Below the pieces are notes generated by a model, which saw only the letters and a program-made list of their open reading frames with translations, was not told where the DNA came from and searched no databases. This document shows, piece by piece, positions 1 through 64,000 of a DNA stretch of 64,000 nucleotides. The DNA is from Waterburya sp. GTDB lineage: Bacteria; Cyanobacteriota; Cyanobacteriia; Cyanobacteriales; Xenococcaceae. The DNA is taken from contig CBDCJV010000002.1 in the NCBI GenBank assembly GCA_965217895.1, positions 2,688,001 through 2,752,000 of the forward strand. The letters run 5' to 3'. The translations under genes were made by a program, and so were the position numbers. How positions within the stretch are numbered: position 1 is the first letter of the stretch; each line of letters opens with the position of its first letter.

Positions 1-1
1 C

Positions 2-127
2 TGCCTAATAGCTTCTATGATTGGTTTATTTATCGATACATTTATTCTTCATCAACTAGAAGGATCGCAATTTGAGCAACTGCTACAAACTCATAATTCT
101 TTGATTGCTTTAGCTGAGCTTAAATAA
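2..127 (+). CDS. C-terminal end of an unidentified CDS running in from the left edge
   Basis: Open frame CLIASMIGLFIDTFILHQLEGSQFEQLLQTHNSLIALAELK* ending at TAA 125-127; no recognisable motif. Confidence 0.4.
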   Translation, partial: CLIASMIGLFIDTFILHQLEGSQFEQLLQTHNSLIALAELK

Positions 128-210
128 GCTGATACTCTAAATTCCTCAACACCTGCTTTCAAATTGTTCATCAAATTATCCAAAACAATTAGGACTCGCT
201 ACTATCGATT

Positions 211-386
211 ACTCTGGATTTTCCAAGCGATAGCCGAAGCCTGTGTAGACCTGGATGTTCAGTTAATTGTTGCTTTAGGCGGTGGAACTAGTCCAGAATC
301 TCTGCCAGAATTACCTGGAGTTGATGAAGCAAGGAGGAGGAGTAAGTAAAGCTGCCGATATTATCGAACGGGTAGTTGCTTGTTGA
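211..386 (+). pseudogene. Remnant of an MGT/UDP-glycosyltransferase (GT1 family)
   Basis: LWIFQAIAEACVDLDVQLIVALGGGTSPESLPELPG is followed, after a frameshift, by GGVSKAADIIERVVAC*. These resemble the middle and extreme C-terminal segments of cyanobacterial MGT enzymes, with the sugar-nucleotide box between them deleted. Confidence 0.65.
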
Positions 387-443
387 AAAATAGAGCAAGC
401 AAATCTTAGCAATAAATTGCCATTTAGCTGAGGAGTCGGTCAT

Positions 444-1520
444 TTAATGTAGAACCAAATCATTCATTTCCGTTTCATCATCCAAATTTGTAGCTCTATT
501 AGTTGTATGGCTAGAAGCTACAGCCTCCCATGTCCAGCCGTCATTTTTAATTAAAGCTAAAAGTAACTTCCGTCGGTGATTAATATGGCTGGTAGCTTCA
601 ATAAAAGTGCGATCGCTTATTGTAGGAATGCCATGAACTCGAAGTAATTCTAGAGGAGTTAAAGCAGGTTCTTGGTCACTAGGTTCAAGATATGCCGACT
701 TTAAGGTTTTAAGAAAAGCTGCACTAGCGCGACGAGCAGGTTTCAAGGCTGCGGGGTCGGGTTTACAATTGGCTGGTAGGGCATATTGCAAGAGGGTCAT
801 CGCCTCATCAAAAGCTGTAATGCTCAAGGGAAGACAGCGCGATCGCTCGCTGGTGTGGAAATAATACAAAATTGGGTAGGTTAGATGTTTTTCCCCTACA
901 TCGGTAATCATGGACGTAAGAGAAATTAAATGTTGATCTAAGTTTCCAAAATCACTACCATTCCAGGCTCTAGTAAGTATTTCATCTGCCGTACCTCCTA
1001 AAGTAGAAATGTAGACTGCTAAAGTTCTTTGCTCAGTCAAAGCCGAAACCACAGGAAAGAAATAGGCGATCGCCAAGGTTACTAAGAAAAATCCGTTAGC
1101 TGCTGCTAAGCCTGTAAAAAGATGCCAGATTAAACCCCCAGCTAGGTAATCACCTCGACCCAAAGTAGTAATGGTATAGATCGTAAAATAAATTCTACCC
1201 CAAGTACTTGCTGGATCTTTATTTGAGGAATTGAGTACAGCATTGTCAAAAGAACAAAAAATTAGCGACCAAGATATCCAGGTCAAGAAGAACCAGGAAA
1301 CAGCCATACCAACAATGATCAGTAGTCCAACCCCTGCTAGTAACTTGTGATTTTGTTTAGCTTTGTGCAGCCTGATTGCCCAATGCCATACCCAAGAAGA
1401 GAAACGATTAGTCAAAAAACCACCACCCTTTAAAGTAAGGGTGGTTAATAATACATCTGAGGATGTAATTGCTAATAAAGCAAAACCCAAAATTAACAGC
1501 AAAACCGACATGATGTTCAA
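444..1520 (-). CDS. Potassium channel family (Ion_trans_2-like) membrane protein
   Basis: Several TM helices; pore-helix/filter-like YFTIYTITTLGRGDY; C-terminal HLTYPILYYFH typical of this family. Confidence 0.8.
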   Translation of the reverse strand: MNIMSVLLLILGFALLAITSSDVLLTTLTLKGGGFLTNRFSSWVWHWAIRLHKAKQNHKLLAGVGLLIIVGMAVSWFFLTWISWSLIFCSFDNAVLNSSNKDPASTWGRIYFTIYTITTLGRGDYLAGGLIWHLFTGLAAANGFFLVTLAIAYFFPVVSALTEQRTLAVYISTLGGTADEILTRAWNGSDFGNLDQHLISLTSMITDVGEKHLTYPILYYFHTSERSRCLPLSITAFDEAMTLLQYALPANCKPDPAALKPARRASAAFLKTLKSAYLEPSDQEPALTPLELLRVHGIPTISDRTFIEATSHINHRRKLLLALIKNDGWTWEAVASSHTTNRATNLDDETEMNDLVLH

Positions 1521-1600
1521 ACGATAAGGAATAAATTATGAGGTCGAAGGAAAGAAGAAAGAAAACACCTCATTCTTTGTCCCTCATCCTTCATCCTTTT

Positions 1601-3082
1601 TTACACTGTTGCTGGTTTTGGTTCTGGTTTTGGTGGTTCAGAGTTTGCCATTTCCTCTTGAACCTTGTCCGCTAGTACGGGATAAACGTTGCGGAATAGC
1701 TGCATCTGATCTCTAATGACCTCTTGGCTACATTTGCCTAAACTGCCAGCGATATTATGATACAGACGCTTTTTCTCATCATCGTTGAGCATATCATAAT
1801 ACATCCGCGCCTGATCGTAATGATCTTCTTCGTCTAACTCGATTCGCGCTGCCATACCAGAGACGTGATAAGCTGGGTCTTCTGCACGCTTGTCTGGTTG
1901 AGGATAACCTTCGTGGGAAGGATTGTAGTTAATCCGCGAACCATTATTATCGTCATGTCGCATTAAACCATCGCGATAGGGGGTATTAGCTTTAGTTGCA
2001 TGGGGTTTGTTAACAGGGAGACTGTCATAGTTTACGCTCAAGCGATGACGGTGAGCATCAGCATAGGACATAATTCTCGCCTGTAGCATTCTATCTGGCG
2101 ACCAAGATATTCCTGGAACGACATTACCAGGTGAAAACGCAGCCTGTTCTACTTCGGCGAAATAGTTTTCTGGATTGCGATTTAACTCAAATGTACCAAC
2201 ATCAATTAGAGGAAAATCACCATGAGGCCATATTTTAGTTAGGTCAAAAGGATTCCACTGGAAGTTTTGCGCTTGTTTGTCGGTCATTAATTGAATTTTC
2301 ATTTTCCAAGAAGGATACTTCCCTTCTTCAATGGCATTATATAAGTCCTTAGTTGCCCAACGAGGTTCTACACCCTGCATATTGCGCCACTGTTCGTCAG
2401 TAAAGAACTTATTGCCTTGGTCGGTAATAAAGTGGAATTTAACCCAGATGCGCTCGTTTTCTTCGTTGATAAAGCTGAAAGTATGGCTACCATAACCGTT
2501 CATGTGTCGCCAGCCTATGGGCGCACCGCGATCGCCCATTAGCCAAAGAACCTGATGTATACTTTCAGGAGTTAGTGACCAAAAATCCCACCACATCTGA
2601 TCGTGTCGCCAATGTTCTTGGGGATGTTCTTTTTGCGAACGGATAAAGTCCATAAATTTCATGGGGTCACGCACAAAGAAAATGGGTGTGTTGTTACCTA
2701 CCATGTCCCAGTTGCCATCTTCAGTGTAGAACTTAAGGGCAAAACCTCTCAAGTCACGATAAATATCCGAACCGCCTTTCGATTTGGCTACGGTAGAAAA
2801 ACGAGCAAATAGCTCGGTTTGCTTACCAACTTCGGAAAACATTTTGGCTTTGGTATATTTGGTAATATCTTCGGTGACGGTAAAAGTACCATAAGCACCA
2901 GCACCAAGAGCATGAACTACTCGCTCAGGAATACGCTCACGGTTAAAGTGCGCCATTTTCTCTAGAAGGGTATAGTCTTCTAGTAGTAAAGGTCCTTGTT
3001 TACCCACAGACTTCGATACTGTGTTGCTGGCTACGGGAATACCCGCAGCGTTGGTCAATGTTTCTTGATTGTTATCTACCAC
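1601..3082 (-). CDS. katE: Monofunctional small-subunit heme catalase
   Basis: FNRERIPERVVHALG (distal His), RFSTV, RGFALKFYT, VGNNTPIFF, QARIMSYADAHRHRL (proximal Tyr); 493 aa. Confidence 0.95.
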   Translation of the reverse strand: MVDNNQETLTNAAGIPVASNTVSKSVGKQGPLLLEDYTLLEKMAHFNRERIPERVVHALGAGAYGTFTVTEDITKYTKAKMFSEVGKQTELFARFSTVAKSKGGSDIYRDLRGFALKFYTEDGNWDMVGNNTPIFFVRDPMKFMDFIRSQKEHPQEHWRHDQMWWDFWSLTPESIHQVLWLMGDRGAPIGWRHMNGYGSHTFSFINEENERIWVKFHFITDQGNKFFTDEQWRNMQGVEPRWATKDLYNAIEEGKYPSWKMKIQLMTDKQAQNFQWNPFDLTKIWPHGDFPLIDVGTFELNRNPENYFAEVEQAAFSPGNVVPGISWSPDRMLQARIMSYADAHRHRLSVNYDSLPVNKPHATKANTPYRDGLMRHDDNNGSRINYNPSHEGYPQPDKRAEDPAYHVSGMAARIELDEEDHYDQARMYYDMLNDDEKKRLYHNIAGSLGKCSQEVIRDQMQLFRNVYPVLADKVQEEMANSEPPKPEPKPATV

Positions 3083-3424
3083 AATAAATTTTTATCTCCT
3101 TTAAATACTTAACTTAAGGCGATCGCTTTGCTTACTGTTCTATCTAGATGCTAATTGAGTAACTGAAGTGAAAGCGTCTAACTCTAGACAGATAAAGACT
3201 TTTGATTCGACCTCGGATTTTTGTCTAAGTATATTCTCAACATTAATAATGTAAATTAAAGGAGTTTTTGACAGAGATTAAACCTTTCGTTTTCTAATTT
3301 CTCTGACTTTTTGGCGATCGCAATTTAATCTAAGAATATTAGGGAAAATACTAAGTACGAAATCACAGTCATTGAAAGATGTATTTACTATGCTTTGATT
3401 AATCGACAATAGTTAGCATAGGAT

Positions 3425-4873
3425 ATGAATAACATTGCTCAATATTATGCGGTTCTAAGTATAGATTCTGCTGCATCTCCAGAAACAGTCAAAAAAGCTT
3501 ATCGTAACTTAGCAAAAGTTTGGCATCCAGATCGATATATTCACGATCCTAGACTAAAAGCTCAGGCTGAAATAGAAATCAAAAAAATCAATCAAGCTTA
3601 TACGGCAATTAAATCTTATTGGGAACTTAAGCATAATACTTTAGGGCAAATCGATGGTGATGCCCAGTCACAACTATCCATCAAGAAAAATACACCTGAT
3701 TTTTATTATTGTCAGGGAGTCGATTATGCTGCACAACAAAATTATAACGATGCTCTAATTAGCTTTGCTCAGGCGATTAAATTAGATACAAATCATATAG
3801 AAGCCTATCAGTATCGTGGCTTTATTCTATCTAAACTAGGTTATGAATATCGAGCAGCAACAGAATTTGAGAAAGCTAATCAGATTAAGGCAAATAATAA
3901 AACTAGACCATCTTCGTCTACTACTTCTAAACCTCAAACAAATGCTTCTCACCAAAAGAGCGTTGAAACTCAAGTTATGAAATGCCATAAGTCGATTTTA
4001 GCAGCGAATCGACCTATTACATCTGTAGTTATTAGTTCAGATAATCAGGTTTTTGCCAGTGTCAATGACGATCAAGAAATTAAACTCTGGGAAATAAATA
4101 CAGGTCAGAGAATTGCTACTTTTCGGGGTCATACTGATATTGTAAAGTCATTAGTTGTCGATAGCAGAGGTACAACTTTAATTAGCGGCAGTAAAGATAC
4201 AACAATTAGATTTTGGGATTTGAAGACGAAAAAAATAATTAAAACTTTTGATGGATATTTTAACGGTCATTCCGAGGCTGTACTAGCTTTAGCTTTGAGT
4301 CCAGATAATAAAAGTTTATTAAGCTATAGCGCCGATAATACCATTAAAACTTGGGATATAAGCCGCGCCAAGGTAAACCAAAGCATTTCCTTTTCTGCTG
4401 ATTTAACCTGTTTAGAGATTAGTCCAAACTGTCAATTATTTTGCACTGGTAGTTTAGAACCACAGTTAAGAATTAGACAGATTAAAAATGGGCAGGTAAT
4501 TCGTTCGATCAACAACAATTCTGGTGTTCTTTGTATGGCTTTTAGTCCTGATAGTAATGTTTTGGCTACAGGAGAAATTGATCGACTGATTAGGCTCTGG
4601 GACATTAATACAGGCAAAATAATTCATACTCTTGCTGGACATTCAGACCGATTATCCAGCCTAGCTTTTAGTCATAACGGGAAAACTTTAGTGAGTGGTG
4701 GATGGGATCGAACAATCAAAGTTTGGCAGCTAAAAACAGGCGAAGAAATTGGTAGTACTAAAGCTAACTCTAGCAAAATCCAGACTATGGCGATCGCATC
4801 TAATCATCAAACTTTAGTAAGTGGTGGAGATGATGGCAAAATTGAGATTTGGCGATGTTTTTTTAACAGTTAA
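3425..4873 (+). CDS. DnaJ-domain / TPR / WD40-repeat protein
   Basis: N-terminal J domain with WHPD, TPR segment (YYCQGVDY...AYQYRG), about 7 GH...WD repeats. Confidence 0.9.
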   Translation: MNNIAQYYAVLSIDSAASPETVKKAYRNLAKVWHPDRYIHDPRLKAQAEIEIKKINQAYTAIKSYWELKHNTLGQIDGDAQSQLSIKKNTPDFYYCQGVDYAAQQNYNDALISFAQAIKLDTNHIEAYQYRGFILSKLGYEYRAATEFEKANQIKANNKTRPSSSTTSKPQTNASHQKSVETQVMKCHKSILAANRPITSVVISSDNQVFASVNDDQEIKLWEINTGQRIATFRGHTDIVKSLVVDSRGTTLISGSKDTTIRFWDLKTKKIIKTFDGYFNGHSEAVLALALSPDNKSLLSYSADNTIKTWDISRAKVNQSISFSADLTCLEISPNCQLFCTGSLEPQLRIRQIKNGQVIRSINNNSGVLCMAFSPDSNVLATGEIDRLIRLWDINTGKIIHTLAGHSDRLSSLAFSHNGKTLVSGGWDRTIKVWQLKTGEEIGSTKANSSKIQTMAIASNHQTLVSGGDDGKIEIWRCFFNS

Positions 4874-4897
4874 ATTAATAACTGTTCACTAATTTAA

Positions 4898-5285
4898 TGG
4901 AGCCGAGCAGAGTCGAACTGCTGTCCAGACCAACTATTCACTTGCTCATTCATTCACAGGTTTAGCTCCTCTAACCCTTAGAGCGGGGATCATCAATTGT
5001 CCCTGATGGCAGGATTCTTTGATAAAGTCTTTTCCTATGGGTCTACCAAAGAAAACCGATAGGAGCATCCGTTGGGGTTTTGTCTCTAATCCTTAACGGA
5101 GTCAAACTAGAGACGAGCAAATCTAAAAGAGATTTTTAGATTTAGGCAGCTACTGCCTGACGCTCAAATTTTACGATGTTGTTTGCATCTATATTTATTT
5201 TGAGTCTGTATTTACGAGAGGATACTCACTCTCGACCTGAATCACGAGTCAGCTTTTGCTAACCTGTCGAAACCTTTACGGCCCC
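4898..5285 (-). ncRNA. ssrA: tmRNA
   Basis: 5' GGGGCCGTAAAGGTTTCGAC, 3' GTTCGACTCTGCTCGGCTCCA; tag frame 5186..5142 encodes ANNIVKFERQAVAA*. Confidence 0.97.
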
Positions 5286-5525
5286 GTGTATGAATACCAA
5301 CTGATAATAATCTAGTTAGCTTCTTTTAGTATTGTAGCTAACTTTCTGTTATTTGGGCTACAAAAAGCTAGGCTCAAACGTTACAAAACATTGATTAGTG
5401 CCATTACCAATATTATTAAGATCGAGATTCGTTTTACACTAGTTAAAGTACTGACTGACATAATAAAAAGTATGAGTTAGTAAAGTTTTGCTGTTTTAGA
5501 TTGCCAACTTAGTATAAAAACTCTT

Positions 5526-6509
5526 ATGTTTCCCATCAATCGCCCTCGCCGTTTACGATCGTCAACTCAACTGCGTCGTATGGTGCAAGAAACCCTAGTG
5601 ACTGCCAATGATTTAATTTATCCTTTATTTGCTGTACCTGGAACTTCTGTAGCAAATGAGGTTGTTTCTATGCCTGGAGTGTATCAGCTTTCGGTTGATA
5701 AAATTGTTGAAGAGGCAAAAGAAGTTTACGATTTAGGCATACCTGCGGTTATTTTGTTTGGTATCCCCGAAGATAAAGATATCGAGGCAACTGGAGCATG
5801 GCACGACTGCGGTATTGTCCAAAAGGCTGCTACTGCAATCAAAGAGGCTGTTCCCAATCTTTTAGTTATTGCTGATACTTGTCTTTGTGAATATACGTCC
5901 CACGGACACTGCGGATATTTAGAAACGGGAGATTTGACAGGCAGAGTACTCAACGATCCGACTCTAGAATTACTGAAGAAAACAGCAGTTTCTCAGGCAA
6001 ATGCTGGAGCAGATATTATTGCTCCTTCTGGCATGATGGATGGCTTTGTCAAGGCGATTAGAGAAGGTTTGGACGAGGCTGGTTTTCAGGATACGCCGAT
6101 ACTTTCTTATGCAGCTAAATACGCTTCTGCTTATTATGGTCCATTTCGTGATGCTGCTGATTCTGCGCCCAGTTTTGGCGATCGCCGTACTTATCAAATG
6201 GATCCTGCTAACGGTACGGAAGCCCTCAAAGAGATTGAATTAGATATCGCTGAAGGTGCAGATATGCTAATGGTCAAGCCCGCCTTATCATACATGGATA
6301 TTATCTGGCGCGTTAAAGAAGCAACTAACTTACCTGTAGCTGCCTATAATGTTTCTGGGGAATACTCAATGATCAAAGCAGCAGCTTTAAATGGCTGGAT
6401 TGATGAGAAGAAAGTTACCATAGAAACTTTGACTAGCTTCAAACGTGCTGGTGCAGATCTAATTCTGACTTATCACGCCAAGGATGCGGTGCGCTGGTTA
6501 AATGAATAA
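5526..6509 (+). CDS. hemB: Porphobilinogen synthase
   Basis: [20 protein letters not shown] zinc site, [22 protein letters not shown]. Confidence 0.98.
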
Positions 6510-6598
6510 ACTTTCTTTGTGCCTTCATTCTTGAGGGGCGTTTAAAGGGCGAAGACTGATAAAATAAAAAGTCTGCAAGCTTACCGAAGGAAATAACC

Positions 6599-8401
6599 AT
6601 GCGACTAAACGAGATGCTGTTTGTAACACTGCGAGAAACACCAGCAGAGGCAGAAATACCCAGTCATCAATTGTTACTTCGGGCTGGCTATATTCGTCGC
6701 ATCGGTAGCGGTATCTATGCTTATATGCCCTTAATGTGGCGCGTGTTGCAAAAGGTGTCTCAGATTGTGCGAGAAGAAATGGATGCAACGGGGGCGCAAG
6801 AATGTTTATTACCTCAACTGCAGCCATCTCAGCTATGGCAAGAATCAGGACGCTGGGATACCTATACCAAAGCAGAAGGGATTATGTTTTCCCTCACAGA
6901 TCGTAGCGACAGGGAGTTAGGTTTAGGCCCTACTCATGAAGAGGTGATCACAACTATCGCCCGTGAAACTATTCGTTCCTATAAGCAGCTACCTCTGAAT
7001 CTATACCAAATACAAACTAAGTTTCGCGATGAAATTCGTCCTCGTTTTGGCTTGATGCGAGGCAGAGAATTTATTATGAAGGATGCCTATTCTTTCCATG
7101 CTGATGAAGCAAGTTTGAAAAATACTTATCAGGCAATGGATCGGGCATATCGCCAGATTATGACTCGTTGTGGGTTGCAGTTTCGCCCTGTAGAGGCTGA
7201 TTCTGGAGCGATTGGTGGTTCTGGTTCACAGGAATTTATGATTCTAGCAGAGGCGGGAGAAGATGAGATTCTCTACACTGAGGATGGCAAGTATGCAGCC
7301 AACACGGAAAAAGCAGTATCTCTTATTTCAGATGTTGAAACATCACCCTTTAACAGCTACGAAAAGCTAGCCACTCCCGATACAGAAACCATTGCCAAAT
7401 TGGCAGAGACGCTTAAATGCTCGCCTACAGTAATCGTTAAAAATGTTTTATACGAAGTTATTTATGATAACGGCATGACTGTATTGGTCTTAATTAATAT
7501 CCGTGGCGATCGCGATGTTAATCAAGTCAAACTAACTAATGAGTTAACCAAACTCGCGCCACAGTATAAAGCCAAAACAATTATTTCTCTTGCCGTACCC
7601 AATGCCACCGCCCAGAAGAAATGGGCAGCCAAACCTTTACCTTTAGGCTATATTGCACCCGATCTTGATGACGACTATATAAGCACCTCAAAAAACGTAG
7701 CCAAAAAGTTTTTACGTCTGGCAGATCGAACCGTTATCAATGCTAAAAACTTTGTCACAGGAGCAAATGAAGTGGGCTATCACGTTGTAGGGGCAAACTG
7801 GGGCGATAATTTTAGCTTACCCGAACTTCAGGTAGATATTCAAGAGGCAAAGGCAGGCGATCGCGCTGTTCACGATCAAAGTCAAACTTTAATGAGTGCG
7901 CGGGGTATTGAAGCAGGGCATATTTTCCAGTTAGGCACAAAATACTCCGAGGCAATGGGGGCAAACTTTACTAATGAACAGGGTAAAACAGAACCTTTAT
8001 GGATGGGTTGCTATGGTATTGGTGTCTCGCGGTTAGCTCAAGCAGCAGTAGAACAATCCCATGATAAAGATGGTATTATTTGGCCTGTGGCGATCGCACC
8101 CTATCATGTAGTAGTTATTGTGCCTAATATCTCCGATCAAGAAAAAATGGCAGCCGGAGAAAAGCTATATGCAGAGTTTAAGCAGGCTGGGGTAGAAGTT
8201 TTGCTCGACGATCGCCAAGAACGGGCAGGAGTTAAATTTAAAGATAGTGAATTAATTGGTATTCCCTATCGCGTGGTTACAGGGCGATCGCTTTGTGAAG
8301 GTAAAGTTGAGGTAGTTAAACGTGCTAATAAAGAGTCTCAGGATATACCGATACAAGAAGTGGTGACAACGGTTAAACAATGGATTAGGCAAGATGTTTA
8401 A
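6599..8401 (+). CDS. proS: Proline--tRNA ligase
   Basis: [32 protein letters not shown], editing insertion, [10 protein letters not shown]. Confidence 0.98.
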
Positions 8402-8516
8402 TCATTTTAAGAAATATAAAAACATACGAAAAAATGCTTAAGAATAATAACTTTATCTTTTCTGGGGATTGACGTTAAACTTGATTCTTAGAGAAGAATT
8501 TAGATACTTTTGGACT

Positions 8517-8954
8517 ATGCCAAAAGCTTATATGAACCACAGCATATTCAGTAATGGATATTTACCAACAATATTAATCGCTAGAGATTATCCCGCCGAA
8601 CTTGTATTTGATTCGCCGATCTTAGCGTCATTTAATCAGGTTTATGCGCCGATAATAGAAGCCATGGCAATTTTAGCTTGGGTACAACAGCATCAGCCCG
8701 ATCTAATTATTTTGGATATTCAATGGTCAAAAATAGTGGAATTAGGGCTAATTACGACTTTAAGATTAGATTGGTTGACTCGCAATATTCCGATAGTTAT
8801 TATTGGCAGCCTATCCGAGCAAAAAATTCAGCCCAAGACGAATTTAGATGGTAATGCTTATTTGACTAAGCCCTATTCAACACAAGAATTAGAAAAGGTT
8901 GTTTGTTCTTTAGTACCTTGTCCAGCTTGTAAAGCTCTAAACACAGCATCTTGA
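8517..8954 (+). CDS. Single-domain response regulator receiver protein
   Basis: PDLIILDIQ, TRNIPIVII, AYLTKPYS; start uncertain (8469/8517/8532). Confidence 0.75.
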   Translation: MPKAYMNHSIFSNGYLPTILIARDYPAELVFDSPILASFNQVYAPIIEAMAILAWVQQHQPDLIILDIQWSKIVELGLITTLRLDWLTRNIPIVIIGSLSEQKIQPKTNLDGNAYLTKPYSTQELEKVVCSLVPCPACKALNTAS

Positions 8955-8968
8955 GCAGTCTAAGTAGG

Positions 8969-9083
8969 TGGGTGGAATTAAATGTAAAACAAGCGTAAGC
9001 AAGATATTACGATCTATTTTTTTTACTCGTTACTCGTTACTCGTTACTCATTGCTAAGACTATCTTCTAATTAATTTCACCCA
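8969..9083. mobile_element. MITE-like element with internal heptamer repeat
   Basis: Inverted ends TGGGTGGAATTAA (8969-8981) / TTAATTTCACCCA (9071-9083), 1 mismatch; (TTACTCG)3TTACTCA at 9023-9050. Confidence 0.6.
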
Positions 9084-9184
9084 GTTTTCTGTTCTCGCTT
9101 TATAGCTAGTCTAAACTACAGTTAATTAGTTTTTAGTTAAACTTGATAAATAAGAAGCTATTAGCTCTAAAAAAAGGTATTGCA

Positions 9185-10060
9185 ATGTATTTAGTCACAG
9201 GCGCAACAGGATCTTTGGGACGTAGAATTGTCAGACAATTGAGAGAAAATAACGAGCTTGTAAGAGCTTTTGTTCGTCTTGCTTCCCATTATGGTGAATT
9301 GGAAGATCGAGGAGCAGAAATTTTTATTGGCGACTTAAAACAAGAGAGAGATATCGTCAAAGCTTGTCGGGATATTAAATACATTATTAGTAGTCATGGC
9401 TCTGGTAGTGATGCTCAAGCTCTAGATTACCGAGCTAATATTGATTTAATCGATCAGGCTGTGGCTAATGAGGTAGAACATTTTGTCTTTATTTCTGTTT
9501 TAGGAGTAGACCGAGGTTACCAAGATTCGGCTACCTTTAAAGCTAAACGAGAAGTAGAAAAATATCTGGCTGCTAGTGGCTTAAACTATACAATTCTCCG
9601 CCCTTCAGGTTTTGCTAATAATTTAATTACCTTGGCAGAGAGATTTCGAGATACGGGGATTTATTTCTCAATTGGCGACCAGCAAAATCGCTCCTCTATA
9701 GTTAGTACCGATGATCTAGCTAAAATTGCGATCGCTTCAACTCAGATTGAAGCAGCAAAGAATCAAATTTTTGCGGTAGGAGGCCCCGATATTCTCAAAA
9801 GAGAAGATATTCCGCGAATTTTTGCTCGTTTATTTAATCGTGAACCAATTGTCATTAATCCGCCTCTACAGCTATTTGATGGTCTGCGTGCAGGAGTAGG
9901 TTTAATTAATCCGCAGTTAAATAAATCATTAGGTACATTACGGACTCTTTTGGCACATGAATTTTTCTGTACTAATGATGAGATTACGCGCCTAGAATCT
10001 GTTTTTGCTGTAAAAATGGAATCATTAGAAAGTTTTATGAATCGCTATGTCGGGCAATAA
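9185..10060 (+). CDS. NmrA/atypical SDR NAD(P)-binding oxidoreductase
   Basis: MYLVTGATGSLGRRIV Rossmann motif; YTILRPSGF; ATG 9185 preferred over TTG 9143. Confidence 0.9.
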   Translation: MYLVTGATGSLGRRIVRQLRENNELVRAFVRLASHYGELEDRGAEIFIGDLKQERDIVKACRDIKYIISSHGSGSDAQALDYRANIDLIDQAVANEVEHFVFISVLGVDRGYQDSATFKAKREVEKYLAASGLNYTILRPSGFANNLITLAERFRDTGIYFSIGDQQNRSSIVSTDDLAKIAIASTQIEAAKNQIFAVGGPDILKREDIPRIFARLFNREPIVINPPLQLFDGLRAGVGLINPQLNKSLGTLRTLLAHEFFCTNDEITRLESVFAVKMESLESFMNRYVGQ

Positions 10061-10135
10061 TAAAACCTGAAACCAACAATTATTTGATGTTTGATGTTAA
10101 ATATTTAATGTTCAATGCTCAATATTTAATGTCAA

Positions 10136-11209
10136 ATGTCTCAGCCAGCTATTTATCTTGCAGTAACCAGCCACGGTTTTGGTCATGCTGTGCGGACAGC
10201 AACAGTAGCCGAGAAATTACAGCAGTTACGTCCTGACATTCCTATCATATTTGTCACGGTTGCTCCTGAATGGTTACTTAAATCCTATGTGCCAGGGGAA
10301 TTCGTTTACCGCCAGCGCGTTTTTGATGTAGGGGTAATTCAAAGTGATAGTCTGACCATGAATAAGCAAGCAACCTTGAGTAATATGCAAGGAATTATTG
10401 CTCGGCAGGATAACATTATTGCCGAAGAAACAGACTTTATTCGTAATAATAATGTGGGGCTAATACTTGCTGACATACCTGCCTTGGCTGTTCCTATAGC
10501 TCATGCTGCGGGTATTCCCTGCTGGATGATGAGCAACTTTGGCTGGGACTTTATCTATCGTGACTGGGGAGAAGATTTTGAGGAAGTAGTGCAGTGGATA
10601 GCCAAGTATTATAGTCAAAGCGATCGCCTTTTCCGTCTACCTTTAGCTGAACCCATGAGTGCTTTTCCTCAAATTACCGATGTCGGATTGACAGGCAGTA
10701 CACCTCGCTACGGTAAAGAAATAAAACAAAAATTTCAGCTAACAGCACCTGCTGAGAAAACTATTTTACTGACTTTTGGCGGTTTAGGATTACAGTCAAT
10801 TCCCTACCATAATCTAAAACATTTCCCTGACTGGCAGTTTATTACCTTTGATCGTGCTGCACCAGATTTAGCAAATTTACTCAAGATTGCAGATAATACC
10901 CTGCGTCCTTTAGACTTCATGCCTATTTGTGGACGAATAGTTTCTAAACCAGGCTATAGTACATTTTCTGAGGCACTGTGTTTGGACTTACCTATCGTCT
11001 CTCTAACCCGTCAAGACTTTGCTGAAGCGTCAGTGTTGCTCAAAGCCATACAAGACTATTCTCAACATCAAATTATTTCTACGAATGAATTTTTCAAAGG
11101 AGACTGGAGCTTTTTAAATCAGGATATGCTGCCTCCTCGGAAGACCGAGCGTTTATCCAAAGATGGCGCAACTCAAATTGCCCAGGAAATCTCCAACTAT
11201 TTTTCTTAA
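10136..11209 (+). CDS. GT-B glycosyltransferase-like protein (L-arabinokinase N-terminal-like)
   Basis: SHGFGHAVR, DVGVIQSDSL, SNFGWDFIY, SKPGYSTFSEA. Confidence 0.8.
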   Translation: MSQPAIYLAVTSHGFGHAVRTATVAEKLQQLRPDIPIIFVTVAPEWLLKSYVPGEFVYRQRVFDVGVIQSDSLTMNKQATLSNMQGIIARQDNIIAEETDFIRNNNVGLILADIPALAVPIAHAAGIPCWMMSNFGWDFIYRDWGEDFEEVVQWIAKYYSQSDRLFRLPLAEPMSAFPQITDVGLTGSTPRYGKEIKQKFQLTAPAEKTILLTFGGLGLQSIPYHNLKHFPDWQFITFDRAAPDLANLLKIADNTLRPLDFMPICGRIVSKPGYSTFSEALCLDLPIVSLTRQDFAEASVLLKAIQDYSQHQIISTNEFFKGDWSFLNQDMLPPRKTERLSKDGATQIAQEISNYFS

Positions 11210-11830
11210 TTTTGACTCTGAAGACTGCATTATGACCCGCCAAAATACAGAACTAAATACTGTCGAATTAGTGGCAAAAGACTTTGGACTTGCAGCTAAT
11301 TTGTTAGCAGATGCTTTTTTCGATAATCCTGCTCACGTATATATTTTTGCCGATCAATCCTCCAGACTAAAAGCATTGCAATGGGAATTAAAAGCTAATC
11401 TTAAGCTTAATTTGAGCCAACCAACACCTATTGGTAAGAGTTTTGCTTTAGTTGAAGCCAATAAACCGCCAGGAAATAGACAAATCAAAGCTATGGCTTT
11501 TTGGAATACTTCCAACTCAAGGTCTATTAGTTTTGTCAGCAAAATCAAGACAGGGCTGCTAACATTTCCGTTTCGCTATGGTTGGCAAACTTGGCAACAT
11601 TTGTCAGAAATAATGTCAGCGATAGAAGAAATTAAAGAGAAAACTATAGGACAAAGCCCAGCATGGTATCTAAATAATATGGTGGTAGCCAAACAAATAA
11701 GAGGGATAGGAATTGGTACAAAACTGCTTAACCATCAACTTCAATCTGTAGTTGTCCCTTCTAATTTTCCTGTCGTTTTGATGGCGAGGGGTGCTACGTG
11801 CGGACAAGTCCTTCGTGTTTAGGAAGCATG

Positions 11831-14008
11831 GTAGAGTTGAGGGAGAGTATTACCTCTGGCCCCTCTCTGTTAGATCTGTACGTGCGTCTTTCGACGCATA
11901 CAGCTCCCGAAACTTTTAGCTGTCGCTTTTACGGTTGTGTATATAGTCATGACAGGATTCGTGTATTGCCACTAAATTGTTATGACTCCAGTTGTTGTGA
12001 TTTCCATCTACATGATGTAGATTTACTTTCTCATTGCCTATGAGTTTTAATCTACAGGCTACAGATGAATGGTTTTGCCTTCTAAGGGCTTTAGAGGTTT
12101 CTCCATCGTATAGTTTGCTGTTGCGTTTACTCCAGTAAACTATATCTCCGTCAAATGGGGATTTATCTCCTTTGACGTTGATGAATTTATTTTCGGAGTA
12201 TGGGACTTTTGGGAACGCTATATCCAGAAGTTTTTTGCTAGAATAACGGTCTTGTTTTGTTTGCCGATTAAATACCTTAAACGCTCTTTTCTGCATATAG
12301 TAGAGGCTATTTCTAGCCCCATCCATTTTGCAGTAGCAATGGTAGTTTCTCCATCCTCTAACAACGGCGGCTAGTTTACTAGCCTTGACCGTCGCACCAT
12401 AGTTGGAGTTATTGATGATAGATTTTGTTTTCCTATAGAAAGCTCTGAAGTTTTCCACCGAAGGTCGGCTTCTGAACTTTCCATTCTTTTGGACTCGAAA
12501 ATTCCAGCCCAGGAAGTTGAATCCATCTGTCGTTGCTGTCAGCTTTGTCTTTGTTTCGCTGATTTCCATTCCTCGTTTGGCAAGGAATTCTTTAACCTCA
12601 TCAAGTATTTTTTTAGCATCGTCTTGAGGTTTTAGGATGTAAATCATATCGTCTGCATATCTAATACATTTTGATGTGCTTAATCCCCTGGTGCTTTTAT
12701 ATTCACCAATGTTCTCAATTGCGTTGAGTGCTATGTTAGCTAATAAAGGCGAAGCAACCCCGCCCTGTGGCGTTCCTTGTTCTGGAAATCCTACATTTGT
12801 TCCTGCTTTGAGGCATCTGAAGATGCCAAGCTTTAACCCTGATGGGGCAATTAGGTTCTCCATAATTGTGGAATGGTTGATTCTATCAAAGCATTTTTTA
12901 ATATCAATTTCGAGTACTCGTTTATTGATACCTTTCACTCTCGCATTTAAGTTGTCGAACAGGTGCTTTTGCGCGCAATGCGTGCTTCTTCCTGTTCTGA
13001 AACCGTAACTACGGGCGTGGAAAGTGGCTTCGTGTGCTGGTTCTAAAGCGTATTTTGCCAGGCATTGCCAAGCTCTGTCGCTAATAGTTGGAACTTTTAA
13101 AATTCGTTTAGTACCATCCTTTTTTGGGATAGGTATTTCCCGTAATCCTTGGTGTTTCCAATTATTAACTTTCAACTTTATTTGTTTTTCGAGTTCAAAG
13201 CGTTCTTGAAAATTCAAGTTACCTTTTCCGTCGATACCAGCGGTTTTCTTTCCCTCGTTTAGCTGTGTTACTTGCCTAATGGCTAAGAATCTTGCTCCTT
13301 GAGAGCGGAGTATCAGTTTTTGCAGTGACCTTGCTTTTTGCATATCTGCTGCTCGAACTGCTTTCCATACGCGCTTTTGTAAGCGGAAAGTCTCTTTTTG
13401 GAATTTCTTCCAAGGTAAGAATTCCCAGGATTCACTATTAACTGTGTCAATGTGTCTAATCATGCTTTACTCTAGTTTGTATGTTCTAAGTTCCTCAGAC
13501 CAATTACGGTCTGTCCTACCCGAATCTAAGGGATTAATCCTCTCGTCTGGTCTACCGTGGATGCGACCTATCCACAGACCTTAGATTCGTTTTTATTCGT
13601 TCCATTCGATTGATGTTTATTTCCTTTAGGTAGAATCAATTAAACCGCCTAAATCCCATACTCTTGCCAATGTCTTGGATAAAACTTGGCGGGATACATA
13701 GCTTAGGCAACCTCGGACTAGGAATTGCGTCCGTGTAGGCGTAGGTTTCTTTTCTAGGTTCTGTTTTACCGTGGGAATTCCCTATTAGCGTCAGTGTCTT
13801 CTGCAATTGAAGTCTGATTACGCCCTGTTCCCAGCTTCGCTCTGTAGAATTCCGAGTCTACTCGGCGTGGGCAGATAAGGAGTCACCCGTGAGTTTCGGG
13901 GGGAGGGCTTGCACCTCCATTAATCGAACAGTTATCATCTAGCTAATGAAAACTAGAAGCCCTGATTTATATGGGTTTTATCTCACTTTCGTCAGGAACG
14001 AATCGCAC
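11831..14008 (-). mobile_element. Group II intron (IIB/chloroplast-like type inferred)
   Basis: 5' GTGCGATTCGTT at 14008; domain V GAGCTGTATGCGTCGAAAGACGCACGTACAGATC (11906-11873) with AGC triad; domain VI with bulged A and 3' end ...AACTCTAC at 11831; RT ORF inside. Confidence 0.95.
11916..13463 (-). CDS. ltrA: Group II intron reverse transcriptase/maturase with C-terminal HNH
   Basis: GKKTAGIDG, PTISDRAWQ, SYGFRTGRS, GTPQGGVASPLLANIAL, RYADD, FLGWNF, VRGWRNY, LHHVDGNHNN...HESCHDYIH. Confidence 0.96.
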   Translation of the reverse strand: MIRHIDTVNSESWEFLPWKKFQKETFRLQKRVWKAVRAADMQKARSLQKLILRSQGARFLAIRQVTQLNEGKKTAGIDGKGNLNFQERFELEKQIKLKVNNWKHQGLREIPIPKKDGTKRILKVPTISDRAWQCLAKYALEPAHEATFHARSYGFRTGRSTHCAQKHLFDNLNARVKGINKRVLEIDIKKCFDRINHSTIMENLIAPSGLKLGIFRCLKAGTNVGFPEQGTPQGGVASPLLANIALNAIENIGEYKSTRGLSTSKCIRYADDMIYILKPQDDAKKILDEVKEFLAKRGMEISETKTKLTATTDGFNFLGWNFRVQKNGKFRSRPSVENFRAFYRKTKSIINNSNYGATVKASKLAAVVRGWRNYHCYCKMDGARNSLYYMQKRAFKVFNRQTKQDRYSSKKLLDIAFPKVPYSENKFINVKGDKSPFDGDIVYWSKRNSKLYDGETSKALRRQNHSSVACRLKLIGNEKVNLHHVDGNHNNWSHNNLVAIHESCHDYIHNRKSDS

Positions 14009-14193
14009 ACCCAATCGCCATGTTGATGACACAGAAAGAAGAAAACGTTAGATTTTATCAGCGATTAGGATTTGAAATTGCCCATAAATCAGTAATAGGC
14101 AGAAAAAATGTGTTTACCAACTGGTGTTTAGTTTTCACTTAGCCACAACTCTAGTAATCAGCAGGCTTTTAACAGCATCAAGATAATTAGCAA

Positions 14194-15726
14194 TCAATTT
14201 ATTTCCCAAGAATCAATAATCTTTTCGGCAGTTTCTAAAAATTTAGAATACTTAGCTTTTTCGGCAGTATAAATAGCAATATATACTTGCTTATTTTTGA
14301 TTGTAAATACTTCCATTTGCCTTAACTGTAATCCTCTTTCTTGACGAGAATAAACGATCATGCGGGCAGGAAACTCATCGATTTTGGTTTGACGGTTTTC
14401 ATCTATTTCGATATTGTTTGCCTTATCTTGTTTGATCCGCTTAAAAACAGTCTGACCATATTGTTCTAAGGTAGTAGATTTAGAAGGTAAATATTCAACA
14501 GCAATAGACACCTTTTCTAAAAACAAGTCTGCGTTATTTTCCAAAGGAGAAGCAAAAACTACTACTTCTCCTGTAATCGGGTCATCTAAATCTCTTTTTG
14601 ACCACGTTTGAGGATATTTAAGCTTAAATTGATAATAATTGTTGACATAATCGACAAAGCCTTGATAGGCATTTTTGTTCATGCCAATGAATATGATTAT
14701 CAAGGCGATAATAAAAGGCAGTGCTAATAATGACCAAATGATTCGTTTGCTAAATTTAAAACGGGAATTGCTTTTAGACCTAATCTGCTTTCTGCTTTTA
14801 GGCATTACAGTAAAAGGCATTTCCCCGCCAGAAGATTGAGGCGATTGAGGATTAAGTGCAAAAGGAGGCGGAAAAACAACTACATTTTGTTGCTCAAAAT
14901 CGAGTTCGGCGATAACTTCAGCAGCAGACTGATAACGTAAAGATGGTTTTTTTTCTACCATTTTGTTGAGAATACTAGCAAGTTTAGAATCAATATCGGC
15001 ACTGGAGTAGGTGTTAGATGTTGAAGCTTGCTGAGTGTCGTCGGGAGAAGGTGTTTTTGGCTGAATAAATTCCGAAACCTTTTTGGTTAGAGCATAAATA
15101 ATTGTTTTGCCTAAGGCATAAACGTCAGTAGTAAAATCGGCTTTTCCTTCTATCTGTTCGGGGGCAGCAAAATCTTGATTAACTATAGTTTGTAAAGATT
15201 TATTTTTAAATAGAATAGAGTTTTTAATTGCTGCAAAATTGGTCAAAAACTTTCTACCATCTTGATGCTGAATTAAACTTGAAGGCTGAATATTTAAGTG
15301 AGCTACATTAGCTTGATGAATAAATTCGAGAATTCTTAAAATTTCTTGTAACCATTCAATAGCTTCTGCCTCATCAATAAGAGAACGTTCTAACCTTTGC
15401 TCTAAAGTTTCGCTCTCAAAAAGTTCCTGAACCAAATAAAATTGGCGATCGCATTCAAAAAAAGCCAGTAGTTGAGGGATTTGCGGATGCTGGCTAATTT
15501 TTTTAAGGACATTACCCTGTTCGACAAACGCCTGGAGTACCTTTTGCCAAGACTGAGTACCTAAGACTTCACTTTCATACTGAGGCTGTAACCTTTCAAT
15601 TTGACATTGAGGAGAGTTTACATTTGCCAGATCTTCGGCTGCATAAAGGGTACTAAAATCATCCTGACTTAGTTCTCGAATAATGCGATAGCGATCGCTT
15701 AATATCTTACCAACTATTGACTCCAT
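14194..15726 (-). CDS. Ser/Thr kinase-like (probable pseudokinase) with TM helix and PsbP/DcrB-like C-terminal domain
   Basis: Hanks-type fold (HPQIPQLLAFFE, FAAPEQ, DVYALG, RYQSA) with degenerate catalytic motifs; TM IIWSLLALPFIIALIIIFIG; C-terminal FKLKYPQTW...IIDSWEI. Confidence 0.85.
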   Translation of the reverse strand: MESIVGKILSDRYRIIRELSQDDFSTLYAAEDLANVNSPQCQIERLQPQYESEVLGTQSWQKVLQAFVEQGNVLKKISQHPQIPQLLAFFECDRQFYLVQELFESETLEQRLERSLIDEAEAIEWLQEILRILEFIHQANVAHLNIQPSSLIQHQDGRKFLTNFAAIKNSILFKNKSLQTIVNQDFAAPEQIEGKADFTTDVYALGKTIIYALTKKVSEFIQPKTPSPDDTQQASTSNTYSSADIDSKLASILNKMVEKKPSLRYQSAAEVIAELDFEQQNVVVFPPPFALNPQSPQSSGGEMPFTVMPKSRKQIRSKSNSRFKFSKRIIWSLLALPFIIALIIIFIGMNKNAYQGFVDYVNNYYQFKLKYPQTWSKRDLDDPITGEVVVFASPLENNADLFLEKVSIAVEYLPSKSTTLEQYGQTVFKRIKQDKANNIEIDENRQTKIDEFPARMIVYSRQERGLQLRQMEVFTIKNKQVYIAIYTAEKAKYSKFLETAEKIIDSWEIN

Positions 15727-15805
15727 GCAAGTCCAGCTATATTTACGATTGCAAATAAATAAAAAGTTAAAAGTTACTATTACTGATTATAACTAGGACA
15801 ATTTT

Positions 15806-16366
15806 TTAGCTAGATAGTTCCTGTTCTAACTTGTCTAAACGAGCAAGTACTTCTTGACTATGAATACTAGGTCTAACTCCCAAAAAAGCCTCTCGTAAAA
15901 CACCTTGAGGATCGATTAAATAAGTGTGTCTTAAGGACATTGCTCCTAACCAAGAGCCATAAGCCTTACTTACGCTACCTTTGGTATCTGCTAATAAAGG
16001 AAATTTAAGCCCCTGAGCATCGCAAAATTCAGCATGAGAATCAACATCATCAACGCTCACTCCCAAAATTTGCGTGTTTCTTGCCTCATATTCTGCTAGA
16101 TCTTGCTGAAAACGTCGAGCTTCCAGGGTACAGCCAGAAGTAAAATCTTTAGGGTAGAAATATAGCACTACCCATTTACCCTGGTAATCTTTGAGAGAAA
16201 TATCACCATCTCCCGTGTTGGTAGGTAAGACAAATTCGGGTGCAGGTTCATTTAGAGGCGGTTGTTTGCCTCCCATTGCCCAAGCATTAGGCAATATCGT
16301 TGTGCAAGAAAGTAATAAAGACAAGGCAACAGCTAGCCAGAATCGAATCGAAATCAAACGTTTCAT
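15806..16366 (-). CDS. bcp: Peroxiredoxin, BCP/PrxQ family, with signal peptide
   Basis: YFYPKDFTSGCTLEA; FPLLAD; N-terminal signal-like segment. Confidence 0.92.
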   Translation of the reverse strand: MKRLISIRFWLAVALSLLLSCTTILPNAWAMGGKQPPLNEPAPEFVLPTNTGDGDISLKDYQGKWVVLYFYPKDFTSGCTLEARRFQQDLAEYEARNTQILGVSVDDVDSHAEFCDAQGLKFPLLADTKGSVSKAYGSWLGAMSLRHTYLIDPQGVLREAFLGVRPSIHSQEVLARLDKLEQELSS

Positions 16367-16545
16367 AATTTACAAAAATATGATTTACTTAACATAAAGA
16401 TTACAAGTAATGCTAAGACCATAACAAAAAATTAATATATTCAATTAATTTAGAATGGTTCTCATGGAGAAAATATTCTCGTGCGACTTGTTAGCATCGT
16501 CATTCTGAACCAAGCATAAGCAATAAAAATTAAGATGCAGATATT

Positions 16546-17706
16546 ATGAGTAAAGACTTAATTGCACCTCATGGTGGTGAATTAATCGATCGTTTGGCAA
16601 CCCCAGCCGAAAAAGAAGACTTTCTAGCCAAAGCCGACTCTTTACCCAGAGTTCAGTTAGACGAAAGAGCTACATCCGATCTGGTCATGATCGCCATTGG
16701 CGGATTTAGCCCAATTAATGGCTTTATGGGTCAAGAAGACTATATAGGCGTAGTGGAAAAAATGCGTTTAGCTAATGGTTTACCTTGGTCTATACCTGTG
16801 ACTCTCTCCGTAACTAAAGAGGTTGCCGATCCTTTAGAAGTAAATAGTTTGATTCGTTTAGATAATCCTGATGGCAAATTTGTTGGGGTTTTACAGCTAA
16901 AAGAGAAGTATAGCTACGATAAGAAGCACGAGGCTGCAAACGTTTACGGCACGGAGGAAGACAAGCATCCTGGAGTCAAAGTGATTTATGACCAAGGAGA
17001 AATCAATCTAGCTGGCAAAGTCTGGTTGCTAAAAAGAGAAGATCACCCTCAGTTTCCTGAGTATCAAATCGATCCTGCTGCCTCTAGAGCCATGTTTAAA
17101 GACAGAGGCTGGAAAACGGTAGTCGGCTTTCAAACTCGTAATCCAATTCACCGCGCTCACGAATACATTATCAAGTGTGCTTTAGAAATTGTTGATGGTT
17201 TGTTTCTTCATCCTTTGGTGGGAGCAACAAAAAGCGATGACATTCCTGCTGATGTCCGAATGCGCTGTTACGAAATCATGATGGAAAACTATTTTCCTCA
17301 AGAACGAGTAATTTTAGCTATTAATCCCTCTGCCATGCGTTATGCAGGACCAAGAGAAGCTATTTTCCACGCTTTAATTCGCAAAAATTATGGCTGTACT
17401 CACTTTATTGTTGGTCGCGATCACGCTGGAGTAGGTGACTATTATGGAACTTATGATGCTCAAGAAATTTTTGGAGAATTTGCACCAGAAGAACTAGGTA
17501 TTACACCTCTCAAGTTTGAACACGCCTTTTACTGCACGCGAACAGAACAGATGGCAACAGCTAAAACTAGCCCTGCAACTAAAGATGAGCGAATTCATTT
17601 ATCAGGAACAAAGGTAAGGGCTATGTTAAGAGAAGGCAAAACACCTCCACCTCAATTCTCTCGTCCTAAAGTTGCCGAAGAACTAGCTAGAGCCATGAAA
17701 GCTTAA
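16546..17706 (+). CDS. sat: Sulfate adenylyltransferase
   Basis: [41 protein letters not shown]. Confidence 0.98.
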
Positions 17707-17769
17707 TAGTCTAGGACATTACCTCGTTACGAGATAATTTATGAATTACTAAAGTAAAACACTATAATT

Positions 17770-17817
17770 GGTTACAGGTTGAGAATACTTAAGCTAGTCT
17801 CAATCTGTAACCTTTTT
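17770..17817 (+). terminator. Intrinsic terminator after sat
   Basis: GGTTACAGGTTGAGA / TCTCAATCTGTAACC stem followed by TTTTT. Confidence 0.75.
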
Positions 17818-17885
17818 GATTTTAAATAATATTTAACAGCTATTGCTGATAGGCTGATAGCTGATATTAAAAGCTAGTAGCTGAT

Positions 17886-20177
17886 ATGATTGATCGCCGA
17901 ACTTTTCTACAGCAGGCTGGATTGGCTTTGTTTACTTGGGGAGCAACCGAAGCAGGAATCTCATCTTTAGACAAAAATAGTCAATTAGCAGCCTTAGTTA
18001 AAAATTATCATCAAACTTTAGCAGCATCTACTAGTCGCAAGCTAGCTTTGCTTGTGGGCATTAATCGCTATCCTGAGCATGAACATCTAGATGGTTGTTT
18101 GACAGATGTTGAACTGCAAAGGGAACTATTAATTCATCGTTTTGGATTTAATCCCCAAGATATTGTTACCTTATGCGATCGCCAAGCCACCAGAGAAAAT
18201 ATTGAAACTGCTTTTGTTGAACACTTAGCTCAACAGGCTCAAGCTGATGATGTAGTAGTGTTTCATTTTAGCGGCTACGGTGGTCAAATCAAGATGCCTT
18301 TAGCTTCAGAGATGGCAACAGCTAACGATATAAATAATGTCGATCCCTTTAAACTAGTTAATAGTTTTGTACCTGTGGATGGGGTGCTACCTTCTCAAAA
18401 AATTTCTATTGCCAATAGCATTTTGCAAGATACTCTACTGGTATTGGCACAGTCTTTGTCTACCTCCAAATGCACTTTTGTTTTAGATACTAGCTTTAAT
18501 ACTACTCCTCGGAGCAAACATAGTAATCTCAGGGTGCGCTCGGTGACGGAGATTGCCGAGAATTCTAGTCCTCAAGAGTTGCTTTTTTTAGAACAGTTAC
18601 GCAGCGATTTTGCTGCTAAAGGACTTAAGCCCACCAAAAGATTATTATCCTTGCCTGGAGTTGTTCTTTCTGCAAGCAGCAATAATCAAGTGGCAGCAGA
18701 AAGACGGTGGAACGGCTTTAGCGCAGGACTATTCACCCACGCTTTAACTCAACATCTTTGGCATTTAACTCCCAGTAATAAGGTGCAAATAGCTTTAGCG
18801 AGAACAGCAGCGACCGTTGAGCAAACAATGGGTAGACAACAACAACCTTCTCTCAATAGCCCTGAAAAGTCGGCGATCGCCTATTATTTAGCTACCAGCG
18901 ATGCTACTAATGCCACGGGAGTTGTTAGCAAAGTCAGCAATAATATTATTGAAGTTAAACTTTTGGGTTTACCGGCAACAATTCTTGACTGTTATGGAGT
19001 TTACTCCTGTCTGCGTTTGCTATCTGCCGATAGTCTAGACGCGACTCAACTCCAAATGCAATCAAAAGCAGGTTTTGTTGGCAAAACCAAGGTTGTGCAG
19101 CCAGGTGCAGTTGATTTACCGCTTCTGGGGCAGTTAGTCCGCGAGAGTATTCGGATGCTAGAGCGTAACTTAGGGATAAACTTAGCCTTAGATGCTGATA
19201 TGCCGAGAATTGAACGAGTAGATGCCACTAGTGCTATTGCTAATATTTCGGGGGTCAACTTGGCGACCGCTTCGGGAGAGCAAAACGCTGATTGTCTTTT
19301 GGGTAAGATCGAGCGAATTTCAGCCAAAGATAGCAATTCAAACACTGAAAATCAAACCTCTAGCTACGGTTTATATACTGCTGGAGGAGAATTAATTAGC
19401 AAAACTACAGGTGTAGATGAAGAAGCAGTTAAAATTGCTATCGATCGCCTCAAGCCACAGTTTAACAATTTGCTAGCAGCTAAATGGCTCAAGCTGACTG
19501 ACAATGAATTTTCTTCAGGTTTAAAAGTAGGTGCTACCTTATCAACAGTCACAACCGAACAGCCTATCAATTTGCATAGAACAACTTTGGTCGCTGAGAA
19601 TGAATTGCCAGCCAAGAAGAAGCAAATTTTTTCTGGCGATCGCTATAGTGCCGAGCCAAATTATGATACTGTACCGATTTTAATTAAAGGTTTAGACATT
19701 CAACTTTCTTTGACTAATACTAGCGATCGACCGCTGTATCTGCTTATTTTGGGAATTAATTCTGACAGTAGTATTTTTGCCCTGTATACTCCTACTGAAT
19801 CGACACCAGCCGAAGCCCAGACGCAATTAAAAAATCTAGAGATTGCACCCCAGAGTGACCTGACAGTACCATCAGCAGAGGATTCTTGGAAATGGAAAGT
19901 TTCTGATTCTGTTGGTATAAATACTTTATATGCTGTTTTTTCTGTAAAACCATTTGCTAAGACCTTAACGGCTTTGGCAACCCAGCCAACCTTTAAACTA
20001 GACCAAGAGCAGATACTAAACGTGACTAACCCAATAGCTGTAGTCAATTCTTTAATGGAAGATTTACACCTTGCTAGTTCTGTACCTCCAGAGCTTTTAC
20101 CTAATGGCGATGTTTATGCCTTGGATGTAAATCACTGGGCAACCCTCAGCTTTATCTATGAAGTCGCTAATTCTTAA
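17886..20177 (+). CDS. Tat-signal pseudo-orthocaspase (peptidase C14-like) with C-terminal DUF4384-like domain
   Basis: MIDRRTFLQ twin-Arg; ALLVGINRY, L-GC-TDV; FHFSGYG and VLDTSF in place of the His/Cys dyad. Confidence 0.88.
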   Translation: MIDRRTFLQQAGLALFTWGATEAGISSLDKNSQLAALVKNYHQTLAASTSRKLALLVGINRYPEHEHLDGCLTDVELQRELLIHRFGFNPQDIVTLCDRQATRENIETAFVEHLAQQAQADDVVVFHFSGYGGQIKMPLASEMATANDINNVDPFKLVNSFVPVDGVLPSQKISIANSILQDTLLVLAQSLSTSKCTFVLDTSFNTTPRSKHSNLRVRSVTEIAENSSPQELLFLEQLRSDFAAKGLKPTKRLLSLPGVVLSASSNNQVAAERRWNGFSAGLFTHALTQHLWHLTPSNKVQIALARTAATVEQTMGRQQQPSLNSPEKSAIAYYLATSDATNATGVVSKVSNNIIEVKLLGLPATILDCYGVYSCLRLLSADSLDATQLQMQSKAGFVGKTKVVQPGAVDLPLLGQLVRESIRMLERNLGINLALDADMPRIERVDATSAIANISGVNLATASGEQNADCLLGKIERISAKDSNSNTENQTSSYGLYTAGGELISKTTGVDEEAVKIAIDRLKPQFNNLLAAKWLKLTDNEFSSGLKVGATLSTVTTEQPINLHRTTLVAENELPAKKKQIFSGDRYSAEPNYDTVPILIKGLDIQLSLTNTSDRPLYLLILGINSDSSIFALYTPTESTPAEAQTQLKNLEIAPQSDLTVPSAEDSWKWKVSDSVGINTLYAVFSVKPFAKTLTALATQPTFKLDQEQILNVTNPIAVVNSLMEDLHLASSVPPELLPNGDVYALDVNHWATLSFIYEVANS

Positions 20178-20196
20178 GGGATGAAGGATGAAGTAA

Positions 20197-20260
20197 GTAG
20201 GGTGGGCAAACTAAAAACGAAGTGTGTCAACATACGCTAAAACCAAATTTGCCCACCTTA
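20197..20260. repeat. REP-like GTAG-initiated inverted repeat
   Basis: GTAGGGTGGGCAAA ... TTTGCCCACCTTA; related copy at 59718-59747. Confidence 0.6.
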
Positions 20261-20291
20261 TTGAAGTAATCAGTAATCAATTAAGTGCTAT

Positions 20292-21551
20292 ATGCAATCA
20301 ACTGACATCGTGATTTTGTCCAATGGACCAGGGGAAGTCGCAACTTGGGTACGTCCTGTGGTTGAATGTCTGCGTCAAACTTTGGGGGATGAACAACAAG
20401 TCAGAATTTCGGTTTTATTGTCTCCTTGTCCCCACAGTACGGGCAAAGAGGCAGCGATCGCTTTAAGCTATCGGCAAGTAGATCGGGTACTGCCAGCATC
20501 AAAGTTTTTTGGCTTTTTGCTTTGGGGTAAAACTCCAGACAATTGGCAATGGCACAAGCAGGGAATGGTAGTTTTCTTAGGCGGCGATCAGTTTTATACC
20601 GTTGCTATTAGCAAACGATTGAGATACTCTAGCTTAATTTATGCCGAATGGGATGCCCGTTGGTATCGCTTAGTTAATTACTTTGCGGCAATGAACCAAA
20701 AGGTAATCGAGGCAGTACCCAAATCTTATCAACACAAGTTTACTTTGGTAGGCGACTTGATGGCAGATACCGCCTTAGAAGTAAAAAACCAGTCTGGAAA
20801 ATTAGACCCAGACATTACCAAAATTGGTTTGCTCGTAGGTTCAAAACCCGCCAAACTAGCTCAAGGAGTTCCTTTATGTTTGGCGATCGCTCAAAAAATA
20901 CAGCAACAAAAGCCTCAAGCTCAATTTATCATTCCTGTTGCGCCCACTCTAGATTTAAGCGATTTGGGCAACTATGCTAATTCACAACATAACCCTTTGA
21001 TCTCATCTTTGGGCAACGTAGAAGGCAAATTAATCATATCGACAGAGGAAGATCTTGCTTATCTAGTTACTTCAGGAGGAACAAAGATCGAACTAATTAC
21101 CCAGTTTCCTGCCTATGAAACATTAGTCTCTTGTCAGCTTTGCCTGACAACCGTGGGTGCAAATACAGCTGAATTAGCATCTTTAGGAATCGCGATGATT
21201 GTTTTATTACCAACTCAGCAGCTAGATGCTATGCGCTCTTGGGATGGAATACCAGGAATTATGGCTAATCTACCAGGAGTAGGCACGTTTTTCGCCAAAC
21301 TAATCAATTGGCTAATACTTAAGCAAGGTCGTTTGTTTGCTTGGCCCAATATCTGGGCTGGGCGAGAAATAGTTCCAGAACTAGTTGGTAGGCTAAAACC
21401 TGAAACTGTTGCTGAGTTGGTGTTAGATTATCTCGCCCATCCTGATAAACTTGAAAAGATGCAGGCTAATTTGCTAGCGGTCAGAGGAAAGAGTGGTGCA
21501 GCGCAACAGATCGCAGATATAATAAAGCAAGAAATAACTAAAATTAACTAA
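20292..21551 (+). CDS. Lipid-A-disaccharide synthase-like (cyanobacterial LpxB family)
   Basis: ILSNGPGEVATWVRPV, FLGGDQF, TTVGANTAEL, AWPNIWAGREIVPEL. Confidence 0.85.
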   Translation: MQSTDIVILSNGPGEVATWVRPVVECLRQTLGDEQQVRISVLLSPCPHSTGKEAAIALSYRQVDRVLPASKFFGFLLWGKTPDNWQWHKQGMVVFLGGDQFYTVAISKRLRYSSLIYAEWDARWYRLVNYFAAMNQKVIEAVPKSYQHKFTLVGDLMADTALEVKNQSGKLDPDITKIGLLVGSKPAKLAQGVPLCLAIAQKIQQQKPQAQFIIPVAPTLDLSDLGNYANSQHNPLISSLGNVEGKLIISTEEDLAYLVTSGGTKIELITQFPAYETLVSCQLCLTTVGANTAELASLGIAMIVLLPTQQLDAMRSWDGIPGIMANLPGVGTFFAKLINWLILKQGRLFAWPNIWAGREIVPELVGRLKPETVAELVLDYLAHPDKLEKMQANLLAVRGKSGAAQQIADIIKQEITKIN

Positions 21552-22225
21552 TTAGCTCAAGATCCCTATTCGGCAATGTTACCGAGTAGAACAGCTAATT
21601 TCCTTGCCAAAGATTACCCTTCAAGGTTATATTCAGGTTAAAATTTGGTAGAGTAACGTCTCAGCAACTCCTTAGTCGCTTAGTAATTTTAGTCAAAAGA
21701 ATGTAAAGTGAAATCATTGGCGCTCAACAGTTTGGAAAAACCTCAAGCTTACGCCTATGCAACTAACAGTATCTTCTAGCGATGGCAGAGCCAAACGCTA
21801 ATTTAAGGTTAATTGAACTTCCTTGGTTGCTAGAAATTACATCAATTGGCTATTGCTTTACTAATTTTAATGAAGTTTTAGTTACAGCTATTGATTATTA
21901 CTTTTGACTAGGGAATCTTCCTATAGTCTTCTGCTTAAAACAGAAGAAAACAAAGTAAAAAGCTAAATCCATAAAAAGACAAAAGATTAACTCCCAAGCA
22001 CCAGCCAAATAATTGAGACTGCTCAAACAGATATTATTTGTTAATATCTAAACGCCATAGATACATACGTGAAATTTACTGATTTATTTTTATTGCCTAC
22101 CTTTCTTGAATTGAAAAACACTGAAAAATAATTAAGATAAGACAAATTATTTCTGACTCAGTGAATTACATGGTTTTACGACAGGCTAACTAATAATCAG
22201 CCAGCAAAATTTTTGAGGAAAATTA

Positions 22226-24256
22226 ATGTCAAAACAGATAATTATTGCAGAACAACATCACATAGCTGCTGTTTTCTGGGAAGAACAAATACAAGAGTTA
22301 ATTGTTGCTACAGGTTATCAGCAAGTAAGTGATATTTACCTAGGTACGGTAGAAAATATTATTCCTGGTATCGATGCTGCGTTTGTTAATATTGGCAATA
22401 GCGAACGCAACGGCTTTATTCACGTCACAGATTTAGGACCATTACGCCTCAAAAGAAGCGCGGCAGCCATTACTGAACTTTTAGCTCCTCAGCAAAAGGC
22501 TTTAGTTCAGGTCATGAAAGAACCTACAGGCAATAAAGGACCAAGACTTACTGGAAATATTACTTTACCAGGACGTTACCTGGTCTTGATGCCCTATGGC
22601 AAGGGAGTTAAACTATCTCGTCGGATCGCCGATGAAAATGAGCGTAGTCGTCTTCGCGCCTTGGCAATTTTGATTAAACCACCAGGAATGGGTATCTTGA
22701 TCAGAACTGAGGCAGATGGTAAAGCCGAAGAAGCGATCATGGAAGATTTAGAGTTTTTGCAAAAGCAGTGGGAATCGATTCAGTACCAGGCAAACTACGC
22801 CAAACCTCCAGCTTTACTTAATCGGGACGATGACTTTATTCAGCGTGTTTTACGAGATACATACTCGGCTGAAGTTAATACTATTGTGGTTGACTCCTCT
22901 GCTGGAGTAAAAAGAGTCAAGCAACAGTTAATGAATTGGAGTAGCGGTCGCTCACCTCAGGGTGTCTTTATTGATTATCACCGCGAACAGCAGCCAATTT
23001 TAGACTATTATCGCGTTAATGCTGCAATCAAAGAGGCTCTTAAACCTAGAGTCGAACTGCCTTCTGGAGGTTATGTAATAATTGAACCAACAGAAGCCTT
23101 AACGGTAATTGATGTAAACTCAGGGTCGTTTACTCGCTCGGCAACTGCCAGAGAGACAGTGCTGTGGACAAATACTGAAGCTGCTACCGAGATTGCTCGT
23201 CAGTTGCGTTTACGGAATATTGGCGGGGTGATTGTAGTTGACTTTATTGATATGGATTCCCATCGAGATAAAATTAAATTATTAGAACACTTTAATAAAA
23301 GTCTCAAGGGAGATAAAGCCCGCCCGCAAATTGCTCAACTTTCGGAACTAGGGTTAGTAGAACTTACTCGTAAACGCCAAGGCAAAAATATATACGAATT
23401 GTTTGGTCAAACTTGCCATACTTGCGGTGGTTTAGGACAGATAGCCCATCTCCCAGGAAAATCAGAGGCAGAACCTTTAGAGACTTCGCCGATAATTTCT
23501 CCTGCTGCGATTCGTGAACCCGTTAATAATATTCGCCCTGTAATTCCCTCTCCTGTAGAACGGCCAGAAAAACCAGAGCTAGTCAACAACTCAACTTCAG
23601 ATCTAGGATACGATCGCAGTAGTCGTCAACCAGACTTAATTAATCATCCTAACTATCAAGAACAGGCAGGAAGTAGCAACGGTAATCGCCGTCGTCGTCG
23701 TAGTCGTCGCAACGATTTGTTAATCAAAGAAGAGTTAATCGAACAAGAAAATTTAGAGCAAAACAACAGAATTGATTCAGATAGTGAAAATAATACCGAA
23801 GAGCGCAAATCTCGTTCTCAATCCCGTTCTCCTCGTAGAGATGAAGCTAATTTAGAAAAAGTGACCATAGAAATGGATGGCATGGAACAGGAGATCTATG
23901 CCTTAATGGGTATATCTCCTCTAGTTTATGCCGACCAAGAAGCTAAAGACCCTAAATCTGTTTTAGTTTACGTCAAAAAACCTGGAGAAGAGTTAGCTGA
24001 ATTTGAAACAACAACTCAGGTTCATAAACAGCCAGAAGTTGAAAGAAAACCCAAAACTAAAGTCAAGAAGACCCAGAGCCAGGATAAAACTGAATTTGTC
24101 CCTGAACCAGAAGCTGAAGTTGAATTAGAGCCTGAAACTGAACCAGAGGTTAAAATCGAACCAGAATTAGAATCAGTAGCCGAGTCAGAAGCTTCAAATA
24201 CTGGTCGTCGTCGTCGCCGTCGTCGTTCTTCAGCCGCCCAAGAAGTTGAGGTTTAA
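22226..24256 (+). CDS. rne: Ribonuclease E
   Basis: S1 domain, KEPTGNKGPRLT, IDVNSG, VDFIDM, CHTCGG zinc link, C-terminal RRRRRRSSA. Confidence 0.97.
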   Translation: MSKQIIIAEQHHIAAVFWEEQIQELIVATGYQQVSDIYLGTVENIIPGIDAAFVNIGNSERNGFIHVTDLGPLRLKRSAAAITELLAPQQKALVQVMKEPTGNKGPRLTGNITLPGRYLVLMPYGKGVKLSRRIADENERSRLRALAILIKPPGMGILIRTEADGKAEEAIMEDLEFLQKQWESIQYQANYAKPPALLNRDDDFIQRVLRDTYSAEVNTIVVDSSAGVKRVKQQLMNWSSGRSPQGVFIDYHREQQPILDYYRVNAAIKEALKPRVELPSGGYVIIEPTEALTVIDVNSGSFTRSATARETVLWTNTEAATEIARQLRLRNIGGVIVVDFIDMDSHRDKIKLLEHFNKSLKGDKARPQIAQLSELGLVELTRKRQGKNIYELFGQTCHTCGGLGQIAHLPGKSEAEPLETSPIISPAAIREPVNNIRPVIPSPVERPEKPELVNNSTSDLGYDRSSRQPDLINHPNYQEQAGSSNGNRRRRRSRRNDLLIKEELIEQENLEQNNRIDSDSENNTEERKSRSQSRSPRRDEANLEKVTIEMDGMEQEIYALMGISPLVYADQEAKDPKSVLVYVKKPGEELAEFETTTQVHKQPEVERKPKTKVKKTQSQDKTEFVPEPEAEVELEPETEPEVKIEPELESVAESEASNTGRRRRRRRSSAAQEVEV

Positions 24257-24273
24257 CCAATTATCAATTAACA

Positions 24274-24903
24274 GTGAGCAACGATCGCTTGGCGGACAAT
24301 TTCGACAATTCCTTACTATTAGAATTTATCTCCCCCGATACTTTAGTTGCGGGGGTAGATGAAGTTGGTAGAGGAGCTTTGTTTGGTTCAGTAGTAGCAG
24401 CAACAGTAGTTTTGCCTTTATCGGCTATTCCCAAATTAGTTGCTGCTGGAGTCAAAGATAGCAAAAAGCTCTCGGCTAAGAAACGTCAGGAACTTGTACC
24501 TTTAATTAAACAGATAATAACTGATTATTATGTTGGCTTTGCCAATGTTGCTGAAATAGACAGCATGAATATTTTACAGGCTTCATTATTGGCAATGAGG
24601 CGAAGCTTGTTGAAGTTAGAAGTTATTCCAGATATATGTTTAGTGGATGGCAAGTTTCCCATTCCTAATTTAGCAATTCCCCAAAAGACGGTGATTAAAG
24701 GAGACTTGCGATCGCCTGTAATTGCAGCAGCTAGCATTTTAGCTAAGGTGTGGCGAGATGAGTTAATTATTAGCCAAGCAGAGAAATATCCTGAATACCA
24801 TCTAGCTGCAAACAAAGGATATCCTACTGCTGACCATCGTTTAGCGATTCAAAAACATGGTATTTCCCTCGAACACCGACGTTCTTTTAAGTCCTGTCAA
24901 TAG
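24274..24903 (+). CDS. rnhB: Ribonuclease HII
   Basis: GVDEVGRG, DSKKL, AAASILAKVWRD, KGYPT, HRRSF; follows rne as usual in cyanobacteria. Confidence 0.96.
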   Translation: MSNDRLADNFDNSLLLEFISPDTLVAGVDEVGRGALFGSVVAATVVLPLSAIPKLVAAGVKDSKKLSAKKRQELVPLIKQIITDYYVGFANVAEIDSMNILQASLLAMRRSLLKLEVIPDICLVDGKFPIPNLAIPQKTVIKGDLRSPVIAAASILAKVWRDELIISQAEKYPEYHLAANKGYPTADHRLAIQKHGISLEHRRSFKSCQ

Positions 24904-25191
24904 CTGTTTGTAATGTAATAAATTATTAGATAGTATTTTAAGCAACTAGTAATTAGAAAATTCATACACCATCAAATTAGTAATGTTTATTCTAAACACC
25001 TAAGCTATAAAAATTTCAAATTTAATATTTATTAAATATCAATCAACTAATATTGTTACAGTTTTTCCTTCAATTTTAAATTTGTTACAAATCACTGGTA
25101 AATTATGACAGAAATCATAGCTTTAGAGTTTTTTTTTGAGAAAATGAAAATTATAAAGTGTAAAATGATGCCTTAAATTAATGTACCTGTT

Positions 25192-25935
25192 ATGTCCAAC
25201 AATTATAATGATCAGTTACCTATCGTTAATTCTACTGATATCTCAGTTGTTAACACTTCTTTTAGTCCAGTCACATATGAAAAGTTGTTTCAGAGTAGTC
25301 CTAGTAATGTAAATAATATAGATGTTGATACTAAAGATTTTATCTCTAGATATGCTAAAGCACATGATATTGAAACCCCTGTAAAACAAGCGTATGATGA
25401 GAAATTAGCTAATACCAAATCCAAAAAAGATGTTGAGACAAATAAGCAAACTTATATAATTATTGGTATAGTCTCGATTATATTATCTTTTTTCTTATCT
25501 TTAAACCATAAAAATGGAAGTGATAAAGCTGTAGTTAGTGTTCTGTTTTTTGGAGGTAGTATCATAACATTAGCGCAAGTTATTGGAAAAGGAAATTATA
25601 ATGATACGAGCAAGGCAAAAATAGCTAGAAAAATAAAAGCAGAAAATTATGAAATCTTAGCAAACTTTTATAATATATGTCTTATAAATGCGCGTCAAGA
25701 TTATCAAAAACATTTTGATTTTTTAGCTATTAATCCCACTTTAGAAGAAGTAGAACAATATTTAGATCAATATAAAAATAATGAATTATTAGATATTGTG
25801 CAACTTGAATTATATTTGGCTGCGTACAACAAGTTTTTAAGCACAAGGTCTACTTCTAACTATTTAGATAATGCAGATTTAGGTGTAAGCATTGGAATCG
25901 GATTTGCGTTTGATTTCTGGGAACTTTTCTCCTAA
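25192..25935 (+). CDS. Hypothetical AT-rich protein with two TM helices
   Basis: 247-aa ORF with two hydrophobic segments in a visibly AT-rich tract; no recognised domain. Confidence 0.65.
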   Translation: MSNNYNDQLPIVNSTDISVVNTSFSPVTYEKLFQSSPSNVNNIDVDTKDFISRYAKAHDIETPVKQAYDEKLANTKSKKDVETNKQTYIIIGIVSIILSFFLSLNHKNGSDKAVVSVLFFGGSIITLAQVIGKGNYNDTSKAKIARKIKAENYEILANFYNICLINARQDYQKHFDFLAINPTLEEVEQYLDQYKNNELLDIVQLELYLAAYNKFLSTRSTSNYLDNADLGVSIGIGFAFDFWELFS

Positions 25936-26070
25936 TAATAAATATTGTCACTATGCAAGTTAGTAAAGATAAAGTTGTTTTCAATAGAAATCATACCCAT
26001 TCCACTCTATGATTACCTAACTCAAATTAAATATTTGAAATTTTAAGTGTAGTGACTAAATAGTTAGAAT

Positions 26071-26655
26071 TTAGTATCCTGGATCGGGAGATAGTTTGGA
26101 TGAAGATTTCGTTTCTGGCTTAGTTTCTTGAGATGCCCAGACTCGATAATCCTGAACTAATTGAGTTGTCAGCTTTTGTTTAATTCTAACTAGAACGCTT
26201 TTGAGCAGTTTATTCCCTGCTTTTTCTAAAAATGGTTTAGGGGTAAACATTAAAGCAGTTGGTAACTCCACTTTTACTTCTAAATCAGCTTGACCCTCCA
26301 AGGTGGTATTGCCTGCTGACTCTTGAGCAGCTAAAATACCCTTGAGCTTGAGAGAAAAACGCCGATTGATATAGTCAATACCTTTAATTTGACAACCTTC
26401 AGATTTTAAATACACGCTGCCATTAGTACCAGACCAAACTTTTAACAGTACAATTGGCTGGAAATGATAAATTTCCATAAAGTTAATCGGTCGCATTTTC
26501 AACTCATATAAATCATCAGATACTTGCTTCATCAACTGCGGATCGGCGATCGCCTTTACCAGGCGTTTAGGTTGACGCAAATAATGCTGTATCGGAGTTT
26601 CCTCATTAGCTACCGATATCTGAACTAACTCTGAGGCACTGAAACTGACATTCAT
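26071..26655 (-). CDS. DUF1997 family protein
   Basis: PIQHYLRQPKRLVKAIADP, LKSVLVRIKQKL...DYRVW. Confidence 0.85.
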   Translation of the reverse strand: MNVSFSASELVQISVANEETPIQHYLRQPKRLVKAIADPQLMKQVSDDLYELKMRPINFMEIYHFQPIVLLKVWSGTNGSVYLKSEGCQIKGIDYINRRFSLKLKGILAAQESAGNTTLEGQADLEVKVELPTALMFTPKPFLEKAGNKLLKSVLVRIKQKLTTQLVQDYRVWASQETKPETKSSSKLSPDPGY

Positions 26656-26783
26656 AAGTGAAACTACTGAAATCTTTACCTTTTATTAATTTTAGGTTAC
26701 ATTTCTTCAAAAATTATTTATATGTCGAAAAATTAATACTATGGTTAGATCTTTGTATTTGTGTTGAAAAAGATGCGATCGCT

Positions 26784-27629
26784 ATGAATCCTTCTCTTGC
26801 CTATTTAGGACCGACTGGAACTAACTCTGAAACTGCTGCCTTGGCATATGCAAAATGGTTAACCGTTAATAAAAATCAGACAGCGATTCTATGTCCTTAT
26901 CCTAGTATTGCTCTGGCATTACAGTCTGTTATTCAAGGTAAAGTTGATTATGCAGTCGTACCAATTGAAAATTCCGTTGAGGGAAGCGTTACGGTTGTTT
27001 TAGATACTCTATGGCAATCAACTAATCTCCAGGTACATCAAGAATTAACCATCCCTATTCTTCATGGATTATTATCTTACGCTCAATCATTAGAGCAAAT
27101 CAATACAGTTTACTCTCATCCCCAAGCTTTAGCTCAATGTCAGCAGTGGCTCGAAAAATTTTTACCTCAGGTTCAACTCGTCCCGACAAACTCTACTACC
27201 GAAGGCATACAAAAGCTCAAAGACGATTTAACCGCAGCAGCAGTTTCTGCTCCTAGAGCCGCACAATTATACCAAGTTCCCTTATTAAGACAGGATATTA
27301 AAGATCGCCCCGACAACTGTACTCGTTTTTGGATTGTTAGCTCTGCCATTAGCGATTGCGGTAGCCATCTTTCCTTGGCTTTTAGCCTGCCTCAAAACGC
27401 TCCAGGAGCATTGGTAAAAGCTTTAGAAATTTTTGCTCGTAGAGAAATTAACTTAAGCAAAATTGAATCTCGTCCGACTAAGCGTTCCTTAGGAGAATAC
27501 ATCTTTTTTATCGATTTAGAAGGCAATTCTCGTGATCTAGAAATTAGAGATGCTATCAATGATTTATCTGCCTGTACAGAGGTTTTAAAGATCTTTGGCA
27601 ATTACAGTCTTTTATCAATATTTACATGA
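26784..27629 (+). CDS. pheA: Prephenate dehydratase
   Basis: AYLGPTGT, VPIENSVEGSV, SHPQALAQC, NCTRF, INLSKIESRP ACT domain; start ATG 26784. Confidence 0.96.
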   Translation: MNPSLAYLGPTGTNSETAALAYAKWLTVNKNQTAILCPYPSIALALQSVIQGKVDYAVVPIENSVEGSVTVVLDTLWQSTNLQVHQELTIPILHGLLSYAQSLEQINTVYSHPQALAQCQQWLEKFLPQVQLVPTNSTTEGIQKLKDDLTAAAVSAPRAAQLYQVPLLRQDIKDRPDNCTRFWIVSSAISDCGSHLSLAFSLPQNAPGALVKALEIFARREINLSKIESRPTKRSLGEYIFFIDLEGNSRDLEIRDAINDLSACTEVLKIFGNYSLLSIFT

Positions 27630-27784
27630 CCTCCATTGCCCTGAAAAAATTAGGCAATAGCTTTGTTGAGGCTGGCTTTTTTAAAGTACGAATATTCAAT
27701 TTAAAGGGTTGAGTTGGGATCTTAATGTTTTTTATTGAGATTTAGAAACAGGGAAAGCCAAAGCTCTCCCCGAACATGAAACTA

Positions 27785-28240
27785 TCAGGATAATTTACTT
27801 TTGACTAACGCCTGAATTTTTTTACCATCTGCCTTTCCCTTCAGCTTCTGCATGGCAGGACCCATTACTTTGCCCAAATCTTTGAGTGATGTCGCTCCAG
27901 AATCAGTAACGATTTCATCGATAATAGCTTCTAATTCACTATCGCTAACTTGTTCGGGCAGATAGGTTTCAATGATAGCCAATTCTTGACTTTCTTTGGC
28001 TGCTAAGTCGTCTCTTCCTGCATCTGTAAACTGCTCAATAGAATCACGGCGTTGTTTTGCCTGCTGAGAAAGCAATTCTATTTCTTGTTCTGGTGTAAGA
28101 CTATCTTGACCCTTGGGGCGGACTTCTACTTCTTTATCTAAGATTGCTTTTTTGATCCCGCGTACAGTCTGTAAGCGAATCTTGTCTTTGGCTTTCATTG
28201 CCGTTTTGATGTCTTCTCCAATTTTATCTTTTAGACTCAT
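27785..28240 (-). CDS. GatB/YqeY domain protein
   Basis: MSLKDKIGEDIKTAMKAKDK, KQRRDSIEQF, YLPEQ, DLGKVMG, GKADGK. Confidence 0.92.
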   Translation of the reverse strand: MSLKDKIGEDIKTAMKAKDKIRLQTVRGIKKAILDKEVEVRPKGQDSLTPEQEIELLSQQAKQRRDSIEQFTDAGRDDLAAKESQELAIIETYLPEQVSDSELEAIIDEIVTDSGATSLKDLGKVMGPAMQKLKGKADGKKIQALVKSKLS

Positions 28241-28493
28241 TTTTTTATCCATTACATCTGAGTCATTTATTATAAGATACTTTTATCGTAATACAAAAGA
28301 AATTATCTAATTTTTAAATTATCTTTTCTCAGAAAGTCTAAAAAAAAATAGAATTATTCCACTTTCTTAGTTAATTTTGGTATTTGTGCAAATTAGCGAT
28401 CGCTAATCTTCTAAATTAGTAATTAATAACTCCTATCATGCCCAATATAGGGCTTTGATAATTTAATGTATGAAACGAAACTGCTAATGATAT

Positions 28494-28582
28494 TGTTCGC
28501 AGTGAAGCATTTTCGTTGCGGGGCTTTCCCCGTTGAGACAAAGGACTTGACTTGTCCGCATGTAGTGCTGAACCCGAAGAAC
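28494..28582. repeat. GC-rich nested hairpin micro-element
   Basis: CGGGGCTTTCCCCG hairpin plus GACTTGTCCGCATGTAG, which matches the GNAT micro-element at 16/17 nt. Confidence 0.6.
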
Positions 28583-28657
28583 TATTAGCTGTTAGCTTCA
28601 ACCGTTAGTAATCCTAAAGATGTAATGATGAACGAAATACCGAATTTAAAATAGTAG

Positions 28658-29449
28658 GTGGTAAAGATGACATTAGCTACATACGGAAGTTTATGTACGG
28701 AGGTATATGAGATTACCAAACCAGTAGGTAAGGACTATCCTGATGTTTCCTATTTTATTCAACATCTTTCTCAGCTAGACGGGCGAATTCTGGAGGCAAT
28801 GGTTGGCACAGGACGCTTACTGATTCCTCTACTAGAAGCTGGGTTAAACGTTGAAGGAATTGATGTATCACCCGATATGCTAGCTGCCTGTAAACAAAAT
28901 TGTGCAACAAGAGGCTTAAATCCTGTACTTTACGAAGGTTCAATCGAAAACTTGAACATTTCAGGTAAGTTTAGTGCAATTATCATCACTTTAGGCTCTT
29001 TCATGTTGTTAGGAAAACGCTCTGCTGCGATCTCCGCATTACAAGCATTTGCAAAACATCTAGAACCCAATGGAAGAATTTTTATAGATTTAGGATTACC
29101 TGTAGATTTAATTACAACTGAGAACATTGTTAAACAACGAGAACCCGTCAAGTGTTTTGATGGTTCAGTGATTCTAATGCAAACATCATCTCGTATCGAT
29201 TGGATAGAGCAAGTAGAGCATACTCTGATTCGCTATGAAAAATGGCAAGATGGAAAACTAATTGATACAGAACTACAACATCTTCCGTTACATTGGTTTG
29301 GGCTAGAAGAATTTGTCATGTGTTTACGAGAGAATGGATACACTGACATTAGTGTTTGTGCTAATCATACAGATGAATTAAAACCAAGTTCTTGTCATGA
29401 CCAACTCTGTTTTTCAGCAACTCTTGCCTCAAAAGTATTTGAGAATTAG
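28658..29449 (+). CDS. Class I SAM-dependent methyltransferase
   Basis: ILEAMVGTGRLLIPL, GIDVSPDML, HLEPNGRIFID. Confidence 0.9.
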   Translation: MVKMTLATYGSLCTEVYEITKPVGKDYPDVSYFIQHLSQLDGRILEAMVGTGRLLIPLLEAGLNVEGIDVSPDMLAACKQNCATRGLNPVLYEGSIENLNISGKFSAIIITLGSFMLLGKRSAAISALQAFAKHLEPNGRIFIDLGLPVDLITTENIVKQREPVKCFDGSVILMQTSSRIDWIEQVEHTLIRYEKWQDGKLIDTELQHLPLHWFGLEEFVMCLRENGYTDISVCANHTDELKPSSCHDQLCFSATLASKVFEN

Positions 29450-29700
29450 CTAATTTTTGAAAAATTGCTGATTTTAATCAGCAATTAAACTATCATTTTT
29501 TTGATGTTAGTGTAGATTTTTGTTTGGGTGATTATAGCAATTAAACTAGTACTAGAAGACATTAAAGAAGCGCGATCGCCGAAATAAGTCCCTGCAATAA
29601 CCTTCTATCCTTATATCTTTAGGACTACCTAAGCGTCTTTAATTTTTTAAGAAATCATACCTTGGTTCACCAACGCCTATTAAATGAACCAAATTGAGCC

Positions 29701-29730
29701 AAAAAAGCCTGACTAATCATTTAGTCAGGC
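29701..29730 (-). terminator. Intrinsic terminator of the NDH-2 gene
   Basis: GCCTGACTAA-TCAT-TTAGTCAGGC perfect stem with A6 on the plus strand (U-tail on minus). Confidence 0.8.
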
Positions 29731-29793
29731 AAAACGAGTGTGAAGTTAAATCGAATAAGCTATTAGTATCGCGATCCAGTAAAAATTAAGCTC

Positions 29794-31161
29794 TTAAACT
29801 GATATTGTCTCTTTAGATTGAGAGGTAGCTCTCTCTTGCTTCTTGGGAGGTTCAATTTCTAACTGTAGAGAAGGTTTTTCGGTGATTAAGCGCGCTCCTC
29901 TGCCTAAAGTGATATAGTTCCAAGCCCATTGGATCATCACAATTAGTTTATTATCAAACTCAATGAGATAATAAATGTGAGCAAAGATCCAAATAATCCA
30001 GGCGACAAAACCAGAGAATCTGGCAAAGTTAAGGTCTACCACAGCTTTATTTTGCCCAATTACTGCCATGCTGCCAAAGTCTTGATAGTTGAATTGTCCA
30101 ACGGTTTTACCGACATTGCGCTTAGTAATTAAATTTGCCACGTATTCCCCCTGCTTCATAGCTACTGGGGCAACTCCAGGTAAAGGGCGATCGCCTTGAT
30201 GCGCAAAGTTGGCTAAATCGCCAATAACAAAGATATTGCCATAGTCTTTTAAACTCAAGTCAGGTTCAACTATAACTCTGCCCACACGATCTAATTCTGC
30301 CCCAGCGCGCTCGGCTAATACTCCTCCCATAAAGGAAGCTCTAACTCCCGCTGCCCAAAGAATAGTGTGAGCTTGAATAGTTTTTATTTCTTCACCCTGA
30401 CGGAAGGTGACGGAATTATCGGCAATATTAGTTACCAAGGTTTTAGTTTGCACATTTACCCTAAGCTCTTCTAGAGCCTTTTGTGCTTCAGAGGAACACT
30501 CTACGGGGTAGGGAGGTAAAATTCTGTCCATACCTTCAAATAACAATACCTGGGCTTGGGTAGGATCGATGTTGCGGAAATCGTTTTTGACTGACTGATG
30601 GGCAATTTCGGCGATCGCACCAGCTAATTCGACTCCCGTAGGACCACCACCCACCACGACAAAAGTAAGCAAAGCTTTTCGTCTTTGAGGGTTTGGTTCT
30701 TTTTCGGCCGCTTCAAATGCCATAAAGATACGACGACGCATTTCCAAAGCATCCTCCACGGTTTTTAAGCCAGGGGCATCATTTTGCCACTGATCGTTAC
30801 CAAAATAGTGATGACTTACTCCCGTTGCTACAATCAGCGCGTCATAGTCTAACTCTTCTCTCTCTTCTAAAAATACTTTCTTCGCTTCTGGATCGATGTC
30901 TATTACTTTATCTAGCAGTACCTGCGTATTTTTGTGCTTACTCAAAATTACCCGCAAAGGCGAAGCGATATCTGCGGGAGACAATGTACCTGTAGCTACT
31001 TGATATAGAAGTGGTTGAAATAAATGAAAATTACGCTTGTCAATTAAAGTTACTTTGACAGGAGCATCCTTAAGAGTTTTGGCTGCATAAAGCCCGCCAA
31101 AACCTCCGCCAACAATAACTACATGGGGTATTGATGTTTGCCTAGTTTGAGTATTGTTCAT
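29794..31161 (-). CDS. Type II NADH dehydrogenase (NDH-2, Ndb family)
   Basis: VGGGFGG, FQPLLYQVATG, VGGGPTGVELAG, IGD, PGVAPVAMKQG. Confidence 0.93.
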   Translation of the reverse strand: MNNTQTRQTSIPHVVIVGGGFGGLYAAKTLKDAPVKVTLIDKRNFHLFQPLLYQVATGTLSPADIASPLRVILSKHKNTQVLLDKVIDIDPEAKKVFLEEREELDYDALIVATGVSHHYFGNDQWQNDAPGLKTVEDALEMRRRIFMAFEAAEKEPNPQRRKALLTFVVVGGGPTGVELAGAIAEIAHQSVKNDFRNIDPTQAQVLLFEGMDRILPPYPVECSSEAQKALEELRVNVQTKTLVTNIADNSVTFRQGEEIKTIQAHTILWAAGVRASFMGGVLAERAGAELDRVGRVIVEPDLSLKDYGNIFVIGDLANFAHQGDRPLPGVAPVAMKQGEYVANLITKRNVGKTVGQFNYQDFGSMAVIGQNKAVVDLNFARFSGFVAWIIWIFAHIYYLIEFDNKLIVMIQWAWNYITLGRGARLITEKPSLQLEIEPPKKQERATSQSKETISV

Positions 31162-31582
31162 AGCAAAGACTTTGAGTATAGGAGATATATCTTTATCTAA
31201 TAAATTTTGAATGTTGAGAGTATCGAGAAACGTAAAATCAATTTGTCAGCAATTATATACTAATATTAACTTTTATGAACCAAAGCTAACATAATCTTGG
31301 GCAAAATTGAAAATTTATTTATTTTTATTGTCTGGATTAAATATTATTTTGCTGAGAGACTATAAACGCCCCTAAGATATGGAGTTCGATACATTCATTA
31401 ATAGCCTTTATTTCTTAAACATGATGTAACAATCAAAACAAAAGTTAGATAGATATTCCAAATATGTACTATCAGAACGAGTAATCACTTCAAATCATGA
31501 CGAAACAAATATAGTTTATTATTTTGGGTTGGGCTTTTACTTGTTGTCACTCAAAAAACCTACTGCTATAAATTAGATTTAC

Positions 31583-31623
31583 TGGCGATCGCTTTAGCTA
31601 TCAAAAATTAAAAGCGATCGCCA
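31583..31623. terminator. Hairpin built from two HIP1 sites, 3' of the epimerase gene
   Basis: TGGCGATCGCTTT / AAAGCGATCGCCA perfect 13-bp inverted repeat. Confidence 0.5.
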
Positions 31624-31653
31624 TCAATACAGTCCAAACTTCAGAATAAAGGC

Positions 31654-32574
31654 TTAAATAGATTTTTGAGCATTCTGATGATAGTAGCCAGATTCAATTT
31701 CGTCTAATAAACTTGCTCCTGTAGGATTCCAAGAGAGCATTTTTTGGGCTTTAGCTGCCGTAACCCGACTATTAGAACCAAAGGCAAAGTGAGCCATTTC
31801 TGCACCCCATTCGGCGATCGCATCATCGAGAGATATCTGTTCTGTTTTTTTCTCTAAACCCAACATTCGACTAATCGCTTCGGCGACTGTCTTCATTGAT
31901 GCCTCACCGTTTTCTACATAGAAAAACGAACCAGCAGGAGCATTTTCGATTGCCAGCAAATATAACTGCGCTACATCATCAATATGAACGTGCGACCAAA
32001 TATTTTCGCCTTTGCCAATATGACTGGCTTTGCCAGTTTTTTTAGCTAGTTCAATCAGCCCAGGAACTTGAATACTCTCTGCATGAATTCCCTGACCTTG
32101 ACCATAAATTAGGCTGTGACATAAAACTATAGAATGCACGCCTTGTTGGGCAGCATTTAAAACTCTTTCATTAATGGCAATACGTCCTACTTTTTCGATT
32201 GCAGGATGAAATGGCGTATCTTCATTAAAAACTAATTCGCTCTTATTGCCAGCAGCTTTATCGCCGACAAGACTAGAACCGCTAGTTTGAATAAATAGTT
32301 TATCAGTACCATTTAATACTGGCAAAATTGTTGTTACTATCCAAGGATTATCAGAATCAGCAGCATTGATTACGGCATCAGATTTTTGTGTAGTCTCAAT
32401 TAAAAGCCTGCTGTCTGTAAGGCTACCGACAACAGGTTCAATGCCCATTTTGTCAAGCTGTTGGGCTTTTTCTTTTGAGCGTGTAAGTCCTAAAACTTGA
32501 TGACCTGCATCAATTAGTTTTACTGCCACTGACCCACCAATATATCCAGTCGCACCAGTTAGAAAAATTTTCAT
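31654..32574 (-). CDS. NAD-dependent epimerase/dehydratase family protein
   Basis: MKIFLTGATGYIGG; WSHVHIDDVA. Confidence 0.9.
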   Translation of the reverse strand: MKIFLTGATGYIGGSVAVKLIDAGHQVLGLTRSKEKAQQLDKMGIEPVVGSLTDSRLLIETTQKSDAVINAADSDNPWIVTTILPVLNGTDKLFIQTSGSSLVGDKAAGNKSELVFNEDTPFHPAIEKVGRIAINERVLNAAQQGVHSIVLCHSLIYGQGQGIHAESIQVPGLIELAKKTGKASHIGKGENIWSHVHIDDVAQLYLLAIENAPAGSFFYVENGEASMKTVAEAISRMLGLEKKTEQISLDDAIAEWGAEMAHFAFGSNSRVTAAKAQKMLSWNPTGASLLDEIESGYYHQNAQKSI

Positions 32575-32681
32575 AGCTTTGTTTCTTATCAGTCTGACTT
32601 TGTTTACTATTTGTTAGTCTGACAAAAGCCTAATCTTAGTACCAGAGTTTACTTATACTGGTATAAAAACTAATATCTTAA

Positions 32682-33518
32682 ATGAATGAAAAAGAGCGAT
32701 TAAAGGAGCTTGCTGATTTTCTTCGCACCCGCAGAGCTAAACTTTCACCCGCTCAAGTTGGTTTATTACCAGGATTACGCCGTCGAGTTCCTGGTTTGCG
32801 CCGAGAGGAAGTAGCCGAACTTGCCCAAATAAGCGTTACTTGGTACACATGGTTAGAACAAACAAGATCGGTTAAAGTATCTCCCCAAGCTCTTTCAAGA
32901 ATTGCTCAAGCACTTCAATTAGATCGGCACGAACAAGAGCATTTGTTTTTTTTAGCAGGACAGTCGCCACCACCTTCATCTCTGGCGCAAGAGCAAGTTA
33001 CAGAATCAATTCGACAGGTGTTAGAAAGTTTAGAACCAAACCCCGCTTATCTGGTAGACTTGCGCTGGAATTTGCTGGCGTGGAATCAAGCAGCTATTTC
33101 AGTTTTTGGAGACTTTAGCGTGTTTCCATCATCAGAATGCAATTTAATGTGGTTAGCGTTTACCAACTCAGCCATAAAGGAACTTTTTGTCAACTGGTCG
33201 GACTTTGCACACTGCTTACTTGTTCACTATCGAGCCGATTACGCGCAAAATGCAAGCGATCGCAACTGGAGCGAATTAGCCATAGCACTTCAAAAAGTCA
33301 GTCCTCAGTTTCGCCAGTGCTGGAAGAGTCATGATGTTGCTCGTCCTCATGAAGTACAAGAATTAAATCATCCTATTGTCGGAAAACTGGTGTTAGATTC
33401 GGTTACTTTTCAAGTTTATCCAGCAGCTAATCTACGACTTACCGCCTACACGCCGAAAGCAGGTATAGATAAGTCAAAGTTACAAAAGCTGCAAAAAACT
33501 AAAGAATATAGCGGTTAG
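32682..33518 (+). CDS. XRE-HTH / MmyB-like transcriptional regulator
   Basis: LADFLRTRRAKL, RRRVPGLRREEVAELA, WYTWLEQ, PAYLVDLRWNLLAWN, HPIVG; divergent from the oxidoreductase. Confidence 0.92.
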   Translation: MNEKERLKELADFLRTRRAKLSPAQVGLLPGLRRRVPGLRREEVAELAQISVTWYTWLEQTRSVKVSPQALSRIAQALQLDRHEQEHLFFLAGQSPPPSSLAQEQVTESIRQVLESLEPNPAYLVDLRWNLLAWNQAAISVFGDFSVFPSSECNLMWLAFTNSAIKELFVNWSDFAHCLLVHYRADYAQNASDRNWSELAIALQKVSPQFRQCWKSHDVARPHEVQELNHPIVGKLVLDSVTFQVYPAANLRLTAYTPKAGIDKSKLQKLQKTKEYSG

Positions 33519-33620
33519 TGCGATCGCTTTTATCAGCTTACTTATAACTTTAGTTTCTCACTTATTGGAGGAGTGCGATCGCCTTCTTAATGACTAACTT
33601 AAAATATTTTTTAACTTTGA

Positions 33621-33679
33621 CAACGAGCAAGTTGTTAATGTAGTCTACAATATACTTAAACAACATTTTTGTTGTTTTA
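33621..33679 (+). promoter_or_regulatory. Tandem SufR operators
   Basis: CAAC-N6-GTTG at 33621-33634 and TAAACAAC-N6-GTTGTTTTA at 33657-33679; the cores are 26 bp apart. Confidence 0.8.
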
Positions 33680-33791
33680 ATACCAAACAGTAGCAAGCAA
33701 CATAATTAGTCTTCTCCCTGGTATAGTCTGTCCTAATCAGAGCTTGGGAATTACCCGTAAAAATAGTCAGAAATTGTTTATTTAACAAACA

Positions 33792-34565
33792 ATGAGTCAA
33801 ACAATCTTATCAATACGCAATTTAACAGCCAACGTCGATGGTACGCCAATTCTTAAGGGTGTCAACTTAGAAATTAAGGCAGGTGAAATCCATGCCATTA
33901 TGGGGCGCAATGGCTCAGGAAAAAGCACCTTATCTAAGATTATTGCTGGACATCCTGACTATGAAGTAACTGGTGGAGAAATTATTTATCAGGGTGAAAG
34001 TATTCTTGATAAAGAGCCTGACGAAAGAGCTAATAGCGGTATCTTTTTGGCTTTTCAATACCCTTTAGCAATTCCTGGAGTCAGCAATCTTGACTTTATG
34101 CGAGTGGCATATAACGCCAAGCGTAAATATCAAGGATTAGAAGAAATAGATACTTTCGATTTTGAAGATCTCATCGAAGAAAAGCTAGAAGTAGTGAAAA
34201 TGAATCCTAGTTTTTTAGCCAGAAGCCTAAACGAAGGATTTTCTGGTGGAGAAAAAAAGCGCAACGAAATTCTCCAGATGGCTTTACTTAATCCTACTCT
34301 GACTATCTTAGACGAGATTGATTCAGGTTTAGATATTGATGCTCTAAGAATAGTTTCTGATGGGGTAAATCAGTTAAAAACTCCTGAAAAAGGTTATTTA
34401 TTAATTACTCATTATCAACGTTTACTAGAATACATCGAACCAGATTTTATCCACGTCATGGGGGATGGCAAGATTATCACTAGTGGCGGTAAGGAATTAG
34501 CTTTGGAATTAGAAAGTCGCGGTTACGATTTTCTCGATGATAAGTCGCCTGCGGAGGTTGGATAA
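33792..34565 (+). CDS. sufC: Fe-S cluster assembly ATPase SufC
   Basis: [53 protein letters not shown]. Confidence 0.98.
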
Positions 34566-35941
34566 TGGCAGTACAGATTCCCTTTGCTACTGTTTCTAAG
34601 CTGCATGAAGCAAAAGTAATCGAAGATATTTTCTTTACAGGTTTATTGCAGCAGTGTCAGGTGCGTGACAATGAATCTAAGTGGTTGCAAAATGTCCGTC
34701 AACAGTCGAAAAACTGGTTGTCTCGTTTATCTGTACCGACAAACAAGGATGAAGACTGGCGTTTTATTGATTTGTCATCCTTGAGCAAAGCAAAATTTGT
34801 AGCAGCACAAAATGTAGTAGGGGTGTTTCGCGAAAGCGGTGCGACCCCGCGTCGACGAAAGGCGCAAGGGAACGCGCACCAAGACACGCCCCTGCCAGAT
34901 ACAGAATCTAGCCGTTTAGTTTATGTCAACGGAATATACAACGCTGAATTATCAAACATATCAGGGTTGCCCACAGGTGTATACTTTGGTGGTTTGGACG
35001 ATTTACCGAAAGACTATGACGCTGCTCAATATTTTGCTCAACAACATGGTGCGGAGGACGCCTTTACAGCATTAAATACCGCAGGTGGTTTAGATGTAGC
35101 GGTGATTTGGACGAGTAAAGATGTGGTAGTAGAAACTCCAATACACCTAGTGTTTATCGCCGATGGCGAATCAGAGTCTATCTTTGCTCAACCTCGTACC
35201 TTAGTTGTAACAGAAAGTGGCTCAAATATTTCTTTAATCGAAGAATATATTGGTACAGGAGAATACTTCACTAACGCTGTTACCGAAGTTTTTGTCAAAG
35301 ATAACGCCAGAGTAAATCATACCCGTCTGCAAGAAGAATCAGCAGCTAGCTTTCATATTGGCAAAACTGCCGTATCTCAAGGGCGTGATAGTCACTATAC
35401 AATTAACGAGATTAATCTGGGCGCAAAACTATTTCGTCATAACCCAGAGGTATTGCAGCAGGGAGAACAAACCGAAAGCAACCTCAATGGTTTGACTGTA
35501 GCTACAAAAGAACAAGTATCTGATACCCATAGTATTATTGCTTTAACTAAACCTCATGGCACTACAAATCAACTGCATAAATGTATTGTAGGCGATCGCG
35601 CTCACACAGTTTTTAACGGTAAGGTATTTGTCCCCAAAGAAGCACAGCTTACGGATGCCACACAGCTAAACCGCAACCTCTTACTTTCTTCTAAAGCTAG
35701 GGTAGACACTAAGCCAGAGTTACAAATTACCGCCGATAACGTAAAGTGCGCTCATGGTGCAACAGTAAGCCAGCTAGAAGCCGAGGAAATTTTCTATCTT
35801 CGTAGTCGTGGTTTAAGTGAATCTGATGCTAACCAATTATTAATCGATGCTTTTGCAGCAGAGATAGTCGATCGCATTCCTCTAGAATCTTTAAGAAACA
35901 GAATTACCCAGACTATCAAACAAAAAGTTATTAACCAATAA
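34565..35941 (+). CDS. sufD: Fe-S cluster assembly protein SufD carrying an in-frame repeat insertion
   Basis: EDWRFIDL, VFNGKVFV, DTKPELQITADNVKCAHGATV, FYLRSRG; foreign segment at about aa 85-111. Confidence 0.96.
   Translation: MAVQIPFATVSKLHEAKVIEDIFFTGLLQQCQVRDNESKWLQNVRQQSKNWLSRLSVPTNKDEDWRFIDLSSLSKAKFVAAQNVVGVFRESGATPRRRKAQGNAHQDTPLPDTESSRLVYVNGIYNAELSNISGLPTGVYFGGLDDLPKDYDAAQYFAQQHGAEDAFTALNTAGGLDVAVIWTSKDVVVETPIHLVFIADGESESIFAQPRTLVVTESGSNISLIEEYIGTGEYFTNAVTEVFVKDNARVNHTRLQEESAASFHIGKTAVSQGRDSHYTINEINLGAKLFRHNPEVLQQGEQTESNLNGLTVATKEQVSDTHSIIALTKPHGTTNQLHKCIVGDRAHTVFNGKVFVPKEAQLTDATQLNRNLLLSSKARVDTKPELQITADNVKCAHGATVSQLEAEEIFYLRSRGLSESDANQLLIDAFAAEIVDRIPLESLRNRITQTIKQKVINQ
34817..34895. 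repeat. Nested REP-like palindrome inside sufD
   Basis: Outer GTAGGGGTGTTTCGCGAA...ACGCCCCTGC with a 51-nt GC-rich inner insert (34835-34885). Confidence 0.8.
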
Positions 35942-35965
35942 CAAATAGCAAAAATTACCCAAAAT

Positions 35966-37228
35966 ATGACTTTTACCCAAGAGAAAACTTTAGGCGATCG
36001 CGTCAGAGGCGACTTCCCGATTTTACATCAGAAGGTTAACGATAATCCCTTGATTTATTTTGATAGTGCTGCCTCTTCTCAAAAACCCCAAGCAGTATTA
36101 GATGTATTGCAACATTATTATCAACAGGATAATGCCAATGTTCACCGTGGGGCGCATACATTAAGTGGGAGGGCGACAGATGCCTATGAAGGGGCAAGAG
36201 ACAAAATTGCTCAGTTTATTAATGCTGCTTCGCGAGAAGAGATTGTTTTTACTCGTAACGCCAGTGAAGCAATCAACTTGGTGGCATATAGTTGGGGACT
36301 AGCTAACCTCAAACCAGGAGACGAGATTATTCTCTCGGTAATGGAACATCACAGCAACATTGTTCCCTGGCAGCTTATCTCTCAGAAAACTGGTGCGATA
36401 CTTAAATATGTCGAACTTACTCCCAACGAAGAGTTTGATTTTGAGCAATACAAGTCTTTGTTGTCAGATAAAACTAAGCTAGTTTCTCTTGTTCATGTTT
36501 CTAATACTTTGGGAGTGATTAATCCAGTAGCAGAAATTACTAAAGAAGCTCATAAATATGGCGCAAAAGTATTAATTGATGCTTGCCAAAGCGTTCCTCA
36601 TCTACCAGTTGATGTTCAGGCAATCGATTGTGATTGGTTAGTAGCATCAGGACATAAGATGTGTGCTACTACAGGGATTGGCTTTCTCTATGGTAAAAAA
36701 GATATCTTGCTAGATATGCCTCCTTTTATGGGTGGTGGAGAAATGATTGACGAGGTATTTCTCGATCATTCTACCTATGGGGATTTACCTCATAAATTTG
36801 AAGCGGGAACTCCTGCTATTGGTGAAGCGATCGCCCTTGGTGCAGCAATAGATTATCTTAATAACATAGGCATGGATAAGATTCACGCTTATGAAGAAGA
36901 GTTGACTGCCTACTTATTTAAGCAATTAGAAACAATTCCTAACCTCAGAATCTACGGTAATAAACCTACCCTAGAAGGTAAAGGCAGAGCAGCTTTAGCA
37001 GCTTTTAACGTGCCAGGAATACACGCCAGCGACTTAGCAACTCTGTTAGATCATGAAGGTATTGCCATTCGCTCAGGACATCACTGTACCCAACCACTAC
37101 ACCGTATTTTTAATGCTTCTGGTAGCGCAAGAGCTAGTCTATATTTTTACAACACCCGCGAAGAAATTGATGCTTTTATTACGGCTTTGAAAAGTACGAT
37201 TGATTTTTTTAATAGTATGAATGAGTAA
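35966..37228 (+). CDS. sufS: Cysteine desulfurase SufS
   Basis: [37 protein letters not shown]. Confidence 0.97.
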
Positions 37229-37256
37229 GTAGCAAGCAGCTAATATTAAAAGTGAT

Positions 37257-37393
37257 GGCGTTGCTGAATGTGTAATGCTAAAAAGATATTTAGCTTATTT
37301 ATTAAGTAGTGATGATTTCTTAAAAGCTTACAGCTTACAGCTTACAGCTATGAACAGTCATCCTTTGTACGACATTACTTAATCAGCAACGCC
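37257..37393. mobile_element. MITE, copy 1 (GGCGTTGCTGA TIR, 8-bp TSD)
   Basis: TIR GGCGTTGCTGA/TCAGCAACGCC; perfect TSD AAAGTGAT at 37249-37256 and 37394-37401; internal (AGCTTAC)3. Confidence 0.9.
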
Positions 37394-37567
37394 AAAGTGA
37401 TTAAATTAGACACGCGATAAAAAGAATTATACTGATCCATACATGAATATATTTGTTGTACGTAAATATTTTCATAGTTTAATTGTAGACTTTGAATATC
37501 TATAATATTCCCAGTCTGAGAAGGTTTCTTTTCTACAAATTTGTGAAAAATGATTACTAGTAATTAT

Positions 37568-38032
37568 TTAGTCTTGAGGTAAATAGTCAGGATTCAGAGC
37601 TTCTGAAGGGGTAAAAGGTGAAAGAGTAGGAAAAGTATCAACAGGTAATCCTGTCTCATCGGCAGCTTGTTCTCTTCCGTCTTGGTAACATTGCTTAAAA
37701 ACTTCTTCAAAGTAAGGTTTTAAGCTTGGGCTGGTTTGAAAATCATCTCTTAATCTGCGTCGATGCTCTCTAATACTGGATTTCCAGCTATTCGTTCTTT
37801 TAGTTGGTTGATATTTATATTTGAGCAAATGAAGCAGCACAATGACCAAATTACTTTTGACTGCCCGTTTCTCACTTCTGCCCATGTCTTCAATTTCTTC
37901 AATTAAATTGGCTGTATCTATCTGGGAAAATTTACCTTCCTTGATTAGTTGGGCAGTATGAGACAACCAAAGATAATAATCGCGATCATAAAGATCTGTC
38001 GTATTAGTATTAGTTGATAATTGAGTAGTCAT
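37568..38032 (-). CDS. DUF29 family protein
   Basis: LYDRDYYLW, NLIEEIEDMGRSE, LLHLLKYKYQP, SWKSSIREHR, SPSLK. Confidence 0.92.
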   Translation of the reverse strand: MTTQLSTNTNTTDLYDRDYYLWLSHTAQLIKEGKFSQIDTANLIEEIEDMGRSEKRAVKSNLVIVLLHLLKYKYQPTKRTNSWKSSIREHRRRLRDDFQTSPSLKPYFEEVFKQCYQDGREQAADETGLPVDTFPTLSPFTPSEALNPDYLPQD

Positions 38033-38347
38033 GTTAATAAGCTCTTTTTAAAAGTATTTTTGTATTATTTGAATAAATTATTTACTAATTTCTTGTTAAC
38101 CTAGCATTTACAAAAGCGTTAAGTAAGATTCAGCTTTAATAGCTAAGGCTCTAAGGACAAACCTTTTAGATTTTGATTTACTTTAGTTAAACGATAGAAC
38201 AGTTAAAAAGCGCGATCGCATTGATGATTTGTCAAAATTTTGTCAATACTGACATAACAATGACATAGCTATGAAAGAAGTGCTTGCTAACTTAAGACAA
38301 TAAATCATTTTTGGTTGTTAAGCTTTTTATTTTTTGGGATAGAAACT

Positions 38348-38530
38348 ATGAATACTTGTATTTGCTGTTCCTATAATTTACTGCTTCATCTTCGTTTCCA
38401 TAACCTTTACTGGTATTGTCAACACTGTCGTTCAAAATTCAATAGCTTTTCAACCATTTGTCAGCAATCAAAATCATTTAAGTCAGAGCAAATTCAATCT
38501 CATAGCTCATGTTTAATTTCTGCACAATAA
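38348..38530 (+). CDS. Small Cys-rich (zinc-ribbon-like) protein
   Basis: MNTCICCS...LYWYCQHCR with two Cys pairs; ends 18 bp before the glycosyltransferase. Confidence 0.7.
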   Translation: MNTCICCSYNLLLHLRFHNLYWYCQHCRSKFNSFSTICQQSKSFKSEQIQSHSSCLISAQ

Positions 38531-38548
38531 TTATTAATATTTATAACG

Positions 38549-39832
38549 ATGAATCCACCTCAAACAATTGCTTTAATTTCAGTTTATAGCGATCCTGCTG
38601 CGGAAGTTGGCAGTCAAAATGTATATGTGCGATCCTTAGCAGAAGCTTTATCTCGTTTGGGATGGCAAATAGATATATTTACCCGCAAAACCGATGTTGC
38701 CCAAGCAAACATAGTACAGCATAGTCCTAAGTGTCGAACTATTCGCCTAACCGCTGGGGTAATGCAATATATCCCACAACAACAATTAATTGGTTACTTA
38801 CCAGAATTTCTCAAACAACTACGTCAGTTTCAACTAATTAACAGAATTCAGTATCGTTTAATTCATACTAATTATTGGCTATCGGCTTGGGTAGGCATGG
38901 AACTTAAGAAAACCCAGCCTCTCAAACACGTCCATACTTATCATTCTCTTGGTGCTGTAAAATATGCTCATGCTAACAATCTGACTAATATTGTCAAGAC
39001 TCGTTTAGCAATAGAAAAAGCTTGTTTGGAAACAGCCGATTTAAGTATTGCCACTTGCCCTCAGCAAAAAGAATATCTCCAAGAATTAGTTTCTACTAAA
39101 GGTAACATCGAGATTGTCCCCTGCGCTACGGATACTAGAATATTTGGCTCTGTTGCCCATGAAACAGCCAGACAAAAACTAAGAATTGAGCCTGATATAT
39201 TCAATATTCTTTATGTTGGCAGGTTCAATCATCGTCAGGGATTAGAAACTCTTTTGAAAGCAGTCAGCAAACCCTGTTTACACAGCGGTAATAATATTCG
39301 TCTGACTTTAGTTAACAATTCCCATCGCTATTCTCATCATCAGCTAGAAAGAAAACGAATTGAGAAACGGGTGCGGGATTTAAGCATTGAGAATATTACT
39401 ACTTTTAGAGAACGACTCAGTCGAGAAAAATTAGCGGTATGCTATGCTGCTGCGGATGTCTGTGTAGTGCCTAGTCATTATAATCCTTTGGGAATGGTGG
39501 CAATTGAAGCTATGGCAAGTGGGACATCTGTAATTGCTTCTAATGCAGATAGTTTGAAATACGTGGTTCAACATGAACAAACAGGTTTACTATTTCCTGC
39601 TCGAAATTCGTTTGTCTTGAGTAAGGCAATTTTCCGCTTGATGAACGAACCTGAATGGAGATTAAAGTTAAGCGTTTTTGCCAGAGAAAGAGTTTATGAA
39701 TTATTTGACTGGGATGGCGTGGCTAATCAATTGGGAGAATTTTATCTAGAATTGATTACTTCACAGGATATAAATATACCAAACAAATCGTTAAAATATT
39801 CAGTTCAACCTGTAGGAGTTTCAGTATATTAG
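38549..39832 (+). CDS. GT4 glycosyltransferase (MshA/sucrose-phosphate-synthase-like), degenerate active site
   Basis: QNVYV, IHTNYWLSAWVG, HTYHSLG, YAAADVCVVPSHYNPLGMVAIEAMASG. Confidence 0.88.
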   Translation: MNPPQTIALISVYSDPAAEVGSQNVYVRSLAEALSRLGWQIDIFTRKTDVAQANIVQHSPKCRTIRLTAGVMQYIPQQQLIGYLPEFLKQLRQFQLINRIQYRLIHTNYWLSAWVGMELKKTQPLKHVHTYHSLGAVKYAHANNLTNIVKTRLAIEKACLETADLSIATCPQQKEYLQELVSTKGNIEIVPCATDTRIFGSVAHETARQKLRIEPDIFNILYVGRFNHRQGLETLLKAVSKPCLHSGNNIRLTLVNNSHRYSHHQLERKRIEKRVRDLSIENITTFRERLSREKLAVCYAAADVCVVPSHYNPLGMVAIEAMASGTSVIASNADSLKYVVQHEQTGLLFPARNSFVLSKAIFRLMNEPEWRLKLSVFARERVYELFDWDGVANQLGEFYLELITSQDINIPNKSLKYSVQPVGVSVY

Positions 39833-40017
39833 ACTTTTGGCAAACTTGCTAATCTAGAAGGATTTGTTAAGTATTACTGCATTCATTTTTGTTAATTCAG
39901 ATTATTAAAGCAAGAAAAAGATAAAATTGATGCTGCAATCTTGAGCAATATTTATTAGGCTAATTAGTAAACTGATCTACTTAAGTTTGTCCTTTAGTCC
40001 TAAAAATAAAATACCTT

Positions 40018-41214
40018 ATGATTGAGCAGATTAAATCTCAATATTCAATAGCTTGGGTGTCTCAAATTGCCGAAATTCCTCAACCAGATTGGGATAAGTT
40101 GGCAAAGCCTTTAAATACTCCTTTTCTTGAATGGGAATGGTTAAATAACATTGAAACTTCTGGTAGCGCGACTGCCCGTACAGGTTGGCAACCGTGCCAT
40201 TTAGCACTGTGGCGCGACGCTCAGCTAATTGGTGCAGCACCACTATATATTAAAGGTCATAGCTACGGTGAATTTGTCTTTGACCATCAGTGGGCAGATT
40301 TATCCCATCGCTTGGGCATTGAGTATTATCCAAAATTATTGGGTATGACCCCCTTTACTCCTGCCGTCGGCTATCGCTTCTTAATTGCCCCTGGAGAAGA
40401 TGAAGAGATGCTGACAGAGATTATGATAGCAGCAATTGATAATTTTTGCGATCGCCATCGTCTTTCGGGCTGTAATTTCTTATTTGTCGATCCTGACTGG
40501 GGCGCAATGATGGAAAAAAACGGTTTTCATAGCTGGCTACACCATGGCTATATTTGGTCAAATCATGATTTCAAAAGCTTTGACGACTATCTCAAAATGT
40601 TTAATAGTAATCAGCGCAAAAATATTAAGCGTGAGCGAAAAGCCGTTGTTAAAGCTGGTTTGTATACTAAAACTTATGTCGGTTCAGAAATTCCACGTCA
40701 TCTATATTCTGAGATTTATCGCTTCTATAATAGTACCTGCAATAAATTTTACTGGGGAAGCAAATATTTAACCCGTAAGTTTTTTGAACAGCTCGCTCCC
40801 AACTACAGCGATCGCCTTGTATTAATTGTGGCATATACTGAGCATGACGATCAAAAACCTGTGGGTATGTCGTTTTGTCTTCGCAAAGGTAAAAATTTAT
40901 ATGGACGCTATTGGGGCTGTGACGAGGAATATGATTGTCTCCATTTTGAAGCCTGTTATTACAAACCTATTGAATGGGCAATAGCCAACGGTATTCAAAT
41001 GTATGATCCAGGCGCAGGAGGTAGGCACAAAAAAAGAAGAGGCTTTCCCGCAACAGCCAATTATAGTTTGCACCGTTTTTACAACGGTCGTATGGCTAAA
41101 ATTCTGCGTAATTACATTGGCGAGATGAATCGCGGTTCACAAGCAGAAATTACTGCTATTAATGAAGATTTGCCCTTCAACAAACAACTGCCTTTAAGTT
41201 TTGAGGTAAATTAA
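40018..41214 (+). CDS. GNAT/FemAB-like (DUF482) protein
   Basis: KGHSYGEFVFDHQWA, YYPKL, LYGRYWG, LHFEACYY, GAGGRHKKRRGF. Confidence 0.9.
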   Translation: MIEQIKSQYSIAWVSQIAEIPQPDWDKLAKPLNTPFLEWEWLNNIETSGSATARTGWQPCHLALWRDAQLIGAAPLYIKGHSYGEFVFDHQWADLSHRLGIEYYPKLLGMTPFTPAVGYRFLIAPGEDEEMLTEIMIAAIDNFCDRHRLSGCNFLFVDPDWGAMMEKNGFHSWLHHGYIWSNHDFKSFDDYLKMFNSNQRKNIKRERKAVVKAGLYTKTYVGSEIPRHLYSEIYRFYNSTCNKFYWGSKYLTRKFFEQLAPNYSDRLVLIVAYTEHDDQKPVGMSFCLRKGKNLYGRYWGCDEEYDCLHFEACYYKPIEWAIANGIQMYDPGAGGRHKKRRGFPATANYSLHRFYNGRMAKILRNYIGEMNRGSQAEITAINEDLPFNKQLPLSFEVN

Positions 41215-41337
41215 TTAAAATTAACAAGATCGGCTATTAAAGGCAACTGAACTATTTTTTGAGATGCTTGCTAAAATCTCATTGATAAAAAATGGTGAGC
41301 TATATCTAGATAACCCACCTTAATAACTTTACCAACT

Positions 41338-41473
41338 GTCACAGATTGCTCTGTCCGTTTAGGAGTCCACTTTGCCTGGGGTGTCCCCAGGCATTTATGA
41401 GCGTGGGCTATGCCGAACTTGGTTTCGCATCTAGAACCACGCTGTTGTGGGACGTGGAGGAGTAATCTGTGAC
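41338..41473. repeat. Long hairpin 3' of sodN filled with nested GC-rich micro-elements
   Basis: Outer GTCACAGATTGCTC / GAGTAATCTGTGAC; inner TGCCTGGGG-TGT-CCCCAGGCA and AGCGTGG/CCACGCT; blocks shared with 59601-59646. Confidence 0.75.
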
Positions 41474-41505
41474 TTACTAATTTTCCTAGGGAAATTCAAT
41501 AAGTT

Positions 41506-41982
41506 CTAGCTAGCTTTGACAAAGCTAACGTCACGTTCTTTAGTTGCCCAAAACATTTCATGGATTTTTTTAACTGCTTCCATTAATTCATTGGCGTGTT
41601 CTGTGCTTACTTCTACTTTACAAGCAGAACAGAGTTTAGCAGCTTTCCAAAAAGTATCGTGAAGATCGGGATATTTCTCCAAATGCACAGGCTTAAAGTA
41701 GTCTGTCCAGAGAATTAATAAATCTTCCTTGGTTTTTTGAGCCTGCTCTTCTTTGATTGCTACATAGCGAGAAAGAGTATTGTGGTAAGCAATATTAGCA
41801 GCTTTATCCTCATGAGGAGGAGCTTCCATATCCATAATTTTCTTAGTCATCGAAACCACAGCCTCAGCCGTAATACGCGCCGAAGCGGGATCGTACACAC
41901 CACAAGGACCATCACAATGAGCATGAACTGCGGGTGCAGGAGAGAAATTTTTGACCTGGGCAATGACTTGTTTTAGTATCAT
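41506..41982 (-). CDS. sodN: Nickel superoxide dismutase precursor
   Basis: Ni-hook HCDGPCGVYD after an N-terminal propeptide; LWTDYFK. Confidence 0.97.
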   Translation of the reverse strand: MILKQVIAQVKNFSPAPAVHAHCDGPCGVYDPASARITAEAVVSMTKKIMDMEAPPHEDKAANIAYHNTLSRYVAIKEEQAQKTKEDLLILWTDYFKPVHLEKYPDLHDTFWKAAKLCSACKVEVSTEHANELMEAVKKIHEMFWATKERDVSFVKAS

Positions 41983-42284
41983 AATTTATGGTGTTCTTTG
42001 TTTTAGAATGCGATAAGTGCGATCTTGGTTATTTAAAGCAGAAATAATTTTAAATGAGGGTTGTAGGAAGTACAAAAGATATAGATCGCAATTATATATT
42101 TTGTTCCTATCTCAACTTAAGCTTAGTTTGATTCAGGGTTAGTTTGCAAGAGAAGAAATCTGTGGTTGTTGGTCAGACTATTTGTTGCTGACAGGATTAA
42201 CTTTGTTTAAGGTTGCTGCTTGAGAATCACACTTGTTTTTAGAAAATTAAGAAAACATCAAAAAAACGTTTTTCTTAAACTGTA

Positions 42285-42373
42285 CGGAGAGGGGGGGATT
42301 CGAACCCCCGATGAAGTTTACACCCCATAACTCCTTAGCAGGGAGCCGCTTTCAACCGCTCAGCCACCTCTCC
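42285..42373 (-). tRNA. tRNA-Ser(GCT)
   Basis: GGAGAGG acceptor stem, anticodon arm CTCC-CTGCTAA-GGAG, long variable arm, GGTTCGAATCC. Confidence 0.95.
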
Positions 42374-42647
42374 TTAAACACATCGATTTAGAATTATAAC
42401 AGATTTATTTGAGCTAGGAAGTAAATATGAATTAGGTTGCTAAAATTAAATTATTATTTAAGATGCGAGATTATCGACCGTTGCTTTTACTCTGGCAGCT
42501 TTAGCAACTCTTAAAGCCCAAAAAGCTGACAATTGCCGATAAATAAGTAATTTTGCTGTATACCTCCATAAAATTAAAACATATAGCATAATGGATCAGG
42601 TAAAATGCTCAATCTAAAAAATTAATTTATTGATTAAGGTTAAACGA

Positions 42648-43028
42648 ATGGAAAAAATGGGAACTCATCTGGTTGTAGATGCTTGGCAAGCACCAGCTGA
42701 ATTACTCAACAATCCCGAAGCTATCAAACAAGGATTATTAGAAGCTATCAAAGCAGGAGAAGTGACTTTAATTGATCTGTGTGTTCATCAATTTAGTCCT
42801 CATGGTGTAACCGCTACAGCAACCCTGGCAGAGTCTCATATTGCTATTCATACTTGGCCCGAATACGGTTATTTTGCAGCAGATTTATTTTTTTGTGGTG
42901 CAGGAAAACCTAAAGTAGCCATAAAAATTTTGCAAACAGCACTACAGGCAAAACAAGTGAGAATGCGCGAGCTTGAAAGAGGATTCATCCCTAGCGTTTT
43001 AAATCCCGTCGGTTCTTTAGAACTTTAA
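42648..43028 (+). CDS. speD: S-adenosylmethionine decarboxylase proenzyme
   Basis: GTHLVVD, HQFSPHGVT, LAESHIAIHTWPE, DLFFCG. Confidence 0.92.
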   Translation: MEKMGTHLVVDAWQAPAELLNNPEAIKQGLLEAIKAGEVTLIDLCVHQFSPHGVTATATLAESHIAIHTWPEYGYFAADLFFCGAGKPKVAIKILQTALQAKQVRMRELERGFIPSVLNPVGSLEL

Positions 43029-43209
43029 TCTATTGTTTAGTTTAGTTAAGCAGTGGTTGCTATTTGTTGGGCTAAGCCAATTGGAGTCAATAATAGTCAA
43101 ATCTAAAATTATCTGCCAATTAACGGATATATATCCAGTTAAGCAGCCATAATAGAAATTAGGTTACAGCAATCACAACTAGCACTTCCGCAGACTTATC
43201 TAGCTCAAT

Positions 43210-43578
43210 ATGACTAACTACTCCATCGATTTTGTCATCAAGCTAGCTCTTATCCTCTTGCTAAGTATTCTACCTTCTTTAGTTTACTTAGCTATCTTCC
43301 GCAAAGCTAAAGAACGCTGGCAAATGAGGTTAAGACGCGCTCAAATTTTAACTACCTACTCTGATCGCCATCGAGAGAGTTTTCGTAATGATGCTTATTA
43401 TTATGATCGCGATTCTTATATCATAAGCGATCGCCGTAGACCAATAACCAAATATTTTATTGGTGATACAACCTGTGCCAATAACGCCCGCTCACCCTAT
43501 ATTCGTTGTGCAATCAATCCTAGTGGACCATGTGATGACTGCTCTCATTATGAAAAACGCGATCAAAATTCAAATTAA
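43210..43578 (+). CDS. Conserved cyanobacterial membrane protein with Cys-rich tail (DUF6464-like)
   Basis: N-terminal TM; IGDTTCANNARSPYIRCAINPSGPCDDCSHYE. Confidence 0.8.
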   Translation: MTNYSIDFVIKLALILLLSILPSLVYLAIFRKAKERWQMRLRRAQILTTYSDRHRESFRNDAYYYDRDSYIISDRRRPITKYFIGDTTCANNARSPYIRCAINPSGPCDDCSHYEKRDQNSN

Positions 43579-43685
43579 ATTAAATAGTTTTGAAAGTAGC
43601 TTGATCTAGTCATTTGGCAGTTAACATTTATCACTGGTCAATGTTCAATTGCGCGATCGCCGTGTTAACAACACCACTCTGATTA

Positions 43686-44246
43686 TTATCGGCTAGCTTC
43701 ATTTAAAATAAAAATTTGAGTGAAGTAGTATTCTCCTTGTTGATTTTTTGCTATTCCAATGCCTGTTAGATTGTAGTTTCCTACTATGTTTTGTCTATGA
43801 CCCTCACTTTTTATCCACCCAGTTACGGCTTCACTAGCAGGATCGCGATATCCTTGATTGTAAGCTACGTTTTCTGCTGCACTACTCAAAGCAATATTAT
43901 TTTTTAAAGCTTTTACTCTAGAGTCAAAACCCTGATGACCAAACTTTACTTTTTGTTGTGCCATATTCTCGCTGTGAATTTGAGCTTGCTCGCTTATTTT
44001 AGGATTTAATTTTAAAGGCGGAAGATTGACAGAGGCGCGATATTTATTTATTTGCTGATGAACTTGTTGCGCTAAATTGTTCAATTCCAAATCTCGTTGA
44101 GTCGCTGCTACAGAATTGCCTTTTAGAGTATATTCTTGACTATCTACTTTGCTAGATACTGTCCATGAAAACATTGTAATCATAGCAGTTGACAGGAAAA
44201 TTTTTATTAGTAGAGGAGTCTGTAGAGAGATTCGAGCTTTAAACAT
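43686..44246 (-). CDS. CAP (SCP) domain secreted protein
   Basis: INKYRAS, AQIHSENMA, AENVAYN, WIKSEGHRQNI, TGIGIA, YFTQIF. Confidence 0.93.
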   Translation of the reverse strand: MFKARISLQTPLLIKIFLSTAMITMFSWTVSSKVDSQEYTLKGNSVAATQRDLELNNLAQQVHQQINKYRASVNLPPLKLNPKISEQAQIHSENMAQQKVKFGHQGFDSRVKALKNNIALSSAAENVAYNQGYRDPASEAVTGWIKSEGHRQNIVGNYNLTGIGIAKNQQGEYYFTQIFILNEASR

Positions 44247-44459
44247 TTTTTTTAGACTGGGCGAAAAAAATCATATTTTTCTATTGTAGTGCAATGAAAC
44301 CGTTTTAATTACAAGATTTTTCTGACTACAAAAATTGCCTTAGGATACAAGGTTTTAAACTCAAAATATTTTACTTATTCAGGTATCAAATCACAGTTAG
44401 TTTGTATGTGCCGTTATTAAAATTAATTTAATATACACATTTAATTTTGGTATTTACAA

Positions 44460-44804
44460 ATGAATTTTATCAATAGTTTTAATCATTTAGCTTTCCCTTT
44501 ATTTCTACTCGGCGCATTTCTAGTTTTTTTCAGCCTTATGTCGGCTGATTTTTCCAAAAAATCTCAAGATCACAATGTTGAGTTAGAAAAGTTTTATGAA
44601 ACGGTATGTCAAAACAAAAACATTGAACTGCAATTAGAATCAGTTGAGACAAAATCTGATTTTATTAACACTTTAGTCAGAGTAGGCTCGTCATTAGGAT
44701 ATAGCTTTACTGTCACCGACGTAGAAGAATCAATCCAAAGTTTTACAAACCAAACTTATAGCGATCATATTTGTTTATCAATTGGCTGCTGGAAGTTCGG
44801 TTAA
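44460..44804 (+). CDS. Nif11-like domain protein with N-terminal TM helix
   Basis: LEKFYETV...LQLE...FINTLVRVGSSLGYSFTVTDV resembles a Nif11 leader; hydrophobic N-terminus; C-terminal ICLSIGCW. Confidence 0.65.
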   Translation: MNFINSFNHLAFPLFLLGAFLVFFSLMSADFSKKSQDHNVELEKFYETVCQNKNIELQLESVETKSDFINTLVRVGSSLGYSFTVTDVEESIQSFTNQTYSDHICLSIGCWKFG

Positions 44805-44863
44805 TTAGAAATTATGCTGAAATTATAAATTAGTGTCTCAATTATTTAACGCCGAAAACCAAC

Positions 44864-45028
44864 GGCGTTGCTGATTAAGTAATGTCGTACAAAAGATTAC
44901 TATCTGTAGCTATAAGCTTTTTTAAATCAACATGGCGATTGGACTTGCTTGCAGACCCCGCGTCGCCATCAAACTCTATTTTTGAAGAGACAAAATAATG
45001 CTTCATAGCATTACAATTCAGCAACGCC
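44864..45028. mobile_element. MITE, copy 2 (opposite orientation), containing a 42-nt micro-element
   Basis: TIR GGCGTTGCTGA; perfect TSD AAACCAAC at 44856-44863 and 45029-45036; ends match the reverse complement of 37257-37393. Confidence 0.9.
44931..44972 (+). repeat. 42-nt micro-element with ATCAA duplication
   Basis: ATCAA|CATGGCGATTGG...GTCGCCATCAA; absent from MITE copy 1. Confidence 0.8.
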
Positions 45029-45035
45029 AAACCAA

Positions 45036-45356
45036 CTAATCGCAATCTTGACGAGGAGATATAGTTGCGCTGCTGCATAAATCGTCTAAATATTGCTCTA
45101 GCAATGCAAACTGGGACAAATTAAGACTATAGTAAATCCAGCGTCCTGACTGTCTAGGAGAAATTAATTTTGCTTCTTTTAGGGTTTTGAGATGAAAGGA
45201 TAATTTAGATTGGTTAACTTTAAGGCGATCGCACAAATCACAAACGCATAGTTCTTGCTCCCGTAGCAGTTGAACAATTTTGAGGCGTAAAGAATCAGAT
45301 AGGGCATGAAACCCTGTCATAATATAAATATTTGCAGGATTATAAACTTGCATCAA
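45036..45356 (-). CDS. ArsR/SmtB family metal-sensing repressor
   Basis: FHALSDSLRLKI, ELCVCDL, QSKLSFHLKTL, GRWIYYSLN. Confidence 0.93.
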   Translation of the reverse strand: MMQVYNPANIYIMTGFHALSDSLRLKIVQLLREQELCVCDLCDRLKVNQSKLSFHLKTLKEAKLISPRQSGRWIYYSLNLSQFALLEQYLDDLCSSATISPRQDCD

Positions 45357-45484
45357 GTCTTTTTGAACTAAAATCTCTGTTAATTTAGTATAGCAAACTA
45401 ATGTTGTTTAAATCACTTTGTTCGTGGTCGTTTTAGGCTCTCAAAATAAGTAAAAATTCTATTTTGATTGGCTTAGAGCTTTTT

Positions 45485-46414
45485 TTAAATCACGTTTACC
45501 CAAAAATCGGCAGTGATAATTTCTCCATTACGGTTAAATTGACCCCAAAGTTTATATTTTCCTGGTTCGGGGAATTGAGTGTGAAAATCAACTTTACCCA
45601 AAGATGTTCCTTCGCTGGCATGGGCATGAATGTAATCCTCACTGCTGAGAGGATTTGACTGCTTAATAATTACCAAATGTCCAGTTTTGCCTAAGTAGGG
45701 TTGCAAGTTGGTTACAGGAGTATTGCTGGCTATATCTTTGAGATCGAACTGTAAAGTAACTGGTTCGTTGGCTTTTATTTGTTCTTTGTCGGTACTAAAA
45801 TTAACTTTGGTTTTACCAAAAGATTTAGTCACACTGGTGTCGATCTTCGCAGAAGTTGCTTTAATCCCAGTAACTGATAGCTGCATTAAAGAAACTCTGT
45901 CAGCGTCTTTTGCTGGTTTGTAGTCGCTAAATAAAGTGTAATTACCAGATTGAGGAAAGCTGGTTTCGATATCAAATTCTCCTCTGCTGTTATATGTAGG
46001 ATGAATATGACTAAAAAACTCTAAATCGTCGCTAACTACAATCAAGTGCATCCGCTTTTCTTGGAATATATCAAAATTACTCACAGGTTTTCCTGCCGAA
46101 TCTTGGATATTTATGGCTAATGGTACGGATTGATTTGGTGCGATCGCATCTAGTACTGTTAGTTTGGCTTCAGTCTGGGTTTGTACTGTCTCCTCTGACA
46201 TATCCATATTGTCCGTGTCATGATGAGAACCAGGTTCGGCATTCATATTCTTCATATCATGATGAGAACTACCTTCATCCATGTTGCTCATATCATGATG
46301 CTTCATCATTTGCTGTTCTCGATCTGAAGCTTCAACATTTTTAGAAAGTAGCGAACAGCCTTGGAACAAGAATAAACCTGAAGCAAATAAGAAAGTAGAA
46401 ATAAAACGATTCAT
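45485..46414 (-). CDS. His/Met-rich metal-binding lipoprotein
   Basis: Lipobox-like FQGC; MMKHHDMSNM...SHHDMKNM...SHHD; MHLIVVSDDL..FSHIHP, PYLG..GHLVII, YIHAH, GKYKLWGQF. Confidence 0.85.
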   Translation of the reverse strand: MNRFISTFLFASGLFLFQGCSLLSKNVEASDREQQMMKHHDMSNMDEGSSHHDMKNMNAEPGSHHDTDNMDMSEETVQTQTEAKLTVLDAIAPNQSVPLAINIQDSAGKPVSNFDIFQEKRMHLIVVSDDLEFFSHIHPTYNSRGEFDIETSFPQSGNYTLFSDYKPAKDADRVSLMQLSVTGIKATSAKIDTSVTKSFGKTKVNFSTDKEQIKANEPVTLQFDLKDIASNTPVTNLQPYLGKTGHLVIIKQSNPLSSEDYIHAHASEGTSLGKVDFHTQFPEPGKYKLWGQFNRNGEIITADFWVNVI

Positions 46415-46493
46415 AGTTAATGTTTCCTCAAATTGAATATAGACGCTAACAAACATAGTTGACGAATGATTGCGAACGGCTGTTCGCCACTAC

Positions 46494-46876
46494 TTACTTA
46501 CTGAAAGTAAAACGACCATTAACTTTCTCACCATTAATGTAATGTCCGTTTGGATTGCAGCTTTATATTCACCAGATGCCGATGTGGGCAGAACGGCGGT
46601 ATAGTGTCCACCTTCGGCATCGTAGGTAAAATCGACGCTTTTTTGTTCCCCTGACGGTAGCTGAATTTGACCTAATACCTGAGCATTAGCAACTGGTTCA
46701 TGACTATCTCCAGACTGGAGATAGAAATCGAGGTGAAACTGTTCGGCTTCAGCTTCGGGAACAAACTCTAAATGATACTTTCCTGCTTCGACAACTTGTC
46801 CGCCAGCAGCGGGTTGAGAATGGTCTTCAGTAGTTGTTTTGGTTGTAGGTGCTAAATTTGCTATAGAATTAAGCAT
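46494..46876 (-). pseudogene. N-truncated, frameshifted periplasmic metal-associated protein
   Basis: GGQVVEAGKYHLEFVPE...HLDFYLQ...GHYTA; removing the ACATT duplication (46536-46545) gives the C-terminus TDINGEKVNGRFTFSK*; no signal peptide remains. Confidence 0.7.
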
Positions 46877-46942
46877 AATATTTAGTCAATATTTTTAGAA
46901 TCGATCTCCGTAATCGTTTCGTCTGATTTATCAAGAGGATCT

Positions 46943-47110
46943 TTATCGCTTCTGGGTTTGTCCATTTACTTTAATCCCCGTTGGTTAAGTAATAATGATG
47001 TTTCCATTATTAAACTCATCTCCATGACCACCATGTGCCAAAACTACTGAAGGTTGGGACATGGGCAAGAGTAGAGCAAGAAAAACTATTAGCTTTTGCT
47101 GGGTTTCCAT
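46943..47110 (-). pseudogene. 5' remnant of a heavy-metal RND efflux periplasmic adaptor
   Basis: METQQKLIVFLALLLPMSQPSVVLAHGGHGDEF...T*PTGIKVNGQTQKR*; signal peptide plus AHGGHGDEF resembles cyanobacterial metal-efflux adaptors; internal stops. Confidence 0.65.
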
Positions 47111-47159
47111 AGAGACTAAAGAAAAAGTTTAAAACCAGTCCTAAGTATGGCATTGGAAT

Positions 47160-47176
47160 ATGAAATCAGGATGAAA
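47160..47176 (-). promoter_or_regulatory. CopR-like direct repeat TTTCAT-N5-TTTCAT
   Basis: Minus strand TTTCATCCTGATTTCAT, about 50 bp upstream of the adaptor remnant's ATG. Confidence 0.6.
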
Positions 47177-47186
47177 TGCTTTGTCT

Positions 47187-47412
47187 TTAGGAGATTTTAC
47201 TGAGTTTGATTGAAGGTAATTCCTTTCGTTGAGCTTTTTGTTTTAATACAGAAATAATTAAACTGCTCATTCCTACTGTGAGTAGCACTAACCTGACAAT
47301 GTGAAACAAATGCCAGCGATCGTAATATTGCGTCCAGTTAGTTGGATAACAAGAAGCCGTCCAGGTATCAACCACCGCATTAATTGGTTCGATGAAAACT
47401 CCCCAAACTATT
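47187..47412 (-). pseudogene. C-terminal fragment of a DUF1772-like membrane protein truncated by IS982
   Basis: IVWGVFIEPINAVVDTW...PTNWTQYYDRWHLFHIVR; the 5' part is replaced by IS sequence. Confidence 0.6.
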
Positions 47413-47797
47413 GTTTTTTGGCTGCAGGAAGAGTCAGGAGATAAATAGATTCTACTGACGAAAAAAGAGTTTCAATCAGCAAAACGTTCTAATCTGAAGA
47501 ACAATCGCGATCGCCACTGGGTAAAATTATTAGTCAAGACTCGCCGTTTGGTAGAAACAAGCTCTGGATAGCTTCGACGTGCTTTGCACGGCGGAGTGTC
47601 GTAGGCACTCATTGGACAACTGAGCGAACGTTTTCACCTTCAAAGTGTTCGAGCCAGAGATTTGTGGCATTTAACTAACCGTGTTAACCGTAAACTTTTG
47701 GCACATACTTTAGCTTTCTGGATTAATCGCTATTCTTTTTATCCCCTCCGTTTTGAGCAGATCATTTCTGACTAAATAAAAAAGATGCACACGCCGT
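47413..47797 (+). mobile_element. IS982-family transposase remnant (3' end) with a micro-element insertion
   Basis: KRSNLKNNRDRHWVKLLVKTRRLVET[insert]IGQLSERFHLQSVRARDLWHLTNRVNRKLLAHTLA...*; probable right end ...TGCACACGCCGT. Confidence 0.8.
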
Positions 47798-47857
47798 ATT
47801 TGATATCAGTCTGATGATTAAATAGCCGATCGCATCTTTGATTTTCTTTAAACTTCC

Positions 47858-48031
47858 TTAAACTTCAGTGCTATTTTGTCTTTCTATCGTCTCGATCGCG
47901 GCGTTAATTGCTGCTAATCGTGTCTCTAGATCGTCTCGCATAGATTTAAGAAAGTTGAGTTTATGTTGCCTCCATTCTGAGGCTGAATTGGATTCAGGAT
48001 TAAAACAAGATTGGCATTAAGGAAAAAACAT
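47858..48031 (-). pseudogene. Small coiled-coil protein with a premature stop at codon 5
   Basis: MFFP*CQSCFNPE...LKSMRDDLETRLAAINAAIETIERQNSTEV*; heptad pattern; not in the ORF track. Confidence 0.55.
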
Positions 48032-48232
48032 CTTTATGATCTTCAGATTAGAGACCTATCGTAATTTTAATTTTATCAATGGTTCGGACAAAATTTAATT
48101 ATTAACGAAATAACAGCTATCGAAGCCCTTTTTGAGTTGAAGATAATCAACGGTAAATTGGGCTTGTCAACTGCTCTAACTGTTCTAACTGCTTAACTGT
48201 CCTAACTGTTGTTTTATAATAACTTTAATTAA

Positions 48233-49579
48233 CTATTCACTTAGATGTTCGGCAATAAAATTGGTGTATATTTCGCCTTTAAGAAAAGCAGGGGTTTCTA
48301 AAATAAGCTGATGAAATTCAATGGTGGTAGGTACTCCAGTAATAGCACATTCTCTTAAAGCTCTTTTCATACGCTTGATTGCCACCTCACGATTTTCGCC
48401 CCAGACAATTAATTTACCGATCAAGGAATCATAATAAGGAGGAATTTCGTAGTCGGTATAGACATGAGAATCCATTCTTACTCCTGGCCCTCCTGGAGGT
48501 AGATAGGCACTAATTCGTCCTGGATGGGGGCGGAAGTTATGCTTGGGATCTTCAGCGTTAATTCGACATTCGATCGCATGACCAGTCAATTTTACTTGGT
48601 CTTGGGTAAGCCTCAGTTTCTCTCCCTGAGCCACGCGGATCTGTTCGGCAATGAGGTCAATTCCCGTTATCATTTCTGTAACGGGATGTTCTACCTGAAT
48701 GCGGGTATTCATTTCCATAAAGTAAAAATCCCCAGATTTATCCAGGAGAAATTCGACTGTCCCCGCCCCAACATAATCGATTGATTTGGCGGCCTTTACC
48801 GCAGCATCACCCATTTTTTGGCGCAATTGGGAGCTTAAGACCGCGCTAGGTGCTTCTTCTAACAGTTTTTGGTGACGACGCTGAATTGAACAGTCTCTTT
48901 CCCCTAAATGAATAACATTACCGTAGCTGTCGGCAAGAATTTGAAACTCAATGTGACGAGGGCATTCAACAAATTTTTCTAAATAGACTCCACCATTGCC
49001 AAAAGCTGCCTCAGCTTCTCCTTGAGCAGCTTGGAACATTCTGAGTAGATCTGTCTCCTCATGTACTAAACGCATTCCTCGACCACCACCACCAGCAGTG
49101 GCTTTAATCATTACGGGGTAACCAATTTGGCTGGCAATTGTTTTTGCTTCCTCTTCATCACGTAGCAAACCGTTACTACCAGGTACAGTAGGAACACCTG
49201 CCGCCTCCATAGTTTTTTTGGCAGTAGATTTATCTCCCATCGCTAACATCGCTTCCTTGGAAGGACCGATAAAAGTAAGCTGATGATCGTTACAAATTTC
49301 GACAAAACGAGCGTTTTCGGCTAAAAAACCATAGCCAGGATGAATGGCATTAGCGTTGCGGGTCAAAGCAGCAGCTATGATGTTAGGAATATTTAAATAG
49401 CTTTTACCAGATGGGGGAGGACCAATACATACACTCTCATCCGCTAACTGAACATGAAGAGCTTGGCGATCGATGGTAGAGTGGACGGCTACCGTAGCAA
49501 TGCCCATTTCAGCACAGGTGTGTAAAATGCGTAGAGCAATTTCCCCTCGATTGGCGATTAGAATTTTGTCAAACTGCAT
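48233..49579 (-). CDS. accC: Acetyl-CoA carboxylase biotin carboxylase subunit
   Basis: [52 protein letters not shown]. Confidence 0.98.
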
Positions 49580-49648
49580 TCTTTGAGTAGATAACTAGAG
49601 TCATGTTGTTAGAATAGAGCTTTTTATGGTTTAAAGAAGAAATAAAAT

Positions 49649-49888
49649 TTATCCTTTACCTAATTTTGAAGGTGGGCGATCGTCACTCCAGCCCCACCAA
49701 GCAGCGTCACACTCGCATTGATAAAATTCTTGCCATTTGCGACGACCATCTACACTTACAGGTGCGCGACGGTTTAGCCAAACATTTTGTGCCTTTTTGG
49801 GGTTAGATTTACAGCTAGGACAGCAAAAATCAACCGTATGCACTGCTGATTTAGTCCATTCTGGAGGTACTAAAGCAAAAGCATCCAT
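49649..49888 (-). CDS. Small Cys/Trp-rich hypothetical protein
   Basis: FCCPSC...VWLNRRAPV...RRKWQEFYQCEC..WWGWS. Confidence 0.75.
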   Translation of the reverse strand: MDAFALVPPEWTKSAVHTVDFCCPSCKSNPKKAQNVWLNRRAPVSVDGRRKWQEFYQCECDAAWWGWSDDRPPSKLGKG

Positions 49889-50140
49889 AAATGTTTTGTT
49901 TGATAATAGTTTTAAAATAGTATTCTTAATTATCCCTGTTATTTGTCTATCTTGGTGTTATCTTAACGGGAATTATTTTAAGAACTGTAAGAGGAGTAAA
50001 AACGGTATTCATAAAAGGCTACAAGATCCCATCTACACCTTAAGGATAAGTATATCGATATATTGATTAATTTAACGGGCTTTGAACTGGTGAACTATTG
50101 CTTCTTTGGGACAGCAAATATAACAAATATAATTTTAATA

Positions 50141-50212
50141 AGCCCCCAGTGAGAATTGAACTCACGGCCTCATTCTTACCAAGAATGCGCGCTACCACTG
50201 GGCTATGGGGGC
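50141..50212 (-). tRNA. tRNA-Thr(GGT)
   Basis: GCCCCCA/TGGGGGC acceptor, CATTC-TTGGTAA-GAATG anticodon arm, GTGAG-TTCAATT-CTCAC T arm; one D-stem mismatch. Confidence 0.9.
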
Positions 50213-50454
50213 GTTGAGCTTCTTGATAAGTATAACACCAACCCTTGAAAAGTTAAAGATAGTCTGAATGTGATTGAAATTACGGCAAGATTTCTTTACA
50301 TAAGACGCTCAACATAAGATTAGGTATTAAACCACAGTAATGAAATCTCTACAAACGGGCATTTCGTAGTCAGAGGATGAGGATGTAGATGTAGGGTATT
50401 AAAATGAAGAGTCAAAAGGTATGCTTCCTCAAAGAGTTAATAAAAACAAAATAA

Positions 50455-51285
50455 ATGCCGATTACAACAGATAAAATCCAGGTGGGTAAGCTTCAGTGGT
50501 TTTATTGTCAAACTGAATTAGAAAGCGAACGCACTCCCGTGTTGTTTTTACATGGTTTGCCATCTCATAGCTATACTTGGCGACAAATTATGTCTCTGTT
50601 AGCAGATGAAGATATTCCCAGTGTTGCACCAGACTGGATCGGTTGTGGATTTTCAGACAAACCCAGTAAAAAAGATTTTAGCTATACTCCTGACGCTTTT
50701 TTGACAGGTTTAAGTGAGTTGATTACTGCTTTAGAACTAAAAAAATTTTACTTAGTTGTTCAAGGATTTTTGGGTTCAGTTGGATTGCAGTATGCGCTGC
50801 AAAATCCTGAGCAAATAGAAGGACTAGTTGTTCTTAATACTCCTCTTGCTTCAAATGCCAAACTTCCCTGGCTGATGAAGCAGTTGAGTTTACCCTTAGT
50901 AGGAGACATGATGACTCAAGATCCCTTATTGGTCGATCGCATTATCGAGAAAGGCAGTGGTTTTATAGTCGCTGATCGAGATCTAGATATGTTACGTAAA
51001 CCCTTTCTGCAAAGTTCAGATGTAGGTAGATCTCTCATGGCAATTCTCCAGAAATTACAGCTAGACCAAACCATGCTAGAAATCGAAACTGGCTTGAGTC
51101 AATGGTCAAAACCAACCTTGATAATTTGGGGGACGGCTGATAAATGGCTAGATGTTGCAGAACCCCAAAAACTAGCTGCTGCTAATTCTAATATCACTTT
51201 AATCGAGTTGCCCGAAGCCAAGCATTATCCTCAAGAACATTGGGCATCAGATATTGCTAAAGAAATTGTGCAGTTTTTTCTCTAA
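50455..51285 (+). CDS. Alpha/beta fold hydrolase (haloalkane dehalogenase-like)
   Basis: LFLHGLPSHSYTWR, APDWIGCGFSDKP, IIWGTAD, KHYPQE. Confidence 0.9.
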   Translation: MPITTDKIQVGKLQWFYCQTELESERTPVLFLHGLPSHSYTWRQIMSLLADEDIPSVAPDWIGCGFSDKPSKKDFSYTPDAFLTGLSELITALELKKFYLVVQGFLGSVGLQYALQNPEQIEGLVVLNTPLASNAKLPWLMKQLSLPLVGDMMTQDPLLVDRIIEKGSGFIVADRDLDMLRKPFLQSSDVGRSLMAILQKLQLDQTMLEIETGLSQWSKPTLIIWGTADKWLDVAEPQKLAAANSNITLIELPEAKHYPQEHWASDIAKEIVQFFL

Positions 51286-51486
51286 TATGAAAAACTACAG
51301 GCGTAATGAAAGGAATAAGTGAATTATCAGAAAACAGAAAATATAAGTGAGATTTAATCAGAAATCTCGGCAACTGGCAAAATCATCGACCGAGTAACGC
51401 CAAACTAAGTTAAATTAGTGGGGTTTCGCTATATTATACGGCTGTGAGTTAAAGCTGATTTTTGCCTGTAGTCTTCTACTATTCTC

Positions 51487-52782
51487 ATGAGTGAATTAGA
51501 ACGTCCCTACTTTAAACTAATTGATGTTTTACTGAGTAGCCCGCGAGAGCAAGAGATGAATATTCTCAACGCTAATCAAAAATTGATCGATCAAAAGTTT
51601 ATTAGCTGTTTAATGTCGGTGGGAGAAAGATTAAGACGAGCGGGCGAAATTCCTCCTGCCGAGCGTTTAATTAATTTGGCAGGGAAACTGTTGCAGCTAG
51701 AAAATCCTAATTCTACTCCTTATCGCCGTCGAGAATCTTTTCAGTTTTTGATGACTCTTTTGCAGCAGGTATCCCATCAAGTTGCCCCAGGTAAAATTTA
51801 TGCTCTAATTCGCGAAAATCAGGGCAAGCTAGATCGACAATCCACCAATATTTTGGAATATTGGGCAAATGAAACTATTTTGTCCGTAAACCCCAAGCAA
51901 AAAAGAGCGATCGCCAACGATCTGGTCAACCTGGGAAATTTAATTTGTGCCTATCCCGCAGGGGATAAAGCTAATAACATGGAATTAGCAATTGTTAGCT
52001 TTCAGGCTGCACTCAAAGCTTATCAGCCCACGGATTTTCCTAAGGATTGGGCGATGATTGAGTCAAATCTAGCTGATGCCTTTCGCGATCGCGTTTTGGG
52101 CGATCGCCAAGCTAATATCGAACAGGCATTAACTACTTATCAGCTGGCTTTAGAAGTAATCACTCGAGAAAAATATCCTTATTTGTGGGCAAATATTCAG
52201 CGTAATTTAGGTATTGCCCACAACTACCGTCTTCTAGGAGAACGTTCCCAGAATATCGAACAGGCGATTATTTGCTACAGGAGATCTTTATCTATCCATA
52301 CCCAAAAAGATTATCCCCAAGATTGGGCAGGATCTCACAATAATTTAGGAGATATTTATCCCCAGCGCATCGAAGGTAACAAAGCAGCTAATATCGAAAC
52401 GGCAATTAACCATTTAGAACAGGCTTTAGAGATATTTACCCTCTCGTCTAATCCTCATCGCTGGGCAATGTTGCAAAATAATTTGGGTAATGCTTTCCAA
52501 TCTCGGATCGATGGTGATAAAAGTAGCAATATCGAACGTGCTATTTCCTACTATGGCAACGCTCTATCAATTCACAACTTAGAAAAATTCCCTTACAATT
52601 GGGCGATGGTCAATAACAATTTGGGCGGTGCTTATCGTTATCGCCTCAAAGGCAATGCGGCTGATAATAAACAACAGGCGATCGCCTTTTTAAATAAAGC
52701 CACGATCATCTACACCAAAGACAAGTTCCCCCGCCAGTGGTCAGAAATTCAGCATAATATTCAAAATATTAAAAAGTTATAA
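51487..52782 (+). CDS. Tetratricopeptide repeat protein
   Basis: Repeated P.DWA..QNNLG.AY..RI.G....NIE.AI units of about 47 aa; no CHAT domain. Confidence 0.9.
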   Translation: MSELERPYFKLIDVLLSSPREQEMNILNANQKLIDQKFISCLMSVGERLRRAGEIPPAERLINLAGKLLQLENPNSTPYRRRESFQFLMTLLQQVSHQVAPGKIYALIRENQGKLDRQSTNILEYWANETILSVNPKQKRAIANDLVNLGNLICAYPAGDKANNMELAIVSFQAALKAYQPTDFPKDWAMIESNLADAFRDRVLGDRQANIEQALTTYQLALEVITREKYPYLWANIQRNLGIAHNYRLLGERSQNIEQAIICYRRSLSIHTQKDYPQDWAGSHNNLGDIYPQRIEGNKAANIETAINHLEQALEIFTLSSNPHRWAMLQNNLGNAFQSRIDGDKSSNIERAISYYGNALSIHNLEKFPYNWAMVNNNLGGAYRYRLKGNAADNKQQAIAFLNKATIIYTKDKFPRQWSEIQHNIQNIKKL

Positions 52783-52853
52783 TAAGCAATTCCGTTACAT
52801 TTACTTCACTACCCTAAGAAAGCTATAAGTTAATCTGCTCAAGTAAACAAAAA

Positions 52854-52883
52854 AAAGAGTCGAGCTAATAAACTTGACTCTTT
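52854..52883. terminator. Bidirectional terminator between the TPR gene and tRNA-Glu
   Basis: AAAGAGTCGAG / CTTGACTCTTT stem flanked by A- and T-runs. Confidence 0.65.
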
Positions 52884-52899
52884 GATCTTTTTTTTTTGA

Positions 52900-52972
52900 T
52901 ACCCCCAAGGGAATTTGAATCCCTGTCGCCTCCGTGAAAGGGAGGTGTCCTAGGCCACTAGACGATGGGGGC
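52900..52972 (-). tRNA. tRNA-Glu(TTC)
   Basis: GCCCCCATCGTCTAGTGGCCTAGGACACCTCCCTTTCACGGAGG...GGGGGTA. Confidence 0.96.
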
Positions 52973-53088
52973 TTAGGGCTGTTGCTTGCTTTTGCGCAGC
53001 GCAACTGGCAACGTTTCTAAATATATCGAATATTTTTATAGGTGTCAATGCTTTTTGAAAAAATAGTCATTCAAACCAAGAAAAATTA

Positions 53089-53646
53089 TTATTGTATACC
53101 CCGCTGCATTTGCCTGAGACGTTTTTGCGCTGCGGGATCGAGGGTATTGAATAAAAAACGACCAGAAGGCTTCTTCTTTGTCTGTTTTCTGGTTTTGCTT
53201 TTGATTTGATAGTCTGCTCGTTTTACTTCTTTTGCCAGCATAGGAGCGGACAGCCATTCTGCACCGTATCCTACTACCGTAAGCTGTTGGGCGCGATCGC
53301 TCGTGGCAACAATTAACCGAGTAGACTCTTGCTGATATTTTTTTCGGCCAAATGTGGCACAGAATTTTTCGATGTAGGTATCGGCGGTTTCGGCAAACGC
53401 TGTGTAATGGACTGATAAAGCAGCGGTATGATCTTCCACGCTGCGAGGGGTGTCTTGATAGTGAGCGTCGAAAACTACTTTAGTGCGGTAAGCAACCGCA
53501 GCAGTATAATTAATTAGGCATTCAACTAATTCATAACGGGCTGCTTCTAAACCGTGGCGATCGCGACTGTTTTTTAAGTCCGACCAGTCGCCAATGATAT
53601 TGTAACCATCGACGAGTAGTATCGCCTGGTATGAGTGAGGTAACAT
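53089..53646 (-). CDS. NYN-domain (YacP/Rae1-like) ribonuclease
   Basis: LLVDGYNIIG, VVFDA, ETADTYIEK, IVATSD. Confidence 0.92.
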   Translation of the reverse strand: MLPHSYQAILLVDGYNIIGDWSDLKNSRDRHGLEAARYELVECLINYTAAVAYRTKVVFDAHYQDTPRSVEDHTAALSVHYTAFAETADTYIEKFCATFGRKKYQQESTRLIVATSDRAQQLTVVGYGAEWLSAPMLAKEVKRADYQIKSKTRKQTKKKPSGRFLFNTLDPAAQKRLRQMQRGIQ

Positions 53647-53860
53647 TGTAGTAAATGGTTTTATAGGAGAGTAGGTGTTGATCTAAATCCTATTCTAAGC
53701 AAAATTGTTAACAAAAAGTTAAACAAGATGAATATCGTGGCTAACTCGAACTCTTGAGCAGTCAGTAACGATATTCATAGCTTTTAGCTATTAGCAATCA
53801 GCTTTATGAAGAAATCCACCTTAGTTAAAGGCAATTAGTGCAGAATTGGCATTAAGGGGT

Positions 53861-54559
53861 TTATGATCTTCCTGTTGCCAGTAATTTTTCCTTAAGTCTT
53901 TGAGGATCTCCTTTTGCCATCACTTTTCCTCTGTCTAGCAGAAAAGCTCCGTCACAATAGTCTAATTCTTCTAGGCGATGAGTTACCCACAAAGCAGTAA
54001 GATTGCGCTGCTTAACCAAATTTTTTACCTGAGCTACCAATTCTAGTTGCGTATCAGGGTCTAGTAAAGCTGTGGGTTCGTCAAACAAAATTGTCTCACA
54101 GTTACGGGCAACAGCACCAGCGATCGCAATTCTTTGTTTTTGTCCCCCACTCAGCGCGTGAATTGGTCGTCTTTCTAAATTCAATAGATTGACTGCATCT
54201 AAAGCTGCTCTAACTCTTTCTCTGACCTGAGCTATAGACAATTTCTCACTCACCAAACCAAAAGCAATATCTGCCCCAACCGTGGGCATAACTAGCTGAT
54301 GGTCTGGGTTCTGGAAAACAAATCCTGTCTTATAAGGCATGACAATAGAGCCAGCATCAGGAATTAACAATCCTGCTAATAGTCTTAATAAGGTGGATTT
54401 TCCGCTACCGTTGTTGCCCAGCAGCATCCAAAATTCTCCTTGAGGGACTTCTAGGGAGCAATCATTTAGTACTATAGCCTCTGGTGACCAGCGAAAACAT
54501 AAGTTGTTAACTTTAATAACTGATGATTTGTCTAACTTCTGCTCAGTGGAGTAGGTCAT
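53861..54559 (-). CDS. ECF-type ABC transporter ATPase
   Basis: GNNGSGKST, VFQNPDHQLVMPTV, LSGGQKQR, DEPTALLD. Confidence 0.92.
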   Translation of the reverse strand: MTYSTEQKLDKSSVIKVNNLCFRWSPEAIVLNDCSLEVPQGEFWMLLGNNGSGKSTLLRLLAGLLIPDAGSIVMPYKTGFVFQNPDHQLVMPTVGADIAFGLVSEKLSIAQVRERVRAALDAVNLLNLERRPIHALSGGQKQRIAIAGAVARNCETILFDEPTALLDPDTQLELVAQVKNLVKQRNLTALWVTHRLEELDYCDGAFLLDRGKVMAKGDPQRLKEKLLATGRS

Positions 54560-54834
54560 TATTCGCTGACGGCAGTAGCAGCGAAGAAACCAGGCACTCG
54601 ACCTTCTGCCATGCCGCCAGACTTTTTATTTATGTTGACAGCGCAGATCATGTTACCTTTGACCGCCACTTTTTTATCCTCATCTTTATCACAGGTGAGT
54701 TCAACGAGGTCTGAACTACCAGAACGCATGACCTGAAGTATCTCTTGATAAAGACTGTCTGCTGCTTCAGACTCTTTGCGATGTACGGAAATAGGTAAAG
54801 GAATGTCTTGTAAAACAATATCAATAGTGAACAT
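54559..54834 (-). CDS. Conserved cyanobacterial hypothetical protein
   Basis: PISVHRKE...ELTCDK...PGFF; stop overlaps the ATPase start. Confidence 0.8.
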   Translation of the reverse strand: MFTIDIVLQDIPLPISVHRKESEAADSLYQEILQVMRSGSSDLVELTCDKDEDKKVAVKGNMICAVNINKKSGGMAEGRVPGFFAATAVSE

Positions 54835-55101
54835 AGAGCTTTAAAAAAAGATTGCAACACTTAAATTATGGTCTAAATTCACGGAAATTCCCATCTTTAT
54901 TTGGTCTAATCTTTAGAAAAACTTTAACTTTTCTTTGGATTTGAGCTGGAAATTTTAGTTACTTTCTCTTATTATGTATAATATAAGTAAAGAAAAGTTA
55001 ACTTTTCTCACAATTGGCTTGATGTGTTTTCGTGTCAAGTCATAAAAAATTGTAATTATTCCAACGATCTTAATAAGTATAATTTCGGAGATCTAATCTA
55101 T

Positions 55102-56160
55102 ATGACAATAGCAGTAGGACGCGCGCCGTCACAACAGGGCATCTTTGATGCAGTTGATGACTGGCTAAAGCGCGATCGCTTTGTATTCGTAGGCTGGTCG
55201 GGGATTCTTCTATTCCCCTGTGCCTACATGGCAATCGGTGGCTGGCTAACCTGCACCACCTTCGTTACCAGTTGGTACACCCACGGTTTAGCTTCTTCAT
55301 ATCTAGAAGGATGCAACTTCCTAACCGTAGCAGCATCCACCCCCGCAGACAGCATGGGACATTCTCTATTGTTCCTTTGGGGGCCAGAAGCAGGCTGGAG
55401 CTTTACCCGCTGGTGTCAAATCGGTGGTTTGTGGGCATTTGTGGCACTGCATGGAGCATTTGCCCTAATCGGCTTTATGCTGCGTCAGTTTGAGATTTCG
55501 CGTTTAGTAGGGATTCGTCCTTACAATGCGATCGCCTTTTCTGCCCCCATCGCCGTATTTGTCTCCGTATTCTTGCTCTATCCTTTAGGACAGTCAAGCT
55601 GGTTCTTTGCACCTAGCTTAGGTGTAGCGGGAATCTTCCGTTTCATCCTGTTTGTTCAAGGATTCCACAACTTCACCCTCAATCCCTTCCACATGATGGG
55701 AGTAGCTGGTGTGTTAGGTGGGGCATTACTCTGTGCGATTCACGGAGCAACAGTCGAAAACACTCTGTTTGATGACGGTGGTGAAGCAAACACATTTAGA
55801 GCCTTTGAGCCGACCCAAGCAGAAGAAACCTATAGTATGGTAACAGCCAACCGCTTCTGGTCACAGATATTTGGAATTGCTTTTTCCAACAAACGTTGGC
55901 TGCACTTCTTTATGTTATTCGTACCCGTAACAGGACTATGGATGGCAAGTATCGGCATCATCGGTATTGCCTTGAACCTAAGAGCTTATGACTTCGTATC
56001 TCAAGAATTGAGAGCAGCAGAAGATCCTGAGTTTGAAACGTTCTACACTAAAAACATCTTGCTCAATGAAGGTCTAAGAGCATGGATGGCATCACAAGAC
56101 CAACCACATCAAAACTTTGAGTTTCCTGAAGAAGTATTGCCTCGTGGTAACGCGCTGTAA
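55102..56160 (+). CDS. psbD: Photosystem II D2 protein (monocistronic copy, no psbC downstream)
   Basis: MTIAVGR start, [14 protein letters not shown], Tyr[24 protein letters not shown]; 352 aa. Confidence 0.98.
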
Positions 56161-56236
56161 GAAACGCCAGAAAATTTATGCAGGTGAGGACAATATTATT
56201 CTTACTTGTTAATGTGAACTATACTTGGTTCTAGAT

Positions 56237-56265
56237 AAACTCCTCGCTATTGAGGGGTTTATTTT
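56237..56265 (+). terminator. psbD terminator
   Basis: AAACTCCTC / GAGGGGTTT stem followed by a T-rich run. Confidence 0.6.
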
Positions 56266-56455
56266 ATTTGATTATAATAAGTCTGCTCTAACTCTATTTA
56301 TCCACTACGTTTTCAACAACTTATTTCTGATCAAAAGTAGCACACGACATATTATCTAGATTAAAACAGTGCGATCGCCAAATTAGCAAACAACCACAAG
56401 CTATTTAACGATAAAATACTTTAGCGGAATATATAAATCATCAAAAAGGGCTTCG

Positions 56456-58891
56456 ATGCGCGTCTCTCTAAACTGGTTAAAAGAATTAGTCGATATCAAT
56501 ATGTCCCCAGAAGAGTTAGGTAGAGTCCTAACCATAGCAGGGTTTGAATTAGAAGAATTAATCAATCTGCGCGCCAACGCTGATGGTGTGGTGGTGGGGA
56601 AAGTAATAGAGCGATCGCAACATCCCAATGCTGATAAACTAAGCGTCTGTAAAGTAGATATAGGTGCGGACGAACCTTTAGATATTGTTTGTGGTGCATC
56701 TAATGTCAAGGCCGATATATTTGTTCCTGTAGCTACGGTAGGAACTTTTCTACCCGCCATTAATTTAAAACTCAAGCCGACTAAACTGCGGGGTGAACCT
56801 TCAGAGGGAATGATTTGTTCTTTGACGGAGTTGGGTTTGGGAAAAGAGTCCGACGGGATATATATATTTGAAAAGAATAATATCAAGCCTGGGGATGATG
56901 TTCGTCCTTTATTGGGTTTAGATGATGTCATTCTGGATTTGGCGACTACGGCTAACCGCGCTGATGCTTTAAGTATGGTAGGTATTGCACGAGAAGTTGC
57001 GGCTTTGACTGGTGCAGAAGTGAGACTACCTGAAATAAAAGAACAGAATATTGCAGCCAACAACTCTTTAGCTATTGAGATTCAAGAACCAGCAGCCTGC
57101 ATGGCATATATCGGTACAGTAATCGAAGGGGTAAAAGTTGCCCCTTCTCCTGACTGGTTGAAGTGGCGACTAGAAGCAGCAGGAACACGCCCGATCAATA
57201 ACGTAGTAGATATTACTAACTATGTTTTATTGGAATGGGGACAACCTCTTCATGCTTTTGATCGCGAGAGACTTCAGCAGGTTGCAGGAAGTAATAATTT
57301 AACTATCGGCGTGCGTTTTGCTCAATCAGGTGAAAAATTAAAAACGCTAGATGAACAAGAGCGAAATTTAGCTACTCAGAATTTATTAATTACCGCTAAT
57401 GACAAGCCTGTAGCTTTAGGAGGAGTTATGGGGGGAGAATCAACAGAAGTTGACGACAATACGAGCAATATCGTCTTAGAGGCAGCCCTATTCGATCCTG
57501 TGGCTATCCGTCGTTCATCCCGCGCCCAAAGTCTCCGCAGTGAAGCCTCTACCCGTTATGAAAGGGGCGTAAACCAAGTAGAATTAGAATTTGCCTGTAA
57601 AAGAGCGATCGCACTATTACAAAAATTAGCTAGCGGTACTCTTGTTACTCAAGCTATGTCCGATTATCGCCTCGATTTTTCTAGCCTTGATGCCATTAAA
57701 TTACGTCTGAGTAGAATTAATCAGATTTTAGGTACGGTAAACAATGAAGACGGCATTGGTTACATCAAGGCTGCTGATGTCGAATCAATTTTGGGTGCAT
57801 TAGGCTGTGATTTAGAGCCAGTCGCCGAGGAAGAGAATACCTGGATGGTGAAAGTTCCTCCCTATCGTTATCGCGATTTAGAGCGAGAAATTGACCTAAT
57901 TGAAGAAGTTGCCCGTCTTTATGGTTACGATCGCTTTTGTGATACTCTTCCTAATAAAACCGAACCTGGTTATCTTTCAACGGAATATGCAGTCAAAAAT
58001 AAACTTCGCGCTATTTTACGAGGTGTTGGCTTAACAGAAGTAGTGCAGTATTCTCTAGTAAAACCTACAGGTAAAGAAGTTACCTTGGCTAATCCTCTAT
58101 TTGCCGAATATTCGGCATTACGTGGTGATTTATTCTCTGGTTTATTGGATGCTTTTGTTTATAACCAGTCTCAGGGTAATGGCGCACTCAATGCTTTTGA
58201 AATCGAACGAGTATTTTGGCAAGCAGAAGATCGCTTACAAGAAAAAGATTCCGTTGCGGGAATTATGGGCGGTAATATTACCTCTCAGGGTATGTGGGTT
58301 GATGGTGGCAAAGGTACACCCATAACTTGGTATCAGGCGAAAGGAGTTTTAGAAAACGTCTTTAGTAATTTGGGAGTTAGCGTTGAATATCGCCAAGAAA
58401 GTGAAGAAGAAAGACTACATCCAGGGCGTACTGCTGCTTTATGGATACAAGGCAAGCGTTTAGGTGTCTTTGGACAAATTCACCCTCAACTGGCACAGGA
58501 GCGAGATTTAGCTAACGAAGTATATCTCTTTGAACTGGATTTTAGCATCTTGCTGACGGCCTTAAATCGAGATGCCATCACCACACCCAAATTTAAAACC
58601 TATTCTACCTATCCAGGTTCAGCTAGAGACTTGGCTTTCTTTGCCCCACTAGATTTATCTGTAGCAACTCTTGAGAAGGCAATAAGCAAAGCTGCTGGTA
58701 AATTACTCCAAAAAGTAGAGGTGTTTGATGAATATAAAGGTAAAAACGTCCCCGAGGGACAGCGCAGTTTAGCTTTCAACTTAGTTTATCAAGCAGGCGA
58801 TCGCACTTTAACTGACAAAGATGTCGATCCTGTTCATCAAAAAGTCCGCGACATTTTAGTTAAGAAGTTTAATGTGACTTTGCGAAGTTAA
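56456..58891 (+). CDS. pheT: Phenylalanine--tRNA ligase beta subunit
   Basis: [52 protein letters not shown]. Confidence 0.98.
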
Positions 58892-59022
58892 TTTTGCGTT
58901 TTCTCATAGCTTCTTAAGGCTAAAAGCTAATTCACATCAGGCGTATAATATATCGTAGTACATTGACTAGTTAGAACAGAAAAATGAACTGCTCGTAAAT
59001 AACAGGTAACAAGTAACAAGTA

Positions 59023-59120
59023 ATACTAAATCCTGTTCGTATAGGTGAGTTATTGATTTGAGAGGTCAGAGGTCAGAGGTCAGGAAGTTGATAATTAGCT
59101 TTGTCAATCAGATTTAGTAT
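59023..59120. mobile_element. MITE-like element with internal heptamer repeat
   Basis: Perfect 10-bp inverted ends ATACTAAATC / GATTTAGTAT; (AGAGGTC)3 at 59061-59081. Confidence 0.6.
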
Positions 59121-59294
59121 AATATCAAGTTCGGATAATTGCTTTAATACAATATGTATCCATGAAATGATTAAAACTGGGTCTAAAAAACTTGCTATCT
59201 GCACACGCTCCAGAACGCGCTACTTGCTACTTTACCTACCTAAATTTAACTCTTCATCCGAACCTAATATAACAAGTACGTATTGCTTATTTAC

Positions 59295-59516
59295 TCAAAC
59301 AGTTTGTAACATTCCTTGGAAAGTATTAACTTCTGGCAAAGCTATACCTTCTTCAATAGAAGAAGCAATCATTAATTGCAAGACCTCTTTACCATTACTC
59401 AGTGCTTCTTCGTAAGTATCTCCGTAAGTTTGACATTGTTCTCCCCACTCTGGAAAAGTAACCACGAAACAACTATCTTTTTTAGACCACTGAATAACTA
59501 TGCTGTAATTTAACAT
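59295..59516 (-). CDS. HicB-family antitoxin (orphan)
   Basis: YSIVIQWS..D.CFVVTFPE...TYGDTYEEAL.NGKEVL...G.ALP. Confidence 0.85.
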   Translation of the reverse strand: MLNYSIVIQWSKKDSCFVVTFPEWGEQCQTYGDTYEEALSNGKEVLQLMIASSIEEGIALPEVNTFQGMLQTV

Positions 59517-59568
59517 TTTGATTCTGCCCCTCAATATTTTAGAAAGTCATAGATTATCTCAATCCCCC

Positions 59569-59646
59569 TTGATGGCTTGCTCTCGGATGGGGAGACTCCG
59601 CCACGCTCATAAATGCCTTTTCGGGCGGTCAACGCGGACTCCTAAA
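59569..59646. repeat. GC-rich micro-element related to the one at 41338-41473
   Basis: CCACGCTCATAAATGCCT (59601-59618) and GGACTCCTAAA (59636-59646) are exact reverse complements of 41389-41406 and 41358-41368. Confidence 0.75.
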
Positions 59647-59717
59647 ATGTTTATTCAATCATAAATAAAGATTTTGAGAACGTCATGTTTTAAAAAACCA
59701 GAAAAGTAAAATAAATC

Positions 59718-59747
59718 TAGGTGGGCAAACATCTCTGTCCACCCTAC
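59718..59747. repeat. REP-like palindrome
   Basis: TAGGTGGGCA...TGTCCACCCTAC; same family as 20197-20260. Confidence 0.55.
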
Positions 59748-59780
59748 AAAGCGATCGCACTAAATCTCCAAGATCAAAGT

Positions 59781-62700
59781 TTAAACAGAAACTATAGTTG
59801 CCAAAAACCCAGCCAAAGCAGAAGCGACAGCAGAAGTGAAGGAAATAGCCAAGATCCAGTAAGCAGCAGTGGCGATCGCTTTTTTGGCTGCCTCTACTTG
59901 TTGTAAGGTTTGTTGTTTAAGAGTTTGAGTCTTTTCGTCAACCGTCATTTTAACGGTTTCAATTTGCTGGGCGACATAATCTTGTATTCCTTGAATTTGC
60001 TGCAAGGTTGAGTCGTGAAATAGCTCGTTAGCGTCAGTAATTGTTGATAGAGTTTCGCGACTTAATTGTTCTAGGCGATCGCCTAATTCTTCTAGAGGTA
60101 TTTCTGCTATCGTTTCTTGCCACGAATCACTCAAAGATTGAAAGTCAAAATTAGCCAGGCTATCTTTAATCCGTTCGTAATCGAGATGAAATAAATTGAG
60201 TGAACTGAGATATTCGCCGAGGCGATCTCGTAGATCTTCAGTAAGTTCGTTAGTTTGCTTTTGCTTGGTTCTAATCTCTGCCGATAGTTGCTGAGTAATG
60301 TCTGCAAAGCGATCGCTAATTTTTTCTATTTCAACGGCAGTAAGATCCTGTCGTTCAGAAAGGGCTTTGTTCACACTTACTAGAGTTGATTCTAACAGAT
60401 GATCGTCACTAGAGGCAGCAGAATCAGGTTCTGAATCGAACTGTGTTTTTGAGCGATTGAAAATACTTTTAAGCTCTTGTTCGAGGTGTTCTGAAGTGAA
60501 TTCGATTTTATTACCGTGGCGGGCAAAATCTGCCAGTTCATCAACTGCATTTTTAGCTTGCCGAGTAGTGCGAGTTGCCCAGCGTCTTGGAGTTTTAATC
60601 AGCTTACGAGTTGCTTCTCGTGCCTGTTTAATTGTCGTTTGGATTTTTGTTTCGCTATATTTTTGAGCTTGTTTGAGCTTTGCCTCAATCTCTTGCCAGT
60701 TTAATTGAGCCAGTTGCTGATCTACTAAAGTCTTTGTTTGTTCGCGATCGAGATTTAATTGTGGCAGTAAATCTGCTTCAATTTCTGCCAGATTTGAGTT
60801 TTGTTCAATTGCCTGATATAAGTAATCGACTAAGTTTTCACTCAATTCTCTAGATTTTGTTTGTAGCTGCCAACTTTCGGGAATTATAGAGTCGTTTGAT
60901 TTTTGCCATTTGGTTTCTATTTGAGTAACGACAGTCTCAACCAGATCTCCATCTATTCCTTTCCGTTTCTCTAATATCTTTGTCAATTCAGAGCGATCTA
61001 TATTTAACAACTGCTGCTGCGCTGATGGTGGAAGATCGTCGGCTGCTGATTGCCAGAGTTGGTCTAACTTGGCATCAATCTTGGCTGGGGTTAAATGGTC
61101 TAAATTAGTGTAACGCAGATATGATTCTAGTTTATGCTGTAACTCCTTAGCAGTTGAGGCAATTTGAACCTGCCAATCTTTTACTCGATCGAGTAAGCGA
61201 TCGCCTATCATAGTCAACTGTTCTGTAGTTTGCTTGAGCTTCGTTGGCTCTAAATCTTGTCTTTGCTGTAACCAGGTGTGCCAATCTAGCTGCTGCCAAT
61301 CATCTAAAAACTGAGTTAATACCCCTGTAGTTACCGCCGATTTAATTAGTAGCTGTTCGAGCTTGGATGATAAATTAGTCTCTTGCAGTTCAGTTAGTTC
61401 TGCTTGTTGTAAGTAGTTTTTAAGAAGTTCGCTTAATTGTTGCTTTTGTTCTGATAATTCTGCTTGCTCGATTAAAGACAAAACCTCTTGCTTCACTATT
61501 TCTAGGTGTTCGACAATTTTATCAATCCTGGCTGCATCTAAGTCATCTCTTTGCTGGAGGATTTCGACCAAATCTTGTGGCTGAACCTGTTTTAATTGAG
61601 AGCGAACCTGTGCTGGATCTGCTTGAGGATCGTAAATTATCTCTTTAAATTCTTGCCAACCCTGTTCACAATTCAAATACCAGGGTGGCGCGTGCCACAA
61701 AAAATCTTCTACATCGTTTCTAATAATATTAAAAGACTGTGACCCTGATTCTGATGAATTAATTTTCTGGTACAGAGATTGGAGGCTATGCCAAACATCT
61801 TCCAACTCTACTTCTGAAAGATCGACTCTGTTGAGTAGTGCATTTTTAATTGCTCTCCAGTCTAGGTTATTCCAGCTTTCAATGATCGAACTAGAATTAT
61901 CGTCTATGGCGACTTCATCTACTTCAAGCGATCGCTGGTCTGAATCAACTGAATTATCCTGATCTTCTTTGCCTACTATCTGTTCCAAGCGTTTAGCTAG
62001 CTGCTCAAACTGTAGCTCTTCAGGATTGACCGACTGAAGAAATTGCAGTAATTTCCCATTTAAATCCTGCTTTTCATCCCTAGCTACGGCTTGTTGCCAA
62101 ACCCTATCTAATCGATCGACAATTTGCTCAACTACTGACGTGGGAAGATTTGTACGTTCATTAATTAAAGCGATAAAAGTTTGCCGATCTATTTTTTGTA
62201 ATAGGTTGGCATCGGCAAAAGATTCTAGGTTCAATTTGCTGAGTAAATCGCTAAATCCCCGATCGATTGCGGTCAAGTCTAGCTGAGGCGACGGTGTTGT
62301 CTTGAGATAATCATCAATGCTCTGTTGGAGGTCAAATTCACCTAAAGCAGCCTTTAATTCTTGATGGATTAGGTCTGATGCTGCTGCTTCAGTCAAAAAT
62401 TCTGAAGTTGCTAATTCTGTTCCTTGAATCGCCAGGGCGATCGCTTTAATTAATTGACGCAACTTTGTCCCTACCGAACCGAATATCCAACCCGTAACCG
62501 AACCTACTGCACTGTAGCTCGCCCAAATTAAAACCAGGAAGTAAATTGACCAAATAACAATCCCTAAAGTTGCTCCCGAAATAGGATCTCTAGCGGTACT
62601 AAACCTGACAGCTAAAAAACAAGCAATAAATAAGACTGAGTTGAGGGTAAGTAAAATTCCTAATCCTGCGAAGAAACTAATATTAACGTTGATTCCAGCA

Positions 62701-62837
62701 CTTTCGGGTCGAGATTCAGCGACTTTTGATGAGGCTTGGGGTCGATATTTAAGCAGCGAGATACCTAATGCCAATCCCAAGTTAGTCAGCAGAAATTGAA
62801 CGGCAAAAGCAGTCAGTAATCCTACTATCACTGCCAC
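59781..62837 (-). CDS. Large helical-repeat membrane protein of unknown function
   Basis: About 3 N-terminal TM helices (AFAVQFLLTNLGLALG), long amphipathic repeats (R.DL....I..I), one C-terminal TM; start uncertain because the frame stays open upstream. Confidence 0.8.
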   Translation of the reverse strand: MAVIVGLLTAFAVQFLLTNLGLALGISLLKYRPQASSKVAESRPESAGINVNISFFAGLGILLTLNSVLFIACFLAVRFSTARDPISGATLGIVIWSIYFLVLIWASYSAVGSVTGWIFGSVGTKLRQLIKAIALAIQGTELATSEFLTEAAASDLIHQELKAALGEFDLQQSIDDYLKTTPSPQLDLTAIDRGFSDLLSKLNLESFADANLLQKIDRQTFIALINERTNLPTSVVEQIVDRLDRVWQQAVARDEKQDLNGKLLQFLQSVNPEELQFEQLAKRLEQIVGKEDQDNSVDSDQRSLEVDEVAIDDNSSSIIESWNNLDWRAIKNALLNRVDLSEVELEDVWHSLQSLYQKINSSESGSQSFNIIRNDVEDFLWHAPPWYLNCEQGWQEFKEIIYDPQADPAQVRSQLKQVQPQDLVEILQQRDDLDAARIDKIVEHLEIVKQEVLSLIEQAELSEQKQQLSELLKNYLQQAELTELQETNLSSKLEQLLIKSAVTTGVLTQFLDDWQQLDWHTWLQQRQDLEPTKLKQTTEQLTMIGDRLLDRVKDWQVQIASTAKELQHKLESYLRYTNLDHLTPAKIDAKLDQLWQSAADDLPPSAQQQLLNIDRSELTKILEKRKGIDGDLVETVVTQIETKWQKSNDSIIPESWQLQTKSRELSENLVDYLYQAIEQNSNLAEIEADLLPQLNLDREQTKTLVDQQLAQLNWQEIEAKLKQAQKYSETKIQTTIKQAREATRKLIKTPRRWATRTTRQAKNAVDELADFARHGNKIEFTSEHLEQELKSIFNRSKTQFDSEPDSAASSDDHLLESTLVSVNKALSERQDLTAVEIEKISDRFADITQQLSAEIRTKQKQTNELTEDLRDRLGEYLSSLNLFHLDYERIKDSLANFDFQSLSDSWQETIAEIPLEELGDRLEQLSRETLSTITDANELFHDSTLQQIQGIQDYVAQQIETVKMTVDEKTQTLKQQTLQQVEAAKKAIATAAYWILAISFTSAVASALAGFLATIVSV

Positions 62838-63175
62838 TATAATCTGAGTCCCGACTGAAGCAGGATTAGCAACGACTAGTCCCTTAGCGATCGCAGCTTG
62901 ATAAAGATTGTAAACAATAGTCAGTTTGGTAAAAATCGTAATTTAAGAACAGATAATGAGAGTTATGAATCAATCATATCGTACTGATTTAACTGAATGT
63001 TATGCACTCATTTTTAACTATCTAATATACCTTCAATGTTTGCAGCGATCGCTTTTACTGTAGATTTAATAGTTTTACTAAATAAGATTACCTAATTAAA
63101 TCTTATTTAGCTTGATTCTACCTTTTGCCTTAACACTTTTAACTATCACTATATTTTCAATCATTTGCAAGTATC

Positions 63176-63213
63176 AAAAAAGACGAGGACTAGAATAGGT
63201 TCTAATCCTCGTC
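63176..63213 (-). terminator. Intrinsic terminator
   Basis: GACGAGGACTAGAA / TTCTAATCCTCGTC stem with an A-run on the plus strand. Confidence 0.7.
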
Positions 63214-63236
63214 ATCTATAATTCATTGCTTTAAAT

Positions 63237-63602
63237 TTAATGATTGCTATCAAACTGGCAGGTCAAAGGACAAGACGCATAAACAGGCAGATTAACTAAA
63301 TCTTTTTGTCCGTGTAGCCAACTTAACCAGCTTACTTCTTCAGGATGAATTCCTTTGAAAGAAAGAACTGCGGCACTAACTAAAACTACGGCAACATTTA
63401 AGCTAAAAATACCAGCAGTAACGACCAAAACCGCACTGGCAGGGATAACAGTTTGCAAAATAATGGTAGCCAAAATGCCAATCGTAACGATCAAAGCTCC
63501 TACAGGAAATCCAACTACTAACAGGCATACTGTTAAGGTAAAGCTCCAAATCAAGAAGCTCTTTACTAAACCAAAATAACTATTCTTTCGTACTAATTCC
63601 AT
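63237..63602 (-). CDS. Conserved cyanobacterial membrane protein
   Basis: Three hydrophobic helices, KGIHPEEVSWLSWL, YASCPLTC. Confidence 0.8.
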   Translation of the reverse strand: MELVRKNSYFGLVKSFLIWSFTLTVCLLVVGFPVGALIVTIGILATIILQTVIPASAVLVVTAGIFSLNVAVVLVSAAVLSFKGIHPEEVSWLSWLHGQKDLVNLPVYASCPLTCQFDSNH

Positions 63603-64000
63603 TTTTTTAAGGCTAAACAACAACAACTTATGGCGATAATAATGAGCTACTGCTAGCTCTCTTTACTCGTTAACAATAAGTATAAGAAGCTTTGATCGAT
63701 AAAATTCATTTTTAAAATATAATTTTACAATTTGCCTAAACACAAAATGTAGCTTAAGTATAGATTTTTAGTACTGCTGACTATTGATCCCTAGTTATTT
63801 GTTGACTTTAACAACTAATATTGCAGCTAATCTTATAGATATAAAAGGCATTTTTATGTTTTCTAACATATACAAATTGTAGGTAGAATAGTAAGAATAA
63901 GTATTTATACTTATAGTTTTTAAAAGCTTGATTTGGCTAAATATATCTTAATTACTAAAACTAACAATAAAGAAAATTAAAGCTAATTAACAATAAATAT

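What the first reader, a model, noticed from the sequence alone, without database searches (positions are those of the whole stretch)
11778..14027. Group II intron inserted into a tiny mobile repeat, with EBS1 matching the repeat
Seen: removing the intron (11831-14008) does not restore the GNAT gene. It leaves 67 extra nt: minus strand CATGGCGATTGGGT|CATGCTTCCTAAACACGAAGGACTTGTCCGCACGTAGCACCCCTCGCC plus a duplicated ATCAA. The 5' exon ends TTGGGT. The intron has a stem-loop with loop AUCCAA (plus strand 13675-13680) that pairs 6/6 with it (one G-U). About 55 nt further upstream, CGCC (13738-13741) can pair with exon GGCG, as expected for EBS2/IBS2. An intron-free element with the same ends (ATCAACATGGCGATTGG, 17/17; TCGCCATCAAA) lies at 44926-44973 and presents GGCGA-TTGGAC. 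Established: group II introns choose targets by EBS-IBS pairing and often sit in other mobile DNA. Inference: this intron lineage may use a dispersed micro-repeat family as a renewable landing pad, and its RT could also help move those repeats.
Basis: partly seen in the sequence, partly recalled or inferred. Interest (0 to 1): 0.8.

Follow-up and report, generated by a model that had tools for sequence, protein, structure and literature searches.

The report
Intron homing into 48-base mobile hairpins
A self-splicing mobile intron in a cyanobacterium has landed in copies of a tiny mobile hairpin repeat by base-pairing with it, and related genomes show the steps in order: empty site, repeat alone, repeat plus intron; the strategy is known, but this repeat and the shared sequence after the intron are unusual.

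Summary
Real, with corrections. A 2,179-nt group IIB intron (11830-14008, minus; one base longer than reported) sits in a 66-nt copy of a 48-nt hairpin repeat. EBS1, EBS2 and EBS3 are confirmed by covariation in relatives. All 3 full copies in this genome sit in the same repeat variant. Orthologous sites in close relatives are empty or hold the repeat alone, so at two of the three sites the repeat came first and the intron homed into it. The intron's closest relatives sit at the same position in other variants of the repeat. The repeat (38 of 39 genus genomes) keeps its length and fold while its stems vary, and it inserts precisely. No transposase partner was found, and nothing shows that the intron's RT moves it. 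One oddity: all 3 copies share a rare nested 21-mer in the 3' exon that the repeat-only alleles lack, so downstream exon sequence spread between sites, by later gene conversion or by co-conversion. Introns homing into dispersed repeats are known (RmInt2), and this scan noted the habit at least 8 times on other DNA. The 44931-44972 element is a weak target.

The parts
11830..14008 (-). Group IIB intron, 2,179 nt, 5' GTGCG, 3' end CUACC
   Evidence: three near-identical full copies in G000
11916..13463 (-). Intron-encoded protein, 515 aa: RT (YADD), maturase, C-terminal HNH-like segment whose first zinc cysteine is Ser
   Evidence: Pfam RVT_N, RVT_1, GIIM, no HNH hit at E<=0.001; 22 of 22 other proteins whose segment was printed keep CxxC; same protein in all 3 copies
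13675..13680 (-). EBS1 (AUCCAA), pairs 6 of 6 with IBS1 TTGGGT, one wobble
   Evidence: covariation, 88 of 90 pairs in 15 distinct EBS sets
13737..13741 (-). EBS2 (CGCCU), pairs 4 of 5 with IBS2 TGGCG
   Evidence: covariation, 67 of 75 pairs
13639..13639 (-). EBS3 (U), pairs with the first 3'-exon base A at 11829
   Evidence: 12 of 12 introns with a 3' end found pair at this column, one by wobble
11830..11908 (-). Domains 5 and 6
   Evidence: Rfam RF00029, 53.4 bits
14009..14022 (-). 5' part of the hairpin repeat (5' exon; carries IBS2 and IBS1)
11778..11829 (-). 3' part of the repeat (3' exon), ending in TCAA
11796..11816 (-). Nested 21-nt repeat in the 3' exon (net +18 nt); stem variant found only beside the 3 introns
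   Evidence: 3 of 40 occurrences in G000 have this stem; absent from repeat-only orthologous alleles
14023..14027 (-). Host target word ATCAA
   Evidence: empty sites keep one ATCAA
11232..11782 (+). 5' part of the interrupted acetyltransferase-like gene
14028..14142 (+). 3' part of the interrupted gene
44931..44972 (+). Intron-free, shortened (42-nt) member of the repeat family; weak target

Best explanation
Two steps. First, a 48-nt non-autonomous hairpin repeat inserts precisely into CA^A sites, mostly within TCAA (shown by empty and filled alleles; the enzyme is unknown, and I infer an SDR-like route through a single strand). Second, a group IIB intron sub-lineage retrohomes into it: EBS2 pairs with the outer stem arm, EBS1 with the next 6 nt and EBS3 with the following A (pairing shown by covariation; reverse splicing and reverse transcription inferred from the family). 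Because new repeat copies keep arising, the intron keeps getting new targets; in this genome every exact-match copy is occupied. Afterwards, or during homing, the first 34 or more bases of one copy's 3' exon replaced those at one or more other sites (shown as a pattern; mechanism inferred, most likely gene conversion between the 2.2-kb copies).
For: Site upstream of folD: empty in G017, repeat alone in G023, G019 and G020, repeat plus intron in G000; of 29 genus loci examined, only those 3 showed the repeat motif. Site beside the methyltransferase gene: empty in G023, repeat alone in G017, deleted in G019 and G020, not alignable in G030. EBS1 88 of 90 and EBS2 67 of 75 pairs against permuted means of 39 and 34, 0 of 20,000 permutations as high (relatives are not independent). 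Of 36 intron 5' ends, the 6 that are 83% or more like ours follow the repeat's 5' half with 4 different stems; none of the 16 lower-ranked ends printed does. 3' ends in G006 (2 variants) and G020/G017 run into other repeat variants. Intron-free exact-type targets: 19 in 9 of 39 genus genomes, 0 in G000. Exon differences among the 3 copies are enriched over intron differences (2 of 4 non-junction events in 2.9% of the bases, P about 0.005). Contigs of other samples hold close intron relatives with new flanks and intron-free variants.
Against: No repeat-only allele was found for the window's own site: the host gene is missing there in the 5 relatives searched. The shared nested 21-mer is not expected from plain retrohoming (PMC2504315 passage). 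Two empty family members tie with the occupied variant on my crude pairing score (10.5), and 3 non-repeat sites score 11 and are empty, so pairing alone does not explain the choice. The relatives' introns in other variants are fragments, so EBS changes tracking the repeat's stems could not be tested. The HNH zinc motif is altered. No splicing or homing was observed.
Confidence: 0.88

Rival explanations
1. The repeat plus intron moves as one 2.2-kb DNA cassette by the repeat's own machinery, inserting at new sites or replacing resident repeats.
For: All 3 copies share the same 66-nt variant with a private 21-mer and no intron-free twin exists in G000. The window's site has no known repeat-only state.
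Against: Two sites already held the repeat in relatives. 39 of 40 hits of a flank-free scan have a 30-nt interior. Related introns occupy other variants. A close intron in run X3 has a 3' exon that departs after 4 bases.
Confidence: 0.08
2. The intron's RT mobilises the repeat: splicing regenerates the hairpin RNA, the RT copies it to new sites, and the intron re-invades.
For: Splicing restores the family fold. No autonomous partner was found: one short Y1 transposase frame and two IS110-like genes have ends unlike the repeat. Group II intron sequences occur in 33 of 36 genus genomes searched. An RNA route was proposed for SDR elements (recalled).
Against: The repeat is in 38 of 39 genus genomes, the junction in 4 of 39. 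G016 holds the repeat but gave no intron match (draft genome). A 48-mer has no ribozyme for reverse splicing. The folded strand is not settled (5 of 18 fold better on the intron's strand; G-U pairs in 7 of 16 favour it).
Confidence: 0.1
3. For the shared 3' exon only: it is copied during homing itself (cDNA from unspliced precursor, or break repair from the donor locus), not by later gene conversion.
For: The folD copy keeps a private change at +40, outside the shared tract; the second copy has a 3-nt junction deletion and changes at +1 and +28. The endonuclease zinc motif is altered in all 3 copies.
Against: Bacterial retrohoming is described as not converting flanking exons (PMC2504315). Ordinary conversion between near-identical 2.2-kb copies gives the same pattern. 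Spread of the 66-nt form between repeats before the intron came is a third option. One genome only.
Confidence: 0.3

Closest known systems
RmInt2 of Sinorhizobium meliloti in the inverted repeats of ISRm17; RmInt1 in ISRm2011-2 (PMC4615759, passages seen)
   Same: A group II intron uses EBS-IBS pairing to home into a multicopy mobile element, with imperfect EBS2 pairing tolerated.
   Different: The host here is a 48-nt element with no gene and variable stems, not an IS. The intron has an HNH-like segment and is from a cyanobacterial lineage.
Thermosynechococcus elongatus TeI3/TeI4 introns and Methanosarcina twintrons (PMC2882425 and PMC4424553, passages seen)
   Same: Cyanobacterial IIB introns spread by EBS change; nested homing gives a 'perpetual homing site'. 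Sister lineages of this intron do target other introns.
   Different: This sub-lineage targets a small repeat, not another intron.
Class C (IIC) and IIC-attC introns (PMC4424553, passages seen)
   Same: Insertion at hairpin-forming DNA.
   Different: Here the full EBS1, EBS2 and EBS3 set covaries with the target, as in IIB homing, and the site is inside the hairpin arm.
Small dispersed repeats (SDR) of Nostoc (Elhai et al. 2008; paper not held; content recalled; cited in PMC5861425, PMC4390886 and PMC3116915, passages seen)
   Same: Very small, precise, nested insertions in cyanobacteria with conserved fold and lengths divisible by three.
   Different: 48 nt against 21-27 nt (recalled); not targeted to HIP1 as SDR5 is; PMC5861425 says no SDR-like repeat was found outside Nostocaceae. 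Sequence identity with any SDR could not be tested.

Membership tests
Group IIB intron | GUGYG 5' end and domain 5/6 | tested here: met
Group IIB intron | EBS1, EBS2 and EBS3 pairing with exons | tested here: met
Group IIB intron | RT/maturase protein with YADD | tested here: met
Group IIB intron | Intact endonuclease domain | tested here: inconclusive
   H-N-H residues visible, first zinc Cys is Ser, no Pfam HNH hit
Group IIB intron | Splicing and retrohoming activity | not testable with these tools
   no RNA holder listed
Chloroplast-like (CL1/CL2) class | Placement of the protein in the CL clade | tested here: inconclusive
   best solved relative 6me0, E 6e-64 (that it is the T. elongatus protein is recalled); no tree with reference classes was built
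SDR elements | Precise insertion shown by empty sites | tested here: met
   11 of 39 members had an empty-site match in G000, several of them loose; orthologous empty sites
SDR elements | Fold kept by compensatory changes | tested here: met
   14 of 16 pairs change on both sides; members were chosen partly by pairing, but the three pairs not required still pair in 43 of 48 cells
SDR elements | Length 21-27 nt (recalled) | tested here: not met
   unit is 48 nt; the nested 21-mer does fit
SDR elements | Sequence match to a named SDR family | not testable with these tools
   paper not held
REP/REPIN or IS200/IS605-derived element | Linked Y1 transposase with matching ends | tested here: not met
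   one short Y1 frame in G000, flanks unlike the repeat
MITE | Fixed terminal repeats, target duplication and a parent IS | tested here: not met
   stems vary, duplication not general, no long element with these ends in G000

The most novel reading that the evidence does not exclude
The 48-nt hairpin is an undescribed minimal mobile unit that moves as RNA, and the intron and repeat form a cycle: splicing regenerates the unit, the RT spreads it, the intron re-invades, and homing carries the downstream half of the repeat with it, which bacterial retrohoming is not supposed to do.
Probability: 0.12. Interest if true: 0.85.

Novelty: new variant of a known kind. Interest (0 to 1): 0.52.

Why it matters
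It gives a directly observed order of events (empty, repeat, repeat plus intron) at two orthologous sites, which is usually only inferred. How very small cyanobacterial repeats move is an open question (my knowledge of the field). A splicing intron inside the repeat is a natural reporter for it: new copies that lack the intron and have a precise junction would show an RNA step. If the shared 3' exon comes from homing itself, bacterial group II introns can carry flanking sequence. If it comes from gene conversion, the intron part is an ordinary, well-documented case.

Tried and rejected
HIP1 insertion (SDR5-like): rejected, since other stems lack HIP1 and no minimal HIP1-only form was found in G000. 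Autonomous partner: Y1 transposase, IS110-like genes and long elements with the repeat's ends gave nothing in G000; 8 RT matches were listed but only the intron copies were examined closely. Full-length relatives in other repeat variants, wanted for EBS tracking: only fragments; the order-wide junction search added one loose match that I did not follow up (4 of 401 genomes). Named collections gave more distant introns with unrelated exons (8 loci; 15 loci). Folded strand of the repeat: inconclusive. Expression: no RNA holder listed, which is no evidence either way. Only 4 of 23 listed runs were laid, all as contigs. Of 12 intron-free exact-type repeats in relatives, my script placed 3 on G000 (2 at the folD intron, 1 empty) and failed on 9, including the G017 allele that one search aligns by hand. 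Literature: searches (0 papers; 0 papers) listed no description of this repeat or this intron-repeat pair; the library lacks Elhai 2008 and most subscription papers, and no supplements were opened, so absence from print is not established.

Full report
Observation. The window holds a group II intron on the minus strand, starting GTGCG at 14008, with Rfam domain 5/6 at 11831-11908 and a 515-aa RT protein. Removing the intron alone leaves the host gene broken; removing 11783-14027 restores it, and 10 of 10 homologues fetched are uninterrupted there. The intron's 3' end is one base further than reported. Related introns nested in known sequence end in ACC, EBS3 pairs with the next base in 12 of 12 introns whose 3' end was found (10 of 22 rows had none), and repeat-only alleles read TTGGGT then ATGC. 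The intron is therefore 11830-14008 (2,179 nt) and the leftover is 66 nt.

Targeting. I aligned domain 1 of 22 intron copies, chosen from 53 5' ends as those covering the domain. In 15 distinct sets, EBS1 pairs in 88 of 90 positions and EBS2 in 67 of 75, against permuted means of 39 and 34 (relatives are not independent). This fixes EBS1 at 13675-13680, EBS2 at 13737-13741 and EBS3 at 13639. Energy folding alone leaves only AUCC in the loop, so the assignment rests on covariation.

The repeat. TCAACA, a 6-bp stem and a closing TCAA gave 32 GC-rich hits on the chromosome against 0-2 for ten control word pairs. A scan without flank constraints gave 40 hits, 39 with a 30-nt interior and 35 preceded by TCAA. 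The unit is 48 nt with three stacked stems; 14 of 16 pairs change on both sides (partly circular, since members were picked by pairing). A covariance model found 78 matches in G000 at E<=0.01 (150 of 1,561 candidates scored), matches in 38 of 39 genus genomes and in 11 of 121 genomes across the order, some only partial. Empty alleles show precise insertion; 3 of 23 contexts lie in frames of 295 aa or more without a stop. A second flank type inserts 48 nt with no TCAA repeat (7 filled), so the apparent duplication is better read as a CA^A site that the element's end resembles. No autonomous partner was found. It works like the SDR elements of Nostoc (recalled; paper not held), but membership is not shown.

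Order of events. G000 has 3 full copies, all in the same variant with different outer flanks. That alone would fit a travelling cassette. Relatives argue otherwise for two sites. Upstream of folD, G017 is empty, G023, G019 and G020 carry the 48-nt repeat alone, and G000 carries repeat plus intron. Beside the methyltransferase gene, G023 is empty and G017 has the repeat alone; G019 and G020 have a deletion and G030 does not align. For the window's own site no such allele was found, as the host gene is missing in the 5 relatives searched. Precise intron loss in each relative is a less economical reading that I did not test with a tree.

Lineage habit. Six of 36 intron 5' ends are 83% or more like ours; all 6 follow the repeat's 5' half, with 4 different stems, while none of the 16 lower-ranked ends printed does. 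The junction occurs in 4 of 39 genus genomes. 3' ends in G006 and G020/G017 run into three more variants (my pattern missed one of these and flagged one false case). These relatives are fragments. Contigs of runs X3 and X5 hold close introns with new flanks, and X1 and X5 hold intron-free variants (partly inferred from joint letters, and X1 may be the window's own source sample). Exact-type empty targets number 19 in 9 of 39 genomes and 0 in G000. Against a pure pairing rule: 2 empty family members tie with the occupied variant and 3 non-repeat sites score higher, so the protein probably also reads distal bases (inference).

The oddity. All 3 G000 copies carry a nested 21-mer at +14 to +34 of the 3' exon, in a stem variant seen in only 3 of 40 occurrences. 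The repeat-only alleles at both sites lack it. So at least one site took on another's 3' exon. Bacterial retrohoming is described as not converting flanking exons (PMC2504315, passage). I put later gene conversion at about 0.5, co-conversion during homing at 0.3 and earlier repeat-to-repeat replacement at 0.2. All 3 proteins have Ser for the first zinc Cys, kept in 22 of 22 relatives whose segment was printed; its effect is untested.

Comparison and verdict. Homing into multicopy mobile DNA is known from RmInt2 and RmInt1 (PMC4615759, passages) and nested introns (PMC4424553, PMC2882425, passages). This scan lists 8 similar unchecked findings on other DNA, which gave me the RmInt2 lead; none matched this repeat by sequence. 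The new parts are the host, the stepwise alleles and the shared 3' exon. The landing-pad reading holds; RT-driven movement of the repeat is unsupported. New variant of a known kind; interest 0.52.

Noticed in passing
G000:C2:5131004-5131055 (in L219): A copy of the 48-nt repeat sits inside domain 1 of another, degenerate group II intron, on the same strand: nesting runs both ways.
   Followed up: partly
window 41397-41448, minus (G000:C2:2729397-2729448): A further, diverged member of the repeat family in the window (E 0.0014).
   Followed up: no
window 28549-28565 (G000:C2:2716549-2716565) and about 40 places in G000: A 21-nt repeat with a covarying 3-bp terminal stem; it replaces 3 nt at the same spot of the 48-mer's loop in G000, G017 and G023.
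   Followed up: partly
L002, L042, L043, L046, L031, L015: Sister introns target other group II introns (a domain 1 site, or the RT gene); in G036 one invaded a repeat-resident intron.
   Followed up: partly
L152:1392-3713 (G000:C2 near 35400-37700): The third intron copy lies between a divergent gene and the start of a folD-like gene (name read from the sequence, recalled), about 100 nt upstream of it, so it may sit in that gene's leader.
   Followed up: no
G000:C2:274054-274059 (L151): The second copy has a 3-nt deletion at the intron 3' end and an A-to-T change at exon +1; it may not splice.
   Followed up: partly
L276 (G023) and L277 (G017): A second repeat copy of another variant lies about 10 nt from the first site in G023, with a remnant in G017 and none in G000; the G017 loop is inverted.
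   Followed up: no
L212, L213 (G000:C2:3923021, 2845720): Two divergent IS110-like genes share a conserved upstream segment also found at C2:841000.
   Followed up: no
window 4895-5285, 42285-42373, 50141-50212, 52900-52972: tmRNA and three tRNA genes.
   Followed up: no

Follow-up and report, generated by a model that had tools for sequence, protein, structure and literature searches.

Seven short GC-rich islands interrupt the AT-rich DNA of the 64,000-nt window analysed here, and they raise the question of how they are related to each other and what could have placed them there. An earlier note on this DNA had described them as a network of hairpin micro-elements sharing sequence blocks and had interpreted them as one set of non-autonomous modules inserting into one another and mobilised in trans. 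Both the observation and the interpretation hold in part. The islands are copies of several gene-less hairpin-repeat families, of mini-transposons and of a mobile-intron flank, and are mutually nested; they do not form a single set, being heterogeneous and comprising at least five unrelated kinds of element. The enzymes proposed as movers do not withstand comparison across the genus.

Composition of the islands

The G+C content of the islands (Table 1) is 52-67% compared with about 39% for the window. The four shared blocks are found at exactly the positions and in the orientations previously given, and words of at least 11 nt are common to three pairs of islands. Among 2000 mononucleotide shuffles three such pairs were obtained in none, two in one and one in 56. 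In the genome carrying the window (G000, 5.29 Mb searched for exact block counts) GACTTGTCCGCA occurs 31 times and GACCCCGCGTCG 54 times, both being strongly over-represented, whereas AGGCATTTATGAGCGTGG has two exact copies, both within the window, and TTTAGGAGTCC has seven. The I4/I7 pair, which is linked by the latter two blocks, is therefore a low-copy relation and no genome-wide family.

Folded as single-stranded DNA within the island borders of the earlier note, only two of the seven islands beat their own shuffles, namely I4 (z -8.05) and I6 (z -4.10), with none of 200 shuffles being equally good in either case. I1, I2, I3, I5 and I7 fold no better than shuffles (z -1.11 to +0.47). The mixed set consists of two hairpin-cassette families (B and S1), a REP-like palindrome, two inverted-repeat mini-elements and a group II intron exon flank.

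Table 1. Positions of islands and associated elements within the window.
Feature	Position	Strand	Description
I1	11783..11830	-	3' exon flank of group II intron; right half of 'H' hairpin element (...CTCGCCATCAA)
Group II intron	11831..14008	-	2178 nt; RT/maturase ORF 11916-13463
H element, left arm (TCAACATGGCGATTGGGT)	14009..14027	-	5' exon flank of the intron
I2	28494..28582	+	Composite of hairpin CGTTGCGGGGCTTTCCCCGTTGAG, S1 unit and GTGCTGAACCC tail
I3 outer shell, left arm (GTAGGGGTGTTTCGCGAA)	34817..34834	+	GTAG-headed 28-nt REP-like palindrome inside sufD
I3 cargo, B cassette	34835..34885	+	51 nt: AGCGGTGC, 33-nt core, GCACCAAGAC
I3 outer shell, right arm (ACGCCCCTGC)	34886..34895	+	Same palindrome
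I4	41333..41473	+	141-nt inverted-repeat mini-element (CAACT GTCACAGATT ... AATCTGTGAC)
MITE, host of I5	44864..45028	+	Terminal inverted repeats GGCGTTGCTGA...TCAGCAACGCC; direct repeat AAACCAAC on both sides
I5	44931..44972	+	Intron-less H element (ATGGCGATTG...TCGCCATCAA)
I6	47560..47610	+	Three small hairpins inside remnant of IS transposase gene
I7	59569..59646	+	GC-rich segment in place of an unrelated GC-rich segment at the same site in four relatives

Two families of hairpin cassettes

Both B and S1 are dispersed through the genome as families whose ends are fixed, whose core is conserved and whose stem covaries, covariation having been suggested as a check in the earlier note. The B cassette, whose unit ends were defined from copies inside heptamer arrays, measures about 51-55 nt and is composed of AGCG, a 5-nt arm, GACCCCGCGTCG, 6 nt, GRCGCAAG, GGAAYGC, the complementary arm and AAGAC. 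G000 contains 75 of its 5' halves (at most one mismatch), 52 of which are intact; in 10 of the others GGAA is exchanged for S1, and the remaining 13 show other changes. The arms form 12 or more distinct pairs. With the CGAGC subfamily set aside, 32 unique copies have 160 arm cells, of which 151 pair, whereas 1000 shuffles reach 93 on average and 113 at most. Among 43 unique copies, the core pair 24/34 is T.G (32), T-A (7) or C-G (4), and a shell without the core is found in none of 35 shell matches. Intergenic copies (n=58) lie between convergent (18), co-directional (36) or divergent (4) genes. An orientation bias is absent, with chromosome strands mixed and copies at co-directional neighbours pointing in the same direction in 19 cases and in the opposite one in 17. 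Evidence of recent jumping in G000 is sparse: unrelated flanks (identity 0.33 and 0.35) surround just a single pair of identical 55-nt units, and all remaining identical copies belong to larger duplications.

The S1 unit has a length of 22 nt and consists of ACAAAG, stem, loop, stem and CGCATGTA. G000 harbors 60 copies, as compared with one for a scrambled-flank control, and the exact pattern gives 41 matches versus none. The stem-loop variants are GGCTTTAGCC (19 copies), GGACTTGTCC (15), GGGCTTGCCC (13) and GGCTTAAGCC (7). The outer pair covaries (AC..TGT in 42 of the 60 copies, AG..TCT in 8, mismatched AC..TAT in 7). As for B, no orientation bias is seen, co-directional neighbours giving 11 copies in the same and 20 in the opposite direction.

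A quarter of the S1 copies (15/60) are located in the B loop between GCAAG and CGCGC of the core, in cassettes with at least five different arms. There S1 takes the place of 4 nt (GGAA) instead of being plainly inserted, and the S1 junctions show no microhomology in common. The previously noted tendency of blocks to sit in the loops of other hairpins is accordingly found in I3 and, genome-wide, for S1 in B (10 of the 75 B 5' halves). Furthermore, B and S1 occur in unrelated contexts, namely in the loops of a REP-like palindrome and of another cassette, in heptamer arrays, in IS elements and, in frame, in sufD. The existence of non-autonomous modules nested in one another is supported. The same 26-nt B pattern is present in records titled Xenococcus, Waterburya, Pleurocapsa, Hyella, Okeania, Dapis, Spirulina and Richelia. 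Elsewhere in the class, evenly drawn samples of 200 genomes for B and 120 for S1 gave no match.

In their general description B and S1 match the small dispersed repeats (SDRs) of Nostoc in a different cyanobacterial lineage. SDR1-8 were reportedly described by Elhai et al. in 2008 (Genome Res 18:1484) in Nostoc punctiforme and its relatives, and are said to be very short (about 21-27 nt), gene-less and present in tens of dispersed copies. S1 with its 22 nt and 60 copies is equally short and gene-less, a common fold is held by compensatory changes in the B arms and S1 stems, and nesting is found as well (S1 in B loops, B and S1 in heptamer arrays, the H element in a MITE). In contrast, B with its 51-55 nt and 75 copies has roughly double the length, and its pattern is not confined to Nostocaceae, occurring in records titled as pleurocapsalean and oscillatorian genera. 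To our knowledge, how gene-less repeats of a few dozen bases move has been a question ever since the 2008 description, and no paper naming a mover was found in the literature searched. Nostoc SDRs are treated in the citing papers PMC4390886, PMC5861425 and PMC3116915, and a passage of PMC5861425 states that no SDR-like repeat was found outside Nostocaceae.

REP and REPIN elements with their RAYT (HUH-Y1) genes, dealt with in passages of PMC3116915, PMC3733652 and PMC6006769, provide another comparison. GTAG-headed palindromes are found in the I3 shell and in the GTAGGGTGGGCA repeats next to a RAYT-like gene, and the extragenic bias behind genes and the lack of target duplication are similar. 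Unlike REPs, B and S1 lack a 5' GTAG head and do not flank any RAYT gene, their numbers do not follow those of Y1 genes, and the lone RAYT-like gene of G000 is frameshifted.

Individual islands and their orthologous sites

The gene sufD is an essential gene hosting a nested insertion. The B cassette of I3 contributes 17 codons in frame, and if its 51 nt are subtracted, sufD retains a 28-nt palindrome, which is as long as that of the relatives. The cassette is missing in all ten aligned relatives. Three of the four closest ones (G049, G050, G017) are without it and the fourth, G045, carries a different cargo of 105 nt in the same sufD palindrome, SufD being longer by 17 residues in G000 and by 35 in G045. 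The shell family (GTAGGGGCGAACGGCCGTTCGCCCCTAC), whose core word has 43 copies, fits the REP scheme in which a palindrome follows a 5' GT[AG]G head. I3 has no Rfam match at E up to 10, the intron model included. Palindromic elements of Rickettsia are known to insert in frame into protein-coding genes. Similarly, the I3 palindrome and its cargo are read through as extra SufD peptide; the two differ in phylum and sequence, and I3 is a two-element nest that is polymorphic among sister species.

I4 is located 33 nt beyond the stop codon of the nickel SOD gene and is inserted directly after TTAC without target duplication. The site reads TTAC-element-TTAC, and both TTACs pre-exist in the empty orthologous sites of G049 and G017, while a small deletion is found in G045. 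Base pairing between the two ends of I4 extends over about 15 nt, and among 49 GTCACAGATT/AATCTGTGAC sites this island is the sole copy having both ends within 400 nt. Miniature elements derived from IS200/IS605 (PATEs), such as those of IS608, are known; I4 resembles them in being placed 3' of TTAC without target duplication, a likeness based on one insertion site, but it has a long terminal inverted repeat pairing end to end instead of two subterminal hairpins. With a DDE-type MITE it shares the inverted repeat but not the target duplication. G000 contains no TnpA/TnpB-encoding element with the ends of I4, and neither its single TnpB locus nor its single Y1 gene has anything in common with this island.

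The element adjacent to I1 is a bacterial group II intron. Its ORF contains the Pfam domains RVT_N, RVT_1 and GIIM, domains V-VI are recognised at 11831-11908 by the Rfam model Intron_gpII (RF00029; 53.4 bits, cut-off 40), and the 5' end GTGCG at 14008 fits the group II consensus GUGYG, with the other intron end at 11831. Three copies of 99.7-99.9% identity are present in G000, and homologues in relatives (75-76% identity) cover exactly 11830-14008. I1, which carries a diverged S1-type unit containing the block GACTTGTCCGCA, is common to all three copies, the flanks diverging beyond it. Homing into repeated or hairpin targets is known among mobile bacterial group II introns. Here, a complete intron with RT/maturase is found in all three copies of one H variant, and G000 has no intron-less copy of that exact variant; the intron may have homed three times, or the loaded element may have been copied.

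Matches to the H left arm, as in I5, number 28; in about 15 of them the matching right arm is present within approximately 110 nt, and the sequence in between varies. The GACCCCGCGTCG match in I5 is composed of 9 nt plus TCG from the arm (TCGCCAT) of another element and may not be a true B-cassette copy. The element hosting I5 possesses the terminal inverted repeats and the target-site duplication of a DDE-type MITE, the genome contains its end words 30-39 times, and the whole of it (about 172 nt) is missing at the orthologous site of G017.

The S1 unit of I2 has an internal GACTT duplication, and the order of modules recurs with compensating changes at two other loci (C2 699620 and 4106060). 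I2 belongs to a stretch of about 1.35 kb including a methyltransferase ORF (28658-29449), in place of which all four relatives have 135-245 nt. I6 is single-copy in G000 (three BLAST hits), shares no sequence with the other islands and lies outside the repeat families; it is flanked by ORF fragments on either side and is 97% conserved in a copy in G017. I7 and the interior of I4 have two blocks in common at similar spacing. The flanks of I7 align with few differences to all four relatives, whereas no alignment is obtained for the island between them (columns of the full alignment average 88% identity), and its right border GCGGACTCCTAAAATG is common to the relatives.

According to the earlier note, its reading would fall if the shared words were not over-represented or if close relatives showed no empty sites. 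As the 12-mers are over-represented and module presence varies among close relatives, with empty sites at I3, I4 and the I5-host MITE, it is refuted on neither count.

Movement of the cassettes

Thirty-nine genomes of the genus were compared, 29 of which are at least 90% complete. Copy numbers of the B pattern range from 0 to 83; 36 of the 39 genomes contain it, and G000 and its nearest kin have the most. An RT, a HUH/RAYT transposase and an IS110-type recombinase had been put forward as movers, and all three fail across these genomes. IS110 gives no match in the five genomes richest in cassettes, G000 included, and is disfavoured. The number of HUH-Y1 genes is negatively correlated with that of cassettes (Spearman rho -0.30 for 39 and -0.44 for 29 genomes) and that of group II maturases hardly at all (0.12 and 0.04), values which are only indicative because kin are not independent. 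Among 11 cassette-rich genomes (13 or more) five are without Y1 match, one of them being the complete genome G050, which has 44 cassettes, and the sole Y1 match of G000 is one frameshifted RAYT-like gene (motifs DHLH, WE, YIHYNP) adjoining GTAG-headed GTAGGGTGGGCA palindromes; HUH-Y1/RAYT is thus disfavoured. The same applies to the group II intron RT, since maturase counts do not track cassettes and G003 has 22 cassettes without any GIIM match. G000 has eight RT matches, three of them intact copies of one intron. No candidate gene was repeatedly found beside cassettes, where nothing recurs except large paralogous families and the DDE transposases of carrier IS elements; no Y1 gene is near B or S1, the RAYT-like gene being flanked by a different repeat, and the single TnpB locus has nothing in common with the islands. 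With sharp cassette ends, 0-83 copies among 39 related genomes, three obvious enzyme classes tested and disfavoured, and clean filled, empty and differently filled sufD alleles in a conserved gene, whereby such repeats add 17 or 35 residues to an essential protein, this genome and its genus are a tractable case for tracing the mover.

The explanation tentatively preferred, at slightly less than an even chance, is that the islands are mixed, nested, non-autonomous repeats whose cassettes would be pasted without target duplication by a putative enzyme reading a folded single strand. As the ends are fixed and the core is conserved across distant cyanobacteria, a protein presumably recognises the element, and the T.G pair is kept on one strand, which is therefore suggested to be the folding one. 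Hairpin loops and AT-rich spacers would be preferred, or merely tolerated, landing sites, and arm complementarity may be upheld by repair templated within the hairpin. The orthologous sites of sister species, empty or with other cargo, argue for this explanation. Against it, the T.G pair represents one inherited position and not many independent events, no enzyme was found among those compared, orientation bias is absent and five of seven islands fold no better than shuffles; furthermore, Y1, maturase and IS110 fail to track copies, signs of recent jumping in G000 are scarce and S1 replaces GGAA. It is conceivable, though rather doubtful, that an undescribed hairpin-cassette mover of marine cyanobacteria, independent of HUH-Y1, IS110 and group II introns, recognises the 33-nt core on the folded strand and writes cassettes of 22-105 nt into loops, including palindromes in essential genes, thereby creating new peptide segments.

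Spread and swapping without a dedicated enzyme, through gene conversion between palindromes or template switching during replication, the stems providing the microhomology, is unlikely. Template-switch mutation at quasipalindromes is an established process, and intra-hairpin templating would yield compensatory arm changes in one step. The clean swap of GC-rich segments at I7 between well-conserved flanks with a shared right border, the three states of the sufD palindrome in sister species (plain, 51-nt or 105-nt cargo), the replacement of GGAA by S1, the missing orientation bias and the lack of any enzyme tracking cassettes fit such a process; identical cassette ends in unrelated contexts (heptamer arrays, REP loop, IS interior), S1 junctions without shared microhomology, a core kept across distant cyanobacterial groups and the copy-number burst in one subclade do not. 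Movement of REP/PATE-like cassettes on single-stranded DNA by a HUH Y1 enzyme of RAYT or IS200/IS605 TnpA type, now decayed or lost in several genomes, is decidedly improbable. Insertion without target duplication, in I4 directly after TTAC, conservation of hairpin shape rather than sequence, the GTAG-headed I3 shell with its 43-copy core word and the RAYT-like gene beside GTAGGGTGGGCA repeats would agree with it, and cyanobacterial RAYT subclasses with long REPs are described in part of PMC6006769. However, the one Y1 gene of G000 is frameshifted, cassettes become fewer as Y1 rises, five of 11 rich genomes have none, a GTAG head is missing from the 5' side of B and S1, the TnpB locus is unrelated, and a replication-strand bias is absent, though GC skew is weak.

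Copying of hairpin-folding transcripts back into DNA by an RT, for instance that of the resident group II introns, appears very improbable. The RT matches with three intact intron copies, one intron within a hairpin element of the network, the T.G (G.U) pair retained on one strand and precise insertions without duplication speak for it, whereas the maturase correlations, the cassettes of G003, the missing bias relative to transcription, I3 without Rfam or intron-model match and the absence of poly-A or primer-like tails speak against it. An RNA route has reportedly been proposed for Nostoc SDRs. That the islands are immobile signals under selection (terminators, RNA stabilisers or protein-binding sites), alike through common function, is the least credible and has hardly any likelihood. 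Covarying stems and the enrichment of B behind genes would suit this reading, which is already strained by the in-frame sufD cassette missing from relatives, by cassettes in both orientations relative to genes, by nesting in IS elements, MITEs and heptamer arrays, and by copy numbers of 0-83 within one genus. In annotation, the islands are repeats and not regulatory RNAs.

The islands and the B and S1 hairpin families

The source genome G000 (5.29 Mb in two contigs, 39% G+C, with the window at G000:C2:2688001-2752000) contains about 2950 occurrences of HIP1 GCGATCGC (5906 when both strands are counted) and frequent heptamer arrays, which are hallmarks of a cyanobacterium. The seven islands I1 to I7, numbered by position and described in an earlier note as GC-rich, have a G+C content of 52-67%, and the four sequence blocks that they were said to share lie at the positions and in the orientations reported. 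Words of at least 11 nt are common to three island pairs, and three such pairs occurred in none of 2000 shuffles. Genome-wide over-representation of the blocks holds for GACTTGTCCGCA (31 occurrences) and GACCCCGCGTCG (54), but not for AGGCATTTATGAGCGTGG (two, both in the window) and TTTAGGAGTCC (seven); k-mer profiles were too noisy for use, except for a few word counts. The proposed folding as single-stranded DNA hairpins is seen for I4 (z -8.05) and I6 (z -4.10), which surpass all 200 shuffles, whereas the other five islands score between -1.11 and +0.47.

The hairpin cassette B (about 51-55 nt) is composed of AGCG, an arm, GACCCCGCGTCG, 6 nt, GRCGCAAG, GGAAYGC, the complementary arm and AAGAC, and its consensus folds as a stepped hairpin. 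Among 75 B 5' halves in G000, 52 are intact, 10 carry the S1 unit in place of GGAA and 13 are otherwise altered. The 5-bp arms covary, with 151 of 160 cells paired in 32 unique copies (CGAGC subfamily excluded) as compared with a mean of 93 and a maximum of 113 in shuffles. The CGAGC/GCGAG arm subfamily comprises 10 unique copies, all in CAGTTAG-type arrays (e.g. G000:C2:4815800), and the middle of its arm would close with a tandem G.A/A.G mismatch in place of Watson-Crick pairs. A T.G pair is present on one strand of the upper stem in 32 of 43 unique copies. A search of G000 for B shells, i.e. the outer parts lacking the core, found none. Divergent (promoter) spacers are avoided, harboring only 4 of 58 intergenic copies.

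S1 is a 22-nt hairpin unit with the layout ACAAAG, stem, loop, stem, CGCATGTA. Its 60 copies in G000 show four principal variants of the stem, and their outer pair covaries. In 15 of the 60 copies it is nested at one fixed position of the B loop, the host cassettes having five or more distinct arms; the remaining contexts include heptamer arrays, sites beside HIP1 and the end of an ISAs1-type element.

Counts of the B pattern range from 0 to 83 among 39 congeneric genomes, with the highest values in G049 (83), G045 (80), G050 (44), G000 (42) and G017 (29), and the core of the pattern is also present in public records whose titles name Xenococcus, Waterburya, Pleurocapsa, Hyella, Okeania, Dapis, Spirulina and Richelia. 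Recent jumping is scarcely visible in G000, where unrelated flanks are seen for a single pair of identical units. The 87-kb contig C1 carries cassettes at C1:12787 and C1:79855 in elements identical or nearly identical to chromosomal ones, and therefore the carriers move between both replicons.

Filled, empty and alternatively filled sites

Features of the window, with positions and strand where assigned
Feature	Position	Strand	Remarks
tmRNA gene	4895-5285	minus	tag ANNIVKFERQAVAA
219-codon ORF	11163-11822		no family match
I1	11783-11830		abuts 3' end of the intron
Group II intron	11831-14008	minus	RT/maturase ORF, Rfam domains V-VI, GTGCG 5' end; homologues span exactly the same stretch in relatives
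Methyltransferase ORF	28658-29449		class I
I3	34817-34895		inside sufD (Pfam SUFBD_core, E 2e-83)
I4	41333-41473		141-nt element with inverted ends, immediately 3' of TTAC
tRNA-Ser	42285
114-codon ORF	44460-44804		Nif11-like leader match, weak and below cut-off (E 0.0029)
I5	44931-44972		H element without intron, within a MITE
tRNA-Thr	50141
tRNA-Glu	52900
1018-codon ORF	59781-62837	minus	no Pfam match

Insertion of the islands had been proposed to be recognizable by empty sites in close relatives, and the I3 cassette, I4 and the MITE around I5 are indeed each absent from the orthologous sites of some of them. I3 consists of a 51-nt cassette (34835-34885) within a 28-nt palindrome headed GTAG. 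The cassette is missing in all ten aligned relatives (of eleven loci, G010 being omitted) as well as in G049, G050 and G017, three of the four closest relatives. In the closest relative, G045, the same sufD palindrome holds a different cargo of 105 nt, built on another cassette with different arms, and the complete I3-type nest is copied at two further places in that genome. Both cargos keep the reading frame of sufD, adding 17 codons in G000 and 35 in G045.

At the I4 locus G049 and G017 have empty sites in which TTACTTAC is already present, so that no duplication accompanied the insertion. The 10-nt end word of I4 is found at 49 sites, among which I4 is the sole copy with both ends close together. 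Two similarly spaced blocks are common to the interior of I4 and to I7. The flanks of I7 differ little from those of all four relatives (mean column identity 88% over the whole alignment), and in place of I7 itself the four relatives have GC-rich DNA that is comparable in length but unrelated in sequence. A conserved 430-nt module (59288-59720), with I7 in its upstream region, occupies non-syntenic positions in the four relatives and contains a short minus-strand ORF (start near 59517) that, by our own reading only, may be HicB-antitoxin-like.

The group II intron next to I1 is present in three copies in G000 with 99.7-99.9% identity, each with common flanks of 16-19 nt on the 5' side and about 50 nt on the 3' side, outside of which the copies diverge. 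These two flanks are the arms of a hairpin element, H (AACATGGCGATTG...CTCGCCATCAA), whose left arm has 28 matches, about 15 of them with the right arm nearby and with variable hairpin interiors. I5 is such an element, and the MITE hosting it (ends GGCGTTGCTGA/TCAGCAACGCC, flanking repeat AAACCAAC) is absent in its entirety from the orthologous site in G017. The stretch 44255-45029, around the 114-codon ORF, is missing from G045. I2 is a composite of hairpin, S1 unit and tail, and two further loci show the same order of modules together with compensating changes. No clean junctions are obtained from I1 and I2, because both lie in stretches that are replaced wholesale in relatives: about 3 kb with the intron-loaded hairpin and the 219-codon ORF (11221-14192; 130-310 nt in relatives) and about 1.35 kb with I2 and the methyltransferase ORF (28326-29680; unrelated 135-245 nt in all four close relatives).

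I6 is located within an IS transposase remnant, single-copy in G000 and 97% conserved in a G017 copy. It is not part of the repeat network.

At gathering thresholds, a search of the whole window against Rfam returned only one tmRNA, three tRNAs and the intron domains. Relaxing the E-value to 10 for I3 gave three chance-level matches, none to the intron model, which leaves a likeness of the B upper stem and S1 tail to intron domain V unsupported.

Search for the mover and readings of the mechanism

None of the enzymes suggested in the earlier note (RT, HUH/RAYT or IS110-type) tracks B copy number in the genus (39 genomes). G000 has eight RT matches and one match to the Y1 (HUH tyrosine transposase) domain, the latter being a frameshifted RAYT-like gene with the motifs DHLH, WE and YIHYNP, which adjoins GTAGGGTGGGCA repeats and not B or S1. 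At locus L119 (G000:C2:2353336-2356584, locus positions 1462-2070) this gene is split by the frameshift after 108 codons and has a GTAGGGTGGGCAAA-type repeat just downstream; inverted, REPIN-like pairs of such repeats are found at 20196-20260 and 59719-59749 of the window. B counts correlate negatively with Y1 matches, at rho -0.30 (39 genomes) and -0.44 (the 29 with a completeness of 90% or more), and do not correlate with group II maturase matches (rho 0.12 and 0.04, respectively), values that are only indicative, since relatives are not independent. Y1 matches are lacking in 5 of the 11 genomes with at least 13 cassettes, and IS110 matches in each of the five genomes richest in B, G000 among them. 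TnpB was rejected as mover, the sole TnpB locus of G000 being single-copy and without similarity to the islands.

Clustering of the ORFs around 135 B and S1 sites gave no recurring enzyme candidate; the recurrent neighbors are only histidine kinases, response regulators, ABC transporters and pieces of DDE/ISAs1 transposases. The orientation of B and S1 is unbiased with respect to replication (chromosome position) and transcription (neighboring genes), but GC skew is weak. Enzyme co-occurrence was tested within the genus only, because class-wide scans of evenly drawn genomes found B in none of 200 and S1 in none of 120 others. HetR (PF03574) was uninformative as a lineage marker, the control itself being without any match.

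The ends fixed in unrelated contexts, the core conserved in distant cyanobacteria, the burst-like copy numbers and the occurrence of clean alleles of three kinds (filled, empty and filled with another cargo) point to mobile elements recognized by a protein. Ranked first, although tentatively and at slightly less than an even chance, is movement by a putative enzyme that would read the folded single strand. Enzyme-free template switching between palindromes, ranked second, would account for the exchange of segments at I7 and in sufD, for the replacement of 4 nt by S1 and for the compensatory arm changes, and is nevertheless considered unlikely. Mobilization by a HUH-Y1 enzyme is improbable and a route through reverse transcription still more so; both are placed behind because their co-occurrence tests failed.

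Relation to known repeats

Small dispersed repeats (SDRs) were reportedly described in Nostoc by Elhai et al. in 2008, and the B and S1 phenomenon matches them. B and S1 look like new repeats of the SDR kind in another lineage. A literature search found no later description of nested cyanobacterial hairpin MITEs. Papers citing that work state that SDR5 inserts within HIP1 (PMC4390886) and that SDR-like repeats were not seen outside Nostocaceae (PMC5861425). In the genome studied here, B and S1 are accompanied by REP-like palindromes and MITEs of the ordinary type and by a group II intron.
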